Positions 1 to 64,000 of a stretch of DNA of 64,000 nucleotides are shown piece after piece (the stretch's first letter is position 1; each line of letters starts with the position of its first letter). Where the stretch lies: contig CBDCKN010000003.1 in the NCBI GenBank assembly GCA_965218295.1, forward strand, positions 514,391-578,390. Direction: 5' to 3'. Made by a program: the position numbers and the translations under genes. This stretch comes from Longimicrobiales bacterium (GTDB lineage Bacteria > Gemmatimonadota > Gemmatimonadetes > Longimicrobiales > Gaopeijiaceae). Below the pieces are notes generated by a model. That model ran no database searches. It was not told where the DNA came from and saw only the letters and a list, made by a program, of their open reading frames with translations.

Positions 1-232
1 CAAGAACGACGGTATGCTCATCGAGTTTCCGCTGCTCTCCGATCCCGACCACCGCATCATCGACCGCTACGGGCTGTTCAACCCCGACGACGCGAAGATG
101 AGACCGATGCCCCACCCCACGACGCTCGTCATCGACAAACAGGGTGTCGTACGCTGGAAGTTCGTTGAGATGGACCCAAGAATCCGCCCAACCAACGAGG
201 ACGTCCTCGCTGCACTGGCGGCTCTGGACTGA
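1..232 (+). CDS. Peroxiredoxin/AhpC-TSA-like redoxin, C-terminal part (5' truncated by window)
   Basis: FPLLSDPD..IIDRYG and PTTLVIDKQGVVRW motifs typical of AhpC/TSA C-termini. Confidence 0.65.
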   Translation, partial: KNDGMLIEFPLLSDPDHRIIDRYGLFNPDDAKMRPMPHPTTLVIDKQGVVRWKFVEMDPRIRPTNEDVLAALAALD

Positions 233-301
233 TCGCAGCCACGGGAGCGGGGGCCCGGGAGGCCGATCCTGTCGACGACGGCCCAACCGGGAGGAGTCTG
301 C

Positions 302-2192
302 ATGAAGCCCGCGATTGCGTTGATCGGCTGTGCCCTGGTCGGGGCCCTACCTGTTTCGTCGCAGACCCCACAGTTCGTTGCCGATGGTGTGGCGGTACTT
401 CCCGTGCGCACCCGCGCCGACATCCCGCCTCAAAACGCCGGTTGGGTGGAGCTGGAGGACTACCTGCTCGTGATCGACGGCGGGCCCGGTGACGGCGGAT
501 CCGAGGTGCTCGAGGTCGCCCGCCGCTCGACCGGGAAGCCCGTCCGTTTCGCGCTACGCACGTTAGGCGGCCCGGACGACGTGTGGGGTGCAGAGCCGGA
601 GGGCCTGACCTGGCTTTCGGCCGTCACGGCCGATGTCGTGGGATGCGGCTCGATCGACGGACGTTGCCGGCCCCGCGGGGGCGTCTGCCGTGCCGTCCGG
701 TCCCGTGCTACGGGTCCCGTCGGGAGCCACATTGGAGGACTCCGGGCGTCGCGTGGAACTCCACCACGTCGACGATCGGGCGGGCAGCGCCCTTGCCGTC
801 TACGTGGCCGATACCGGCGTCCTCTTCGCCGGTGACCTGATCGGTCGAGGCCGGGGCTCCACGCCCCTGCCCATCGATGCTTGGATCCGATCCCTCAAGC
901 GCCTCGAGCGCGTGGACCCCGGGGTTGTCGTCCCCGGAAGGGGTCGGGCGGAGGGCCCCGAGGTGCTCGAGGCGACTCGCACCGCTCTGGAGAGCCTCAA
1001 GGGACGCGTTTCCGAGGCGATAGCCACCGGCAGCAGCCGGGAGCAGGTATTGGAGGCCGTGGGGCCGGACGACTTCGAGGTCCTCCCGGAGAGCACCGTA
1101 GGTGAGGTATTCGACGAGGTGGCCGGCCTCCGTCCGGCCACCGCCTTCGTGGAGGAGCTGGGACTTCGGGAGGGGCCCTCCCCGACAGCCGCCACCCCAG
1201 GGTGGACTCGCCCCACCAAGGTCGTGGTGGCCGACTTCTGGCCGGGACGCACGACGCAGCTCGCCCTGGTCGCGCCCCGAGTCGAAGTCATCGTGGCGGC
1301 CAACCCACGCGAGGCCGCCGAAGCCGGACAGGACGCCGACGCCATCCTGGGATGGCTCACGCCCCGGATCTTCAGCGAAGCGCGGAACCTCCGATGGGTC
1401 CAGCTCAATGCCGCCGGCGTGGAGGGCTACGTGGCCATCCCAGGCTTCGCCGAGAGCGACATCGTCCTGTCCAACGCCCAGCGGATCTTCGGCCCCGGGG
1501 GCGCCGAGCACGTCCTGGGCATGGTGCTGACGCTGAGCCGCCGCCTCCACACCGCCCTGGAATTGCAGCGGGAGCGCCGGTGGGACATCACACCCCTCAC
1601 CGGCCCCACGCCCTACACGGGAGCGGGTAGTGAGCTGCTCGAGCTCCGGGGCCGGACGCTGTTGGTGGTGGGGTTGGGCGGCATCGGGACCGAGGTGGCC
1701 CGTGTGGCGAGCGGAATCGGCATGCGGGTCATCGCCACGCGCGGGAGCAGCCGAAGCGGACCGCCGTTCGTGGACTACGTGGGCCTCTCTTCCGAGCTCC
1801 TGACGCTGGCGCCAAAGGCCGACGTCATCGTGAACAGCGTCCCCCTCACCGCCGCCACCGAGAAGATGTTCGACGACGGCTTCTTCGAGGTGACGAAGCC
1901 CACGGCGTTCTTCGTCAACATCGGACGCGGCCGTACGGTGGACACCGACGCCCTCATACGAGCCCTTCGTGAGGGACGGATCGCGGGAGCGGGTCTGGAT
2001 GTCACCGAGCCCGAGCCGCTCCCCGTCGACCACGAGCTCTGGGGCATGCCCAACGTTCTTATCACCCCACACCTCGGCGGGGACGGGGACGGTCACATGG
2101 AGCGCATGTGGCTCCTGTTCAGAGAAAACCTCCGCCGCTTCGTGAACGGAGAGCCATTGCTGTCGGTGGTGGACAAGCGCCGGGGGTATTGA
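302..2192 (+). CDS. Signal peptide + degenerate MBL-fold domain fused to D-2-hydroxyacid dehydrogenase (one frameshift near 635)
   Basis: ORFs 302..835 and 633..2192 join. NAGW..LVIDGG, VLFAGDL and VVVPG are MBL-like. GLGGIG, NIGRG, LDVTEPEPL and ITPHLGG are 2-hydroxyacid DH motifs. Confidence 0.8.
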
Positions 2193-2198
2193 GTCGGC

Positions 2199-3080
2199 TC
2201 AGACGCCGAACTTGCTGAAGTACCCGACCACCAGGGCGCCGCCGGCCGGCAGATTCCGGCCATCCAGCGGCACCCGCCAACCGAGCTCGAACGCTCCCAG
2301 TGCGGTCTCGTACCACAGGGATGGCGTTACCTGAAGGTAGTGGCGCTGGCTGTTGACGATGGGGATGCCCTCCTGGATGGGCGTGTCCCCGTTCCACCCC
2401 TCGGCGACCAGCTTGTATTGGAATCTCCCAACGGCCCCACCCACCTGCGCGAGGAAGAAGATCTCCTCTCCCGGATCGATGGCCGCCTTTTCATTGAGCT
2501 CCCGCTGCCGATAACCGACCCACCCGTTCACGTACACGGAGCGGGGCCAGAAAGAGTGCCCTATCTCGGCCATGATCTCCCAGTCCGTCTGACCTTCGCT
2601 GAGGGGGATGATCTCCGCGTCGATGGGGGCCTCGCCGACGGGAATCTTCACGCCACCGCGGATGGCGAACGGAAGGTCAACACCCAGGTACTTCAGCGGA
2701 GCCACCCTCAACCAGACGTTGGCGTCACCCAGCCCCTCCGTCGACCGGTCGCCACCGGTGTCGGAGAAGGACAGGGAGTTGAGGGAGCCCCGAGCCCACA
2801 GGTCCCAATTCGAGATCAGGCCCACCGATGCGGTGACGAACAAGGCCGTGGACGTGGCGTGGCCGTCGAAGGGGATGGCGTTCTTGTTGCCGTGCAGGTC
2901 ATAGCGGTCTCTGGTGTCGTGGTGGTACACCTCGGCGCTGATCCACCCCTTGCCCGGTGCCTCCACCCACTGGGCATCCACCGCGCCCGGCAGTAGCAGC
3001 ATCGGTCCAGCAACAACGGCAGTCCGCAAGACGAGGAGCGCGGCGCGATCGGATGTAGTGCGAAGCAGCTGGAAACCCAT
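2199..3080 (-). CDS. Putative outer-membrane beta-barrel/transporter-family protein
   Basis: Signal-like N-terminus (..VDA-QW), GLGD motif, alternating aromatic beta strands, C-terminal YFSKF. Confidence 0.55.
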   Translation of the reverse strand: MGFQLLRTTSDRAALLVLRTAVVAGPMLLLPGAVDAQWVEAPGKGWISAEVYHHDTRDRYDLHGNKNAIPFDGHATSTALFVTASVGLISNWDLWARGSLNSLSFSDTGGDRSTEGLGDANVWLRVAPLKYLGVDLPFAIRGGVKIPVGEAPIDAEIIPLSEGQTDWEIMAEIGHSFWPRSVYVNGWVGYRQRELNEKAAIDPGEEIFFLAQVGGAVGRFQYKLVAEGWNGDTPIQEGIPIVNSQRHYLQVTPSLWYETALGAFELGWRVPLDGRNLPAGGALVVGYFSKFGV

Positions 3081-3257
3081 TCATCTCCCCCCAGGAAGGA
3101 TCCACTCCGGACGGCCGCTCCGTAGAGGTCCGCGCCCGGCCACCTGTATGAATCATGGCGAATCGACAAAGGTTCCGGCAGCGGGGTCCTCATCGGCGAT
3201 CGCACGAGTGGGTCCGGGCGAGGAACCGCCAGGTATCCGGGGTGTCCGATGGGTTCC

Positions 3258-4979
3258 ATGAGCACGGTGGAAGCCCTCGTCGATCTGCTCGGAGAGATCG
3301 ACGGAAGAGGATACAAGGCCTACAAGGCCCTCCGCGGCATCTGGGCCTTTCCCGACTTCGTTCTGCACGTGGACCACGTGCAGGGGGACCCCTTCGCCGC
3401 GCCGAGCCGTGTACGGGCTCTCCTGCCCGCGGACACCACGGGGCTGGCATCGGTGGCTTGCGCTACCGCCTCCCGCCGCCTCGGCGTGGCCAGCCTGCTG
3501 GCCCGACGTTTTCATCGGGTGGCACTCGCTACCATGAAACCCCGGGGGATCGGCAAGAGCGGCGTCATCGAGATCGAGAGCCCGGGCCAGGAGGTCGTGG
3601 CCCACACGGCGTTGATCGTGGCCGAAGACGGCAGCCTGGAGGCGCGGTTCACGGTGGGCCTCCCCGCGTCCGGCCGCCGGGTGCTGGGCGGGGAGGCGGT
3701 GGCCCTCCTCGCGGAGGACGTCCCGGCCGTGGTGAATGCGAGCCTTCGCCAGGAGTCCGTGGGAGCCGACGAGGTGCTACGCCACGCCCTCACCAACGAG
3801 GACGCCGAGGCGCTGCGTGCCTCCCTCGAGGCTCATGGGTGGGTAGCGTTCGTGGCCGACGGATCGTCCCTGCCACGGCGGAGCGGCATCGACGACCGGC
3901 CACTCGCGGGGGATGCGGCTGTGCCCTTCACCGCTCCCGAAAGTCTCTCGGCCAGCGTCGAGCTACCCAACGCCGGCACGCTGACGGGCATGGCTCTACC
4001 CCGAGGCGTGAGCCTCGTCGTCGGAGGAGGCTATCACGGAAAGAGCACACTGCTCCGCGCCCTCGAGGGGGGAGTCTACAACCACCGCCCCGGCGATGGT
4101 CGCGAGTTCGTGGTATCCGATCCGGGAGCGGTGAAGATCCGAGCCGAGGACGGCCGCTCCGTGTCGGGGGTGGACATCTCTCCCTTCATCGACGGACTCC
4201 CGCAGGGCCAGGACACGCACGCGTTCTCCACGCCCAACGCATCCGGGTCCACCAGCCAGGCCACCTCGATCATGGAGGCCCTGGAGGCCGGCGCCACCAC
4301 GCTGCTCATCGATGAAGACACGGCTGCCACGAATTTCATGATCCGCGATCGCCGCATGCAGGCCCTCGTTCCCAAGTCGGGAGAGCCCATAACCCCCTTC
4401 ATCGACCGGGTGAGAGCGCTGTGGGAGGAGCGGGGCATCAGCTCCGTGATCGTTCTCGGCGGAAGTGGAGACTATCTGGATGTGGCTGACACGGTGGTGG
4501 CCATGAAGGAGTTCCGCCCCCGTGACGTGACCGAGGAGGCTCGCCGCGTCGCCGAGGAACTCCCCACCGGACGCCACCCTGAGAACCCGAGCCCCATGGG
4601 GCCGTTTCCGTGCCGTGCCCCGGTCCCGGGCTCCGTGGATCCCAGCAGAGGCCGGCGCGAGGTGGATCTCAAGGTCCGCGACCGGGAGACCCTCGTGTTC
4701 GGGAGGCAGGTCATCGATCTTTCGGCCGTATCGCAGCTGGTATCACGAGCGCAGACGAGGGCCGTGGGAGGGGCTCTGGTGCTGGCCCGGGAGAAATTCA
4801 TGGACGGGCAGCGGTCGGTGGGTGAGATTTCCGACCTGGTTTCGCGTATGATTGAGAATGAGGGTCTCGACGCTCTGGACGAGCGGCGGACCGGCGATCT
4901 GGCCGCATTCCGGCCTTTGGAGTTCGCCGCCACCCTCAACCGGCTGCGCACCCTGGAAGTGAACGTGCACACAGGCTGA
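3258..4979 (+). CDS. ABC-class ATPase-domain protein (ABC_ATPase family)
   Basis: HVQGDPFAAPS, Walker A GGGYHGKST, NASGSTSQA, Walker B LLIDEDTAATNFMIRD. Confidence 0.85.
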   Translation: MSTVEALVDLLGEIDGRGYKAYKALRGIWAFPDFVLHVDHVQGDPFAAPSRVRALLPADTTGLASVACATASRRLGVASLLARRFHRVALATMKPRGIGKSGVIEIESPGQEVVAHTALIVAEDGSLEARFTVGLPASGRRVLGGEAVALLAEDVPAVVNASLRQESVGADEVLRHALTNEDAEALRASLEAHGWVAFVADGSSLPRRSGIDDRPLAGDAAVPFTAPESLSASVELPNAGTLTGMALPRGVSLVVGGGYHGKSTLLRALEGGVYNHRPGDGREFVVSDPGAVKIRAEDGRSVSGVDISPFIDGLPQGQDTHAFSTPNASGSTSQATSIMEALEAGATTLLIDEDTAATNFMIRDRRMQALVPKSGEPITPFIDRVRALWEERGISSVIVLGGSGDYLDVADTVVAMKEFRPRDVTEEARRVAEELPTGRHPENPSPMGPFPCRAPVPGSVDPSRGRREVDLKVRDRETLVFGRQVIDLSAVSQLVSRAQTRAVGGALVLAREKFMDGQRSVGEISDLVSRMIENEGLDALDERRTGDLAAFRPLEFAATLNRLRTLEVNVHTG

Positions 4980-5064
4980 CGGAGTCGGCTCGCCCCCTCG
5001 GCTGGACCCGTCGCCTTCGTATTCTGGTGCCCCCACGGGGGCGCTCATCCGATAAGGAAGAGTC

Positions 5065-7830
5065 ATGTGTTCGCCTGTCCGCTGTTCCACCTACAGCCCC
5101 CTAGCCGCCCTGGCCATCCTCGCCCTGCTGGCGACCGCTCCGCTGTCGGCCCAGGAGGTCACTCGCGTCACCGAGGTCGAGGGGATCACAGAATACAGCC
5201 TCGACAATGGCCTGCGCTTCCTCCTTTTCCCCGACGCCAGCAAGCCGAGCGCCACCGTCAACGTCACGTATTACGTGGGCTCTCGACACGAGGGGTACGG
5301 CGAGACCGGGATGGCCCACCTCCTCGAGCACCTGGTGTTCCAGGGGACGCCCGACCATCCGGACATCACGGAGGAGCTCACGGAGCGGGGGGCCCGCCCG
5401 AACGGCACCACCTCCTGGGACCGCACCAACTACTACGAAACGTTTCCCGCCACGGAGGACAACCTGGAGTGGGCCCTGGACTTCGAAGCCGACCGCATGG
5501 TCAACTCCTTTATCGCCGCCGAGGATCTCGACTCGGAGATGACGGTGGTCCGGAACGAGATGGAATCGAGAGAGAACAGCCCCTTCGGCATCCTGCTGGA
5601 CCGGACGTTCTCTACCGCCTATCTGTGGCACAACTACGGGAAGTCGATCATCGGTGCGCGCTCCGATGTGGAGAGCGTGCCCATCGACCGGCTCCAGGCG
5701 TTCTACAGGAAGTACTACCAGCCCGACAACGCCTTGCTGATCGTGACGGGGAAATTCGATGAGGAGCGGGTCCTAGAGCTCATCGTCGATACGTTCGGGC
5801 AGATCCCCAAGCCGGATCGTTCCGGAGCCAACACGCTCTGGGAGACATATACCCGTGAGCCCGTGCAGGACGGAGAGCGCATGGTCACGCTCCGGCGCGT
5901 CGGAGACATCCAGGTGGTCATGATGTCGTACCATGTCCCTCCGGGCTCCCACCCCGATTATGCGGCCGTGGACCTCCTGGTGCAGGTGGTGGGAGACCAG
6001 CCGTCGGGCCGGCTGTACAAGGCTCTGGTGGAGCCTGGGCTCGCCGCGTCTGCGGGAGCCTTCTCCTACCAGCTTCGTGAGGCCGGGCCCCTGCTCACCT
6101 ACGCCCAGGTTCGTGCCGAGGACGATCTCCAGGCGACCTGGAACGCCATGGGCGAGGCCCTCGAGGGAGTGATTCGCGATCCGGTCACGGGCGAGGAGGT
6201 CGAGCGGGCCAGGGCCGCTTTGCTCAAGAGCGTGGAGCAGGTCTTCAACAACCCGGAGCGCATCGCGATTCAGCTCAGCGAATGGGCCTCCATGGGCGAC
6301 TGGCGGCTCTTCTTTCTGCACCGAGACAGGATCGAGACGGTGGAGCCCGCCGACGTACGGCGAGTGGCCGCCGAATACCTCAAGCCCGACAACCGAACCG
6401 TGGGGCTCTTCTACCCGACCGAGGAGCCGGATCGCGCCGAGATTCCCGAGCTCCCGGACATCGCGACGGAGCTGGAAGGATACACCGGTCGAGAGGCCGT
6501 GGCCGGCGGCGAGGAGTTCGATCCGTCGCCGGCGAACATCGAGGACCGGACCACCCGGTACACCCTGGCCAATGGGATGAAGGTCGCTTTTCTCCCCAAG
6601 TCGACCCGCGGCCAGACCGTGGTGGCCCGCTTCCGCGTGATCCTGGGTGACGAGGAGTCTCTGACCGGCCGCACCGCCGCCGGGAGTATGGCCGGTGCCA
6701 TGCTGATGCGGGGCTCCAGCGGACACACGCGTCAAGAGATCCAGGACGAGCTCGATCGGCTGAAGGCCTCCGGATCCGTCGGGGGAAGCGTGACCCAAGC
6801 CTCGGGTCAGATACAGACGACCCGCGAGAACCTGCCAGCGGTGCTGCGACTCCTGTCGGAGATCATCCGGGAGCCGACCTTCCCCACCGCCGAGTTCGAG
6901 ACGCTCAAGGAGCGGCGCCTGTCGGGCCTCGAACAGCAGCGCTCAGACCCCATCGCCCAGGCGCAGATCGCCCTCGGCAGACACATGAATCCGGTGCCCC
7001 CGGGCCACCCGAGCTACACGGAGACCGTGGAAGAAGCCGTCGCCGCCATGGAGGCCGTCACCCTTGATGACGCCGAAGCATTCTACAATGACTTCTACGG
7101 TCCTCAACTGGGAACGCTGGCGCTCGTCGGCGATTTCGACGAGGTCGAGATGCGAGCGGTCATCGAAGAGGCCTTCGGGAACTGGGAGAGCCCGCACACG
7201 GCCACGCGGGTGGCCACCGAGTTCTACGACCCACCAGCCGAGAACCTCCAGATCGAGACCCCGGACAAGGCGAACGCCATCTTCTTCGCTCAGCAGACCC
7301 TGGCCCTCCGGGACGACAACCCCGACTACGCGGCCCTGTTGCTGGGGGGCTACATGATCGGGGGCGGTGTGCTGAACTCGCGACTGGCGAAGCGCATCCG
7401 CCAAGAGGATGGGCTCAGCTACCAGTTGGGTGGCAGCATCAGCGGTCATCCCATCGACGAATCGGGCGCGTTCTTTGCGTTCGCCCTCTACGCACCGGAG
7501 AACGCGGAGAAGCTGGAGGCCGCGTTCCGCGAAGAGATCCAGAAGGTCCTCGACGAAGGGTTCCTCGCCGACGAGCTGGAGATCGCGAAGCAGGGATACC
7601 TACAGTCGCGCCAGCTGAGCCGAGCCCAGGACCCGTCCCTGGTGGGCGCCCTCACACAAGGCTTGTACCTCGACCGTACCCTCATGTGGGATGCCGAGCA
7701 GGAGGAGCGTATTCAGGCTCTCACGGTCGAGGAGATCAACTCGGCCGTGCGTCGATACCTGGACTTGAGTAAGATGACTATCGTGAAGGCGGGCGACTTC
7801 GAGGGCGCCAAAGCGAAGGTGATCCCCTAG
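5065..7830 (+). CDS. M16 family zinc metallopeptidase (pitrilysin/PqqL-like), exported
   Basis: Inverted Zn motif GMAHLLEHLVF, NGTTSWDRTNYY, two-lobed 921-aa architecture, signal peptide. Confidence 0.95.
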   Translation: MCSPVRCSTYSPLAALAILALLATAPLSAQEVTRVTEVEGITEYSLDNGLRFLLFPDASKPSATVNVTYYVGSRHEGYGETGMAHLLEHLVFQGTPDHPDITEELTERGARPNGTTSWDRTNYYETFPATEDNLEWALDFEADRMVNSFIAAEDLDSEMTVVRNEMESRENSPFGILLDRTFSTAYLWHNYGKSIIGARSDVESVPIDRLQAFYRKYYQPDNALLIVTGKFDEERVLELIVDTFGQIPKPDRSGANTLWETYTREPVQDGERMVTLRRVGDIQVVMMSYHVPPGSHPDYAAVDLLVQVVGDQPSGRLYKALVEPGLAASAGAFSYQLREAGPLLTYAQVRAEDDLQATWNAMGEALEGVIRDPVTGEEVERARAALLKSVEQVFNNPERIAIQLSEWASMGDWRLFFLHRDRIETVEPADVRRVAAEYLKPDNRTVGLFYPTEEPDRAEIPELPDIATELEGYTGREAVAGGEEFDPSPANIEDRTTRYTLANGMKVAFLPKSTRGQTVVARFRVILGDEESLTGRTAAGSMAGAMLMRGSSGHTRQEIQDELDRLKASGSVGGSVTQASGQIQTTRENLPAVLRLLSEIIREPTFPTAEFETLKERRLSGLEQQRSDPIAQAQIALGRHMNPVPPGHPSYTETVEEAVAAMEAVTLDDAEAFYNDFYGPQLGTLALVGDFDEVEMRAVIEEAFGNWESPHTATRVATEFYDPPAENLQIETPDKANAIFFAQQTLALRDDNPDYAALLLGGYMIGGGVLNSRLAKRIRQEDGLSYQLGGSISGHPIDESGAFFAFALYAPENAEKLEAAFREEIQKVLDEGFLADELEIAKQGYLQSRQLSRAQDPSLVGALTQGLYLDRTLMWDAEQEERIQALTVEEINSAVRRYLDLSKMTIVKAGDFEGAKAKVIP

Positions 7831-8045
7831 TTGGAGTTCTCTTCGTCGGAGTATCCACCCTCGGAGAGGAGCTCTCTTAGGCGGCCCTCGCGCTCCGGCA
7901 AGTGCGTCTTCGAGATAGCCGTGGCGAGGACGATGCGGTCTTCATCCGAGACCTTGTCCAACGTGCTGATTGGGGCGCCGTAGCGCAGGAGGATGCGCTT
8001 GGCATCAACGACTACTGAATCGGTAACGACTACTGAATCGGTCAC
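7827..8045 (-). CDS. Small hypothetical protein
   Basis: 72-aa ORF with GAGGAGG RBS upstream. Confidence 0.55.
   Translation of the reverse strand: MTDSVVVTDSVVVDAKRILLRYGAPISTLDKVSDEDRIVLATAISKTHLPEREGRLRELLSEGGYSDEENSN
8007..8042. repeat. Perfect 18-bp tandem duplication (AACGACTACTGAATCGGT x2)
   Basis: Read directly; encodes TDSVVV twice on the minus strand. Confidence 0.9.
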
Positions 8046-8134
8046 TTAACCTCCTCGGATCAGCCGTGGACCGTAGACGTGAAACCGGCTAAATGTAATT
8101 TCTTCTACCACTTGAGCCAACGGATGCCTCACGC

Positions 8135-9433
8135 GTGACCCCGCTGGTCCGATACTCGGGCGCCGTCCTCGTTCCAGTGGCCATCGGCGTATTGACCGGT
8201 CTCTGGGTGACTGCCTCGGCCTTCGAGCGACTGCAGAGGGAGGCCGATCTTCGCATAGCGGCCTCGGCCACGGACCTCATCCAGCAGGGGATGGGCGTAG
8301 CACGCGACGCCCTGCTGGAGGAGGCGGAGGCCGTCCAGCCGACTCGTCCATACGCACCGGCGGTCGAGGCGGCCCTGCGCGGCGACACGGTGCTGGCTCT
8401 CGGCAGCTCGGAAGAGAGCCTCCAGCTCACCGTGGCGTACGGCGAGGGGCCCCTGGTCCGGGTTGCGACGGGCCCGTTTCGGCCCACGGTGCTCGAGGTG
8501 CTTCCGAGCATCGCCGGGTACCGGCTTGCACTCTACCTGCGCGGCAGGCGCACGATGACGACGGTGCCGACGTTCAGCCCCGCAGTGCTGCACGCGGAGG
8601 TCCTCCTTGCGCTGGCCCGTCAAGCCGAGGGGATTGCTCTGGAGTTGGACGGGGTCGCAGGTGCTTTGCGGGCCTTCCAGACCATCCCGGGTCGTCCGTC
8701 GGACGTTGCAGTGCTGGCGGCAGCCGAGGACGACACGAGCATCGAGGCCGCTGGCATGACCGCTCCCGTCACGGTATTGATGGTGGTCCTGTTGTTGTCC
8801 GGCTTCGCCGCCTGGACCACCCACAACCCCCGTCGGCCGTCGGTTCCTATTGCGGGGCCGGTCGAGCAATCGACCCTCCAGTGGTCGCTGGTGGTGCTGG
8901 TGCCCGTGATCGCCGGTGTGGCCATCGTACTTTCCCTGGATCGGGACTACCGGCAGAGTGCCGCCGCGAGCATGCGGGACCAACTGAATCGGGCGATCAT
9001 TCTGGTCAAGCAGGTCGATCGGATCAGCTCCGTCTCAGCCGCGGGAGCCATTACCGGATTCGATGCGGCCCGGCTTCGGGCCGGTGGAGTCGAGGCGGCG
9101 ACACGGGACGATGTCGAGCTGATCAGCCAACTAGCGGAGCTACGTCCCCCTCCCCCGAGCTTCACGTCGTCCGGTGTCATGGACGTCGACGGCGACACCC
9201 GATTCTACTCGGCGGCACGGACCCCCGGCGGTGCCACTCTGGTCTTGATCGGACCCACGATGACCAGGCAGTTGCTCGATGTCCGCCGGAGCCTTGGCCT
9301 CGGGGGCCTGCTGATCCTCCTACCCCCGCTGCTGTTCCTCTGGCTGTCAGAGCATCCCGGCTCGGAGTCGGCTTCCGAAGGGCCTGACGACGAGCCTCCT
9401 ACCGGAGACCGAGCCTCGGGTGCAACCTACTAG
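8135..9433 (+). CDS. Hypothetical multi-pass membrane protein with two extracytoplasmic sensor-like regions
   Basis: 432-aa ORF with about four hydrophobic segments; no catalytic motif recognised. Confidence 0.55.
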   Translation: MTPLVRYSGAVLVPVAIGVLTGLWVTASAFERLQREADLRIAASATDLIQQGMGVARDALLEEAEAVQPTRPYAPAVEAALRGDTVLALGSSEESLQLTVAYGEGPLVRVATGPFRPTVLEVLPSIAGYRLALYLRGRRTMTTVPTFSPAVLHAEVLLALARQAEGIALELDGVAGALRAFQTIPGRPSDVAVLAAAEDDTSIEAAGMTAPVTVLMVVLLLSGFAAWTTHNPRRPSVPIAGPVEQSTLQWSLVVLVPVIAGVAIVLSLDRDYRQSAAASMRDQLNRAIILVKQVDRISSVSAAGAITGFDAARLRAGGVEAATRDDVELISQLAELRPPPPSFTSSGVMDVDGDTRFYSAARTPGGATLVLIGPTMTRQLLDVRRSLGLGGLLILLPPLLFLWLSEHPGSESASEGPDDEPPTGDRASGATY

Positions 9434-9495
9434 CCTCGACGATCGTCTCACTCGCTCAACTACCAGTGCACCAGCCACTACGACCAAAAGGGTTG

Positions 9496-9681
9496 CTACC
9501 CCTGCTGCTCCCGCCAGAGCCAAACGGCGAGTCCGCCGGGTCCGATGATAGCGAGCACGCTGGCCCACAGCGGCACCTCGAAACCGCCGGCTGTGACCGT
9601 CACCCGGAACAGCAATCGCAGCACGTGGAGGACCGCGATAGCCGAGAGAAAGAGCGTTGCGATCAGGGCCGCGGGTTTCAT
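9496..9681 (-). CDS. Small two-TM membrane protein
   Basis: 61 aa with two hydrophobic helices; AAGGAG RBS; follows the DinB gene. Confidence 0.6.
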   Translation of the reverse strand: MKPAALIATLFLSAIAVLHVLRLLFRVTVTAGGFEVPLWASVLAIIGPGGLAVWLWREQQG

Positions 9682-9718
9682 GGCGTGACTCCTTCCGTTT
9701 GCGCCTCAGCGCGGCGGC

Positions 9719-10225
9719 TCACTTCACTCCGAGGCTGGCGTAGAGCCGCTTGACCATCTGGATCTGGCCGGCGTGATAGGTGTCGTGCAGGACGATCCCC
9801 ATGAGTAGGTCGGCATAGGTGTATTCGCTCTGTCCGCCCGACAGCTCGTCCAGGCGCGACGGATGGAAGTCTCGCATCGCCTCGAGGAGCAGAGTGTGAT
9901 ACTCGCGCACGAAGGCCCGGTCCTCCTTCCAGGAGCTCGCCGTGATCTCCTCGGGCGGAGCCGGCCAGTTGGAGGGTGAGCGGGGGAATCCGCCGTGGGC
10001 TCCTCCCGTGATCCTGCGCCGAATCGCGTAGTTCCAGTAGGCGATATGTAAGGTCAGATCCCAGATGCTGTGCCGGTCGGGCGCCGGCCTCCACGCGGCC
10101 TCTTCCGGTTTCACTCCCCGGAGTGCCCCGAGCACGCTGGCGCCGCCATGCCACAGCTTCGTGCCCGCCGGTGGGTCGAAGAGCCCGATCGTCATCTCGA
10201 GCCTGCCGTCTTCCAGGTGCGCCAT
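9719..10225 (-). CDS. DinB family protein
   Basis: WHGG, HSIWDLTLHIAYW and HDTYHAGQI (His triad). Confidence 0.85.
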   Translation of the reverse strand: MAHLEDGRLEMTIGLFDPPAGTKLWHGGASVLGALRGVKPEEAAWRPAPDRHSIWDLTLHIAYWNYAIRRRITGGAHGGFPRSPSNWPAPPEEITASSWKEDRAFVREYHTLLLEAMRDFHPSRLDELSGGQSEYTYADLLMGIVLHDTYHAGQIQMVKRLYASLGVK

Positions 10226-10238
10226 CACACTATTCCGC

Positions 10239-10778
10239 CTACCCATACTTGGCCACGAGCGTGCGAACCGTCTTCATGTTCCGCATGGTGTTCGGCACGT
10301 TCCCTGTCGCCTTCGCCAGGCTCGCCCCGAACAAGGGCGAGTCGGTGAGCTTGCCCTTGATGAGCCAGTAGATCTCACGGCGGGAGATCTGGAAGTCGTC
10401 CATTGGAGTCCCGAGGTCGTCGAAGCGCTCACACGACTCGGCGTCGGGCGGAGCAGGCAAGAAGATCACATAGAGCGAGTCGTCCGGTCCCTCCTCGCCC
10501 CATGGCGCAAAGGGTTCGAACGCCGCGATCGCTGCGAGCTCCGATGGAGATCGAATGAAGGTTGCCACCTCGTAGCCGAGCTGCTGTTCGAGATGGCGCT
10601 CGATCTCGCGTTCCAGAGCGGCGGGGTCGGTGGACTGCCCAGTGAAGATCACGTTCCCGCTCGCGATGAACGTGGTGACATCCGAGAACCCGAGCTCTTC
10701 GAAGAGCTCGCGGAGTCGGTCCATCTTCACCCGATGGCCGCCCACGTTGATCCCTCGTAGGAAAGCGATATAGCGCAC
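10239..10778 (-). CDS. DUF1697 family protein
   Basis: YIAFLRGINVGG, TFIASGNVIF and TMRN..TV signature motifs. Confidence 0.9.
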   Translation of the reverse strand: MRYIAFLRGINVGGHRVKMDRLRELFEELGFSDVTTFIASGNVIFTGQSTDPAALEREIERHLEQQLGYEVATFIRSPSELAAIAAFEPFAPWGEEGPDDSLYVIFLPAPPDAESCERFDDLGTPMDDFQISRREIYWLIKGKLTDSPLFGASLAKATGNVPNTMRNMKTVRTLVAKYG

Positions 10779-10780
10779 CC

Positions 10781-11717
10781 GTGTACATTACTACCGCTGT
10801 CATCGGGGCTGGCCATGCGGGGTTGGCCATGAGCCGCTGCCTCGCCCACCGCTCGATCGACCATGTGGTCCTCGAGCGGGGCGAGGAGCCACCCGGCTCG
10901 AGCTGGTCCGGGTTGCGGTAATCCATCGGCGTGAGCATCGCGATCGAGGACGGCACCGCTCGTGCTGGTCGTCGGCGCCTCGGCCACCGGCACACAGATC
11001 GCCGATGAGGTCCACCGTTCGGGCCGGCCCGTGACCCTCGCGGCGGGCGAGCACATCCGGGCGCCCCGCGTCTATCGGGGCAAGGACATCGAGTGGTGGA
11101 TGGACGTCGCCGGGGTGCTCGACGACCACTATGAAGAGGAGGACAACCTAGCCCGGGCTCGAAGCGTGCCGTCGCTGCAGCTCGCGGGCTCCGATGAGCG
11201 TCGGACCGTCGATCTCAACTCCCTGACGGACATCGGCGTGAAGCTCATCGGTCGCCTTGCCGGTATCAACGACGGCAAGGCACAGTTCTCCGGATCGCTG
11301 CGGAATCAGTGCGCGATGTCCGACCTCAAGATGAACAGGCTACTCGACAGGATCGACGAGTGGGCGACCGAAGAAGCGATCGACGACCAAGTCGATCCGC
11401 CGCACCGCTTCGAGCCGACCAGGATCGAGGCATCGCCGCCGCTCGGCATGGACCTCAACTCCGGTGAGATCCAGACCATCCTCTGGGCCACCGGGTTCCG
11501 CCCCGACCATGCGTGGCTCGACGTGCCGGTCTTCGACCGCAAGGGCCGCATCCGGCACGACGGTGGGGTCGTCGAGGCCCCCGGCATGTACTTGATGGGG
11601 ATCCCGTTCCTCCGGCGTCGCAAGTCGAGCCTCATCGACGGCGCCGCCGACGATGCTCGTGACCTGAGCGTCCACCTGGCGTCCCACCTCGACGAAATCT
11701 CCACACCCCGCCCCTGA
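10781..11717 (+). pseudogene. FAD/NAD(P)-dependent oxidoreductase (FMO/TrkA-like), internally deleted and partly inverted
   Basis: VIGAGHAGLA from 10781, then VLVVGASATG and WATGF; the DYRNPDQL segment lies on the opposite strand. Confidence 0.75.
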
Positions 11718-11759
11718 CGGGCGAGCCGATCACCACGCCACACCCCTGACGACTGGGGC

Positions 11760-12467
11760 TCACGGGAGTGAAGCGAAGACACAGGTATTCCCATCATTCG
11801 TCGGGATGGCTCCCACGGCCGCGCCTATGTTGTAGAACCAGTGGTATCCTTCCAGCCCCAGATCCCTCCAATAGCCGTAGATGGACGCCGTGGTATGAGT
11901 GACCGTGTAGTCGAGATCGGCTTCCAGCATCCTCGCGAGGCGCGATCGAACGCCGTCAGCCCCGATCACGAGATCGGTAGCCACCTCGGTCTCGTGTCTG
12001 TCGGCTCCGGCGATCTTCGCGCCGCGGACCCGACCATCGGGAGCTCGGAGGAGGCCGACCACCGACTGACCGTGCACGACCTCGGCACCGGCAGCCTGCG
12101 CGGCGTCGACGAGCACGCGGTCCACGACGGTCCGCCGCGGAGCATACAGGGCGTCGACACCGTCCCGCGGCTTGATCGAGACTTTGATGGGCTCGGAACC
12201 GTAATGGAAAGTGGTCTTCCGGATTGCGGGCGTCTCGGCCGACCGGATGGCATCCAGCAGGCCCCAGCGGTGCAGTTGGAGCACTCCGGCCCGCATGAGC
12301 GCGTGAGTCGACAAGGTGTCGCTGCCACGCTTGGTCGGGTCGACCACGAGGACTCGCAACCCCCGACGGGCCAGGAGCATCGCGGTGGACGCACCCGCGC
12401 AACGCGCACCGGCAATGACGACGTCGTAGCGGCTCTGCGTGATCGGCGACTGCACGGTGGAGGACAT
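11760..12467 (-). pseudogene. NAD(P)/FAD-dependent oxidoreductase, C-terminally truncated
   Basis: DVVIAGARCAG, DTLSTH and IGADG motifs; ends at 235 aa without the GDA motif. Confidence 0.7.
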
Positions 12468-12489
12468 GGATTGGAACTTGTGGCTTAGC

Positions 12490-12645
12490 TACACGGTCAT
12501 CAAGCGGAATCCCTTCAGTGGGTCAGGTGCTCGGTTCGTTCCGGACCCTATCCCAACCGGCTCCGAGTGGTACGAAAGCGTGGTCGCCGTCGCGGAGTTC
12601 GAGGGGGACGAAGTCGTCGAGATCCGCCTCTATCCGATCGAGCAT
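12490..12645 (+). pseudogene. CapA-family protein C-terminal fragment
   Basis: WYESVVAVAEFEGDEVVEIRLYPIE resembles CapA C-termini. Confidence 0.45.
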
Positions 12646-12688
12646 CTCCCCGGGCTCTCGGCACCGTTTGGCACCCGGTAACGGGACA

Positions 12689-13150
12689 CTAGCTTCCGGA
12701 GATGGCCGAAAGATCGACCCAGCTGCGCGACGCCAGTGGCCGCACCCGCGTGAGGCTCGAGTTGATGACGGCCCGGCTCACCGCGCACGTCGAATTCGTG
12801 ACAACCGATCCGCCCACGAGAGCCTGGGCTTCGAAGCTGGCGTTGCTGGCCATGACCCCACCGTAGACCCGGTTCCTCGAGCCCTGGGTCGACATGCTTC
12901 CCTGTACGATTATGATGCCGTAGAAGACGAAGTTACCCCGTAGATCGAGGTCTCCATCCACTAGCATGACTCCCTGGCCCACGCCTCCACCGTTGACATG
13001 GATGATGGGGTACCAGTTGAAGCACGCCGCTCCGGGGTTCTCGGGATTGCCCCAGTTGCTGGAGAACGCCTGGCCCGTATTGCAGGCACCGGCGTTAGTG
13101 CTGTCGGGAGCCGTGCCGTTGATGTTTCCGCCAGCGAGGCGGATGCTCGT
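12689..13150 (-). pseudogene. PilX-like pilus assembly protein, C-terminal fragment at the island boundary
   Basis: NWG.P, GQGVMLVDGDL..GNFVFYGIIIV.G, CAV.RA and RSWVDL; 5' part replaced by integrase-adjacent sequence. Confidence 0.55.
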
Positions 13151-13229
13151 AGATCCGTATCCTGTTGCGAATATTCCAGTTACGAGATTGACTGGCTGGA
13201 TTCCCGCCACTTGATTCCCGCCGATTGGA

Positions 13230-14393
13230 TCAGCCGCGAATTCTCCGGCGTCTCTCGAGCGCCTTCCTGAGCTGTCCCTCGTCCGGCCGCTGGTAGCACT
13301 GGAGCACGGTTTGGGCCGTCTTCCAGCCGCCGAGTTCGCAGAGCACCTTGAGCGGCTGGTCCATGAGATCCGAAGCGAACTTCCGCCTCAGGGAGTGCCA
13401 GCCTCTGCCGGGCTTCGGGTCGAGTCCCGCGAGGTTCTGGGCGTTCTTCCACCAAACGCGCGCCAGTGCGGAGCCCACGCACGCCGAGGGATTCCTGGCC
13501 GCGGGCAGCAACGGCGTGTCTCCGATCCCGGGGTTCCTCTTTCGCGCCTCTTCCAGGGCGGCGATCGCCTCGGCGGTCACCGGCGTCCGGTGTTCGTAGC
13601 CCGACTTGTCGTGCTCCGCGCGCCACCGCACCACCCCGCGTTCAAGGTCGATGTCCGACCACCGGAGCTGGCGGATGGCACCGATGCGGTGACCCGTCTC
13701 GTGCGCGACCACCAGCGCGACACGAAACCGCCAGTCGATCTGGCAGGACACCTTGAGAAGCACCTGGTACTCCTCCTCGGCAAGGACGACCCGGACCGGG
13801 TTCTTCTCCTTGGGCGCCTTGAGGCCCTTCAGCGGGTTCGAGTCAAGCAACAGGCGGCCATGCTCGTCCCTCGACTTCGCAGCCCAGTTGAGGACCGCGA
13901 TCAAGAACTTCAGGTCGTATTCGATCGTCCGGTCGGACACCGGCCTACCGCTCGGGCCGACCTTGCCCGACCGCCGCGCCCGGATGAACCGGTCCCAGTC
14001 GCGCTGGGAGAACGAAGCGGGTTTACGGTCCCTGCCGAAGCACCCGAGGAACATCCTCGTCGCGGCCCGGTCGTGCATCCGGGACCGCTCACTCTTGGTG
14101 GGCGTCACCTCTTCACCATAGATGTCAAAAAGCGTCCCCAGCGTGAGCGGCTCGGGCTCGGCTTCGGCCTTGCCATGCATCTCCGGCCCGGCGAAGCCCA
14201 CGGCGAACTCGTCCGCCTGCTTCTTCGCCCGTGCCCATTCCCGGTGCTTGAGCGACCTGCTGAGCCTGCGCCCGTTCGCGCGCCACTCGATCTGGAACAA
14301 GCCGGTCTTGGGATCGGGAAAGACCCGTACCCGGTTCCGGCCCCATTCGCCAGCGGCGTAGCTGCGCTGGCTTCGTTTCGTGCGTGCCATCAT
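13230..14393 (-). CDS. Tyrosine recombinase/integrase
   Basis: Catalytic R (TGHRIG), K (HDKS), HSLRR, GGW and Y (QCYQ); N-terminal arm-binding-like region. Confidence 0.9.
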   Translation of the reverse strand: MMARTKRSQRSYAAGEWGRNRVRVFPDPKTGLFQIEWRANGRRLSRSLKHREWARAKKQADEFAVGFAGPEMHGKAEAEPEPLTLGTLFDIYGEEVTPTKSERSRMHDRAATRMFLGCFGRDRKPASFSQRDWDRFIRARRSGKVGPSGRPVSDRTIEYDLKFLIAVLNWAAKSRDEHGRLLLDSNPLKGLKAPKEKNPVRVVLAEEEYQVLLKVSCQIDWRFRVALVVAHETGHRIGAIRQLRWSDIDLERGVVRWRAEHDKSGYEHRTPVTAEAIAALEEARKRNPGIGDTPLLPAARNPSACVGSALARVWWKNAQNLAGLDPKPGRGWHSLRRKFASDLMDQPLKVLCELGGWKTAQTVLQCYQRPDEGQLRKALERRRRIRG

Positions 14394-14459
14394 TCGATTG
14401 GCGATTGTATATATCTTGCACGGCTGTCCCTATCGCAGTATATTGATTGTATGGCATCG

Positions 14460-14621
14460 TTACTCGGTTTTCGGCTCTTTCGGCTCGCTTTCCTGAGCCA
14501 CGCGTTTCAACTCCTTCACGACGCGTTTGCTGAACACCTTCTGCATGATCTCGTCTCCCGTGAGTTTGCTCACGTCCTTGGGGAGCCGGTCCTTCTCTCT
14601 GCGCTTGGTGGAATCAACCAT
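14460..14621 (-). CDS. Small basic hypothetical protein inside the IS1595 element
   Basis: 53-aa ORF divergent from the transposase, sharing the CATG start tetranucleotide. Confidence 0.35.
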   Translation of the reverse strand: MVDSTKRREKDRLPKDVSKLTGDEIMQKVFSKRVVKELKRVAQESEPKEPKTE

Positions 14622-15531
14622 GTCTAGCACCGCCAATATCAATCTGATGTCGTTGATGGATCGCTTCGGAACCGAAGAGACCTGCCGGGAATACCTCGAA
14701 AAGCTGCGCTGGCCGTCTGGTGTCGCCTGCCCGCGTTGCGGTGACATGTCCGTATCCGAGATCACCACTCGGGACCAGTTCGATTGCAACGGATGCCGCT
14801 ACCGCTTCTCTGTGACCTCGGGGACGATCTTCGACAACACCAAGCTTCCTCTGCGGAAGTGGTTCGTGGCCATGTACCTGATGATCGAGTCTAAGAAGGG
14901 GATCAGCGCGAACCAGATGAAGCGCACCCTCGGAGTCTCCTACAAGACCGCTTGGCACCTCTGTCACCGCATCCGTGAGGCCATGACTACCGACCGCTTC
15001 GAGGGACCGACGCTGTTCGGGATCATCGAAGTGGACGAGACGTTTGTCGGTGGTCGCCAGCGAGGCAAGGGCAGAGGACCCTACTCGACGACCAACAAGT
15101 CCATCGTCGTGGGTGCCGTGCAGCGTGACGGGCGCGTCCGCCTGGAGCGCATCCCGAACACGAAACGGGCCACCTTGGACGACTTCATCAAGCGCACCGT
15201 CACCGATGAAGCCCTCGCCATCTACACCGACGAGTTTCCGGCCTACCGTGGCCTCGGGGACCGTATGGGCATCGAGCATGACACCGTGCAGCACAACCTC
15301 GACGAATGGGTCGTGGGCGATGTCCACACGAACAGCGTCGAAGGCATGTGGAGCCTGTTCAAGCGTTCCGTCATGGGTGCCTTCCACAAGATCAGCGTGA
15401 AGCATATGGACCGTTACCTCGAAGAGCTTGAATGGCGCTTCAACAACAGGGATAACCCGCTCATTTTCCGGGATCTTCTTCTTCGGATTCTTGACGGGAA
15501 GGCTCTTCGCTATCGAAGCTTGACGGCATAG
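14620..15531 (+). CDS. IS1595 family transposase
   Basis: Zn ribbon CPRC..CNGC, SYKTAW, EVDETFVGG, IYTDE, VHTNSVEG and YLEELEWRFN. Confidence 0.95.
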   Translation: MSSTANINLMSLMDRFGTEETCREYLEKLRWPSGVACPRCGDMSVSEITTRDQFDCNGCRYRFSVTSGTIFDNTKLPLRKWFVAMYLMIESKKGISANQMKRTLGVSYKTAWHLCHRIREAMTTDRFEGPTLFGIIEVDETFVGGRQRGKGRGPYSTTNKSIVVGAVQRDGRVRLERIPNTKRATLDDFIKRTVTDEALAIYTDEFPAYRGLGDRMGIEHDTVQHNLDEWVVGDVHTNSVEGMWSLFKRSVMGAFHKISVKHMDRYLEELEWRFNNRDNPLIFRDLLLRILDGKALRYRSLTA

Positions 15532-16939
15532 CCAGCCGCTTCAATGACTCCTGAATAAGCTCAAAGTCCTTCACGTAGCCCGGACCGCTTGCGTTATACG
15601 CTCGGCTCTTCTCCAAGAGCGTATCTTTGGCCTCATCCACTTTGGCACGACTAGCACCCCCCGTCTCCACCTCCGCAACGACATCGACGAAGTGATCGCG
15701 GGCTCGCTTCAACTGCTCCGCCGGTGGGTAGACAGAGAGGTCGCCCAACTCAAGCGCCTTCAGGGACTCTTCGTACTCGCCGCCCGATTTCCCGAGGACG
15801 GCCCCAAGATCAACCCCCAATTGCTTCGCAGCCCGCTTGATATCGCGTCGCAAGAGGCCGCGCATGTGTCCATGGGAACCCACAGCAATCAGGTCAACGG
15901 GGCCGTACTTCTTCTCGACCGCCTCTATCGTTTCCTCGCTCAGGAAGGGCTTCATCTCAGGGTAGTGTTCCCCGTACATGAAGCTCAGTCGCTCCATGAG
16001 CAGACCAGCGTCTACGGGGTTCAGTGGTGCCTTCACGGCCCCCCACCAGGCCCTTAGCCGCTCCTCACGGTCTACCAGGCCCATCTCGCGGATGTCGCCC
16101 GGAACGGGGATTAAGACAACACCCCGGTTGGGGGCGTCAGGAATAGAATCGGGATCGACTTCAATCCCATGGTCGTTCTTCAGGTGGCGGACCAGTAGAC
16201 TCTTGTCGAGGTTCTTGAACGGGCATTGCCCGCACTCGTAGTTGGGATACTGATTCCAACGGGAAACCCTGTAGGGTGCCGTCTCGGGATGAACTGTTGT
16301 TGACGCCTTCTCAGATGCAAGCGGCGAGGCGAGACTCGGTAGAGGCGGTAGCCGAGTCCGCGCATACCAAGGGGTGCGCCATTCTTCCCACCGCCATCCC
16401 GCGTGATATCGGCGATGGTGGCAGGAGAAAAAGAAAGTGCACTGGACGGCACGTATGTTCTCGCCCGTAACCCGTAGCGTAATGAGGGTTATGCCCCCCT
16501 CCCAGATTTTGTGAGGGCCGAGGCGGGCCACCGGATGCGGGAAGTCAGCGCACACCACTTCGATCCCTGGGTCGTCATCAGCGACAATATCGAGTAGATC
16601 GCCGCCCGTGTCTTGCCAGTGCAGGCGGATTGTTGGGATATCGGAGCGGCGGTGGACACCACCTGGCCTAATCTCACGAACGGACACAACACGCACGGCA
16701 CATTTCTTTGCAGCCACCCGACCCTTGTTGTGGATCTTTACGCGAGCCCGGAAACCCTGGCTTGCATCGTAGCGTGGCTTGGGGCGCACGATGGGCCGAT
16801 ATGCACGAAGCGACTCCGCGATTCCCAAAGCGCCGCCCACGAGAAGGGTTGCCCCAAGGATGCCAAAACCAGCTATCACGGCAGCTCCGGCGGCGCACAC
16901 GGCGCTCCAGAGAGTGATATGCCCGGTCTTGTCTTCCAT
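15461..16939 (-). CDS. Passenger protein: N-terminal TM segment, beta-rich domain, C2H2 zinc finger
   Basis: 492-aa ORF within the IS; YECGQCPFKNLDKSLLVRHLKNDH = C-x2-C-x12-H-x4-H. Confidence 0.6.
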   Translation of the reverse strand: MEDKTGHITLWSAVCAAGAAVIAGFGILGATLLVGGALGIAESLRAYRPIVRPKPRYDASQGFRARVKIHNKGRVAAKKCAVRVVSVREIRPGGVHRRSDIPTIRLHWQDTGGDLLDIVADDDPGIEVVCADFPHPVARLGPHKIWEGGITLITLRVTGENIRAVQCTFFFSCHHRRYHAGWRWEEWRTPWYARTRLPPLPSLASPLASEKASTTVHPETAPYRVSRWNQYPNYECGQCPFKNLDKSLLVRHLKNDHGIEVDPDSIPDAPNRGVVLIPVPGDIREMGLVDREERLRAWWGAVKAPLNPVDAGLLMERLSFMYGEHYPEMKPFLSEETIEAVEKKYGPVDLIAVGSHGHMRGLLRRDIKRAAKQLGVDLGAVLGKSGGEYEESLKALELGDLSVYPPAEQLKRARDHFVDVVAEVETGGASRAKVDEAKDTLLEKSRAYNASGPGYVKDFELIQESLKRLAMPSSFDSEEPSRQESEEEDPGK

Positions 16940-17350
16940 GCACCGGAAGCTAACTGATGCGCAGTATCCCGTGCAACAGGGTTACAATCACCATTCGATT
17001 CCTCTCTCGATGATGGACTGCACGATCTGCGCATCGGAAACTTGGGGTGCGAACGGCTTCTTGACCAGTGGCGTCGGCGGGCTCATGGACGTTGGGCTGC
17101 CTGTTCGGCCCACGAGGGCGAACACCCGAAGGCCGGTCCCAGTCCTTGACCCGCCGAGCCGGATGCTTCGCGACTCGCGAGTTCGGGAAGGCCATCGGTC
17201 ACCTGGGACGGGCGCGTCCCGGACTTGGCGGCTTGGGCTGTGGCCCGAGCCATCGGGGGTACCCCGGCCTTGCTCGGTGATGCCCGGCTGCCAGACGGCC
17301 GGCCGGCCGGCGAACGGGTGATCCGCCGCCTCGAAGCGGCGCTCAAACCG

Positions 17351-17466
17351 CCTTCCCGCGTAGGGATTGATGGATCGGGAGCGACCCCAAGGGACGGGGG
17401 CAGGGGTGTGAAAACACACCTGCCTCCGAACCCGTACCAGGCCCTCGGACTGGGGGGTCGCTCCCG
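17351..17466 (+). repeat. Structured three-way-junction element, copy 1
   Basis: CCTTCCCGCGTAGGGAT leader, then GGGAGCGACCCC...GGGGTCGCTCCC outer stem with internal hairpins. Confidence 0.75.
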
Positions 17467-17649
17467 TCCCGGTCAGTGCTGCCCGTGCGGCGCTGACCGA
17501 CCCGGCCGCGAAGGCGCAAGACGCGCTAATTCAATTGTAAGTTGTTGTTATATAATGATTTACTACTGACCAGTCTCACCACATTCCCTCATTAAATCCC
17601 TCTTCTGCGGCGGGAATTCATGGGGCAGTCCAAGACGTCTTCGGACGCG

Positions 17650-18056
17650 TGGGCGGTTGTTGAGCGTCAACCCCCGCACCCCTGCCACGATTGAACCCGC
17701 TTGCTCGCTTGCCGCTTGGCATGGCCGCTGCGTCTTCCCGAACGCGCGCCATCCGCACCGCAACCCACTGATGAGCGAGTCTGTGCGGGGCGTTACGGGC
17801 CTTGGACATCCCCCCGGACCGGATGACGATGCACGGCTTCCGGGCGATGGCAAGAACCATTCTCGACGAGATGTTGGGCTTTCGGCCCGACATCATCGAG
17901 CACCAGCTGGCACATGCGGTGCGGGATCCAAATGGACGGGCCTACAACCGCACGGCATTCCTGCCCGAGAGGCGGTGGATGATGGGACAGTGGGCGGACT
18001 ACTTGGACCGACTCAGGGCCGGTGAAGGGGCCCCCGCCCCTGCGACTGCGTCGTAA
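17650..18056 (+). pseudogene. P4-like integrase C-terminal remnant
   Basis: HGFRAMARTILDE, IEHQLAH and AYNRT..LPERR.MM.QWADYLD. Confidence 0.85.
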
Positions 18057-18694
18057 GGCTTCGGAAACCCCACGGGTCCTCCCCCCAGCCGGGCCGACCA
18101 CGCGCAGGGCGGTCGAAGCGTACCTTCACCTGGACCGAGGGGGACGCTGGGGTGACGGTGCCCGCTCCTGCGGTGACGTCTGACACAGCCCGGGTAACCG
18201 ACACTGCCGAGCTATTCGGCCGTGGCAGTGGCAGCGAGGCTCACTGGCGGGTGGATTCTTGGACGTCCCCTCGTCGCGGTGATCGCCGCCACTCGTGCTG
18301 CGCCCCCGTCATCCGGACCCGTAGCGCTGACCGTTGCCACCGAGGGGTCGCTGGACCGTAAAAACCAATAGGCGAAGGAAGAGCTCGTAGGTGCGGATCT
18401 CCAGAGCGCAATTTCCGATGAGCAGCCGACGCCGTATGGGCGCAACACTCAGCGTGCGGCAATCCAGGGCGGTCGTTTCCGTGATGCTTGGCTTGGAGTT
18501 TCTAGTCCCGACGGCGTGCCGGTCTTTGCCGCGCGGACGTGCCGCAGGTTGGCCACGCAGTAGAATGGTGGGAGGTTAGAGTCGCATCTTCAGTTGACGA
18601 CATTAGAACGGGGAAGAGTTTCACGATGGCGCAGGCGATCTTCAGGTCCCACAGCCAATCTCAATCCCGCGCGGTCTGAGAACAGGAAGTAGAT

Positions 18695-21600
18695 GTGCTG
18701 AGTGCTGAAGTGCCCATCCGCGAAGGACAGGTCCTCACCGGACCCCTGTTCAGTGAGCCCATGCAGGTGGAGACGGTTCGCGCCAACGGTCCCGGCGTCT
18801 GGGTGGCAGGCCTTGTGGGCCAGCGTTCAGAGCGGTTCCGGCGAGTCACACTCACGTCCGCTGACATTGCGAAGCTAAGCATCGCCGACTCTGCTCTATC
18901 CTACGATGGCGATGGACGGCTATTGCGGATCGCCCTCCAGGCCTATTCGCTGGGCATTGCCTGGGAGTTCGATCCCTATTTCGGACTTTCCATCTCTCGT
19001 GTGGACCCGCTGCCGCACCAGCTTGAAGCGGTCTACGAGCACCTTCTCAAGCTGCCCAGCGTGCGTTTCCTGCTTGCTGACGACGCGGGTGCAGGCAAGA
19101 CCATCATGGCCGGCCTCCTGGTCCGTGAACTGAAGCTGCGGGGCCTAATTGAACGAGTACTTGTGGTCTGTCCCGCGAACCTGTCGTTTCAGTGGCAGAG
19201 GGAGCTGAAAGAGAAGTTCGACGAGAAGTTCGTCGTGCTGAAGGGCAGCGACATCCGCGATCAGTTCGGGGTCAACCAGTGGATGGAGCAGAAGCAGATC
19301 ATCACGTCGCTCGACCTCGCCAAGCGCACGGAGATTTTTCCTGGCGTACAGCAGGTACACTGGGATCTGGTGATCGTCGACGAGGCGCACCGCATGTCGG
19401 CACGTGACGAGAGCCATAAGAGCCAACGCTACAGGCTCGGGGAGATGCTGCGCGACAGCACCGATCATTTCCTGCTGTTGACCGCCACCCCGCACAAGGG
19501 CGACCCAGAGAACTTCACGCTGTTCCTGCAGCTGCTTGACCGGGACGCCTACGCCGACGTGAAGTCGATCCACGAAGCCATGGATCGGAGGCGGGCGCCC
19601 TTCTACCTGCGGCGCACCAAGGAGGCGATGGTCTATTTTCCGGAGCGCCAGGCCGACGGAGCGTGGACCGCGAAGCCGGTGTTCACCAAGCGCATCCCGC
19701 GCACAGCTGCCTTCGCCATCGATGGCCCGGAGTTCGAGCTCTACCAGAAGATCACCCGGTTCGTGAAACGGCAGAGTGCCCGTGCAGCGGCGGAGGGCGA
19801 CGATCCACGGGCTCGCGCGGTCGGCTTCTTGATGTCGCTATATCAGCGGCGCCTGGCCTCAAGTACGTACGCCATGCGGCGGTCGCTCGAGAATCGAGTG
19901 AGGCGGCTAGAGGAGGGTCTCAAGCGGGCCCAGGATCTGGTGCGTATGGCGCCGCCGGACCTACCCGACTGGGAAGAGCTCGAGGAGTTCGAGGAAGCCG
20001 AGCGTGAGCGTCTGGAGCGAATGCTGGAAGCGGTCACGTTGGCCGGCAACGCCGAGCAGGTACGTGAAGAGGTGGCCGAGCTGCTAGGGCTGGCCGAAGA
20101 GGCGAAGGCCGTCGAAGGCTCGGCCAACGAGGCGAAACTCGGACATCTTCATAAGATCATGCAGGATGAGGGATTCTTCGACCGCCCGGACCAGCGACTG
20201 CTGCTCTTCACCGAGTTCAAGGACACCCTAGACCACTTGATGGAGCAGTTGAAGGCGTGGGGCTTCAGCGTGGGCTGCATCCACGGCAGCATGAAGCCTG
20301 GCTCACGCGACGAACCGGGGAGTCGGCTCTACACGGAACAGCAGTTCCGCGAAGGTGCCATCCAGGTGCTAGTGGCGACCGAGGCGGCCGGTGAAGGCAT
20401 CAACCTTCAGTGCTGTCACATCCTATTTAACTACGACATCCCATGGAATCCGAATCGGCTCGAACAGCGCATGGGCCGCATCCACCGCTACGGACAGCAA
20501 CACGACTGCCTGATCTTCAACTTCGTTGCGACCAACACCATCGAAGGGCGGGTGCTGCAACGCCTCCTGGACAAGCTCCAGGAGATCCGCGATGCCCTCG
20601 ATGACGATGCAGTATTCAACGTCGTGGGCGAGATCTTGCCCTCCGCTCACCTGGAGCGTGTGCTGCGGGACTATTACGCAGGCAAGCTGGGTGACGCCGA
20701 CCTCGAGGAGCGGCTGCTCAAGGATGTGGATGAACGTCATTTCCGAGCCATTTGTCAGACAGCGCTGGAGGGCTTGGCAGCGAAGAAGCTCAACCTGGAC
20801 ATGCTCACTGAGCGGCGGGCCCGGGCCCAAGAGCGACGTGTTGTTCCCGAGAGCATTGCTCGGTTCATCAAGGAATCGGCTCAAGATGCGGCCTTCGCCT
20901 TGAAGCCGGCGAGGGATCTAGCTCATACGTTTCAGCCGGGTCGGACACCGCCCAGCCTGAGAAAGTATGAGCGTGAGCCGGACTGGCGGCTCACCGACTT
21001 GGCGAATCGCTATCCGCGCCTGTCGACCGACCGCGAGACTGCCGAGAAACACAATCTCGAATGGGTGACGCCCGGACATGCGCTATTCGAGGCTCTACGC
21101 CGGCATAGTCTCGACCGCGGCCTGGAAGCCTTCGCCAGGGGCGCCTGCTTCCACTCGCTGGCGCACGACGCGCCAGCGCGGCTCGATTTCTACCGGGCGC
21201 GTGTCGTGGACGGTCTCGGTCAGGTCATCCACGAGCGACTGTTTACCGTGGAGCTGACGGCCGACCGGTCGCCCCGCCTCCGTGAGCCGGATGTACTCGG
21301 TGACATGAGTCCCACCGTCTTGTCCGATGATCTACCGCCCGTGGCCACCCTCGCGGAGCCGACTGCTTGGCTCAACGAGAATGCCCTGGTGCCCTTTATC
21401 GAAGAGGTTCGCGCCGAACGGCTGGCCGAAGTCGAGCGCATCGGCGAACACGTTGAGCTCTCCTTGACCGAGGTTCTACAGCGGATCGACGAGGAGATCG
21501 GCCGTGCCGCAGATGAAGTAGCTAACGAGATCACAGGCGCGGAGGGGCGCCTTACACAGGCAGAAACCCGCCACACGGAGGTGTTGGTGCGGCGCGAACG

Positions 21601-22105
21601 CCGGCGCGAAGAACTCAAGCGGCAGCGGGCCGTGACACTGCAGGGTGTCGAGCGGCTGGCGAGCGTACTCATCCTGCCCCATCCGGAAGGCAGCATCCTC
21701 GATGTCCGACGGCTACGCCCCCATCCCGAAACCGAGATGACTGCCATGCGGGTGGTCATGGAGTATGAGACTGCGCAAGGACGCCAGGTCTATGACGTCC
21801 ATGAGAAGAACCTGGGCTACGACGTGACCAGCCTTGATCTCCAGTCTGGTGAGCTGCGCCTGATCGAGGTAAAGGGTCTCGCGGCCGCCACCGGGAGCAT
21901 CCTACTCACGCCGAACGAACGCCGCGTTGCCGAGGACCGTCCGGACTGTTTCTGGCTCTATGTGGTCACCAACTGTGCGAGCAGGCCTGAGCTCCGGGAG
22001 CCGATCAAAGACCCGGCCCGCTTCCCCTGGCATGAGGTCACCAAGGTTCAACACTACTGGTTGGACGTCGATGCTATGACGCAGCCACCGAGAGAAAGAG
22101 GATAG
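18695..22105 (+). CDS. SNF2-family helicase with C-terminal DUF3883 (NO VEIN-like) nuclease domain
   Basis: LPHQ, LADDAGAGKT, DEAH, TATPH, GEGINLQ and QRMGRIHR; GYDVTS..LIEVKG. Confidence 0.92.
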   Translation: MLSAEVPIREGQVLTGPLFSEPMQVETVRANGPGVWVAGLVGQRSERFRRVTLTSADIAKLSIADSALSYDGDGRLLRIALQAYSLGIAWEFDPYFGLSISRVDPLPHQLEAVYEHLLKLPSVRFLLADDAGAGKTIMAGLLVRELKLRGLIERVLVVCPANLSFQWQRELKEKFDEKFVVLKGSDIRDQFGVNQWMEQKQIITSLDLAKRTEIFPGVQQVHWDLVIVDEAHRMSARDESHKSQRYRLGEMLRDSTDHFLLLTATPHKGDPENFTLFLQLLDRDAYADVKSIHEAMDRRRAPFYLRRTKEAMVYFPERQADGAWTAKPVFTKRIPRTAAFAIDGPEFELYQKITRFVKRQSARAAAEGDDPRARAVGFLMSLYQRRLASSTYAMRRSLENRVRRLEEGLKRAQDLVRMAPPDLPDWEELEEFEEAERERLERMLEAVTLAGNAEQVREEVAELLGLAEEAKAVEGSANEAKLGHLHKIMQDEGFFDRPDQRLLLFTEFKDTLDHLMEQLKAWGFSVGCIHGSMKPGSRDEPGSRLYTEQQFREGAIQVLVATEAAGEGINLQCCHILFNYDIPWNPNRLEQRMGRIHRYGQQHDCLIFNFVATNTIEGRVLQRLLDKLQEIRDALDDDAVFNVVGEILPSAHLERVLRDYYAGKLGDADLEERLLKDVDERHFRAICQTALEGLAAKKLNLDMLTERRARAQERRVVPESIARFIKESAQDAAFALKPARDLAHTFQPGRTPPSLRKYEREPDWRLTDLANRYPRLSTDRETAEKHNLEWVTPGHALFEALRRHSLDRGLEAFARGACFHSLAHDAPARLDFYRARVVDGLGQVIHERLFTVELTADRSPRLREPDVLGDMSPTVLSDDLPPVATLAEPTAWLNENALVPFIEEVRAERLAEVERIGEHVELSLTEVLQRIDEEIGRAADEVANEITGAEGRLTQAETRHTEVLVRRERRREELKRQRAVTLQGVERLASVLILPHPEGSILDVRRLRPHPETEMTAMRVVMEYETAQGRQVYDVHEKNLGYDVTSLDLQSGELRLIEVKGLAAATGSILLTPNERRVAEDRPDCFWLYVVTNCASRPELREPIKDPARFPWHEVTKVQHYWLDVDAMTQPPRERG

Positions 22106-22173
22106 CTAGTGTCTGGATCCCTCATCGAATCAGTGGATGGATCAACCGACGGGCATCTCCCAGGAAAGGCCCA

Positions 22174-25131
22174 ATGATTCCCAAGGAGTGCAAACGGCTG
22201 GCCGAGGTCGACTTTCCGATTGCGGAAGTCTCGAAACACGCGGTGCGAGAAAAGTCGATTCGGCATGGCCATCCCTCGACACTGCACCTGTGGTGGGCGC
22301 GGCGACCCTTGGCGTCGTCGCGGGCGGTGTTGATGGCATTGCTGCTGCCGGACCCATGCGACGCACGCTGTCCCGAGGCGTTCAAGCGGGACGCGCGCCG
22401 GATTCTCTTGGGTATGCACGGACGACCGCAAGGTTGGATCTCGGAGATCGAGCGGGATGAGGGATTACGGCGGATTGTCCTGAAGTTCATTGCCGACTTC
22501 GCCAACTGGGACCGTGCTTCCGACCGCACCTATCTAGATGTCGGCCATGCGCTCGTGAGGGCAGCACACGGCGAAGAACGTCCTCTGGTCGTGGACCCGT
22601 TTGCAGGTGGAGGCTCGATCCCGCTGGAGGCGCTACGTCTCGGCTGCGAGGCATTCGCCAGCGATCTCAACCCCGTGGCCTGCCTGATCCTGAAGGTGAT
22701 GCTGGAGGACATTCCACGTAACGGGCCGGGACTGGCTGAGGAGCTGCGTAAAGTCGGTGGGGAGATCAAGCAGCAGGCTGAGCGGGAGCTAGCCGATCTG
22801 TATCCGGCTGATCCGGACGGGGCGACACCCATTGCCTACCTCTGGACACGAACGGTGCGATGCGAAGCGCCGAACTGCGGCGCAGAGATTCCGCTCATGC
22901 GCTCCTTCTGGCTGTGCAAGAAGCCGAGGCGAAAGTGGGCGCTGCGACACCGGGTCGAGCGGGCACAAGGCGCGCTGCCGCGAGTCGAATTCGAAGTGTT
23001 CGAGCCAGATGCAGGAAAGGACGTGCATGGAGGTACCGTGACGCGAGCCAGGGCGACCTGCCTTTGCTGCGGCGCGGTCCTAGCACCTGATCGGGTACGG
23101 CCACAACTAGCAGCCCAGCGGGGCGGGGCGGATGTCGCATTCGATGAACAGGGCCGCCGAACAGGCGGTGCGCGCATGACGGCGGTGGTGACGCTTAAGC
23201 CCGGCGAAAGGGGGCGACATTACCGGTTGCCTACGGATGCGGACTACGCGGCGGTGTATAAGGCACAAGAGCGAATCGCCGGGATGCTAGACGAGTGGGA
23301 ACGCGGTGGGAAGCAAGGGCTATGCCCGGTGCCGGATGAGAGGATCGAACTGACGGAGATCCGGCGTATCAGCGTGCCAATCTACGGCATGCTGCAGTGG
23401 GGCGATCTGTTCACGGCGCGGCAGAAGGTGGCGTTGGTGGAGTTGGGGCAGCTTACCGTTTCGGCTGGCTCGGTGAGACAGTTTCTGGCGCTAGCTTTGA
23501 CCAGGGCAGCCAATGCCGGCTGTTCGCTCTGTAGATGGCATACAACGGGAGAGAAGCACGAGGGTGTCTTTTCTCGTCAAGCGCTTCCAATGGTCTGGGA
23601 CTTTAGCGAAGGGAACCCGTTCTCAGGATCGACCGGCGGCTATGACGGCGCTCTGGACTGGATTGCCAACGTAGTAAGTGCTTGGCCAGGATCTATCGCT
23701 GGCCAAGTTCAAGCCGCCGACGCCACCGACCATCCCTTACCTGACCAAACCGCCAGCGTCTGGTTCACCGATCCGCCCTACTACGATGCGGTTCCCTACG
23801 CGCACCTGGCGGATTTTTTCTATGTTTGGCTCAAGCGAGTACTGCCCGATCATCCGTTACTAAGGTCTGTTGATCCTGACAGCCGCACGACGCCCAAAGA
23901 GCGAGAGATTGTGGTAGACCGGCCTCATCGACTAAGCAGTTCCAAGAAAGACGCGACGTTCTACGAAAAAGAAATGGCCGCCGCCTTCGCCGAAGGCCGC
24001 CGGGTGCTGCGCCAGGACGGCGTAGGCTCTGTCGTCTTCGCCCACAAGACGACAGAAGGCTGGGAGGCACTGCTTTCTGGCATGATCCGGGGCGGTTGGA
24101 CCATCACCGGCTCCTGGCCCGTCGCGACGGAAATGGGTTCGCGCCTCAACGCACGGGAGACGGCGTCGCTTGCCACCAGCGTCCACCTCGTCTGCCGTCC
24201 ACGACCCGTGGAAGCGCCTGTCGGCGACTGGGCGGATGTCCTGCGCGAACTGCCCGCACGCGTGGCCGATTGGATGGAGCATCTGCAAGGCGAGGGCATA
24301 CGAGGCGCAGATCTAGTCTTCGCTTGCATCGGGCCCGCACTCGAGATCTTCAGCCGCTACCGTGCGGTCGAGACCGCGGAGGGCCGGAACGTAGGCTTGC
24401 CCGAGTACTTGGAGAAGGTCTGGGAGGTCGTCGGCCGCGCGGCGCTTCAGCAGGTGCTCGGCACATCAGAAGCGCGAGCGCACAACGGCCTCGCGGGTAC
24501 GTTGGAAGAAGACGCACGCCTTACCGCGCTCTTCCTCTGGACACTGCAGAGCACGGACACCTCCGAAGAGAACGGCAAGAAAGACCAGGACGAGGAAGTC
24601 GTGGCCAACTTAGCGGCCAAGGGATTCAGCCTGCCCTTCGACGTCGTGCGCCGCTTCGCCCAACCGATGGGCATCGACCTCGATGTCTGGACCGGACGCA
24701 TTGTCGGGCAGGAAGGGGGTGTGGTGCGCCTGCTGCCAGTGACCGAGCGGGCGGAGAGGCTATTCGGCGAAGACGGTGCGCGGGCCGCCGCCGACTGGAT
24801 CGAGAGCGACCCGGGTGCTGACGTACAGGCGACACTTTTCCCCGACTTCGAGCCCACGCCAAGGCCGAGGCACCGTCGTCCAGGAAGGCAGAACATCCTC
24901 GGCAGCGATGCGGAACTTCAGACGATAGACGCTACGACGCTGGATCGTGTGCACGCGGCCATGCTGCTTCAAGCCAGCGGCCACGCCAATGCGCTACGGA
25001 AGCTGCTCGGCGCCGAACAGGATCGCGGTCCCGAGTTTCTGCGGCTTGCTAACGCTCTGTCCTCCCTGTACCCGCGTGGCAGCCGGGAAAAGCGGCTGCT
25101 CGATGCCATGCTATTGGCGGTACCACGGTGA
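22174..25131 (+). CDS. DUF1156-domain adenine-specific DNA methyltransferase with Zn ribbon
   Basis: LHLWWARRPL, DPFAGGGSIP (SAM binding), TDPPYY (catalytic) and FAHK. Confidence 0.92.
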   Translation: MIPKECKRLAEVDFPIAEVSKHAVREKSIRHGHPSTLHLWWARRPLASSRAVLMALLLPDPCDARCPEAFKRDARRILLGMHGRPQGWISEIERDEGLRRIVLKFIADFANWDRASDRTYLDVGHALVRAAHGEERPLVVDPFAGGGSIPLEALRLGCEAFASDLNPVACLILKVMLEDIPRNGPGLAEELRKVGGEIKQQAERELADLYPADPDGATPIAYLWTRTVRCEAPNCGAEIPLMRSFWLCKKPRRKWALRHRVERAQGALPRVEFEVFEPDAGKDVHGGTVTRARATCLCCGAVLAPDRVRPQLAAQRGGADVAFDEQGRRTGGARMTAVVTLKPGERGRHYRLPTDADYAAVYKAQERIAGMLDEWERGGKQGLCPVPDERIELTEIRRISVPIYGMLQWGDLFTARQKVALVELGQLTVSAGSVRQFLALALTRAANAGCSLCRWHTTGEKHEGVFSRQALPMVWDFSEGNPFSGSTGGYDGALDWIANVVSAWPGSIAGQVQAADATDHPLPDQTASVWFTDPPYYDAVPYAHLADFFYVWLKRVLPDHPLLRSVDPDSRTTPKEREIVVDRPHRLSSSKKDATFYEKEMAAAFAEGRRVLRQDGVGSVVFAHKTTEGWEALLSGMIRGGWTITGSWPVATEMGSRLNARETASLATSVHLVCRPRPVEAPVGDWADVLRELPARVADWMEHLQGEGIRGADLVFACIGPALEIFSRYRAVETAEGRNVGLPEYLEKVWEVVGRAALQQVLGTSEARAHNGLAGTLEEDARLTALFLWTLQSTDTSEENGKKDQDEEVVANLAAKGFSLPFDVVRRFAQPMGIDLDVWTGRIVGQEGGVVRLLPVTERAERLFGEDGARAAADWIESDPGADVQATLFPDFEPTPRPRHRRPGRQNILGSDAELQTIDATTLDRVHAAMLLQASGHANALRKLLGAEQDRGPEFLRLANALSSLYPRGSREKRLLDAMLLAVPR

Positions 25132-25135
25132 CGGC

Positions 25136-26101
25136 ATGGCAACCGAAGTAAACGAGCGCACTATATGGCAGGTTTCCGCTGGTCCGACCAACCGGTCCTA
25201 CGCCGACCAATTCTTGATTCACGGTGTCGCGCTGATCGGTCCCGGGGATACGGGGCCGTGGCGACCTGAACGGTCTGACGAGGAATTCGAAGGTGGGTTC
25301 GTTCGGCGTTTCGCCGCCGAGCTTCGTGTCGGGGACGTACTGCTGCTTCGGACGGGTCTGTCGACCATTCGTGCGGTTGGCCTGGTTGCATCGGACTACC
25401 AGTACCTACCGCAATTCGACGATGTAAATGGGTGGGACCTACAGCACGCCCGGCGCGTGCGCTGGTGTGCACTTCCGGAACCGTACGATCTCGGCAACCG
25501 GGTGTTCGGCGCCAACCCGCCCCGGCTCTCACGTATTCAGGCAGAGGAGATCGTTAGGTACGCGAGTCAGGTTGTTCAGTCACCACCCACGGATTGGCAA
25601 GCGCGCGCCTTGCCGAGCCTACCGGTGGAGGAACCGACACTCGGGACACCACCGCCTGAATTGGAGGAGCTAGTCGCTCAGGTACATGACCTATTGCCAC
25701 TCTATTGGGACACGGTGACGTTCGGCGAGCGACCCATGGAGGACGAGTTGGTCGTGCACTACGTCGTTCCTTTCCTGCGCGCGCTGGGATGGCCCGTCGA
25801 GAAGATTGCGGTGCAGTGGCGCCATGTCGACGTCACCTTGTTCACCAGGCTGCCCAGAGTCCCGGAGCATTGCCACTACCTGATTGAGGCCAAACGGCTG
25901 GGTGCGGGTGTTGAAGGCGCGCTCGGTCAGGCGATCGGATACGTCTCCGCCCTCGGCATCCAATGCGACGTCGTCGTTACGGACGGCATCCGCTACCGCA
26001 TGTACGAAGCGGCCAAGGATTTCGCGCCCGTCGCATACGCGAATCTCGCGCGCCTCAAGCGGTCGTCTCTAGAGCTGTTCAACCGTATGCGAAGGCCGTA
26101 A
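25136..26101 (+). CDS. McrB-N/EVE-like domain fused to HsdR-N-like PD-(D/E)xK endonuclease
   Basis: N-terminal F..E.RVGD...I.AVG.V.SDY...RRVRW; C-terminal PFLRALGW, VD, IEAK, QAIGY and VTDG. Confidence 0.7.
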   Translation: MATEVNERTIWQVSAGPTNRSYADQFLIHGVALIGPGDTGPWRPERSDEEFEGGFVRRFAAELRVGDVLLLRTGLSTIRAVGLVASDYQYLPQFDDVNGWDLQHARRVRWCALPEPYDLGNRVFGANPPRLSRIQAEEIVRYASQVVQSPPTDWQARALPSLPVEEPTLGTPPPELEELVAQVHDLLPLYWDTVTFGERPMEDELVVHYVVPFLRALGWPVEKIAVQWRHVDVTLFTRLPRVPEHCHYLIEAKRLGAGVEGALGQAIGYVSALGIQCDVVVTDGIRYRMYEAAKDFAPVAYANLARLKRSSLELFNRMRRP

Positions 26102-26114
26102 CCGGAGGAGAATC

Positions 26115-28877
26115 GTGGACCCGTGGTACAAAATCGTGACCCTCCGTCAGGAAGTCCGGGAAGGCCGCTCGTTCAGTCCGGACGAGTTCGCCATCGCCCT
26201 CGAGCAGGTGGTCGCACAGACGGCTCCAGAGGATTACCGTGACCCGGCGCAGTTCTTCTCGCGGACCTGCTTCACCCGGGCGTTGGAAGAGCATGCCGGG
26301 ATGGTGCTCCGGCGACTCTCGGGCAAGACCGAGAACACGGCGCCGGTCCTTACGCTGATCACGCAGTTCGGCGGTGGCAAGACGCACACACTCACCTCGC
26401 TCTACCATCTGGCCAACGCCGGCGCGGAGGCCTCTGAACTCCCCGGCGTGGCCGATCTTCTTAACGAGGCTGGGATAGTGGAAGCGCCTTCCGCGCGCGT
26501 CGGCGTATTCGTAGGCAATGCCTGGGATCCGGCGGAGGGACGGGAGACGCCCTGGATCGATCTGGCTCGCCAACTGGCTGGCGAAGAGGGCGTCGCTGCG
26601 CTTGGTGCCGCCGCCCGGACCACACCACCGGGAACCGAGTCACTGGCGAGAGTATTTGCTGCCGCCGACGCGCCGGTCCTGTTGCTGTTCGACGAGGTAC
26701 TGAACTTCGTCAACCGCCACCGAGGCATGGCCGAGAGCTTTCACGCCTTCATTCAGAACCTGACCGTCGCCGTCACAGGCACCAGGCACGCTGCAGCCGT
26801 CATCAGCTTGCCTCGCAGCCAGGTCGAAATGACCGATTGGGACCAGCAGTGGCAGGACCGGATCAAGAAGGTGGTCGGGCGCGTCGCCCGCGACTTGATC
26901 GCCAATGACGAATCCGAGATCAGCGAGGTCGTGCGTCGCCGGCTGTTTCAAGACCTCGGTGCTGTGCGCGTTCGCAAGAAGGTCGCCAAGGCCTATGCGG
27001 ACTGGTGCTTCGAGCGTACAGCCCGCCTTCCCCCGGAGTGGCTGGCGGTCGACACGGCGACGACAGAGACCAAGGCAAGGGAGTTTCTGAGGGGCCGGTT
27101 TGAGGCGTGCTACCCGTTCCATCCAGCGACCCTGTCCGTCTTTCAACGGAAGTGGCGCGCACTCGCCCAGTTCCAGCAGACTCGCGGCGCACTGGCCATG
27201 CTTGCGCAGTGGATCTCTTGGGCCAATCGCGAGCACTTCGGAAAGGCACGCAAGGAGTCGCTCATCACGCTCGGATCGGCGCCATTGGACGTGCCGGAGT
27301 TCCGCGCCGTGGTTTTGGGCCAATTGGGCGAGGCTCGGCTCGACGTGGCCATCGACTCCGACCTGGCCGGTCCGATGGCGCATGCAAAAGCCCTGGATGT
27401 GGACGCTCAGGGTGTTCTGCGCGACATCCACCGCCGCGTGGGCACAACCATCCTATTCGAGTCATCCGGCGGACAGGTGGACAAGGTGGCTCATTTGCCC
27501 GAACTGCGCTTCGCGCTTGGTGAGCCAGAGGTCGATACCACCACCATCGACAACGCTGCGGCCGCCCTGGAGACATCCGGGTTCTTCATTCGCAAGGTCG
27601 GGACGGACGGCTACCGCATCCATCACCAGGCGACATTGAAGAAGGTCGTCAGCGACAGGCGTGCTTCGCTGGACGAAGAAACGGAGATCAGGCCGGCAGT
27701 CCGCAAGCTCGTCGAAAACGAGTTCAGGCGTGGTGCAACCCTGCCCGTCGTCGTCTTCCCGGAGGACAGTGCCGCAGTCCAGGACTCGCCGCGCCTCGCG
27801 TTGATCGTCGTCGACCCGGAGACGGAATGGAAGGACAGTGACCAGGTAGTCGAGCGGATCGGCGAATGGACGAAGGAACGGGGCAAGTCACCGCGGCTCT
27901 ACCCTGGCTCGTTGGTCTGGTGCGCCAGGAAACCAGGACGTGAACTTCGCGAGAAGGTTGAGTTGTGGCTTGCTTGGCAGCGTGTGGCGCGCGAGGTGGC
28001 GGAGGGTGTCCTAGGTGCCGAGTTCGACCGTGCTGACCGTGTCGAAGTCCAGGTCAAGGCCAGCGAAGCGGAGGAAGCCTCCAAGGACGAAGTGTGGGCC
28101 AGCTATCGCTTCGTGGCACTGTCCGATTCAGAGGCGCAGTACGGTCTCAAACGCATCGACCTCGGCGCCGGCCACGCTAGCGCGACCGAAACGCTCTGCG
28201 GCCGTGTCATCGGAGCGTTGAAATCCGAGGCCCTGCTGAACGAGAGCGTAGGCGCCGGTTACATTGACCGTCACTGGCCGCCCACGTTCCAGAGCACCGG
28301 GGCATGGCCGCTCACGAGCTTGCGACAGAGCTTCCTCGACGGCTCGCTAACACGGTTGATCGACCCCGATGCGATCCTCCGTAGGCAGATCACAGCGTTC
28401 GTGGAGAACGGAGACTTCGGCTTGGCATCCGGTGCCGAGAACGATGGCACCTACAGTCGGCTGTGGTATGACGAGCTGATCCGCCAAGAAGAGGTCGCCT
28501 TTGAATCGGGTGTCTTCCTGTTGACTAAGGCCAGAGCCGAAGAACTCAAGACCATGCCTGCAGGGGATGAGCACCCACAACCCGGACCCCCACCAGGCCC
28601 GGGCCCGGAACCCGAGCCTGAACCGGGACCTGATCCAGAGCCAACTCCGGTTGCTGAGAAGACAATCCTTCGCCTTGCCGGTACCGTGCCCCCCGAACTC
28701 TGGAACCGGCTCGGAACTAAAGTCCTGCCTAAGCTCCGGTCGGGAGACGACCTCAGGGTAGGCATCGAGTTCTCCGTGAGTGTCAGCTCGCAGTTTGTTG
28801 GGAACATGGAGACCGAGCTGCAACAGGTGTTGGACGAGCTCGGGCTGAGCAACACGATCCGCGTTCAAAGGTTGTAG
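26115..28877 (+). CDS. DUF499 family AAA+ ATPase
   Basis: PWY....RQEV, EFAIAL, TQFGGGKTH, LLFDE and YPFHP; Pro-rich linker near the C-terminus. Confidence 0.9.
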   Translation: MDPWYKIVTLRQEVREGRSFSPDEFAIALEQVVAQTAPEDYRDPAQFFSRTCFTRALEEHAGMVLRRLSGKTENTAPVLTLITQFGGGKTHTLTSLYHLANAGAEASELPGVADLLNEAGIVEAPSARVGVFVGNAWDPAEGRETPWIDLARQLAGEEGVAALGAAARTTPPGTESLARVFAAADAPVLLLFDEVLNFVNRHRGMAESFHAFIQNLTVAVTGTRHAAAVISLPRSQVEMTDWDQQWQDRIKKVVGRVARDLIANDESEISEVVRRRLFQDLGAVRVRKKVAKAYADWCFERTARLPPEWLAVDTATTETKAREFLRGRFEACYPFHPATLSVFQRKWRALAQFQQTRGALAMLAQWISWANREHFGKARKESLITLGSAPLDVPEFRAVVLGQLGEARLDVAIDSDLAGPMAHAKALDVDAQGVLRDIHRRVGTTILFESSGGQVDKVAHLPELRFALGEPEVDTTTIDNAAAALETSGFFIRKVGTDGYRIHHQATLKKVVSDRRASLDEETEIRPAVRKLVENEFRRGATLPVVVFPEDSAAVQDSPRLALIVVDPETEWKDSDQVVERIGEWTKERGKSPRLYPGSLVWCARKPGRELREKVELWLAWQRVAREVAEGVLGAEFDRADRVEVQVKASEAEEASKDEVWASYRFVALSDSEAQYGLKRIDLGAGHASATETLCGRVIGALKSEALLNESVGAGYIDRHWPPTFQSTGAWPLTSLRQSFLDGSLTRLIDPDAILRRQITAFVENGDFGLASGAENDGTYSRLWYDELIRQEEVAFESGVFLLTKARAEELKTMPAGDEHPQPGPPPGPGPEPEPEPGPDPEPTPVAEKTILRLAGTVPPELWNRLGTKVLPKLRSGDDLRVGIEFSVSVSSQFVGNMETELQQVLDELGLSNTIRVQRL

Positions 28878-29539
28878 TGACGAGGAGCTTACGAAGGGCG
28901 CTTGAACCGGTCCCGATTTACTGGACAAGAGCGCGGCTTAATCATGCCGCCTTACGGGTGAGCTCCTCGCGGACCTGGAACGGAGTCCGGTATCCATGGC
29001 GCCCTAGGAGCCACCCGCAGTTGTAGCTATCGATACGCGCAAGCGACCGGAACGCCGAATTGATCGCTGAGAGCCTGTAGCCCCTTGTTTAGCAATGGAA
29101 GCGTCGGATCCGGCCCGGCGGGGACGTGATCAAACGGCGGCGCGGTCGAATTGTCGTTGAGCTGGTGAGAAAGACCTAGACCCGCGGAGCTAGGCGATCC
29201 CGCAACTACGGAATTCGAGGTCCTGCACGAACGAACCAGCGTAAGGAAGACCCGGCGTGTCGGCTTGTCGCGAGCGAGGCCGGCCGCAGGTTTCGCGCGC
29301 TCCTACGGGAGCGGTTCAACAACCCGTTGGCAGAACCCGGTCCGGCTCTAGTACGGGGGTGGACCTCCTGGCATATCCTCCCGCTTACGATGGTTGACAC
29401 CGCGCAAAGCAGTCTCCTCAATGCTACTGGTAGGGAGACTATGAAGATGATCGAGCAGATGCGGATGACCGCGTTCGAAGACCGGGACCAGCTGCGGAAA
29501 ATGGCTCCTCCTCAAGCTTCCTTCGTTCTACCCGATCGG

Positions 29540-29800
29540 TGGGAGGTCGTGGCAATCGCCCGTGCCCCACGGGAGCTAGAGCGAGGCCGGGCGATCCTCG
29601 GAGGCTGGGCCGCGGCCTCCGGGCCGGAGGCGCCGGACGCCGGGGTTTCTGAAGAGGCCGCCCGCATTGAGCGGGTGATCCTTCATGGCGACGAGCGGGC
29701 ACTCGGGGAGTACGGCGGTCTGCAGGCCGCCAAGAAGCGAAGCGTCGTGCTGAGGAAGCGCGCACGCCAAGGGCTGACGGCAACGGTGCGCCTCTCCGGG
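29540..29800 (+). pseudogene. C-terminal remnant paralogous to the element backbone gene at 42788-43683
   Basis: EVVAIAR..RELERGR.....WA.ASGP..PDAG..EE.ARIER.IL.G...GGLQAA.KRSVVL matches the 42788 ORF. Confidence 0.8.
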
Positions 29801-29842
29801 CGCACTTCCGATTACCCGCTATGTGTCATGCCACTACCGGGA

Positions 29843-30100
29843 TGTGAATACGACCCGGGCGGTCGATTCACAGATGACCCCGGTCGCGATTCACAGAGGC
29901 ATGGCTCGCGATTCCTTTGCGGTTGTTGCGGTTACGCCTGGTGCTGCCTGGTCGGCGGGGACGCACCGGGCTCGCCGACCGGGATGGGAGCGACCCCCCC
30001 TGTGGACGCCCTAGTAATGGCGTCGGCCGGTGCGGGTTTTCACAAACCTCGCACCGCCCCCGGGGGGTCGCTCCCGTTCCAATGATCCCTCGCGAGAAGG
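29843..30100 (-). repeat. Three TTCACA/TGTGAA boxes plus structured element, copy 2
   Basis: Boxes at 29843, 29867 and 29890; stem 29986-30075; leader (rc) ends at 30100. Confidence 0.75.
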
Positions 30101-30417
30101 CCGTCATCCGCCAACGAAGACCCCGGCCAAGGACCTAGTGACGTCGCCGGCGCGACCGCCAAGCGGCATCAATTGGTCGCGGGAAAAGTATATCCTCTGG
30201 CGTATAGTTCGGCGTCTTGCCGTCACGAGGGAAGGGCCCCTAGCCTGTGCTGCCTGTGCCAAACCTCGGTGATTATATACTTGACGCAGCGGTCGAGGTT
30301 TTATGCAGAGCCTTGTGGGGCTCGATGCGGGCAGCCAATATGGGCGCTACGCAATGGCTACGCACGAACGGCTGCACAAGGGTTACGTTACCCTTACTAA
30401 CCCAAGAGAGGTGCGTG

Positions 30418-30852
30418 ATGGACAGGACATCTTTCGTGCTTGCTGCGATGTCTCCGGCCAACGGATCGCCATTTTCTCCGGTTCAGGTCCAGAAGCTGTT
30501 TTTCCTCCTGGACCAGAACGTGACGGACCACATTGGCGATGGCCCCTACTTCCAGTTCAAGCCCTATGACTACGGGCCATTTGATCCACAGGTCTACTGC
30601 GAACTCGAAGAAATGGAGGCCGATGGGTTGGCTGAAATCCACGATCCCCCGTTGAAGTCTCGCACCTACCGGTTGACCGAGAAGGGTCAAGAGAGGGGGG
30701 CGGAGGCGCTGGCCGAAGTGCCGGAGGGCATCCGGGTGTACATCGGCAATCTGGTGGACTTCGTTCGATCGCAGTCTTTCACAGAATTGGTCTCAGCTAT
30801 CTACCGAGCCTATCCGGACATGAAGGTGAATAGCGTCTTCGTGAAGCCGTGA
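30418..30852 (+). CDS. SocA/Panacea (DUF4065)/YwgA-like protein
   Basis: VQVQKLFFLL, YFQFKPYDYGPFD and YRLTEKG motifs; GAGG RBS. Confidence 0.7.
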   Translation: MDRTSFVLAAMSPANGSPFSPVQVQKLFFLLDQNVTDHIGDGPYFQFKPYDYGPFDPQVYCELEEMEADGLAEIHDPPLKSRTYRLTEKGQERGAEALAEVPEGIRVYIGNLVDFVRSQSFTELVSAIYRAYPDMKVNSVFVKP

Positions 30853-31607
30853 CCCTGATCGTTGGGGTCAAGTGCAGGGATGGCGTAGTCATCGGCACCG
30901 ACAGTGCATTGACCCTGGGCATCTCGACGCAGGTTCATACCATCGAGCAGCCGCTAAGGAAGAAGATCGACATTATTCAGAACCGCGTAATCGTCGCCGG
31001 TACTGGGCAGTTTGGCTTGGGGCAACGATTCGTCGCGCAGGTGGATCACTATTGGGCCGCCTCGGCGAACCGAGACCTACCTGCCATCGAAATAGGGAAG
31101 CGGCTTTCAAGGGCAGCACTCGATGACTTCGCGGAGACAAGAATGCCCCCTGGGGCCTATGGTGCCCTGGTCGCCCTTCCATGCCGGAAGAGCTTCGAGC
31201 TCATTGAGTTCGCCTCGGCTGACTTCCAGCCCGAGGTGAAAACGGAAGATTACTGGTATGCTTCCATGGGAAGTGGACAGGCCGTAGCCGATCCGCTCCT
31301 AGGGTTCATGCGGTACACATTCTGGGGCGATTCGCCGCCCAGCAGGCAGGATGGGGTCTTCGCGGTCACAATGGTGTTGACGCTTGGATGCCAGATGGCA
31401 ACCCTGGGCGTCGCTCCGCCCGTTCAGATGGCGGTACTAAGAAAGGACGAGAAAGGAAAGCTGCTGGCGCGCCGAATAGGCGAGGAGGAGCTACTGGAAC
31501 ATGAGACGAATGTCGAAAGTGCGATAAAGTATTTCCGTCAATATCAGTCGATACTTCAGGAGCCCCAGGAGTCTTCCAGGGAGCTGCCACAGGCACCGGG
31601 GAAGTGA
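30849..31607 (+). CDS. Proteasome-beta-like Ntn threonine peptidase
   Basis: (M)TLIVGVKCRDGVVIGTDS gives Thr1/Asp17; KKI, AGTG and ASMGSG motifs; GTGA overlap with the upstream gene. Confidence 0.8.
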   Translation: MTLIVGVKCRDGVVIGTDSALTLGISTQVHTIEQPLRKKIDIIQNRVIVAGTGQFGLGQRFVAQVDHYWAASANRDLPAIEIGKRLSRAALDDFAETRMPPGAYGALVALPCRKSFELIEFASADFQPEVKTEDYWYASMGSGQAVADPLLGFMRYTFWGDSPPSRQDGVFAVTMVLTLGCQMATLGVAPPVQMAVLRKDEKGKLLARRIGEEELLEHETNVESAIKYFRQYQSILQEPQESSRELPQAPGK

Positions 31608-32028
31608 CGGGGGGCGGGTTCATCTGGGGTGATCCCGCCTCGCCCGCCACCGCCGATAGCCCCGTCTCGGCGATCAGGTCCCCCAACCCCTAACTGGCCG
31701 CTGGCATCCGCAACGGCGACACCTGTCGGAGTTATCAGACGATGAGCGAGAAGAAGCGGAAGCCGTACCAGAAGGGGCAGCCTGACCGACGCATGATTAT
31801 ACAGCCCGTAGCGGGTCACATGTAGGGCCGCATATTGTTGAGCCGCTAGTGCATAGCTATGCGGATTCTGCAAGAGGTACACAATCACCGACCGGTCCGT
31901 TTTGGGGTGGTGGCGTACAATGTGAAAGGAAGAAAGCACCAATGAATGAGCGGATCCCTCTCTGCCAACTTACGTGAGACACGGAGCAGCTAAGGAATTA
32001 GAGTAGGGCGAAGGCAGAGAAACCGAGG

Positions 32029-32478
32029 ATGCTGAGACACCGAGAGAGAATGAAAGAGAATGGAATAGCCCCACCAACCTGGGACGGTAAGCGAAGCGCG
32101 GCAGCTCCTGCGGACTCGGAGGTGGTAGATAGGCCGCTGCGCCGGCGGTTCGCTCCGTCGTACAAGCTGCGGATCGTCGAAGAAGCGGACCGGTGCACGG
32201 AGCCCGGAGAGGTTGGCCGACTCCTACGGCGGGAGGGCTTGTACTCGTCGCACCTGACGACATGGCGCAAGGCGGCGCATAGCGGGTCCCTGAAAGCGCT
32301 GTCGAAGAAACGAGGCCGTAAGCGCGAGCGCAATCCGCTGGAGGAGAAGGTGCGCAAGCTGGAGCGCGAGAACACTCGCCTCGAGAAGGAGCTCCAGAAG
32401 GCGCACTTGATCATCGACGTCCAGGGAAAAGTTGCAGGGCTGCTGGGATTGAGCCTCGAGGACGGGACGAACTCATGA
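32029..32478 (+). CDS. IS3 transposase OrfA
   Basis: RRRFAPSYKLRIV and LLRREGLYSSHL.TWR HTH plus coiled coil. Confidence 0.9.
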   Translation: MLRHRERMKENGIAPPTWDGKRSAAAPADSEVVDRPLRRRFAPSYKLRIVEEADRCTEPGEVGRLLRREGLYSSHLTTWRKAAHSGSLKALSKKRGRKRERNPLEEKVRKLERENTRLEKELQKAHLIIDVQGKVAGLLGLSLEDGTNS

Positions 32479-33482
32479 AGGCGACCCAGGAGCTAGCCAA
32501 GCACGTAGGGGTGAAGCCCGCGTGCGATGCGCTCAGGGTGCCGCGAGCCACGTTCTACCGTCGTCGGAGTGCATCGACCGGGCATCAGCAGCCCCGCCCG
32601 ACCCCCGCCCGGGCCTTAAGCGAGAAGGAACGAGACAAGGTCTTCGACACGCTGTGTTCGGAGCGGTTCGTGGACCGGTCCCCAGCCGAGGTGGTGGCGA
32701 CGCTGCTCGACGAGGACGTCTACCTGTGCAGCGAGCGTACGATGTATCGCGTTCTGGCTTCCCAGGTGCCGGTTCAGGAGCGTCGAGCGCAGCGGAGTCA
32801 TCCCAAATACCAGAAGCCCGAGTTGATGGCGAGGGGCCCGAACCAGGTCTGGTCCTGGGATATCACCCGGCTGCTGGGGCCGAAGAAGTGGAGTTACTTC
32901 TACCTCTACGTGATCCTGGACATCTTCAGCCGCTACGTCGTGGGATGGATGGTGGCGGATCGGGAGAACTCTGCCCTGGCCAGCCGGCTGATCCAGCAGA
33001 GTTGCTTGAAGCATGGCGTCCAGCCCCACCTCCTGACCCTGCATTCCGATCGAGGGGCTCCGATGACGAGCCAATGCACGGCTCAACTACTCGCCGATCT
33101 CGGCGTGACCCGCTCGTTGGGCCGACCCCAGGTCTCGGATGACAATCCGTTCTCCGAGGCTCAGTTCAAGACCTTGAAGTACCATCCCTCGTTTCCCGGC
33201 CGGTTCGGGGATCAGGGGCAAGCCAAGACCTTCTGTCGCTCGTTCTTCCGTTGGTATAATGCCGAGCACCGCCATGGCGGCATCTCGATGCTGACCCCCG
33301 AACAGGTCCACTTCGGTCACGCCGATCGGATCATCGCCTGCAGGAAGGCCGTGCTCCGTGAGGCATGGGCCGCTCATCCCGAGCGCTTCGTCTCCGGTGA
33401 GCCGAAGCCTAAACCACTCCCGGAGGCCGTCTGGATCAATCCTCCCACCCCATCCCTCACTACACAGGAGATTGCTCTCTAA
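32475..33482 (+). CDS. IS3 transposase OrfB (DDE)
   Basis: WSWDIT, HSDRG and DNPFSEAQFKTLKY. Confidence 0.95.
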   Translation: MKATQELAKHVGVKPACDALRVPRATFYRRRSASTGHQQPRPTPARALSEKERDKVFDTLCSERFVDRSPAEVVATLLDEDVYLCSERTMYRVLASQVPVQERRAQRSHPKYQKPELMARGPNQVWSWDITRLLGPKKWSYFYLYVILDIFSRYVVGWMVADRENSALASRLIQQSCLKHGVQPHLLTLHSDRGAPMTSQCTAQLLADLGVTRSLGRPQVSDDNPFSEAQFKTLKYHPSFPGRFGDQGQAKTFCRSFFRWYNAEHRHGGISMLTPEQVHFGHADRIIACRKAVLREAWAAHPERFVSGEPKPKPLPEAVWINPPTPSLTTQEIAL

Positions 33483-33553
33483 TTGATTTCCAAGAGTGTC
33501 TCACTGGCGTTGACAGGTTCCGGATATCATCGTCAGCAAGAAGTGATCGATCC

Positions 33554-33979
33554 ATGCGAGTAGCACTTGTCTCATGCGTCAAGTCCAAGAGTGCGGCCCC
33601 CGCAGCGGCCCGCGACCTGTACACGTCGCCATTGTTCCGCGGGCTGCGCCGGTACGCCGAGAAGAACGCAGACACCTGGTTCGTCCTTTCCGCACAACAT
33701 GGGTTGATTCCCCCAGCCCAGGTACTTGAGCCGTATGAGAGGACGCTCAATCGGCTCGGTAAGGCCGAGAGGCTACAATGGGCAACGCTGGTCCAACGAC
33801 AACTACTTGAGGTTCTGCCACTCGGGGCCGAGGTGGTCATCCTGGCCGGTGTACGCTACCGGGAAAACCTCGTTCCTTTTCTCCGCGACCGTGGTTTCTC
33901 TGTTACCATTCCGCTCGAGGGCCTCTCCTTCGGGAAACAACTTCAGCATTTGAAGATCCAAGGCCTGCTCGGGGAATGA
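33554..33979 (+). CDS. DUF6884-like protein
   Basis: LVSCVKSK...ARDLYTSPLF, VLSAQHGLI, EPYE.TL and LAG..Y. Confidence 0.8.
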   Translation: MRVALVSCVKSKSAAPAAARDLYTSPLFRGLRRYAEKNADTWFVLSAQHGLIPPAQVLEPYERTLNRLGKAERLQWATLVQRQLLEVLPLGAEVVILAGVRYRENLVPFLRDRGFSVTIPLEGLSFGKQLQHLKIQGLLGE

Positions 33980-34683
33980 CCTCAGACGTAGACCGGTTCT
34001 ACGAACTCGTTGGCATCCTGGCAACGCTGCCGGGTCAAGGTCGGCGGCTCGGTGAATACACGGGTAGATCGGCTTGGCCGGATCGCGGCGTGTACTTCTT
34101 CCGTGATCCGGGTCAACAGCGAACCGGGCACCCAGAGATGTCGCGTGTTGTCAGGGTAGGGACCCACGCCGTGAGCGCGAACGCCACGTCCAAGCTGTGG
34201 CCCCGGTTGCGGGCGCACCGTGGCGGGAAGGACGGACGAGGGAACCACCGCGGATCCGTTTTCCGGCTCCATGTGGGGTTGGCGCTGCTCCAAAGGGATG
34301 GAGGCGCCGCTGCCGTGCCAAAATGGGGTATCGGCCGATCGGCCGCGCGCGACGTGAGGAACGCGGAAGTTCCTCACGAACGCCTGGTGTCCGAGTACAT
34401 CGTGGGGTTGTCGATACTGTGGCTGGCCGTACCCGACGACCCGGGTCCACGCAGTGCACGTGCTTACGTTGAGCAGAATTCTATAGCGTTACTCTCCAAC
34501 GAGTTCAGTCCGATGGACCGGCCCAATAGCGAATGGCTGGGTGTCCACAGTTCCAAGAACGAAATCCGAATGAGCGGACTTTGGAATGTGAAACATGTGG
34601 CACGACAGTACGACACACACTTCCTCGACCGGTTCGAAGAACTAATACGGAAGATGCCGGGTTCCCCGATCCCCTATCGTTGA
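33976..34683 (+). CDS. Putative GIY-YIG-like nuclease
   Basis: RGVYFF..VVRVG, RLRAH, SVFR and conserved E/N near the C-terminus; ATGA overlap. Confidence 0.6.
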   Translation: MTSDVDRFYELVGILATLPGQGRRLGEYTGRSAWPDRGVYFFRDPGQQRTGHPEMSRVVRVGTHAVSANATSKLWPRLRAHRGGKDGRGNHRGSVFRLHVGLALLQRDGGAAAVPKWGIGRSAARDVRNAEVPHERLVSEYIVGLSILWLAVPDDPGPRSARAYVEQNSIALLSNEFSPMDRPNSEWLGVHSSKNEIRMSGLWNVKHVARQYDTHFLDRFEELIRKMPGSPIPYR

Positions 34684-34950
34684 TCGTTTGTCCTCACTCG
34701 TTCTTCGTCCCGCCCAGATCCCCTACAGCTTCCTACCTCCTGCCGCCGCGTCAGGCAGTGGCGTGAGCCCGGTAGATCTGTTTCTTCGTCGTCAGCGCCC
34801 AAGCCATGTCCGCCATCAGCCACGCGGCCGGATCGCATCCGGGCCCTGGCCTGGCCGGGATGCGCCGGGTTCCGTGACACAATTTTAACACAGGTCGGGT
34901 AGACTGGACGCGAAACGTGTCAGAGTAATGACTCAATCGGAGTAGAGTAG

Positions 34951-35175
34951 ATGACGGACACGCATCGCGTCCTTCCTCACCCAGACGGTGGCTGGCAGGT
35001 GAAGAGAGACGGGAACGACCGCGCTTCGAAGCGGACTCGGACAAAGGCCGAAGCCGAGGCGATCGGTCGGAAGACTAGCCGGAACCAGAGGACTGAGATG
35101 GCCGTCCACCGGAGGGACGGGACGATCGAGCGGCGGGATAGCCACGGGAACGACCCGGCGAGCCGGCCCGGTTGA
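34951..35175 (+). CDS. DUF2188 family protein
   Basis: GGWQVKRDG..RAS....TK.EA...GR and HRRDGTI..RDSHGNDP. Confidence 0.9.
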   Translation: MTDTHRVLPHPDGGWQVKRDGNDRASKRTRTKAEAEAIGRKTSRNQRTEMAVHRRDGTIERRDSHGNDPASRPG

Positions 35176-35176
35176 G

Positions 35177-35983
35177 GTGGAGAGCCTAGAGCCTCTGAAG
35201 GTCCTGATCTGGGCCAAGACCTACCCCGAACTATCCAAGAGGAACCGCGAGACGGTTTGCACAGGAGGGTGTCTGGACGACGGCACGCCCATCCGCCTCT
35301 ACCCGGTGCCGCTCCGGTATCTCCCAGGCACGAGCCAATACCGGCTCTACGACTGGATCTCTATCCCGCTTCGGCGCAACCCATTGGACACCCGTCCTGA
35401 GAGCTTCCGGGTCGCACGTGGAGTGATCCCGACGACGGTCGGCAGGGCAACCGCGACTCATGGCTGGGAGGCGCGGAGGGAGATCCTTTTCAAGCGACGG
35501 GATTGGTACTTTGACTGTGCCTCGGACCTACAGGCTGCTCAACAGCGCGCCGGGACCTCGCTCGGACTCGTAACCGTGCGCCACGTTGATCGAGTGAGTA
35601 TGGTAAAGAGACCGGGAAGCGATCGGGTCGAGCACGAGGCAAAGCTGGACGCCCTGAGAGCTAACCGGGACCTGTTCGGGCGGGCCGGCCGTCAGAAAGA
35701 CTTGGAGTTCCTGCCCTGGCGTTTCAAGCTCCGGTGGCGCTGCGAGGCACAGGGATGCGGTGGCCACTCGGCATCCGTCCTAGACTGGGGGCTCGGCGAG
35801 TTGGCGCGCCGCGAGGGACCGGAGAAAGCCATGGCCAAGCTCCGAGAGTTGACCGACCTGGGACGCTACGACCTGCGGCTCTTCCTTGGAAACATGAAGG
35901 CGCGGCCTCGGACGTTCAGCATCGTCGGGCTCTGGTATCCGTTGCGCTCTGAGCAAGCCCAGACTTCGCTGTTCATCGAGTGA
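35177..35983 (+). CDS. Conserved hypothetical protein (KTYP..S...ETVC family, possibly OB-fold)
   Basis: KTYPELS...ETVCTGG, IRLYPVP, D.RPESF, C....C.GH and DW motifs. Confidence 0.7.
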   Translation: MESLEPLKVLIWAKTYPELSKRNRETVCTGGCLDDGTPIRLYPVPLRYLPGTSQYRLYDWISIPLRRNPLDTRPESFRVARGVIPTTVGRATATHGWEARREILFKRRDWYFDCASDLQAAQQRAGTSLGLVTVRHVDRVSMVKRPGSDRVEHEAKLDALRANRDLFGRAGRQKDLEFLPWRFKLRWRCEAQGCGGHSASVLDWGLGELARREGPEKAMAKLRELTDLGRYDLRLFLGNMKARPRTFSIVGLWYPLRSEQAQTSLFIE

Positions 35984-36431
35984 CGAAGCGGGGCGCCCCG
36001 TCTGGATCGAGGTGCTCGACTCGTGCTTCGAGGCCGAGCGCTTCAAGAAGGATGTGGCGGTGACAGTCTTCCGGATGCCGCTCGTAGCAAAACAGGCAGC
36101 CCTTCTCGCCCTCGCGGGATAGCTCCTCGAGTATCGCCTGGAGGCGTTTCGCGATCTGAGGATGCTCGTTCAGATACGCTCGATACATCACTAGGCACTC
36201 GTCGTGAGATCGGGCGCTCTGCCGGATCCACTTTGGGTTGCCCGCGAACTGTGCGTGGAGATATCGGATCCCTCGCTCTGCAAGCGCAGCTTCCAGCGCT
36301 GCGGCTCGGTACCCAGGGACATGACTCCATGGTGTCTCTCGGACGTCGATGACGACCGACACACCGGCGCCGGCCAGTTCGGTCAGAAGGTTGTCCAGCG
36401 GTCGAAGCTGGTATCCGACTGTAGTTACCAC
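35973..36431 (-). CDS. DUF488 family protein
   Basis: TVGYQ, IDVRETPWS, GNP and CYER.PEDCHR. Confidence 0.88.
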   Translation of the reverse strand: MVTTVGYQLRPLDNLLTELAGAGVSVVIDVRETPWSHVPGYRAAALEAALAERGIRYLHAQFAGNPKWIRQSARSHDECLVMYRAYLNEHPQIAKRLQAILEELSREGEKGCLFCYERHPEDCHRHILLEALGLEARVEHLDPDGAPRFVTR

Positions 36432-36559
36432 GTGCTCCCCGATGGCTAGGGGGTAATCACGTTGTACGCCGCCAAGCTAGAACCGATTGGCGTCCCGCGC
36501 CAAGGAGAATCCTTGGGGCCCTCCACCTTATACAGTTGCGGGGAGGCATCCGTGATCGG

Positions 36560-36720
36560 ATGGGAGCAACGCGTGAGAGTAAGATAAGGTATCTGGAGCA
36601 GGGCGTGAGCCAGAGGGCCATCGCCGAGAGGCTGGGCATTAGTCGGGGGACGGTCTATCGGTGGATTAAGCGTGGGAAAATCGATCGAGAGCTCGCGGAG
36701 GCACCGGCTACGGAACGCGG
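36560..36720 (+). pseudogene. HTH fragment, probably IS21 IstA N-terminus
   Basis: YLEQGVSQRAIAERLGISRGTVYRWI. Confidence 0.5.
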
Positions 36721-36839
36721 CCGCCCAGGCCCAAGAGGCTCAATCCCTACCACCTCCTCTTTTCGCCCCGCGCTCCAACGCTCGGACACCTCCACCGCTC
36801 CTCCACGACCTTTGGTCGCTTTCGACTCCCTCGGCTTGG

Positions 36840-36989
36840 GACACATCACACACCCCTTTCTCGATCGAGGCGGCCTTGGCACACGTGGTCCGGAACAAGG
36901 TCGAGGCTGCCTACTCGCGCACGGACCTGTTCATGAGTCGGCACCGGCTCATGAACGACTGGGCGGCGTATCTGGCGGGCGAGGCCTGA
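36840..36989 (+). pseudogene. P4-like integrase C-terminal remnant
   Basis: IEAALAHVVRNKVEAAYSRTDLF...RLMNDWAAYL, nearly the same as the 41280 integrase tail. Confidence 0.85.
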
Positions 36990-37149
36990 GAACCCTTCGG
37001 CCGGTGCTTCAAGCGGCGCTCCGGGAGCAGCTTCGAGGGCGTCTGCTGGCACGGCTTGGTGCGCCTTTCGTAGTGAGAGCCAGCCCACGTATGTGGACAT
37101 TGCGCTCTGGCGAGGGGATGCTGCGCTCCCCTTCGAACCCCCGGCTTGC

Positions 37150-37510
37150 CGCGCCGGCACTGGCCATCGAGCGCGAGCGTATCCGCGAGATCGCGCGCAT
37201 CGGCAACAACCTGAACCAGCTCGCGCGCTGGGCGAACACCCACAAGACGGAGGCCGAGGCCGTCGCAGTGATCGCCAATCTCGTGTCGTTCGAGCGGTCG
37301 CTACTCGCCGTCGCCCGCTTCGACGGAGACGGGGCAGCCGCGCGCGGGCGTGGCGGTTCTCCGGGGGGATCCCCATCGGGTGGCCGCCGTCGCCGACTCG
37401 CTGGAGTTCGAGCACAAGTACACGTCGGGCGTGATTGCCTGGGCACCGGACGACACTCCGACCGACGCGCAGATCGGCGCGGTTCTGGATGCCTTTGAAC
37501 AGACGGCCTG
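37150..37510 (+). pseudogene. MobC fragment followed by a relaxase N-terminal fragment
   Basis: EIARIGNNLNQLARWAN (MobC); LRGDP..VADSLEFEHKYTSGVIAWAP (MbeA-like relaxase). Confidence 0.75.
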
Positions 37511-37877
37511 ACCGTTACGCTTTAGCGCCCCTGACTTTCCTGGACAGTAGATTGGTAAGGAAGCGGATGCGCATGCGTAGTCAGATCCGAAGGGTCCATT
37601 GGGCGATTAACGCTAAATGACGGTCTGCCCACTCGCGTGCTTTACGAATGAGATCCCTCAGTAAGCTCTCGACGAGATCATAGCTGCTACGGTGGTACAG
37701 TCCATCCACGTGCAGGCCGTCCCACTCATGCGCGAAGCCATGGCCTGGATTACGCCTGCCGCTGAACTTGGACTCTCTTCCAACCTGATTCGGGTTAGCC
37801 GATGCGGGGCGGTTCAGGGAGACGCTTCGGCTGCATTGTCGGATCGGAACGATCAGGGATCTGCCGTAGGCTCCCTA

Positions 37878-38010
37878 CTCACGTAGGCGGTCCAGTCGTT
37901 CATGAGCCGGCGCCGACGCTCGAACAGGTCCGTTCACCTGTAGGCCGCCTCGACCGTTCCGGACCACCTGTGCGAGTGCCGCCTCTATGACCTCGCGGGG
38001 ATGATCCACG
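37878..38010 (-). pseudogene. P4-like integrase C-terminal remnant
   Basis: DHPREVIEAALAQVVRN...DLFERRRRLMNDW. Confidence 0.8.
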
Positions 38011-38047
38011 AGGACGAGCGTCACCAGCCTCATCATCGCGCTGACAA

Positions 38048-38306
38048 CCTTCCCGTAGGGATCCATGGCTGGGAGCGACCCCCCGGCGGAGGGTGGCATG
38101 GGTGTGCACATGCCAGCCCTCCCCGATGCCGATCAAGGCATCCCCAAAGGGGGGGTCGCTCCCATCTACGGCCGAAAGCTCCAGAGCGGCGTCTCCGCTC
38201 CGACGGCCGTGCCACAACTGTAAGACAGGCAGCCGTATACGGAAGCGCTGGCGCGCACATGGAATTGGCGTTTCGGTGCACATGCACCCCGTTGTCTGAT
38301 GTGCAC
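38048..38306 (+). repeat. Structured element copy 3 plus three G(T/C)GCAC boxes
   Basis: Stem 38071-38163; boxes at 38253, 38276 and 38301; close inverted paralog of 45765-46026. Confidence 0.85.
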
Positions 38307-38537
38307 TCGCCGATCAGCACCCACCCGAGCCGATCCGCGTTCATGACCAGCCTCCGGGGAGCCGGTTCGAGCGCCATGTCGCGAACCCGTGGATCACCCG
38401 CCTGACGGATGGCCTGCCCGATCCGGGCGGTCTCGCGGCGGGCCGCTTGGTTGGATGAGCCGGACGGGTCGGATGCTCGGGCTCCAGGGCCCACTAGAGG
38501 GTGCCTACCCAGGATCGGGGCGGGGGGGCGGGGGTGG

Positions 38538-39260
38538 TCAGTCGAAGACGTGGACCCCTAGAGAGAAAAACACAACGCCGTCCGCCGCGTACCTGTAGTC
38601 GAGCCGCACCCCCTCATCGACGACTATCCAGTCGGTGAGAGAGCGCGAGTAGCGGACCCGGAAGTCCAGCGGCCACTTCAGGTGCAGCGTCGTCCCCGCG
38701 CCGATCGCCCACGGCCATCTTGCGAGGCGCTCGCGGTCTTCACTGGCCGTTCCGGTCTCGGGATTCGTCGCTCCGGAAGCGAACTCGGTCCACATTCGAC
38801 GGATTCCACCGAAGACGTAGACCTGCGAGCGGCCGTCCCGTAGCCCGCGCCCGAAGAGGATGTTGCCACCCGCCCCGTACAGGTCGCTGAAGTCCCACTG
38901 GCCGGGCCAGACATCGTGAACGTTCCCGTTCGGAGTCGGAGAAATCGTGCCCTCAAGCTTGCGTCGGCTGGAGACGGCACTTTCGACCTCGCCGCCCACG
39001 AGCCAGCTCCCCGGGAGCTCCAAGAGTAGTCCGACCGAGAGGTTGCCCGCGAGGGCGAGGCCCGAAGAGGACGATGTGCTTGAACTCGATCCCCCCTGGA
39101 TGGTTACTTCCTTGGTGTGTTCGACCGTAATCCGGCCTACCTCGGGAGCCAGGCGCACAAAGAAGACGGACTGCGCGTGGGCTTCGCCTGCCCCAATGCA
39201 CAGGCTGGCAACCGCCAGCAAGCCAATCAACGCCCCTAGTCCACGCTCGTGAGTTTCCAA
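38538..39260 (-). CDS. Outer-membrane beta-barrel protein
   Basis: Signal peptide ending AHA-Q, amphipathic beta strands, aromatic C-terminus. Confidence 0.6.
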   Translation of the reverse strand: METHERGLGALIGLLAVASLCIGAGEAHAQSVFFVRLAPEVGRITVEHTKEVTIQGGSSSSTSSSSGLALAGNLSVGLLLELPGSWLVGGEVESAVSSRRKLEGTISPTPNGNVHDVWPGQWDFSDLYGAGGNILFGRGLRDGRSQVYVFGGIRRMWTEFASGATNPETGTASEDRERLARWPWAIGAGTTLHLKWPLDFRVRYSRSLTDWIVVDEGVRLDYRYAADGVVFFSLGVHVFD

Positions 39261-39765
39261 GATGCTTCGACTCTATTTCCAGTGAACCATGATTGATCGA
39301 GAAACCGAGTGGCCATCCTAACGTACTGTCGGTGCCAGGAGCCATTGGGAAGACAATCCTCAGTTCGATGAACCTGTCCGTCAAGCTGGATTCCTGCCGT
39401 TTCGAGTTCACCCGGCGCTCGATGCTGACATCTAGGGTCGACGCGGCCGGGACGACGCTTGCCGCCCTTCCGCAGCGAACGCTAGATGGACCATGCGGTT
39501 CGTCCACGCAGTGTTACCGCGGCGGACGGGATCGTGGGAGAGAAGGGCGTATCGGACGGTGAGTCTGGACATAGCCTGCTCCGCATGATGACCGGGTGCT
39601 ACGGGTTCCACCTAGAACAGCTCGGCCTCCGGGTCTAGAGTCTCGCCGGCCAGGTAGGCCGCCCAGTCCGCTATAGCATAGATCATAACGCTATGTTACA
39701 TCACATCTTATGACTTCAGATGATCTTCGTCTATCACCCCTGCAATCACCCTTTCCGCTCAACAG

Positions 39766-40010
39766 GTGCGCGTGCGCGACAGCGGCTCCCGCTCGTGGGC
39801 CCAGCGACTCATGGTACACGGCCGGCGCGTCGACATCGGCCTCGGCAACGCGGAGCTGGTGAGTCTGGCGGACGCGCGCCGCGCGCGAACGATCTCGTTC
39901 GCTCAAGCCGAGCCGCGGGCGCTGGCGGAGAAGGCGGAGACCTGGCGAGCCGGCGCCGACTCGAAGTCGCTACGCGACTGGCGCTCGACCATGGCGGCCT
40001 ACGTGCTGCC
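39766..40010 (+). pseudogene. P4-like integrase N-terminal (Arm DNA-binding) remnant
   Basis: SGSRSWAQRLMVHGRRVDIGLGNAELVSLADAR. Confidence 0.75.
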
Positions 40011-40126
40011 CGCAGCAGTCGGGGCAACGGATTCGGTGAGACCCGGATCCGGGCCCGACCCGTTTCTACAACGATGCAGGATTCATCCATCCACAACTCA
40101 CCACGAATCAACTCAGGAGAACCCGC

Positions 40127-40648
40127 ATGAAACTCGTTTCCACAGCCGCAGCCGTCCTGTTGCTCGTCCTCGCCGCGTCCGCTCCAGCCCATGCGCAGTT
40201 GACGGGCTCCCTCAACGGCCTCCACGACATCACCGTGACCAACCTGAAGGCGACGGCGGATAAGGTGCCGGCCGACCTCTACGACTTCCGGCCCACGGAC
40301 GAAGTGCGCACCCTCGGGCAGATTCTGGCTCACGTGGCCAACTCCCAGTACGCCTTCTGTTCGGCCGCTTCCGGCCAGGACAACCCGATGTCGGAGAACC
40401 TGGAAGAGACCGCCACCACCAAGGCCCAAATCACCGCCGCTCTCGCCGACGCGTTCGCCTACTGCGACGCCGTGTACGCCTCCATGACCGATGAGCAGGC
40501 GGCGATGACAGTCAGCTTCTTCGGCGGCGACATGGCTGTCGGTGGCGTGCTCGCGTTCAATTCGATGCACAACTACGAGCACTACGGGAACCTGGTCACC
40601 TACATGCGCATCAACGGGATCGTGCCGCCCTCGTCGGCGGGGAACTGA
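40127..40648 (+). CDS. Exported DinB family protein
   Basis: Signal peptide; FRPT.EVRT.GQILAHVA and HNYEHYGNLVTYMR..GIVPPS; AGGAG RBS. Confidence 0.88.
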   Translation: MKLVSTAAAVLLLVLAASAPAHAQLTGSLNGLHDITVTNLKATADKVPADLYDFRPTDEVRTLGQILAHVANSQYAFCSAASGQDNPMSENLEETATTKAQITAALADAFAYCDAVYASMTDEQAAMTVSFFGGDMAVGGVLAFNSMHNYEHYGNLVTYMRINGIVPPSSAGN

Positions 40649-41104
40649 GGGTCTACGGCCCAAACGCCCCCAGGGGGATCACGCTCACCCCGTCCGGACG
40701 AATGTGACACGGGCTAGCACAAAGGCTAAACGGTGTCAACGGCTTGACGTTGCCCCAGGATGCTGGTGGCCTCTCGCCGCTTGAAGGCTGTATCAGAGAA
40801 TCATCATCGTGGGACCGCCTCCTCGGAAGATACGACGTTGAGACGCAAGATCGCCGTAAGTAGCTGCCAATCCTGCCCGTCCCCCTGGGCATCTGGAATC
40901 CTCCCTTCTGCGGGACCTCGGAGTCGCCCGGTACTCCGTTCAGGTTCCCGCTAGAACACAGCTACCCCGGCCAACCGACCGCCGCACCAGATCCGACAGA
41001 GTCAACCCTGCGGAGCGTGCCTTGGCGTGCCACGCGGCGCGCTCCACCTCGCTGGCGCGGATCTGCACCCACACGTCGCGTCCAGCGCCCATGATGTGCC
41101 GTTG

Positions 41105-41195
41105 CCGTTGGGGGGGTCAGAGGGGGCACAGCCCCCCGCCAGCCCCTGCCGGGGACCCGCGAAGCGTGGCCCCAAAGGGTAGGCTGGCTCATGAC
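41105..41195 (+). other. Candidate oriT (ColE1/MOB-HEN-like)
   Basis: GGGGGCACAGCCCCCC hairpin, CGCGAAGCG loop and AGGCTGGCT, in the order seen in ColE1-type bom sites. Confidence 0.4.
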
Positions 41196-41279
41196 TGCTA
41201 ACGGGTCGTGAGCCAGCCTTCGCGCCCCCGCTCTTCAGCGCCTGACGGACTCGTCCGCCCACACTGCGAGCGCGGCGGA

Positions 41280-42512
41280 TCAGCGAGCCGGTTCGGCCTC
41301 CGGGTCGCGACTCTTGTCGGCCAGGTACGCCGCCCAATCGTCCATGAGCCGGCGGCGGCGCTCGAACAGGTCCGTGCGCCGATAGGCTGCCTCGACTTTG
41401 TTCCGGACCACATGCGCCAGCGCGGCTTCGACGACTTCGCGCGGATGGTCCGTCTCCTCGGCCACCCAGTCGCGGAACGAAGACCGGAAACCGTGGGGCA
41501 CGGCCGCGATCTCGAGCTTCCGGAGTAGCCGGCGCAGCCGCTTGTCGAAAATCGGTTGGCCGTCGCCAAGAGTGAACACGAGGGGGCTGCCGTCTCCGAG
41601 CTTCCGAGCCTCCTCGAGGATCTCCGTCGCGCGGCCACATAGCGGTACCCGGTGCTCCCGCCTCGCCTTCATGCGCGCCGGGGGAACCGTCCACACCGCC
41701 TCCTTCCGATCGATCTCGACCCACTCGGCCCACCGCACCTCGCTCCACCTCGCCGCCGTCAGCACCAGGAACTCGAACGCCAGACGGACGGCTGGCTCCG
41801 CCTCCGATGTTCGTGCCGCCTCGATCGCCGATGCCACCTCGCGATGCGGCAACGCCCGCAGGTGCTGCACGACGTCATGCTGGGGGCTTAGCACCGAGCC
41901 GAGCCGGTCGCAGGGGTTGTCGGTCCTGAGCTCCATCGCTACTGCCCACTCCAGCACCGCCCGGATCCTCCACCGTACGTTTCGCGCCAAGGCCGCCTTC
42001 ACGTGCCAGATGGGTGTGAGGATCTCCAGCACGTCGGCGCTCGTCACCTCCGAGACCGCCATCTCGCCGATGCGCGGGAAGGCGTACCGCTCGAGGCTCG
42101 ACATCCAGTCGTGGGCCTGCTTCGGATTGCGCCAACCGGTCCGCTTCTGCTCCACCACCTTCGCGGCCGCTTCCGCAAAGCTCGGCATGCCCCGGGCGCG
42201 GCGTTTCTCCGCAAGGGGGTCGCCGCCCTCACGGGCCAACTTGCGGTTCGCTTGCGCCTTCTCACGCGCCTCGGCGAGCGAGACCAGCGCGACGCTGCCG
42301 AGTCCGAAGTCGCGACGCCGACCGCGGATGACCAGGCGTTGAACCCAGCTCCGGGCACCGCTCGGCTGAACGAAGAGGTAGAGCCCGTTACCGTCGCAAT
42401 GTCTGCCCGGCGGGGCCGTACGCACGAAGGCGGCCGACAGGGCCTTGTCGGGATGGCGGCCTTTAGGCTTGGTTTTCCGGGGCGGATCGGTGGTGTTCGT
42501 TACGGCATCCAT
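41280..42512 (-). CDS. P4-like tyrosine integrase (Arm DNA-binding domain)
   Basis: DGNGLYL, LTAAR.SE, RMK, HGFRSSFRDW, ALAH and AY. Confidence 0.95.
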   Translation of the reverse strand: MDAVTNTTDPPRKTKPKGRHPDKALSAAFVRTAPPGRHCDGNGLYLFVQPSGARSWVQRLVIRGRRRDFGLGSVALVSLAEAREKAQANRKLAREGGDPLAEKRRARGMPSFAEAAAKVVEQKRTGWRNPKQAHDWMSSLERYAFPRIGEMAVSEVTSADVLEILTPIWHVKAALARNVRWRIRAVLEWAVAMELRTDNPCDRLGSVLSPQHDVVQHLRALPHREVASAIEAARTSEAEPAVRLAFEFLVLTAARWSEVRWAEWVEIDRKEAVWTVPPARMKARREHRVPLCGRATEILEEARKLGDGSPLVFTLGDGQPIFDKRLRRLLRKLEIAAVPHGFRSSFRDWVAEETDHPREVVEAALAHVVRNKVEAAYRRTDLFERRRRLMDDWAAYLADKSRDPEAEPAR

Positions 42513-42705
42513 TACCTCATAATATAGGGGATGGAGCTGGATATCAAGGGATGTTATGAGGATTGGAAGGGACTGTTGAAAGATCGTAAAGTGCTCTAAT
42601 ACAGTATGTTATGTACTCTACTGGACGATATGAAGCGTCATAGGATTCTGCCTGGACGTGTAGGCGCAAGACGTGGCCGTGTCGTGGCTTACGCCGTAGC
42701 ACGCG

Positions 42706-42758
42706 TGCGCATCGCCGGAGGGCCAAAGTGCGCATCGGCCCCCCGCGTCGTTTGCGCA
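42706..42758. promoter_or_regulatory. Three TGCGCA boxes at 23/24-bp spacing downstream of the backbone gene
   Basis: Boxes at 42706, 42729 and 42753; same geometry as the other box triplets. Confidence 0.55.
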
Positions 42759-42787
42759 CTCCAGTGCGGCCGTAAGTCGCGCGCCGG

Positions 42788-43683
42788 TCATCGGTAGCGC
42801 GCCCCCGCGAGACGCACCGTCCGCCAGGTGCTGGCCCGCCGGATGGACCCGGGTCCGGGCTGGCGGCGCACCTGCTTCTCGAGCACGACGCTACGCTTCA
42901 TGGCGGCCTGCAGGCCTCCGAACTCCTCCAGGATCTGCACCGCGCCCTGAAGGATCGGCCGCTCGATCCGGGCCAGTTCCTCGCGGATCCCGGCGTCGGG
43001 CTCGCCGGGGCCGGAGGCTTCGGCCCAACCGCGCATCACGCGCCGGGCTCGCTCGAGCTCCCGCGAGGTGCGCGCGACGGCGACGACCTCGACGGACCGG
43101 CCTTGTCCCTGGAGCGCGTGCCAGAGCCCGCGGTGCGCCGCGCCCCAGGAGCGGAGCGCGGTCGCGGTGTCGTGGCCGGGATCGACGTAGACGAACACGG
43201 CGCGGCCCGAGTCCAGCGCGATGGGCAGTTGAGCGGGAAGCAGCGCCGGGTCGTGCCGGCGGCTCCCCGGTAAACCCGGACGGGCAGCGATGCGGGTTCG
43301 ATCCCGAGCGCCTCGAACGCTCCGACCTTCTCGTGCTCCGTGGCAAGCCAGGGCAGACCCGTGTGCTCGATCACATAGTCGAGCGAGAGCAGGCCCGCAT
43401 GAGCACGCCGGGAGACGCCGTGCGGCGGTGGCGGATGTGCTCGGCTCCGAGCACGCGATAGAGGCTCCGTGCGTAGATCCGGCACACGCGGCCGATCCCC
43501 CGGACGCGGGGCACGGTCTCCTCCGCTGCCGAGCCCTGCGCGATCAGCGCGTGGACGAGGCGGCGCGCCCGTTCGTGATGCGTGTCCAGGAACCGCGTCG
43601 CCTGCGCGCGGGTGAAGGCGCCGCTGTGGAGGCAGGCGAGCGCGATCCACTCGGCCTTGCGTTCCTTCCAGCCGGGCGATCAT
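42788..43683 (-). pseudogene. Integrative-element backbone protein (wHTH-like N-terminus, possibly replication/relaxation-like), frameshifted
   Basis: Stitched frames give AEWIALACLHSGAFTRAQ, LLSLDYVIEH..LPWLATEHEK and VFVYVDPG; paralog remnant at 29540. Confidence 0.6.
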
Positions 43684-43880
43684 CGCCCGTCCCCGGTCAC
43701 GAGCGCCCGGTCGACCTGGAGGTAGGTGATGAGGATGCCCATGGGGTTGTAGACGACGAGCTCGGGGGGGATGCGGTAGAGGAACTCGAACCGCAGCATG
43801 AGCGACCAGCGCTCGCGCCGGATCTCCTGTCCGTCCCTGAGGTGGACGAGATCGAAGTCGGCCGTCACCGTCCTCAACAA
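43680..43880 (-). pseudogene. VirB8/TrbF-like C-terminal fragment
   Basis: RERW....F......PELVVYNPMGILITY (NPxG motif). Confidence 0.55.
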
Positions 43881-43915
43881 CGTTTCTCATCGTCTGTTCG
43901 TTATCTCCTTAAGGG

Positions 43916-44155
43916 TCAGTGGGCGGCACTCTCCGTGTCCCGGCTTTCCGCGATCCGTTCGCGGATCCACTCGTCCACCTCCGCCTCGATCCAGCCCACG
44001 GCGCGCGAGCCCAGCGAGACCGGCCGGGGGAAGCGCCCCTCGGCCAGCCGCACCTGGATCGTGCTCCGCGCCAGCCCCGTGCGGGCCGTCACCTCCGGCC
44101 GCCGCAGGAAGCGGGTCGGCGGGTTCGTTCTCTGTTCGATCGGTTGTTCGGTCAT
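43916..44155 (-). CDS. AlpA-family transcriptional regulator/excisionase
   Basis: FLRRPEV.ARTGLARSTI, G.FPRPV.LG.RAVGW.E.EVDEW. Confidence 0.92.
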   Translation of the reverse strand: MTEQPIEQRTNPPTRFLRRPEVTARTGLARSTIQVRLAEGRFPRPVSLGSRAVGWIEAEVDEWIRERIAESRDTESAAH

Positions 44156-44432
44156 CGCTCTGCTCCTCCTCGTTCTCCTCGCCCGTGACGAAGGCTTCCG
44201 GACGCCGGTGCCCTCGGGGCGGAGTCCGAGGGCCGCCCGAGTCCAGGTCGTAGTCCGCCACGAACGCCAGAACCCGGTCCGCCGTTCTCAGCGACAGCGA
44301 GCGTCCTCCGTCGAGCTGGCGCATCAGGTTCGGGTCGCCCAGCGCCTTCATGCCGAACGTCGTCGGACTCACGCCCGTCAGCCCGAGGAACACCCTCACC
44401 CGCGAGTCGAACTGCTGCTCCAGCGTCTCCAT
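44152..44432 (-). CDS. Cro-like HTH protein (3' end uncertain)
   Basis: FLGLTGVSPTTFG..ALGDPNL..QL..GRS.SL.TAD.V. Confidence 0.65.
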
Positions 44433-44497
44433 GGCCGTACTGCTCCCGCGTCTTCATGGCCACAACGGTGAAGACCCGCATGCAAGGAAGTCAACTC

Positions 44498-44513
44498 TTA
44501 GGAAATGTCCTAA
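44498..44513. promoter_or_regulatory. Candidate operator TTAGGA-N4-TCCTAA upstream of the Cro-like gene
   Basis: Perfect 6-bp inverted repeat in an AT-richer intergenic patch. Confidence 0.45.
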
Positions 44514-44812
44514 ATGCCTGTAGCGGCTAGAGATAGCCAGTACGGTACGCGAGCTGTTGGATGGCTCCGCCAGTGGCATGGCAGACACACCCTCCGCAGC
44601 GCTCGCCAGAGGTTCCCGTCAAGGGTCTTAGGGCTCGACCGGAAGGTCGGCCCGGGCGCGGCCGACTTGGCGTCGCCCACACGGAAGTGACAGGTTTCAC
44701 ATGCCGGGGCGCGGGGCGGTCGCCGAGCGGCGTGCCGTGCCTGCCGCGGCAACGGATCAAGGGCTTCGAGAGCCGGTGTGGATGGCGGAGCCGCTGAGCA
44801 CGCGTCTGGCGC

Positions 44813-45223
44813 ATGGCTGAAGCACTGTTTCAGCGCCTGGCGGCCGAAGAGCGCCGTCATGCCTTGCGTGCCGCTCAAGCCGAATGCCCGCACCCGGCGT
44901 TTCTCCTCGAGAAAGACATCTGGGTGGTCGCAACCCTCGGCGTCCTGTTCGACGCCCCGTTCGGCTATCAGTTGGTGTTCAAGGGCGGCACCTCCTTGTC
45001 CAAGGTGTGGCGCGCGATCCGGCGGTTCTCGGAAGACATCGACATCACCTACGACATCCGCGGCTTCGCACCGGATCTGGTTGCCGGTGCCGGCGACGAG
45101 GCGCTGCCGCTCACGCGCAGTCAGGAGAGGCGCTGGACAAAGGCGATCCGTCCCCGGCTTGCCGAATGGGTCCGCGGGCGGGCCGGCCCGTTCGTCCAGG
45201 AAGGGCTTGCACGCGCCGGGTGA
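44813..45223 (+). pseudogene. AbiEii-family nucleotidyltransferase toxin, truncated
   Basis: LEKDIWVV, FKGGTSLSK and RFSEDIDI; stops at 136 aa. Confidence 0.85.
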
Positions 45224-45764
45224 CCTGACCCGACGTGGGACTTCTCGCCAGATGAATCGGCAACAGTGGATCATCCGACACTGACCGAGAGTACGCGCTA
45301 CCCGGGCATATTCACCGTCTCGTGCGCAGCCACGAACGGCCACCCGTCAGGAGGTTTCTCGGTATCCGCCAATGTAATGTACGGTGGAATAACGAAGTCC
45401 GCGGCGGCTGATCACGCCGCTCCCGACCCCGAGTACACCAAGATCTGCATGCCATAGGGGTTTCGCCGTTCTTGCACTAGGCAGGCCCGGCCGTGGTGGA
45501 TAACACCACGGCCGGTTGCTTCGCTGCGGGGTCAGACTCCCAGTACTCGAACTCCTGGGGAATCTGGCGCGTTTGGCGGGCCGGAATCCGGATCTGGTTC
45601 GCAGCATGCGTCGGGGGGATATGTGTCGAATGGCTAGGCTGGAGGCGTTGTACTGGGCGCTGGGCTACCGTGTGATGTTGGTCGTGGATCGGCCGCAGGC
45701 GGTTCCGTTCGATGAGGCTGTCGCTCTGGTGAGGGATTTGAAGGCGCAAACCGTTCGTGTTCGA

Positions 45765-46026
45765 GTGCACATGAGACATCGGGGTGCATGTGCACCGAAA
45801 CGCCATTTTCATGTGCGCGCCAGCGCTCCCTCATGTGGCTGCCTGTCTTACAGTTGCGGCACGGCCGCCGGAGCGGCGACGCCGCTCCGGAGCTTTCGGC
45901 CGTAGAAGGGAGCGACCCCCCCTTTGGGGATGCCTCGATCGGCATCGGGGAGGGCTGGCATGTGCACGCCCATGCCACCCTTCGCCGGGGGGTCGCTCCC
46001 GTGTCCATCAGTCCCTCGCGGGAAGG
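45765..46026 (-). repeat. Three boxes plus structured element, copy 4
   Basis: Boxes at 45765, 45790 and 45813; stem 45908-46000; leader (rc) ends at 46026. Confidence 0.85.
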
Positions 46027-46055
46027 CGATCGGGGAAGCGGCTGGCGCTGGGCGT

Positions 46056-46343
46056 CTACGTCTTTTTCGCTGGCTCGACGATGATTCGCCCGCGCCCGCG
46101 TTTGACCACATAGCCGCCGGAACGAATCGCAAGCTTGCCTTGCTCAACAAGGGACCAAAGACTTTCGGCGATCAACTCGGCGTTCCGGTCGCTCGCCCTT
46201 GCGGTTGCTTGCCGGGAGAGCCACTCGGCGAACGCCCGCTCGCCGATATCTTCGCCGACGGACTTGCGAAGTGCGTTCAGCTTGCGGAGGTGGCCCTTCG
46301 TTAGAGCACTCTCATCAATGTCCCTCGAGGATGTCTGCGGCAT
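46056..46343 (-). CDS. Small hypothetical protein
   Basis: 95-aa ORF with GGGAGAG RBS and protein-like composition. Confidence 0.6.
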   Translation of the reverse strand: MPQTSSRDIDESALTKGHLRKLNALRKSVGEDIGERAFAEWLSRQATARASDRNAELIAESLWSLVEQGKLAIRSGGYVVKRGRGRIIVEPAKKT

Positions 46344-46460
46344 AGCTCTCCCTTCCGTGATACTTATGTGCTGAGACCGTGGTCTGATTATAGCAGATTA
46401 GGGCCTTCGTCAACCTCCTCCCGCCGATGGGGTCTCCACGGCGGCTCTCCTTGAGGGGAG

Positions 46461-46760
46461 CTATTGATCTTCGATCCTTGTAAGCAGGTCCGCTAGGATG
46501 CGGCGAATCTTCCTGCCCACCTGGCAGACCTGACGAGCGGCCACGGGGGTCTCGGCATAGTAGTTTGCGTGGGCGAGGTGATCGCGCAGATCACGGATCT
46601 CATTGAAGCCGCGCTTTAGTTGCTTCCCACTTCCGGAAACCAGCTTTTCCTTGCATAGGATCGTGGCCTTGTCCGAGAGCTGAGTGAACATGATTGCGCT
46701 GACGAACCCGTCTTCCTGCTTGGCCGTGCCGATCTTCTTCAGGACTTCGTCCCGCCTCTC
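46461..46760 (-). pseudogene. HEPN-like C-terminal fragment
   Basis: IRDLRDHLAHAN contains Rx4H; 5' end lost at the IS remnant. Confidence 0.5.
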
Positions 46761-46913
46761 TTTTTACACACCTTTTGATCCTACCTCCGGGCCAGACCGA
46801 CCTCTGCCTCCCGCAGTGCAGTGATGATCTGCTCCGGAGTGTGTCGCTTCCTTCCCATCCTGACCTCCTCGCTGAAAAGCTTCAGACCAGGTCGATCCTA
46901 ACATTGCACCTGG

Positions 46914-48135
46914 TGTGCTGAGACGGTATTCACCTGACAGTTGACCACGAGAGAGGACGGTGGCCAGCCGCCCTCGCCGGAGCTAATTGAGAGATGTCGA
47001 AGTCACTCACTTAGCACGGGAGAGAAGATGACCACCGTCCAGGGGGAGAAGATAGCGCGCCGCAAGCTGAGCCTGCTACAGTTGGCCCAGGAGCTCGGCA
47101 ACGTGAGCAAGGCGTGCAAGATCGTGGGCTACAGCCGGCAGCAGTTCTACGAGATCAGGAGGAACTTCCAGCTTTACGGGGCCGAGGGGCTGATCGACCA
47201 GCTTCCGGGGCCGAAGGGACCGCACCCGAACCGGGTGAGTGAAGAGATTGAGCAGGCGGTCTTGGCCCACGCCTTGGAGGCTCCGACGCACGGAGCTCAG
47301 CGGGTCGCGGACGAGTTGCTGCTCGGAGGGATCCAGGTGAGCTCAGGAGGCGTACGGGGCGTGTGGAGCCTCACCACGAAGCACGAACGGCTGCTCAGGC
47401 TCGAAGAGACGGCCAGGGAACGGAAGCTGAAGCTGACCGACGAGCAGATCGAGCTGCTGGAGCGCTTCAGTCCCGAGTTCCGGGAGCGCCACATCGAAGT
47501 CCATTACCCGGGCGACCTCGTCGCCGTGGACACGTTCTTCGTCGGAACGCTGAAGGGGGTCGGCAAGGTGTACCTGCAGACCGTGCTCGATTGCTTCAGC
47601 CGCTACGCCTGGGGCCGGCTCTACACGAGCAAGCTCCCGCTCACGGCGGTGCAGGTGATGAATAACGACGTGTTGCCGTTCTTCGATGAGCACCGGGTCC
47701 GGGTGAAGACCGTGCTCAGCGACAACGGCCGCGAGTTCTGCGGCCGTCCGGACCGTCACCCATATGAGCTGTTCCTTCAGCTCGAGGACATCGAGCACCG
47801 CACGACGAAGGTGGGCAGGCCCCAGTCCAACGGCTTCATCGAGCGCTTCCACCGCACGCTCCTCGACGAGCACTTGAGGGTGAAGGGCCGCACCACCTGG
47901 TACGAGACCGTCGAGGAGATGCAGCAGGACCTCGAGGCGTATCTGGAGACCTACAACCGGAAGCGGCCGCACCGCGGTCGAGCCATGGAGGGCCGCACGC
48001 CCTATCAGGTCTTCAAGGCCGGTCTCACCGACGCCAGGAAGGCCGCAAAGGCCAGGAAGGAGGAGGCTAAGACGAAGGCAGCCTAGACACAGCTCCGGCG
48101 AGGGCCAACTGTCAGGTCATTACCATCTCTGTACA
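46914..48135 (+). mobile_element. IS481-family element, copy 1
   Basis: TGT...ACA ends; 7-bp TSD CACCTGG. Confidence 0.93.
47028..48086 (+). CDS. IS481 transposase (9-bp in-frame deletion versus the other copies)
   Basis: VDTFFVG, SDNGREF and PQSNG.IERFHRT; VWSLTTK versus VWSRHGLTTK. Confidence 0.93.
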   Translation: MTTVQGEKIARRKLSLLQLAQELGNVSKACKIVGYSRQQFYEIRRNFQLYGAEGLIDQLPGPKGPHPNRVSEEIEQAVLAHALEAPTHGAQRVADELLLGGIQVSSGGVRGVWSLTTKHERLLRLEETARERKLKLTDEQIELLERFSPEFRERHIEVHYPGDLVAVDTFFVGTLKGVGKVYLQTVLDCFSRYAWGRLYTSKLPLTAVQVMNNDVLPFFDEHRVRVKTVLSDNGREFCGRPDRHPYELFLQLEDIEHRTTKVGRPQSNGFIERFHRTLLDEHLRVKGRTTWYETVEEMQQDLEAYLETYNRKRPHRGRAMEGRTPYQVFKAGLTDARKAAKARKEEAKTKAA

Positions 48136-49636
48136 CACCTGGTCTCGTTTCAGGGGGTCAGGTCAACCTCCGCGACAAGGGTCGGAGAGGAGCATTGCCT
48201 GCTTGCTTCGTATGCCGGACACACCTATCTCCGGTTGTACTACGGGACAGCAATTCACCGATGTCAACTCGGATCCAACGATGGGATTCAGCAAAACGAT
48301 CAAGGAAAAAACTCTGGTTGCCGCAGGCAGACGGTGCTGCCTGTGCACACGCTATAAGGGTGTACGACTTGAGGTGCACCACATCGTCCCAACTAGCGAC
48401 GGTGGAACCGATGACTACGACAACGCCATTGCACTGTGCTTTGACTGCCATGCTGACGTAGGTCACTACAACCCACATCATCCCAGAGGGAACCGGTTTA
48501 CGCCTACCGAACTCAGAGAGCATCGTCGTCGCTTGTACCGTCAGATTAAGTCTGGAACCCTGTCTTCCACACCTCCGCAGGAACACTGGGCGTACTGCCG
48601 CTACCTCATATGCAAGAGTTTCTCAGCTCTCTCTGAAATCATCAACGGCGATCTTGCTCGCCTTCCTGTCGCAAGTCCACTTCTGGCCGATACCATCGCG
48701 CTGGACAATATCCGTCACATAGTTCACGTCCAAGGCAGCGACACTCGCGGAAGCAATGTCTACGGAGACCAGTTTCCCGATGTGGAGTCGTATTGTGTCA
48801 AGCATTCCTCCGCGCAAGTCCTCCGAGTCTCGGACACCCCCAACCATTCCTACTTCCAGGCGATTCGGATGCCGGAGGAGGCTGAGATCAGGACGCGCGT
48901 GGGGCCGTCAGATCCCCTAAGCATGTATCTACTGGATGCGGGAGCTTCGTCAGGAAATGTTTGTGTCGCACTAGGCTGCGATGATGCCTGTGGAGGCGGA
49001 TTTCAAGAACTGTACAAAACAAGACCAATATGGACTGCGTTCCTTGAGATTAGGAACATTAGCACAGATGCCGTGACACTGCGTCACTTGGATGGCCTAC
49101 TCGACATCACCGAACGTGGACTATAGAGAGGTCGCCATCCATACGGGGACTTCCTGGTCAATGCAACTACCGTCCGCACCCATACTGCCTGACCATTCTG
49201 TCCTTGTGCCGCTTGGCGTGCTTCTTGGTCCATTGAGACAGCGCCTTCCCGCGGCTATTCGAAGCGAAGATTATGAACTTGCTCACGGCCATTATCAGGA
49301 GGTAGATCGAGTAGACTATTCCTCCGTTACTTCCAAGATGGGACTGCTAGGTCCAATGATCTGGCCTTCGTCGATAACAGCAACGTTCGGCAATGTTTCG
49401 GTCGTGCAGCAGCTCCATGAGTTGGATATGTCTAATCTATATGCGATAGACAGACACTGGGCGATGGGCAGTTGCCCATTTCTCTTCCTTAGATCTCACG
49501 ATGATAAACTGATATACGTCAGAGAATTATTCGCCGGAGAACCAACTGTACGATCTCACGATACAATCACAGTGCCCCCGGGAGTTACGAGTATGATCGT
49601 GGCCGAGCTTGAGCGTGAGACAACGTACATTGAATC

Positions 49637-52450
49637 GGAGCCTGTCAACGCCAGTGTGTACAGAGATGGTAATGACCTGACAGTTTGGCCCTCGCCGGAG
49701 CTGTGTCTAGGCTGCCTTCGTCTTAGCCTCCTCCTTCCTGGCCTTTGCGGCCTTCCTGGCGTCGGTGAGACCGGCCTTGAAGACCTGATAGGGCGTGCGG
49801 CCCTCCATGGCTCGACCGCGGTGCGGCCGCTTCCGGTTGTAGGTCTCCAGATACGCCTCGAGGTCCTGCTGCATCTCCTCGACGGTCCTCGTACCAGGTG
49901 GTGCGGCCCTTCACCCTCAAGTGCTCGTCGAGGAGCGTGCGGTGGAAGCGCTCGATGAAGCCGTTGGGACTGGGGGCCTGCCCACCTTCGTCGTGCGGTG
50001 CTCGATGTCCTCGAGCTGAAGGAACAGCTCATATGGGTGACGGTCCGGACGGCCGCAGAACTCGCGGCCGTTGTCGCTGAGCACGGTCTTCACCCGGACC
50101 CGGTGCTCATCGAAGAACGGCAACACGTCGTTATTCATCACCTGCACCGCCGTGAGCGGGAGCTTGCTCGTGTAGAGCCGGCCCCAGGCGTAGCGGCTGA
50201 AGCAATCGAGCACGGTCTGCAGGGTACACCTTGCCGACCCCCTTCAGCGTTCCGACGAAGAACGTGTCCACGGCGACGAGGTCGCCCGGGTAATGGACTT
50301 CGATGTGGCGCTCCCGGAACTCGGGACTGAAGCGCTCCAGCAGCTCGATCTGCTCGTCGGTCAGCTTCAGCTTCCGTTCCCTGGCCGTCTCTTCGAGCCT
50401 GAGCAGCCGTTCGTGCTTCGTGGTGAGGCCATGCCGGCTCCACACGCCCCGTACGCCTCCTGAGCTCACCTGGATCCCTCCGAGCAGCAACTCGTCCGCG
50501 ACCCGCTGAGCTCCGTGCGTCGGAGCCTCCAAGGCGTGGGCCAAGACCGCCTGCTCAATCTCTTCACTCACCCGGTTCGGGTGCGGTCCCTTCGGCCCCG
50601 GAAGCTGGTCGATCAGCCCCTCGGCCCCGTAAAGCTGGAAGTTCCTCCTGATCTCGTAGAACTGCTGCCGGCTGTAGCCCACGATCTTGCACGCCTTGCT
50701 CACGTTGCCGAGCTCCTGGGCCAACTGTAGCAGGCTCAGCTTGCGGCGCGCTATCTTCTCCCCCTGGACGGTGGTCATCTTCTCTCCCGTGCTAAGTGAG
50801 TGACTTCGACATCTCTCAATTAGCTCCGGCGAGGGCGGCTGGCCACCGTCCTCTCTCGTGGTCAACTGTCAGGTGAATACCGTCTCAGCACAGCCAGTGA
50901 GACACTCTTGGGAATTAATTAGAGAGCAATCTCCTGTGTCGTGAGGGAGGGGGTTGGAGGATTGATCCAGACGGCCTCCGGGAGCGGTTTGGGCTTCGGC
51001 TCACCGGAGACCGAAGCGGTCGGGATGAGCGGCCCAGGCCTCGCGTAGCACGGCCTCCCTGCCGGCGATGACCTGATCGGCGTGACCGAAGTGGACCTGT
51101 TCGGGGGTCAGCATCGAGATGCCGCCATGGCGGTGCTCGGCATTATACCAACGGAAGAACGAGCGACAGAACATTTTGGCCTGGCCCTGATCCTCGAACC
51201 GTCCAGGAAACGAGGGATGGTACTTCAAGGTCTTGAACTGGGCCTCGGAGAACGGATTGTCATCCGACACCTGAGGTCGGCTCAGCGAGCGGGTCACCCC
51301 GAGATCGGCGAGGAGCTGAGCCGTGCATTGGCTCGTCATCGGAGCTCCTCGATCCGAGTGCAAGGTCAGGGACCTGGGGCTGGACGCCATGCTTCAGGCA
51401 ACTCTGCTGGATCAGGCGCCCGGCCAAGGCCGAGCTCTCCCGATCCGCCACCATCCATCCCACGATGTAGCGGCTGAAGATGTCCATGATGACGTAGAGG
51501 TAGAAGTAGCTCCACTTCCTCGGCCCCAGCAGCCGTGTGATATCCCAGGACCAGACCTGGCCCGGGCCCGTCGCCATCAACTCGGGTTTCTGGTATTCGG
51601 GATGACTCCGCTGCGCTCGGCGCTCTCGAACTGGCACTTGGGAGGCCAGAACGCGATACATCGTACGTTCGCTGCACAGGTAGACGTCTTCGTCGAGCAG
51701 GGTCGCCACAACCTCGGCCGGGGACCGGTCCACGAATCGCTCCGAACACAGCGTGTCGAAGACCTTGTCTCGTTCCTTCTCGCTCAAGGCCCGGGCTGGG
51801 GTCGGGCGGGGCTGCTGATGCCCGGTCGATGGCCTCCGACGACGATAGAACGTGGCTCGGGCGACCCTGAGCGCATCGCACGCGGGCTTTACCCCTACGT
51901 ACGTGGCCAGCGCCTCGGCCGCCTTCACGAGTTCGTCCCGTCCTCGAGGCTCAATCCCAGCAGCCCTGCAACTTTTCCCTGGACGTCGATGATCAGGCGC
52001 GCCTTCTCGAGTTCCTTCTCCAGGCGAGTGTTCTCGCGCTCCAGCTTGCGCACTTTCCCCTCCAGCGGATTCCGTTCGCTCGGCTTTCGACCTCGTCTCT
52101 TCGACAGCACTCTCAGCGACCCACTCCGCACCGCCTTGCGCCATGTCGTCAGGTGCGACGAGTACAAGCCCTCCCGTCGCAGGAGTCGCCCTACCTCTCC
52201 CGGCTCCGTGCACCGGTCCGCTTCTTCGACGACCCGCAGCTTGTACGACGGACTAAACCGTCGGCGCGTCGGCTTATCTACCACCTCCGCGTCCGGAGCA
52301 GCTGCCGCGCTTCGCTTACCCTCCCAGGTTAGTGGGGCGATTCCATTCTCTTCCATTCTCTCTCGGTGTCCCAGCATCCTCGGTTTCTCTGCCTTCGCCC
52401 TACTCTAATTCTTTACTCGTTCCGTGTCTCACCTAAGTTGGCAGAGAGGG
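49637..52450 (-). mobile_element. IS3-family element copy B (diverged isoform, orfB frameshifted, IS481 nested in its right IR)
   Basis: 4-bp TSD AATC at 49633 and 52451; orfA 51925..52377. Confidence 0.9.
49657..50892 (-). mobile_element. IS481-family element copy 2 (four 1-bp insertions)
   Basis: TSD GCCAGTG at 49650 and 50893; otherwise matches copy 3 where compared. Confidence 0.93.
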
Positions 52451-52799
52451 AATCGATGTCAGTTAATGGGCGGCGTCACTCGGTCGACTTAGAGCTTCAT
52501 CGAGGAGATCGCTGGGAGTTGTCGGTTAAATGCAACGATGAGATTCAGTTGGTAGGCTGGTATTTCCCGGAACTGCCGGGAAGACAGGATCCGCTGTACC
52601 ACAATCAGCTTATCTGCAACTTCATTGAGCGATAAGGTGCCTAGTCGACGGTTTTGTCTCTCGTGCAGCGAGGGCTGTTCGACAGTGTCGCTCAGATAAC
52701 ACATGGGCGAACCGATCACTCGGGTGGCTGGATTATTCCACTCGTAGCCGATTCCGGAGAGTAGTCATATGGGGGAAAACACCGTTTCGATCACGTAAG

Positions 52800-53941
52800 C
52801 TAACACAATCGGTTGACTACGTCATGTTTTTTCCACCAGCTCAGCAACGCCTGTTGCGCGATGTATGCAAAAAGATGCAATAACATAGGTGTATCCTTTG
52901 CCCTCCACGTGGCTCCGAGACTACTAGAACTCAATCCAAGAGGTACTTCGTTTGGCTTGTCATTCGGTGGATGTTGAACGATCGGAGGCCGACACATTGG
53001 ATGAGGGAATGCAATACCTCCGTGCAGGGCTTTGGAACGATAGCTATAGATTTTTTTCATCGCACCGATATAACTCGCATCACCAAAGTCAAATGTACAC
53101 GCGATAGGGCGAGATTTTGGCGGTTCGGGTTTGAAGCGTTTCATGAAGCTGATGAACTTCCCTGTTGAACCTATCACCCCTTCGAGTTCATTTGCTATCT
53201 TATCGATCAATTCACCGTCGGATTTCTGTTTCAATATGCTCACTATTTTGGGAAAACTAATTTTCAACCGTTCTCGTGCATCGTATTTTTGACCATCCCA
53301 GTACGTCGCAGCCGCCTCAATCGCAGACACGAAAAAAAATCCACGATATTTCGGGCGTTACGTCCGCGGACCAAAGTGCGATTTGATAGAGCCTGGCACT
53401 CTTGATTAACGCGATAGCTTCCGCTTGCTCAAGCCTAGGCAACGAGTGAAGAATCTGGAGATCACGCAAGTCTCGCTCGGAATGAAGCGATGGAATCTGG
53501 GGCCAATCCGTCAATAGCGGCAACCTGGGCTCGAACGCAGAATCATATGTTGTAGGAACTCCAAATCGGTCGCTACCTGTAAATTCACGATCTACGGGAG
53601 CAGCGCCAGCCCTAACGCCTAAGGCAAGAGAGACTAGAGCAGCAATCTCATCACACGACGTGCCGCCATGATAGTGCGCGTCGTCGGTGACCGTCATATC
53701 GCCGATTTCGTGCTGGACATGCACGGCAATCCGCAAGGACAATGGCAGGCTTTAAGTTGAATACTCCACCGGGCCTAGCTACAGGAACTGGATTGAGGAA
53801 ACTGTAGGGACCCAAGCCCAAAGCCTGTCCTATGAATCGGGAGTCTGAGTATAGTTTACACTCGAACGTATAGAGGACATCTTTGCTATCCTGCATCTCC
53901 CTCCAGTTGAACCAAATCCAAGGGGTATGTTTAGGGGCCAT
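52800..53941 (-). CDS. ApeA-like HEPN-domain protein (two apparent frameshifts)
   Basis: Three consecutive ORF pieces; ARLYQ.ALW, SAIEAAA and IYSYRSKALHGG (Rx4H); low GC. Confidence 0.7.
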
Positions 53942-54157
53942 TGTCGGTTCCTATTAGTCGTACTCGATTCGGTAATGTTTCGATGGACAGTGACGAATGA
54001 ATAACCTGTAATCCAGCTTAACTCCCGTTGGAACACGGCCATGTGTAACATACTGAAATGTTGGTGACCGCAACTCCGCAATCCCTCTGCATTGTGGAAA
54101 CCCGGAGCTACCTGCCTGAGGCGCCTGAGCCTTGATTGAAGAGATATAAACAAAGAC

Positions 54158-55388
54158 TGTACAGAGATGGTAATGACCTGACAGTTGGCCCTCGCCGGAG
54201 CTGTGTCTAGGCTGCCTTCGTCTTAGCCTCCTCCTTCCTGGCCTTTGCGGCCTTCCTGGCGTCGGTGAGACCGGCCTTGAAGACCTGATAGGGCGTGCGG
54301 CCCTCCATGGCTCGACCGCGGTGCGGCCGCTTCCGGTTGTAGGTCTCCAGATACGCCTCGAGGTCCTGCTGCATCTCCTCGACGGTCTCGTACCAGGTGG
54401 TGCGGCCCTTCACCCTCAAGTGCTCGTCGAGGAGCGTGCGGTGGAAGCGCTCGATGAAGCCGTTGGACTGGGGCCTGCCCACCTTCGTCGTGCGGTGCTC
54501 GATGTCCTCGAGCTGAAGGAACAGCTCATATGGGTGACGGTCCGGACGGCCGCAGAACTCGCGGCCGTTGTCGCTGAGCACGGTCTTCACCCGGACCCGG
54601 TGCTCATCGAAGAACGGCAACACGTCGTTATTCATCACCTGCACCGCCGTGAGCGGGAGCTTGCTCGTGTAGAGCCGGCCCCAGGCGTAGCGGCTGAAGC
54701 AATCGAGCACGGTCTGCAGGTACACCTTGCCGACCCCCTTCAGCGTTCCGACGAAGAACGTGTCCACGGCGACGAGGTCGCCCGGGTAATGGACTTCGAT
54801 GTGGCGCTCCCGGAACTCGGGACTGAAGCGCTCCAGCAGCTCGATCTGCTCGTCGGTCAGCTTCAGCTTCCGTTCCCTGGCCGTCTCTTCGAGCCTGAGC
54901 AGCCGTTCGTGCTTCGTGGTGAGGCCATGCCGGCTCCACACGCCCCGTACGCCTCCTGAGCTCACCTGGATCCCTCCGAGCAGCAACTCGTCCGCGACCC
55001 GCTGAGCTCCGTGCGTCGGAGCCTCCAAGGCGTGGGCCAAGACCGCCTGCTCAATCTCTTCACTCACCCGGTTCGGGTGCGGTCCCTTCGGCCCCGGAAG
55101 CTGGTCGATCAGCCCCTCGGCCCCGTAAAGCTGGAAGTTCCTCCTGATCTCGTAGAACTGCTGCCGGCTGTAGCCCACGATCTTGCACGCCTTGCTCACG
55201 TTGCCGAGCTCCTGGGCCAACTGTAGCAGGCTCAGCTTGCGGCGCGCTATCTTCTCCCCCTGGACGGTGGTCATCTTCTCTCCCGTGCTAAGTGAGTGAC
55301 TTCGACATCTCTCAATTAGCTCCGGCGAGGGCGGCTGGCCACCGTCCTCTCTCGTGGTCAACTGTCAGGTGAATACCGTCTCAGCACA
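54158..55388 (-). mobile_element. IS481-family element copy 3 (intact)
   Basis: TGT...ACA ends; TSD CAAAGAC at 54151 and 55389. Confidence 0.95.
54207..55274 (-). CDS. IS481 transposase
   Basis: Intact HTH + DDE ORF. Confidence 0.95.
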   Translation of the reverse strand: MTTVQGEKIARRKLSLLQLAQELGNVSKACKIVGYSRQQFYEIRRNFQLYGAEGLIDQLPGPKGPHPNRVSEEIEQAVLAHALEAPTHGAQRVADELLLGGIQVSSGGVRGVWSRHGLTTKHERLLRLEETARERKLKLTDEQIELLERFSPEFRERHIEVHYPGDLVAVDTFFVGTLKGVGKVYLQTVLDCFSRYAWGRLYTSKLPLTAVQVMNNDVLPFFDEHRVRVKTVLSDNGREFCGRPDRHPYELFLQLEDIEHRTTKVGRPQSNGFIERFHRTLLDEHLRVKGRTTWYETVEEMQQDLEAYLETYNRKRPHRGRAMEGRTPYQVFKAGLTDARKAAKARKEEAKTKAA

Positions 55389-55399
55389 CAAAGACGATG

Positions 55400-55730
55400 A
55401 TCAGCTACAACCCAAAGTGACTCGGATCGCGTGGCACCATCCTCGCCAGCCAGCTCCCCGTCGAGCACTGGCACGACCTCGTCGGTGACCCCACCTTCGG
55501 CGACGCCATCCTGGACCGGCTCCTCAACATATGCACACCGCATCACTCTCGAGGGCGCTTCCATGAGAAGGCTCTACGACTCGACCAAGTCCCACTCCAC
55601 CACCTAACTTCCACCCTCAACCCCAAGCCCCAGCGCCGCTATGGACCTCCGCTCCCCAGGGTGATCGACATCCCGTGGAATCGGTGATCGACATCGTGGA
55701 ACAGGTGATCGACATGCGTGGAATGCGGAA
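55400..55730 (+). mobile_element. IS21-family remnant: istB 3' end and right end with three internal repeats
   Basis: SQLPVEHWHD.VGDPT..DAILDRL; GTGATCGACAT..CGTGGAA x3 at 55661-55723. Confidence 0.8.
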
Positions 55731-56984
55731 TGACGCTGGATCAGTGATGGTGTCCCGCTGACAGTTGAAGGTGGTGGCTCCGGAGAGTCTCCTTGTTAGC
55801 CTGCCTTTCTCATTTCGGCAACCGGTTCATGGTCGTCGAGGTGGGCCCTGAGCATCCAGAGCTGGTCGTAGCCGATGATCCTCCGGTAGCTCTTCTCGGT
55901 CTCCACGAACGAGGCCGCAGCCCAGCGCAAGGCCATCGCTCCGTTCTTCCAGTTGGTCACCCTGCGGGTCTTCTGTCTTACGCCCGAGTGGGTGCTGTCG
56001 ATCAGGTTGGTCGAGCCCAGGCACTTCCTCAGCCGCGGCGGGAGGCCGAGCCGGTTGATCGTGAACATCTCGCTGAGGCCTTCGCGTAGGCTGGCCGAGG
56101 CCGAGGGGTGGTCGCGCTCGAGCCATCGGGCGAGCTGCTCGAGCTTCTGCTCGCCCTGCTTCGCGTCCAGCTTCATCGCCGCCCGGAACGCCGCCTTCAC
56201 CTGAGGATGCTGATCCTTCGGCAGATGACCCAGCACGTTGCGGAGCTTGTGGTTGCGGCAGCGCTGGATGGGGTGACGTTGGCCGAACACCTTCTCGATC
56301 GCCTTCCTGAGCGCTTTCGAGCCATCGATCACGAACAGCCGCCGCCTGCCCGGGTCCAGGCCGCGCTCGACCAGATCCTCTAGGAGCGCCCCGGTCACCT
56401 CGGCGTTCTCACTCGCTCCTTCCCTCACGCCCAGCACGTGCTTCTTTCCGTCTGAGTCCACGCCTACCGCAGCAAGCACGTGGTGCGAGCCCATCTGGAT
56501 CCCGTCCAGGTAGATCACCAGGAGGTCCCACGCATCCAGCCGGCGCTCCATCAGCTCCTTCAGCACGCGCTCCGAGGCCTCGACCGTCTCACGGCTCACC
56601 GCCGACTTGCTCACCCCGACCGTGTCGGCCATCTCACCGATCACACGGCCGTACTTCCGCGTGCTCACCCCCGCCATCAGGACCTCGAGCATCCGATCCG
56701 CCACGGCGCCCGGTCTCCGCATCGCTGCGTACGCCGGCACCTCGACCTCGCCACCCTCCCCGGCGCCCCGGCGCCTGAGCCGTGGCCGCTCCACACGCAC
56801 CTTCCGGTCCGACAGGTAAACCACACCACCCTGCCGGCCATACCACACCGTGTCGTCTTCCGCTCGTGACCGACCTGCCTGCTTCACGCCTGCCACACCC
56901 TCGGCGCTCATCTCCAGCACCGCTTCGATCGTCGCTCGTCCCATCGGAACCTGTCAACGCCAGTGAGACACTCTTGGAAATCAA

Positions 56985-57992
56985 TTAGAGAGCAATCTCC
57001 TGTGTAGTGAGGGATGGGGTGGGAGGATTGATCCAGACGGCCTCCGGGAGTGGTTTAGGCTTCGGCTCACCGGAGACGAAGCGCTCGGGATGAGCGGCCC
57101 ATGCCTCACGGAGCACGGCCTTCCTGCAGGCGATGATCCGATCGGCGTGACCGAAGTGGACCTGTTCGGGGGTCAGCATCGAGATGCCGCCATGGCGGTG
57201 CTCGGCATTATACCAACGGAAGAACGAGCGACAGAAGGTCTTGGCTTGCCCCTGATCCCCGAACCGGCCGGGAAACGAGGGATGGTACTTCAAGGTCTTG
57301 AACTGAGCCTCGGAGAACGGATTGTCATCCGAGACCTGGGGTCGGCCCAACGAGCGGGTCACGCCGAGATCGGCGAGTAGTTGAGCCGTGCATTGGCTCG
57401 TCATCGGAGCCCCTCGATCGGAATGCAGGGTCAGGAGGTGGGGCTGGACGCCATGCTTCAAGCAACTCTGCTGGATCAGCCGGCTGGCCAGGGCAGAGTT
57501 CTCCCGATCCGCCACCATCCATCCCACGACGTAGCGGCTGAAGATGTCCAGGATCACGTAGAGGTAGAAGTAACTCCACTTCTTCGGCCCCAGCAGCCGG
57601 GTGATATCCCAGGACCAGACCTGGTTCGGGCCCCTCGCCATCAACTCGGGCTTCTGGTATTTGGGATGACTCCGCTGCGCTCGACGCTCCTGAACCGGCA
57701 CCTGGGAAGCCAGAACGCGATACATCGTACGCTCGCTGCACAGGTAGACGTCCTCGTCGAGCAGCGTCGCCACCACCTCGGCTGGGGACCGGTCCACGAA
57801 CCGCTCCGAACACAGGGTGTCGAAAATCTTGTCCCGCTCCCTCTCACTTAAGGCCCGGGCGGGGGTCGGGCGGGGCTGCTGATGCCCGGTCGATGCACTC
57901 CGACGACGGTAGAACGTGGCTCGCGGCACCCTGAGCGCATCGCACGCGGGCTTCACCCCTACGTGCTTGGCTAGCTCCTGGGTCGCCTTCAT
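56985..57992 (-). CDS. IS3 transposase OrfB
   Basis: Differs from 32475..33482 at only two residues in the ORF track. Confidence 0.95.
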   Translation of the reverse strand: MKATQELAKHVGVKPACDALRVPRATFYRRRSASTGHQQPRPTPARALSERERDKIFDTLCSERFVDRSPAEVVATLLDEDVYLCSERTMYRVLASQVPVQERRAQRSHPKYQKPELMARGPNQVWSWDITRLLGPKKWSYFYLYVILDIFSRYVVGWMVADRENSALASRLIQQSCLKHGVQPHLLTLHSDRGAPMTSQCTAQLLADLGVTRSLGRPQVSDDNPFSEAQFKTLKYHPSFPGRFGDQGQAKTFCRSFFRWYNAEHRHGGISMLTPEQVHFGHADRIIACRKAVLREAWAAHPERFVSGEPKPKPLPEAVWINPPTPSLTTQEIAL

Positions 57993-58438
57993 GAGTTCGT
58001 CCCGTCCTCGAGGCTCAATCCCAGCAGCCCTGCAACTTTTCCCTGGACGTCGATGATCAAGTGCGCCTTCTGGAGCTCCTTCTCGAGGCGAGTGTTCTCG
58101 CGCTCCAGCTTGCGCACCTTCTCCTCCAGCGGATTGCGCTCGCGCTTACGGCCTCGTTTCTTCGACAGCGCTTTCAGGGACCCGCTATGCGCCGCCTTGC
58201 GCCATGTCGTCAGGTGCGACGAGTACAAGCCCTCCCGCCGTAGGAGTCGGCCAACCTCTCCGGGCTCCGTGCACCGGTCCGCTTCTTCGACGATCCGCAG
58301 CTTGTACGACGGAGCGAACCGCCGGCGCAGCGGCCTATCTACCACCTCCGAGTCCGCAGGAGCTGCCGCGCTTCGCTTACCGTCCCAGGTTGGTGGGGCT
58401 ATTCCATTCTCTTTCATTCTCTCACGGTGTCTCAGCAT
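57989..58438 (-). CDS. IS3 transposase OrfA
   Basis: Protein identical to 32029..32478. Confidence 0.9.
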   Translation of the reverse strand: MLRHRERMKENGIAPPTWDGKRSAAAPADSEVVDRPLRRRFAPSYKLRIVEEADRCTEPGEVGRLLRREGLYSSHLTTWRKAAHSGSLKALSKKRGRKRERNPLEEKVRKLERENTRLEKELQKAHLIIDVQGKVAGLLGLSLEDGTNS

Positions 58439-59111
58439 CCTCGGTTTCTCTGCCTTCGCCCTACTCTAATTCCTTAGCTGCTCTGTGTCTCACGTAAGTT
58501 GGCAGAGAGGGCATCACCTGGATGACTTCGTCGATCGCGACCTCCGTCTGCTCCACGAGCTCAAGCATCGGAAGCAGAAACTGCCCCTCCCGCTTCAGGA
58601 ACTCCCTGATCGCGCGCTTGTCCGCCCGATCCCTTACCTCGTACGTTCTCTTCATCGTGGTGGCTCCGTGTTGGGGTTTTTGCCTACCCGAGCCTATCGG
58701 CCCGGGACCCCCGGAGCCACCACTTTTCTTTCCCCCTATCAGGAACCTTCAACTACGGTTGGGACAGCTTCGGATCAGTGACACGGTCAGGGTGGACCGA
58801 GAACCTCAGTGCCTATTGGCAGACGCTACATTGCAACTTGATACCCTCTATTGGCGAGGGTTGCGCACGTGATGAGCGAGTTTCTCACGGCGGACGGTAC
58901 ATTCGACAACCCGGATTCGGCGACAGACGGCCATGGTCACGTAGCGGATGGAGCGGTCGACACCGCCCGCGCGGGGCGCCTGCCGCGCGCCTTTCCCTAG
59001 AAACACGAGGGCTCATCCCCTCCGCCAGTCGTCATATCGGCAACCGGCATTGATAGTTGCCCCAAGACTGCAACTCCACTTAAGGCCTGACGTCAGGTTT
59101 GATCTGCTAGC

Positions 59112-59127
59112 ATGATATATATATCAT
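59112..59127. promoter_or_regulatory. Perfect 16-bp palindrome ATGATATATATATCAT (candidate operator/promoter)
   Basis: Ends just before the ATG at 59129; TTGATC lies upstream at 59099. Confidence 0.6.
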
Positions 59128-59128
59128 A

Positions 59129-59338
59129 ATGGCGGTCTGGAAACAGACCGTGGCTGGCTCCGAGGTCAAGATCCACGATGTGGATCACATGCCTCCCCAT
59201 TGTCACGCTGACCCTGGGGGCAAGGACGTGAAAGTGAATCTTCACACTCTGCAAATCATCAATCCTCCACCGCACGCGCTCCCGCCCACACTGAGGCGCC
59301 GACTGCTCCATCTGCAGCCGGAGCTACTTGGGGCGTGA
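59129..59338 (+). CDS. DUF4160-like (HicA-related) small protein
   Basis: KIHDVDHMPPHCHA motif; C-terminus probably clipped by an indel before the usual Trp. Confidence 0.7.
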   Translation: MAVWKQTVAGSEVKIHDVDHMPPHCHADPGGKDVKVNLHTLQIINPPPHALPPTLRRRLLHLQPELLGA

Positions 59339-59389
59339 ACTGGTGAGGGTGGCTCCTCCGCGGTGTAGTCCTGGAGTTTCGTAGGGGCC

Positions 59390-60298
59390 ATGGCGCTGAT
59401 GACCGCATCCTCGACAGTCTCCGTTGACTATTCCGGAATCGGTAGTCGGAAGGCTCAGGATCGAGTGCGGGCGTGCATGGGAAGCCTTGGACTGGATGGC
59501 CGGGAACTCACGGATTTTTGGGAAGAATTCTGCGGGTCCAGTCCGAAGCCGACGATTCCCGATCGCACCCTGGTGATGGGTGACCTCGCGAGAATCTGGC
59601 TTCACTTCAGTGCATGTGACCAACCCACCTGGGTAGCATCGGTCCGGAAGGCTCGGCCCTACTTCCTGGCGTTCATCCGGACCAACAACGACCGGCGCTC
59701 AGCTCCGCTGATCGATGATCTCATGCGGAGCTGTGACCAGCGGCTGCTCGTCTGTGGCGACTTGGATGAGACCAAGCAGTTGGAGGCGTGCATCCATGAG
59801 GCCCTCGTTGCCCTCGATCCAGAGTCGCTCACCGACGTCAGGTACTCCTCCGCGACCGGCTCGTTCTGGATCCAATTCGGAGACGGCCTGAGTGGCAGTG
59901 CTAGTCTTGCTGATCTTGGGCTCAGAGACCTGCGAGACGAACTGGTACTAGAGTCTGGGATCCCGGGTGACCATGGTTCCGTGATGATACTGACGCGCAC
60001 AGACGGCTCTCCGTTCGAGATCGATTCCGCTTCACTTCGATCGGTTCTCGACTTGGAGTTCCACCAACGGCTGCAGGACGCCGCACATGCGTCAAATGCC
60101 ACCGTGGGTACTCGGGTCAGGGCCGCTCGCAAAGTTGCCGGCATCACTCAGTACGAACTGGGGCGAAGAGCCGGGCTCGACCAAGCCGTGATTTCGAACC
60201 TTGAGACAGGCAAACACGATCCCAGGGCCGAGACACTTCGTCGCCTGGCCCAGGCGCTAAACCTGAGCTTAGCAGGACTCCTCGTCGGCTCTAGCTGA
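59390..60298 (+). CDS. XRE-HTH protein with central DUF2442-like region and unknown N-terminal domain
   Basis: VR.ARK.AGITQ.EL..RAGL.QA.IS.LETG..DPR.ETL.RLA.AL; WIQFGDG. Confidence 0.75.
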   Translation: MALMTASSTVSVDYSGIGSRKAQDRVRACMGSLGLDGRELTDFWEEFCGSSPKPTIPDRTLVMGDLARIWLHFSACDQPTWVASVRKARPYFLAFIRTNNDRRSAPLIDDLMRSCDQRLLVCGDLDETKQLEACIHEALVALDPESLTDVRYSSATGSFWIQFGDGLSGSASLADLGLRDLRDELVLESGIPGDHGSVMILTRTDGSPFEIDSASLRSVLDLEFHQRLQDAAHASNATVGTRVRAARKVAGITQYELGRRAGLDQAVISNLETGKHDPRAETLRRLAQALNLSLAGLLVGSS

Positions 60299-60445
60299 CG
60301 GGGACCACGGCAGCTCGCCCCCCATCACCCGACTATACGATGAGAAATGTCATCTTCGTACCAACCAACGTGGTGTTTGGCGCCAAGCTACCGTCCAACA
60401 GCGCTATGACTCTGTGCTACTAATGTGCCTTCCGCAGAAGGTGCT

Positions 60446-62196
60446 ATGATTGATCCGGCCCATTCGCTAGCGTTCTCGATTCAGGCCAATCCTGGTGTTT
60501 ACGCTGTTCTTGTGGGCTCGGGAGTTTCCAGGGCCGCGAAGATTCCAACGGGTTGGGATATAACCGTTGATTTGGTTCGCAAGCTGTCTAACGTCTACGA
60601 AGAGACATGCGATACTACTCCCGAAAACTGGTATCTAAGCAAGTTTGGAAGGGAAGCAAATTACTCCGACCTTCTCGACGAACTTGCCAAGACGTCGGCC
60701 GAACGACAACAGTTACTCCGTGGATATTGGGAACCGAGTGACCGGGAGCGAGAGGAGGGAGAGAAGGAGCCTACTGCGGCACACCGAGCCATCGCAACCC
60801 TGGTTGCTAGAGGATTCATAAGAGTCATCCTCACCACGAATTTTGACCGTCTAGTGGAAACCCGCCCTAAATGATGAGGGCATTGTACCGACAATCCTGA
60901 GTTCCCCCGATCAGGTTCAGGGGCGGCCACTCCCGTTGATTCACACAAAATGCTGCGTCTTCAAGCTGCATGGAGATTACCTCGATACCCCGCATTAGGA
61001 ATACCCCCGCTGAACTCGATCAGTATCCGCCCGAGTTCGATCGTCTTTTGGATTGCATCTTTGATGATTTCGGTCTGGTCGTGTGCGGCTGGTCAGCCGA
61101 GTGGGACGGAGCTTTGCGCAAGGCAATTTATCGTGCACCGTCGCGTCGCTTCACGACTTACTGGGCCGTACGGAGCACACCAGGAGATGAGGCTCAACGG
61201 CTGATTGACCATCGCAGGGCCCATGTGATTCCCATCGAAGACGCTGATACATTCTTCCAAATGATCCAGCAATCCGTTGAATCCATTGAGGAATTCTCCA
61301 GGCCTCACCCGCTTCTCTACCGAAGCCGCTGTTGCAAGCCTGAAGCGCTACATCTCCGAACCCAGATACCGGCTTCAGCTGTCGGACCTGGTTGATACGA
61401 GCATTGACCGAGTTATCGAGATCACCTCCGGCGAGGCGTTCGCCGTGCAAGGGGGTCCAGAGCCGAGTTCTGAATCGGTGACGGCGCGAGTGCGTGGCTA
61501 CGACGCTGCCTGTTCGACGTTATTAGCGATGTCGACGGTCGGGAGCTATTGGGCAGAAGAGAATCACTATCCCGTGTGGCAACGAGCACTGGAGCGTCTT
61601 GGCTCAATAACATCGAGCAATGGCACCGTCCTGTGGATTGAATTGCAACGATATCCGGCAACGCTCTTACTCTATGCATTGGGACTCGGTGCAGTCGAAT
61701 CTAACCGGCTTCAATTTCTCCGATGCATATTGGACACCACAGGTTCGTCGCGAACAACGGGAGGATGTATCCGCCGTAGAGATACGTCCACCTTTCTGCC
61801 AGTTTCAATCGTTTCAACGCGGCGCGCAAGTGATGCGGTTTCTGGAAGATATGGACAGACGCCACACCCCTATGAATGACTGGGTACACACGACGTTACG
61901 CCCATATTGTAACCGCATAATCCCCGACGACAATCGATACACGTTGGTCTTCGACAAACTCGAAATACTGATGGCACTCAGTTTTCCGCCAAAAAAAGAA
62001 CTGGGTGCCGCCTGGCGCTTTTGGATGGCGAGTTGCGAACAGGGATCGCATTCTTCAGGAGATCGAAGAATCGATTTCAACGAAACAAGACGAATCTCCG
62101 TTCGTGACGTATGGACTTTTCGGCGATAACGCAGAGGATTGTAAGCAAGTACTTGCCTTTCTCAAGGACTCGATTGGACAGTGGACCTGGTACTAG
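60446..62196 (+). CDS. SIR2-like (SIR2_2) NADase-domain protein with multiple apparent frameshifts
   Basis: LVGSGVSR.AKIPTGW, TTNFD, KLHGDY and VCGWSAEWD across consecutive frames. Confidence 0.8.
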
Positions 62197-62603
62197 TGAC
62201 TAGCTGTGGTACGTCTGGCAGAAACCCGGTTCACTTGAAGGCTGCTAGTTAAGCCGGAGCTTGATCCCTCGCGGATTGCGATGCACTTCGGTGATTCAAG
62301 GGAGGTAGCGGGCTTCGGCGTGTCCCTCGCCACCTGGCCTGGCGGAGTTGGACAGTAGATTGGGCGACGGGCAGGGGGCCAGAGAAGGAGGTTGTGAATG
62401 CTCTCGAGGGCTGGAGAGTGCGAAACGAACTGAGGTCATGGGAGGGAGAGCTGCCGGAGCGACGGAGTGTGGGGCGGAAGGCGGAGGTAGTGCTGCGGTT
62501 GCTTTGCGGAGAAGATCTCGGGGAAGTAAGCCGCGAGTGTGGACGCGAGTGAGTCCGGGGAGGGGAAGGCTGTCGAGCGCCGACGGAAAAGCTCAGCGAA
62601 TCG

Positions 62604-63839
62604 TCAACGGATCGGTACCGCGTCCGCTTCTCGAGTCTCGCCGGCCAGGTAGGACGCCCAGTCGTCCATGAGCCGACGGCGGCGCTCGAACAGGTCGGAG
62701 CGCATGTAGGCGGCCTCGACCGGGTTCCGGACTACATGGGCCAGGGCCGCCTCGACGACTTCGCGGGGGTGGTCCGTCTCTTCGGCGGCCCAGTCCCTGA
62801 ACGACGACCTGAACCCATGCGGCACCGCCGCGATCCCGTGCTTCCTGAGCAGCCGGCCCATCTGCTCGCCGCCCATCTCTCTGCCGCGCTTGCCGACGAA
62901 CACGATCGGACTCCCGCCGCCGCCCAGCTTCCGCGCCGCGTCGAGAATCTCCAGCGCGCGGCCGCACAGCGGCACACGGTGCGCGCGCAGGCTCTTCATC
63001 CGGCTCGCGGGGACCGTCCAGACGCGCTCCTCCCGGTCGATCTCGCTCCATACCGCCCCGCGGACCTCGATGCCCCGCGCCGCCGTGAGCACCATGAACT
63101 CGAACGCCAGCGCGTCCACCTTGCCCGCCTTCGCCGCCCGGACCTTCTCGATGGCCGCCCCCACCTCGCGGTGAGACAGGGCCTTCCGGTGTCTGACGAC
63201 ATGTTGCTGGGAGCCGAGCACCGGCAGGAGCCGGTCGCACGGGTTGTCCGTTCTCCAGTCCATGGCGATGGCCCATTCCAGCACGGCGCGGATGCGGTGG
63301 CGAACGATCCGGGCCGTCGGCGGGTTCGCGTGCCAGATGGGTGTGAGGATCTCGAGCACGTCGGCGCTCGTCATCTCGGAGACCGGCACCCTCCCGATCC
63401 TTGGGAAGACGTGAATCTCGAAGCTGCGATACCAGTTCCTCGGCACCGCCGCGTTGCGCCATCCGGCGCTCTTCTGCTCGATGACGCGCTTAGCGGCCTC
63501 GGCGAAGGTGGGAATGCCCGCCGAACGCCGCTTCTCGGCCAGCGGATCGCCGCCCGCGCGGGCAAGCTTGCGGTTGGCCAGCGCCTGCTCCCGCGCCTCG
63601 GCGAGCAAGACCAGTTGGGCGTTGCCGAGTCCGAGCTCGCGCTTGCGGCCCCGGATCACGAGCCGCTGAATCCAACTCCGGGTTCCGGTCTTCTGGACGT
63701 AAAGGTAGAGACCGTTGCCATCGCAGTGCCTGCCGGGCGGTGCCGAGCGCACGAAGGCGGTCGAGAGCCGCTTGTGGGGATGGCGGCCCTTGGGCTTGCC
63801 TAGGCGGCGCTTGATGGGAGATCGAATCACATTATCCAT
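62604..63839 (-). CDS. P4-like tyrosine integrase, paralog of 41280..42512
   Basis: DGNGLYL, LTAAR, RMK, HGFRSSFRDW, ALAH and AY. Confidence 0.95.
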   Translation of the reverse strand: MDNVIRSPIKRRLGKPKGRHPHKRLSTAFVRSAPPGRHCDGNGLYLYVQKTGTRSWIQRLVIRGRKRELGLGNAQLVLLAEAREQALANRKLARAGGDPLAEKRRSAGIPTFAEAAKRVIEQKSAGWRNAAVPRNWYRSFEIHVFPRIGRVPVSEMTSADVLEILTPIWHANPPTARIVRHRIRAVLEWAIAMDWRTDNPCDRLLPVLGSQQHVVRHRKALSHREVGAAIEKVRAAKAGKVDALAFEFMVLTAARGIEVRGAVWSEIDREERVWTVPASRMKSLRAHRVPLCGRALEILDAARKLGGGGSPIVFVGKRGREMGGEQMGRLLRKHGIAAVPHGFRSSFRDWAAEETDHPREVVEAALAHVVRNPVEAAYMRSDLFERRRRLMDDWASYLAGETREADAVPIR

Positions 63840-64000
63840 CCCCCAATCATAACTGGGATGGAACGGGATCGCAAAGGGCACTGCTGGCAGAACGAGACAA
63901 GAAAGAAACTACGTAACCTGTTGTAAATACTGGATGTTATGCACCTACCCGGAACTCCTTGGACGGTATCGAATTCAAGTTGTGCGTTTTACGGCAAGAA

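Follow-up and report, generated by a model that had tools for sequence, protein, structure and literature searches.

Among the questions raised by this locus, the most immediate one relates to the role of a ~90-nt three-way-junction element, found in dispersed copies along the 64,000-nt stretch of DNA that was analysed (hereafter, the window). The original prediction regarded it either as an antisense RNA like those of P4 CI and C4 or as a single-strand origin or recombination substrate of integrative elements. The latter idea comes close to the reading that we favour, although not exactly in the form proposed: the element is probably part of the oriT of a compact ICE family with a divergent MOBC-like system, within which a nick would be made.

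The four predicted junctions were found at 17377-17465 (plus strand), 29986-30075 (minus), 38071-38163 (plus) and 45908-46000 (minus), with the outer stem GGGAGCGACCCC/GGGGTCGCTCCC in all of them and lengths of 89, 90, 93 and 93 nt. Each one folds, as anticipated, into a stalk that bears two hairpins, one long and one short (the latter weak in copy 1), with folding z-scores from -6.0 to -8.3 and none of 200 shuffles equally good. The described leader was found as well and forms a small hairpin of its own. The interiors, reported as different, do differ in most pairs of copies (42-44 of ~70 columns identical), but copies 3 and 4 are closely related (66 of 69 interior columns), and therefore the window contains about three independent interiors. 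A tRNA scan of the window found none.

The first description was thus right about junction, stem and leader, but it missed a set of upstream boxes and a fixed position between the genes R and virD4. The ~90-nt junction is real, but as the core of a ~300-bp module that extends on the 3′ side of the strand originally read, with three repeat boxes upstream (B1-B3), a fourth one (B4) inside the loop of the long hairpin, and a small terminal hairpin. All four boxes measure 7-8 bp and B1 is inverted, the flanks are conserved asymmetrically (~175 nt, on one side), and the repeats and hairpins vary by subtype. A fifth copy, which lacks the junction, was absent from the original list. The features of the window are the following:

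17185-17349, plus strand: spacer, almost identical in sequence to the one (155 nt) found in facing pairs of other genomes, ended by a lone inverted GGGAAGGCC (17185-17193)
17350-17522, minus strand: extended module of copy 1, truncated and without boxes B1-B3; its small terminal hairpin and GGAAGG lie at 17351-17367
17377-17465, plus strand (operon-sense strand, minus): three-way junction of copy 1, subtype 2, with box B4 at 17406-17413
17775-18056: 3′ remnant of an integrase, beyond the copy 1 module
29543-29770, plus strand: remains of gene R (residues ~212-287), preceding copy 2
29824-30102, plus strand: copy 2, full module, subtype 2; inverted B1 29843-29849, B2 29866-29872, B3 29889-29895, junction 29986-30075, B4 30038-30044, terminal hairpin 30085-30100
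33554-36431: cargo between the facing copies 2 and 3, with the PADLOC candidate defence genes PDC-M57A/B (33554-34683) and PDC-M19B/A (35177-36431)
38044-38326, minus strand: copy 3, full module, subtype 1, facing copy 2; inverted B1 38299-38306, B2 38276-38283, B3 38253-38260, junction 38071-38163, B4 38104-38111, terminal hairpin 38048-38062
41280-42512, minus strand: P4-type tyrosine integrase, adjoining the truncated fifth copy
42654-42781, minus strand: fifth copy, truncated, junction missing; B1-B3 kept (42752-42759, 42728-42735, 42705-42712)
42788-43682, minus strand: gene R, broken by frameshifts into three pieces, immediately upstream of the fifth copy
43683-44432, minus strand: genes from the left end of the same ICE type (HTH gene, AlpA at 43916-44155, virB8 fragment), most T4SS genes being deleted
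45762-46030, plus strand: copy 4, module of subtype 1, without R upstream; inverted B1 45765-45772, B2 45788-45795, B3 45811-45818, junction 45908-46000, B4 45960-45967, terminal hairpin 46011-46026

The spacer and lone GGGAAGGCC beside copy 1 would be the relic of its lost facing partner. The slot between copies 2 and 3 also holds an IS. Across the wider set of copies, four have lost the junction and retained boxes and terminal hairpin, and the 31 truncation rows scatter, with no nick site placed from their truncation points. A conserved GTTGCG-like motif lies near the break of copy 1 and near that of copy 5.

Selection on structure, as originally proposed, is supported by compensatory changes across homologues together with the folding compared with shuffles. 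In a 103-sequence alignment, which omits the 15 most divergent of 118 non-redundant cores, double changes occur at 5 of the 11 pairs of the outer stem, and the subtype alignments show them at 20 of 43 pairs (n = 43) and 21 of 43 (n = 45), all these counts coming from kin sequences that are not independent. About 84% of the cells pair in the subtype alignments, compared with 44-56% when the partners are slid. RNAalifold on the pooled alignment recovered the outer stem but no other, because the subtypes misalign there, and model R1 has therefore 11 pairs. The four boxes also covary within a locus, with agreements of 0.75-0.80 versus 0.54-0.57 for shuffled sets (maximum 0.64; 94 box sets). Where B1 and B4 disagree, the direct boxes match B4 87 times and B1 81 times, a near-equal siding that looks as for protein-bound repeats.

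The genome contains 15 copies by exact pattern and 21 matches with a DNA profile, 18 of which lie within 2 kb of an ICE/IME marker, compared with 6% of random positions; the suspected tie to integrative elements holds, and a scatter unrelated to them is not what was found. Element and gene R occur in the same 5 of 41 genomes, and the other 36 relatives are without both. A fragment of R lies upstream of 92 of 161 elements, the remaining 69 being without it. The intact ICEs (~16 kb, Gemmatimonadota) carry the module once each, between the unannotated gene R and virD4, directly before the latter and with GGAAGG at ribosome-binding distance from its start. The order R-element-virD4-virB11-ArdC-R2 (Pfam gene names), with one element per gap, was seen in 13 of 44 mapped regions, and the stop of R precedes the stem by 154-214 nt in 55 intact cases, mostly by 164-184. 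When loci were sampled by the R protein, the core appeared 163-197 nt 3′ of R, on the same strand, in 30 of 39 evaluable loci and was missing from the expected place in nine (12 of 51 loci were not evaluable, and some are near-duplicates).

Such intact relatives carry VirB4, T4SS genes, a coupling protein and an integrase, and the window's copies, which sit in decayed modules, are most likely stranded or hitch-hiking copies in a decayed island. The complete genome G007 has five of these ICEs, and its search with six relaxase Pfam families, namely PF03432, PF08751, PF03389, PF01076, PF07514 and PF13814, gave no match. As with copies 2 and 3, the members of 24 of 30 typed facing pairs belong to different subtypes, according to patterns devised in this analysis; these heterotypic pairs share ancestry, and three have the same spacer. 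An attL/attR repeat was sought for an ICE integrase targeting the element itself, and none was found.

R and R2 are predicted to combine a winged helix with a restriction-endonuclease fold, like the Replic_Relax/MOBC relaxases. In the model of R (pLDDT 85.7) the winged helix covers residues 1-90, with the N-terminal domain matching MarR/ArsR regulators and the C-terminal part matching SdaI (Z 7.5, rmsd 3.7, 118 aligned) and NucS (Z 6.9), Z-scores in the range that the comparison tool calls common. For R2, the matches listed in the PDB comparison were winged-helix only. The protein gp146 of phage G, a Pfam Replic_Relax member (E 4e-25), is the best viral-structure match of R (E 9e-4) and the second-best of R2 (E 8.5e-5), with TM-scores of ~0.4 over full-length matches. 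Sequence searches of both proteins against PF13814 and NCBIfam gave no match above the cut-off and those against plasmids no match, R found no family in Pfam, NCBIfam or the Atlas, and profile comparisons of R with R2 (probability 4.5%) and of R2 with gp146 (0.15%) gave no support. The nearest named Atlas cluster to R is DUF5697, at 0.87, a lead only. R2 keeps P222, D223, N239, E241, Y247 and K255 in 118 of 118 rows, and R lacks the PD, shows PVA and Y/H/F at the presumed equivalent places and keeps D110, E124, E126 and D/E176; the putative active site is PD..E, which R does not have, and in R2 the set PD..NxE..Y..K. The partial correlation between the recognition helix of R and the boxes peaks at 0.31, other windows of the protein giving 0.25-0.28, and among 24 independent pairs helix-box co-evolution (0.58) did not stand out from the rest of the protein (0.57) or from non-box DNA (0.72).

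If the module is an oriT, a winged-helix protein, either R or R2, would bind the boxes and set the subtype specificity, and R2, with its invariant PD..NxE..Y..K, would nick near the conserved stem or the terminal hairpin, ~90-140 bp or more away from B1-B3. Single-stranded DNA, either extruded or displaced, would be where the junction forms, with a slight preference for the strand originally read; export of the strand by VirD4 and the T4SS would follow, and copies without R or T4SS would be mobilised in trans. We also put forward, tentatively, a bolder and less likely scenario of an unnamed conjugation system in Gemmatimonadota, Acidobacteriota and Gammaproteobacteria, where a nuclease-dead and an active protein of Replic_Relax fold would split binding and cutting, the origin would be recognised as a three-way junction of single-stranded DNA, and a pair of facing origins that differ in specificity would let defence islands hitch-hike, the cargo between the two being movable by ICEs of either subtype.

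An RNA of the C4/CI type, cis-acting or antisense, with junction loops pairing with the upstream sites A1 and B1 and a switch of virD4 translation via the GGAAGG hairpin, seems unlikely. Its three-stem, two-loop shape is there, and both loops show partial complementarity to adjoining sites that precede the stem by 140-160 nt, in the way described in PMC5320573 for loops a′ and b′ of C4. Moreover, B1 and B4 are the best-agreeing box pair (0.80), with mismatches that are G-U compatible 39 times on the operon strand and 7 on the other, which may reflect register differences between subtypes, and the small hairpin holding GGAAGG covaries (CCC/GGG in 75, CCT/AGG in 14 and CCG/CGG in 3 of 103). However, B1:B4 pairing is full in 28 of 68 sets, with at least two true mismatches in 12 sets, 5 of 77 show perfect A1:A3 pairing, and the direct boxes B2 and B3 agree with B4 and with B1 equally often. 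GGAAGG is followed by ATG in just 31 of 118 cases (by GTG/TTG in 12), the mismatches in the stem speak for the strand that is not the operon's (on the operon strand, 31 A-C versus 9 G-T), and the one intact copy scanned has no promoter- or terminator-like site. The original guess of such an RNA is weakened further by the Rfam search, in which none of 4227 families gave a meaningful match under gathering or E-value thresholds and the C4 model (RF01695) found nothing on the genome at E 10, and by an element present in 0 viral contigs and in no phage or satellite immunity operon or anti-repressor context. Assembled contigs of RNA runs over 36900-40700 give low cover over the element, in samples where the presence of the organism is uncertain, a cover that speaks neither for nor against expression.

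Alternatively, the module could be where the excised ICE starts its replication, or a signal for single-strand initiation there, R acting on iteron-like boxes as initiator or helper and transfer starting elsewhere; we consider this proposal improbable. Iteron-like boxes do lie beside a gene for a winged-helix protein, the annotation of Replic_Relax proteins covers replication as well as relaxation, and the fold has a mild strand preference (lower energy on the strand originally read in 88 of 103), but folding normalised by composition is nearly symmetric (that strand lower in 18 and 23 of 35), the module stands against virD4, inside the transfer operon, and many copies persist in modules without R. 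This function would also be compatible with an oriT, since relaxase origins can double as replication origins (PMC5714925). Still less credible is an operator and promoter region where R, as a nuclease-dead transcription factor, would control virD4-virB11-ArdC-R2 from the boxes, with the hairpins as attenuators: the MarR/ArsR-like domain of R and the fixed place before virD4 agree with it, but the copy scanned shows no sigma-70-like site or terminator, whole-module retention without virD4 and the two-subtype facing pairs are left unexplained, and these ICEs would be left without another candidate origin. As for a REP-like or MITE-like selfish repeat, 15-21 copies per genome with a palindromic core recall one, but island confinement, asymmetric flanks and a single copy per intact ICE largely refute it, together with the absence from the 36 relatives also without R, and we deem it highly improbable.

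The oriT reading has practical consequences, as relaxase-based tools would call these ICEs non-conjugative, and with an origin defined to 300 bp and two candidate proteins the family becomes testable. The module may serve as a marker for gene flow across three phyla, it bears on the open question of how MOBC-type enzymes process DNA, and it illustrates that strong covariation in a motif of mobile elements need not imply RNA. The open-access literature, supplements such as those of preprint oriT catalogues aside, yielded no description of this element or ICE family.

Among known systems, the P1/P7 C4 antisense RNA (RF01695) and the P4 CI RNA share with the element a stalk with two hairpin loops, a size of ~80-90 nt and partial complementarity nearby; in contrast, the element has no model match and no phage or anti-repressor context, its complementarity is often broken, it bears extra direct boxes, and it is known here from DNA alone. 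The pWBG749-family oriTs and oriT mimics, as presented in PMC8136818, likewise combine a conserved core with subtype-variable repeats and gather several origin subtypes on one non-conjugative element, with 2-3 mimics per plasmid, mostly of different subtypes, and in the account of bioRxiv 10.64898/2026.01.13.699239 oriT-only integrative elements (iOriT) have defence genes near the origin. However, a ribbon-helix-helix protein is the specificity factor there, the phyla are others, and the likeness is one of description, with a mobilisation in trans that we infer here. The oriT-relaxase systems of the MOBC type (pAD1 TraX, CloDF13 MobC; PF13814, Replic_Relax) resemble the ICEs in the winged helix and restriction-endonuclease fold predicted for R and R2, in short repeats tens of bases from a conserved structured site, and in an adjoining coupling protein gene (PMC12857230, PMC5714925). 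TraX has an N-terminal winged helix and binds five direct repeats 70-120 bp from nic, and no covalent DNA intermediate has been seen for enzymes of this type, as far as the account in PMC12857230 goes. Unlike them, R and R2 have no sequence match to PF13814, two such proteins occur per ICE, one without the canonical acidic residues, and the element has, in addition, a three-way junction and, in the loop of a hairpin, a fourth box. On this reading the ICEs vary a conjugation logic already known and do not represent a new kind of system.

All four copies of the ~90-nt three-way junction that the original prediction had placed in the window were found as described (copies 1 to 4: 17377-17465, 29986-30075, 38071-38163 and 45908-46000), and each folds into the expected stalk bearing two hairpins, with z between -6.0 and -8.3 against 200 shuffles per copy. 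The junction was thus borne out, but the unit itself is longer than 90 nt, since the likeness between the near-identical copies 3 and 4 spans 239 nt. A pattern search of the whole 3.57-Mb genome (G000) gave 15 copies, and an Rfam search of the element returned no matching family. In an alignment of 103 of the 118 non-redundant cores (the junction parts; the 15 most divergent were omitted), the two inner hairpins fold in 92, on either strand, and the outer stem shows double changes in 5 of its 11 pairs. When the two subtypes, told apart by box sequence, are aligned separately, about half of the pairs have double changes and ~84% of the cells are paired, compared with 44-56% for slid partners.

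The junction belongs to a module of ~300 bp, given here in operon direction, which is opposite to the strand originally read:

Box B1, about -143 from the stem, inverted, past the stop codon of gene R
Box B2, -120 from the stem, direct
Box B3, -97 from the stem, direct
GTTGCG-like motif, conserved, between B3 and the junction
Junction, short hairpin followed by the long one, whose loop holds box B4
Small terminal hairpin, 3' of the junction, ending in GGAAGG

Beyond GGAAGG the modules lose similarity. A second, weaker repeat, A, has two upstream copies and one inverted copy in the short hairpin. At least five copies (L011:10425-10555, L143:10893-11023, L161:10478-10608, L036 and L069) have their terminal hairpin broken off at one identical point and continue GGACTG; this shared cut point, together with a long transposase-like ORF after it in L011, suggests an IS hot spot. 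Four copies keep boxes and terminal hairpin and miss the junction (L136 ~6890-7080, L149:17866, L162:12771 and G000 C3 ~289070-289270).

The tie to integrative elements proposed at the outset held: 18 of 21 matches in G000 lie within 2 kb of an ICE/IME marker, against 6% of random positions. The intact ICE (~16 kb) opens with HTH, AlpA, pilin-like and virB3-like ORFs (both called by eye), virB4, virB9 and virB10, continues with probable virB5, virB6, virB8, R, the module, virD4, virB11, ArdC and R2, and closes with a small ORF and a tyrosine recombinase. The order R-module-virD4-virB11-ArdC-R2 recurs in 13 of 44 mapped regions, with a single module per R-virD4 gap. Element and gene R co-occur in the same 5 of 41 related genomes, and at loci picked by R alone 30 of 39 evaluable cases have the core 163-197 nt past R, on the strand of R; the other nine include six distant R homologues (one with a match at +452), a truncated case and one in which the junction is cleanly deleted. 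The element is a real, structured one, tied to an unannotated ICE family. At least 71 element loci were found by exact pattern scan in species genomes, those listed being in genomes whose titles name Gemmatimonadota (mostly Longimicrobiales), Acidobacteriota and Gammaproteobacteria; a pattern scan of viral contigs gave no match. The R proteins nearest to the intact R of G000 come from Longimicrobiales records (95% identity), which makes this the probable order of the host; these bacteria are presumably sponge symbionts. In L145, L147, L148 and L149 the ICE right end (recombinase side) has two GCGGGAA repeats and adjoins part of another element copy; possibly, ICE integration could target sister origins.

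Neither Pfam nor NCBIfam has a family for R, a protein of 311 aa with 2544 homologues out of 7996 scored. Its model combines a winged helix with a C-terminal part aligned to SdaI (Z 7.5) and NucS (Z 6.9). By structure, R and R2, the second ICE protein of this predicted fold, share full-length matches among phage proteins. One of these is phage G gp146, a Replic_Relax protein whose annotation makes it a homologue of SPO1 gp27.3, a family linked to CloDF13 MobC in an excerpt of PMC3357382. This modest, structural link would place both near Replic_Relax; sequence profiles gave no confirmation of it. In all 118 rows R2 retains its PD, E, Y and K residues; R is without the PD residues. Genome G007, rated complete, carries five intact ICEs, and searches of it for six relaxase families found none; G000 has separate PF03432 relaxases. 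A NikA/MobC remnant sits between copies 2 and 3 (36536-37498) and at nine G000 loci. Two tests did not establish co-evolution of the R recognition helix with the boxes.

The most probable reading is that the element is an oriT, a transfer origin. The four B boxes vary jointly within a locus (agreement 0.75-0.80 against 0.54-0.57). If the element were instead an antisense RNA, B1 would have to pair with B4. Three features agree with such an RNA: the two junction loops lie opposite two neighbouring sites, the G-U asymmetry is 39 vs 7, and the hairpin that covers a possible ribosome-binding site covaries. However, B1:B4 pairing is full in only 28 of 68 box sets, the direct boxes track B4 as often as B1, and GGAAGG is followed by a start codon in fewer than half of 118 cases (ATG in 31, GTG/TTG in 12). 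The stem mismatches favour the strand originally read, and the z-scores are almost symmetric between strands. The RNA data covered, all of them assembled contigs, spoke for neither reading.

Facing pairs, over all loci, join different subtypes in 24 of the 30 typed (one additional pair is untyped), against roughly half predicted by 81:76. Three of these pairs have a spacer in common, which recurs beside copy 1, so that the events are fewer than the pairs; the mixed excess could alternatively arise if like pairs are unstable.

The window is a decayed island bearing integrases, IS elements and defence genes. An R remnant precedes copy 2. Copy 5 (42654-42781, boxes without junction) has before it a frameshifted R, accompanied by AlpA and a fragment of virB8. 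B1-B3 are gone from copy 1, and no R is clearly recognisable for copies 3 and 4. PDC-M57 and PDC-M19 candidates lie between copy 2, of subtype 2, and copy 3, of subtype 1, which are oriented towards each other. The first genes after copy 2 are a DarG/PDC-M19A-like ORF (30247-30852) and, coupled to it, a proteasome-subunit-like ORF (30849-31607; PF00227, E 3e-6), a possible defence pair. PADLOC assigns HmaA, HmaB and HmaC of an Hma system at 18695-28877, and an ORF without assignment (24947-26101) sits between the last two. A 95-aa hypothetical ORF accompanies copies 4 and 2 (46056-46343, 29030-29200) and other G000 copies. Near-identical IS copies (31956-33522, 46907-48138, 49654-52451, 54158-58511), with rve-type transposases and one of Mutator type, are of recent origin. 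Elsewhere, G000 C9 278187-280522 arrays 17 tRNA genes on one strand.

A literature search found no description of the element. In its working it is most like a MOBC oriT, nicking being putative here; the accessible text of PMC12857230 has MOBC TraX binding repeats 70-120 bp from nic. Membership in MOBC was not assigned: the Pfam test gave no match, and any nicking is putative. The orphan copies resemble the oriT mimics of different subtypes described in part of PMC8136818, and also the oriT-only islands of a bioRxiv report, as excerpted (10.64898/2026.01.13.699239).

Follow-up and report, generated by a model that had tools for sequence, protein, structure and literature searches.

The question raised by this locus is what a small SocA/YwgA-like protein and a proteasome-beta-like peptidase, encoded by two overlapping genes within a bacterial defence island, might do together. 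The genes lie in a stretch of 64,000 nucleotides from a Longimicrobiales bacterium (contig CBDCKN010000003.1), here called the window, and the original prediction was that they form a proteolysis-based system, either an adaptor feeding its own protease or a toxin-antitoxin pair with a protease toxin. Both open reading frames, referred to below as A and B, were recovered where they had been placed, as was their GTGA overlap (Table 1). Homologues of gene A start at a methionine equivalent to that of the window protein, and in most homologous loci the gap between the stop of A and the start of B is between -16 and +33 nucleotides. No sigma70-type promoter passed a scan of positions 29900-32100. 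Low-depth contigs in two metatranscriptome runs lie on both A and B, one of them across the overlap, which is not proof of transcription.

Table 1. Features of the A-B gene pair, in window positions unless stated otherwise
Feature	Position	Strand	Description
Gene A	30418..30852	+	144 aa, ATG start; acidic protein with a winged helix, in the YwgA / DarG-C-terminal / Panacea-like group; guard (antitoxin/sensor) by prediction
Gene B	30849..31607	+	252 aa, GTG start; stand-alone proteasome-beta-like Ntn hydrolase; predicted effector protease
GTGA stop/start overlap of A and B	30849..30852	+	Read from sequence; translational coupling
Shine-Dalgarno-like sequence ahead of the gene A ATG (30418)	30406..30413	+	Read from sequence
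Mobile two-gene cassette, approximate extent	30294..31732	.	Contig matches, skipped-pair contig, GC drop
Catalytic residues of B (mature numbering)	Thr1, Asp17, Lys38, Gly52		No propeptide; long C-terminal helix

The surroundings are indeed a defence island, with the HmaABC operon (18695-28877) on one side of the pair and an IS3 element followed by the PADLOC candidates PDC-M57AB, PDC-S16 and the PDC-M19-like gene PDC-M19B (33554-35983) on the other. Genome and neighbour scans agree with the earlier statement that no HslU, proteasome alpha, Pup or transglutaminase gene is nearby. In the source genome, which is 90.7% complete, neither a Pup ligase nor the N-terminal motif of proteasome alpha subunits was matched. 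Its two transglutaminases are both on contigs other than that of the pair. Besides B the genome has a single PF00227 gene, located where contig C7 begins and read by eye as HslV followed by HslU.

The Ntn-hydrolase N-terminus proposed for B is borne out by its family. The protein starts Met-Thr, with a mature Asp17, a lysine at mature position 38 and GSG at 141-143. An alignment of 252 B sequences was obtained and residues were counted on the 238 in which the N-terminus is present: 235 sequences retain Thr1, an equal number Asp17 and again 235 the Lys33 equivalent; the oxyanion glycine is conserved in 236, while the serine of GSG is less conserved (173/238). The absence of a propeptide also held, as an N-terminal extension occurs in only 3 of the 238. 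The kept catalytic residues and absent propeptide make it very likely, as far as sequence can indicate, that B is an active Ntn hydrolase. B matches Pfam Proteasome above the cut-off (E 3.4e-6) and has the beta-subunit fold with Thr1/Asp17/Lys33 and Gly47 of the Proteasome-like family (PF00227). Its AlphaFold2 model (pLDDT 87.3) is closest to proteasome subunits, with a TM score of ~0.7 and a Z of 21.9 (rmsd 3.1, 206 residues aligned). Anbu (5loy) follows with a Z of 19.8 over 214 residues, the predicted B helix 212-237 being aligned to Anbu, and HslV and BPH (Z 18.5) and connectase (Z 11.2) rank lower.

The 20S proteasome beta subunit, HslV, Anbu, BPH and connectase therefore have a fold and catalytic centre in common with B, at 13-19% identity, but B is sporadic and mobile and does not behave as a housekeeping gene. 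It also differs in that genes for an alpha subunit, HslU, a Pup system or the Anbu operon are not linked to it. It is not a housekeeping HslV, Anbu or BPH, scoring far below family cut-offs and being found in none of 60 relatives. As a 20S proteasome beta subunit B reaches 27 bits against a cut-off of 224 (TIGR03634/TIGR03690), and the genome has no alpha subunit motif. Members of the B family match archaeal beta models in 46/48 cases and alpha models in 35/48, all far below cut-off. Only 3/48 members match HslV (best E 0.044), and a separate HslV-like gene is present on C7. The Anbu operon is described as including transglutaminase, ATP-grasp and alpha-E genes (PMC5666114), and these are absent among the 146 + 144 neighbour ORFs scanned. 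BPH is a compact subunit without the S12/H5 C-terminal elements (PMC8665760); strand 205-209 and helices 212-237 of B extend past the BPH alignment, which stops at ~201.

B best fits among the uncharacterised WPH (Widespread Proteasome Homolog) / group II homologues. Fuchs, Alva and Lupas catalogued 22 proteasome homologues in 2021, among which WPH and other group II members are similar to both alpha and beta, have no propeptide and often carry a C-terminal coiled-coil helix (PMC8665760). B has the similarity to both subunit types, the C-terminal helix and the missing propeptide, and like the published homologues it is a stand-alone beta-like protein with an intact triad and a broad, patchy distribution. 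The B family is probably already among these 22 homologues, for none of which a function, genomic context or co-occurrence pattern is given; the authors state that they met with no genomic context hinting at a function (PMC8665760). None of the accessions of homologues returned by our database look-ups is a representative listed in that study (WPH: WP_040339656.1). Unlike in the published account, B has an obligate winged-helix partner and behaves as mobile cargo. The family is large yet sparse, with 1,270 clusters at 50% identity at E ≤ 0.001 and 446 at E ≤ 1e-30. A derived relative with Ser1 and no Asp17, found without A at L156:1411-2412 and L157:1327-2283, is present in both sampled genomes of one family. 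Its gene is in divergent orientation to that of a coiled-coil protein with a winged-helix-like domain at its end, and the relative is possibly a domesticated, inactive offshoot.

The product of gene A is modelled (pLDDT 92.9) as a winged helix with extra helices. Compared with 48,161 chains, the model comes closest to 7yk3_D from the DarTG complex (Z 10.5, rmsd 4.6, 135 residues aligned), which we take to be the DarG C-terminal domain because the matches of A to the DarG HMM (E 1.7e-5), themselves weak, fall on DarG residues 167-285. In DarTG this domain is reported to be sufficient to bind and neutralise DarT (PMC7003065). The likeness extends over the whole length of A, but A is found without macrodomain or DarT and its partner is an Ntn hydrolase. 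The next structural matches are STAND, F-93 and PadR winged helices with a Z of 8.4 or below, PadR/MarR folds being at Z 7-8. A also matches the N-terminal domain of PDC-M19A (PADLOC, E 2e-9), part of a candidate system in which a YwgA-like/DUF488 fusion is paired with a partner; the partners in PDC-M19 are others, and B matches no PADLOC model.

The original label of A as SocA/YwgA-like holds at the level of the family, as a remote likeness. The window protein itself has no match to Pfam SocA_Panacea (PF13274) at E ≤ 0.1, thus not reaching the gathering cut-off, and matches NCBIfam SocA at E 0.042. Weak matches to SocA_Panacea are made by 26/38 homologues (best E 8e-7) and weak matches to PadR by 30/38, and the names attached to homologues include "SocA family protein" (NCBI, one homologue) and "YwgA" (JGI). 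The family carries an invariant Y-G-P, then a near-invariant F and an invariant D, a variant of the Panacea GPV signature. Compared with PanAT/SocAB (PMC8832971, PMC10440598) the domain is related, with GPF in place of GPV as the GP-hydrophobic motif. In both, a small antitoxin-like gene precedes an effector gene, and partners are swapped, in the case of A within its wider family; they differ in that SocA relies on the housekeeping ClpXP (PMC8832971) while A has a co-encoded protease. The main-text passages and supplements searched name no proteasome-like partner for PanAT/SocAB (PMC8832971, PMC10440598). A second motif, Asn-Ser-x-Phe (NSVF) near the C-terminus, is invariant in a 38-sequence alignment and is located 1-7 residues from the end of A in 119/120 homologues. 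A is acidic (pI 4.7 in the window; family median pI 5.4, net charge -3), and 80 regions upstream of A share no operator, yielding sigma70-like and tRNA-end words only and at most a slight excess of palindromes (mean 5.6 against 4.9-5.3 in shuffles). Together, the acidity and the missing operator argue against a DNA-binding repressor.

Homologues of A and B co-occur almost always in the GTDB, metagenome, viral and whole-genome surveys. Among 50 loci anchored on B, all 38 full-length, Thr1-bearing B genes have an adjacent A, of which 36 are intact, one is cut by a contig end and one is frameshifted, and the adjacency extends to distant B homologues (E 1e-9 to 1e-15). In GTDB, 28 of the 31 loci found with B have A, directly upstream in 27. 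Of 518 metagenome loci retrieved through A the best 80 were taken, and B was present in 73 of these, directly downstream in 69 and otherwise arranged in 4, with 3 loci at a contig edge and 4 lacking B. Viral loci with A have an adjacent B in 10/13 cases. Profile searching of four groups, with 1,529 whole genomes in all, added 19 loci, namely 12 intact pairs, 3 in which A is intact but B truncated, and 4 with a B-like gene that has neither Thr1 nor A. The pair is kept in head-to-head (L159), convergent (L078), reversed (L047) and transposase-split (L062/L063) forms, so the linkage goes beyond hitch-hiking in an operon. The distance matrices of A and B are correlated (r=0.54, 85 pairs, reached in 0/999 permutations), which speaks for co-inheritance only, since linked genes are expected to correlate. 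Median identity is 48% for A and 43% for B. Covariation between the proteins over the 85 pairs was underpowered, with a maximum Z of 5.8 against 5.7-6.9 under shuffled pairing, and prediction of the complex gave ipSAE values of 0.25 and 0.19, the mark being 0.32, which count neither way. Two apparent A-B fusions, P0401 and P0407, were rejected as frameshift artefacts, having no B N-terminus and linkers that look out of frame. Neither a recurring AAA+ partner gene (146 + 144 ORFs) nor a conserved third gene was found among the scanned neighbours.

While B is nearly always found with A, relatives of A take other partners. In 401 genomes of the phylum of the window 18 match A, and only 3 of these have B. 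One A subfamily, whose C-terminus is extended, precedes a DUF2335 membrane protein in 7/7 tested cases, two more distant relatives are followed by another membrane-like protein, one relative is a DUF488 fusion, and distant long forms are fused to a CopG-antitoxin N-terminus. This parallels Panacea, whose stand-alone domain is described as neutralising toxins directly and has been proposed as a sensor (PMC10440598), and by this analogy (PMC8832971, PMC10440598) suggests that A may be a reusable guard and B an effector. The seven DUF2335-coupled proteins (L129, L131, L133, L136, L140, L146 and L147) have an extension of ~60 aa, and such pairs are found in several genomes of the family of the window, sometimes in 2-3 copies; they are a candidate second system built on the same domain.

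Damaged copies were also compared. A is intact with B broken or lost in ~11 lineages, and A is broken with B intact in 2, so decay leans to B breaking before A; the asymmetry is weakened by the bias of the locus collection and by B being the larger target. The locus L103 keeps A and then merely the first codons of B, and remnants of B without A could arise by single deletions through the overlap. The two opposite cases are L024, with a frameshift in A, and L040, with a stop nine codons before the end of A. A lethal toxin would not easily allow an intact B beside a damaged A, unless these are assembly errors.

The pair behaves as mobile cargo, occurring in ~1% of the 1,529 genomes and across many phyla. 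The window cassette has ~58% GC against 61-65% on its flanks, and in 24/31 GTDB loci the GC content of the pair is lower than that of its locus by 4 points or more. Contigs from three other samples match the ~1.4 kb cassette from 30294/30349 to 31702/31732 with unmatched ends, and one contig from another sample joins 30326 to 31832, omitting the pair as an empty site would, with a short side of 33 letters. No terminal inverted repeats surround the window cassette. In 4/26 loci examined, terminal inverted repeats with 8-bp target duplications bracket the pair as a passenger, alongside an IS1595 or IS1 transposase, and transposases or integrases are near it in 8/28 GTDB loci. Such IS1595/IS1-type elements (L004, L012, L015, L029; also L003, L062, L088) carry KilA-N, DNA methyltransferase or P63C genes as passengers besides the pair. 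By eye, the cassettes of L010, L103, L105 and L106 are at tRNA or tmRNA-like ends, and L003:5081-6985 encodes a DruA-like domain fused to a DDE transposase. On viral contigs the pair adjoins terminase, portal, capsid or integrase genes. B has no match in 72,556 plasmid records, 50,697 phage records or the PHROGs.

Association with defence genes, a check suggested with the original prediction, is strong at the window locus and moderate elsewhere. A clear PADLOC defence neighbour is within three genes of the pair in 6/28 GTDB loci as a raw count, and Hma, Shedu, type I RM, TIR, Abi_2 and capH were seen across loci. In metagenomes, genes for TIR, Abi_2, SNF2 helicase, STAND NTPase, NYN and HNH are among the neighbours; of the 261 ORFs picked 144 were scanned and, as picking was by length, small genes were missed. 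In many homologous loci the pair is solo amid housekeeping genes or within IS elements, outside defence islands.

A mobile guarded-protease module of the toxin-antitoxin or immune kind is the explanation we tentatively favour, at slightly under an even chance. Removal of the initiator methionine would expose Thr1 of B with no propeptide step, so that B, a predicted active and ATP-independent threonine protease, would need an external check. A would supply this by direct binding, like the DarG C-terminal domain and stand-alone Panacea domains, restraining B until a trigger, probably phage infection. If A were lost or altered, B would be set free and would cleave a protein essential to the host (or the phage); infection would thereby be aborted, and the cassette would become addictive as well. 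The long C-terminal helix in the model of B suggests Anbu/WPH-like dimers rather than a capped barrel. We infer binding, inhibition, toxicity and the phage trigger from the near-obligate linkage kept through rearrangements, the DarTG chain 7yk3_D as top fold match of A, the partner swapping of its wider family (DUF2335 at 7 loci, DUF488 fusions, CopG-antitoxin fusions), the conserved triad with neither propeptide nor recurrent AAA+ partner gene, and decay that leans to B breaking first. Rarity at ~1% prevalence, carriage as an IS passenger, phage positions and defence neighbours are further behaviour of toxin-antitoxin or defence cargo, and a conserved, mobile two-gene unit with a small antitoxin-like gene first has the make-up of a type II toxin-antitoxin system. 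Against this stand the clear defence neighbours in just 6/28 GTDB loci, with many solo copies amid housekeeping genes, the intact B of L024 and L040 unless these are assembly errors, the resemblance of A to PadR regulators (30/38 members; Z 7-8) and the mostly helical nature of the domain matched in DarG (Z 10.5). The strict one-to-one fidelity over deep divergence is also unlike the hyper-promiscuous Panacea and would fit an obligate enzyme-cofactor pair too. The broader proposal, that the proteasome-fold threonine protease is the effector and the Panacea/DarG-like winged helix its dedicated guard-sensor in a widespread, minimal, ATP-independent immune module on phages and transposons, is possible rather than probable.

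The fold of A and the partner swapping of its family favour the toxin-antitoxin branch of the original prediction over the SocA-type adaptor branch, which is less favoured. As a dedicated adaptor or sensor, A would activate B or bring it substrates, so that specific phage or mobile-element proteins are destroyed and the host is unharmed; we consider this rather unlikely. SocA is a precedent as a proteolytic adaptor for ClpXP (PMC8832971), no unfoldase gene is present among the scanned neighbours, the linkage is obligate and one-to-one, and lesions in A with an intact B are tolerated (L024, L040), but other Panacea antitoxins are described as binding toxins directly, without need for ClpXP or Lon (PMC8832971), and the pairing of A relatives with non-protease membrane proteins is easier to reconcile with a guard than with an adaptor for a protease. 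A transposon-spread accessory module for stress or proteostasis with no part in defence, or one for addiction alone, is distinctly unlikely: solo insertions amid housekeeping genes in many loci, the 22/28 loci without a clear defence neighbour and the A-less derived offshoot with Ser1 and no Asp17, present in both genomes sampled from one family (L156, L157), would agree with it, while conflict systems more typically show such rarity, frequent pseudogenisation, carriage by phages and recurrent defence neighbours. It is quite improbable that A is a winged-helix transcription factor cleaved by B on a signal, switching on genes of its neighbours or element by the logic of ImmR/ImmA or CapH/CapP. 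PadR-like matches in 30/38 members and the PadR/MarR folds at Z 7-8 point this way and protease-plus-HTH switches exist (PMC10440598), but A is acidic (pI 4.7), 80 upstream regions have no common operator and no conserved third gene is there to be regulated. Reversed roles, with A the toxin and the protease its antitoxin as in RosmerTA (PMC10440598), are highly improbable: A is conserved at least as well as B (48% vs 43%), yet it is intact with B broken or absent in ~11 lineages and its fold matches an antitoxin chain. Equally remote is a connectase-like transpeptidase that cuts A near NSVF and ligates it to a target such as a phage structural protein. The motif is invariant in 38 sequences and near the end of A in 119/120, DUF2335-paired relatives alter and lengthen this tail, and connectase shows the fold to be capable of ligation (PMC8665760); however, B is far from connectase (Z 11.2 vs ~22 for proteasome subunits) and keeps helices H1/H2, which connectase lacks (PMC8665760), and NSVF may merely pack on the fold of A itself.

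The pair is a real, conserved and undescribed two-gene unit, and may well be an undescribed toxin-antitoxin-type defence module. In line with the original prediction, no named system covering it was found in PADLOC 2023, NCBIfam 2026 or the literature: B has no PADLOC match at E ≤ 0.1 and no match to an anti-phage NCBIfam model, and the titles and abstract openings searched contain no description of the pair. The supplements of Kurata 2022, in which control terms were found, and those of NetFlax as far as covered have no proteasome, Ntn, HslV, Anbu or YwgA entry; these negatives are incomplete, as the supplements were covered in part or are mostly unannotated (the word "hypothetical" is used 1,068 times in a Kurata 2022 file of 1,268 pairs). 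If B belongs to one of the orphan families of Fuchs 2021, that family gains an obligate partner. Should B be a guarded effector, a proteasome-fold protease would join the known classes of toxin and immune effectors, and the Panacea/DarG antitoxin fold would be extended to a new partner. The guard-sensor immune module, if true, would give a first function and first partner to one of the orphan homologues nearest the proteasome ancestor, as a minimal ATP-independent two-protein system for targeted proteolysis on phages and transposons. Should A be an adaptor, it would show one way for a proteasome-like protease to become specific with no AAA+ unfoldase, a point of relevance to the origins of the proteasome and to compact programmable degraders. 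At 1.2 kb the unit is directly clonable and assayable.

Several further features were observed in the window. The hmaA-hmaB-hmaC operon (18695-28877, + strand) contains an extra ORF of ~320 aa at ~25133-26101, between hmaB and hmaC, with no Pfam match and weak PDC-S02 matches only. Positions 33554-36431 hold the PDC-M57A/B pair, PDC-S16 (DUF2188) and, convergent to each other, PDC-M19B and a DUF488 gene; the latter is without the YwgA-like N-terminal domain of PDC-M19A. The idea that A is the missing half of this DUF488 gene was rejected, as there is no similarity and nothing upstream. A hairpin-like motif is repeated at 17362-17489, 29962-30090, 38063-38309 and 45762-46000, the pair lying just after one of these. 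A gene remnant is duplicated (29543-29768 and 42865-43090), and copies of an integrase 3'-end are found at 36865-36995, 37880-38007, 39622-39668 and 41293-41451. These repeats suggest an island built up of stacked, related integrative elements that each bear cargo. The IS3-family element at 32029-33482 is skipped by one contig, which joins 31950 to 33521, and its relatives are very deeply covered in the metagenome runs examined.
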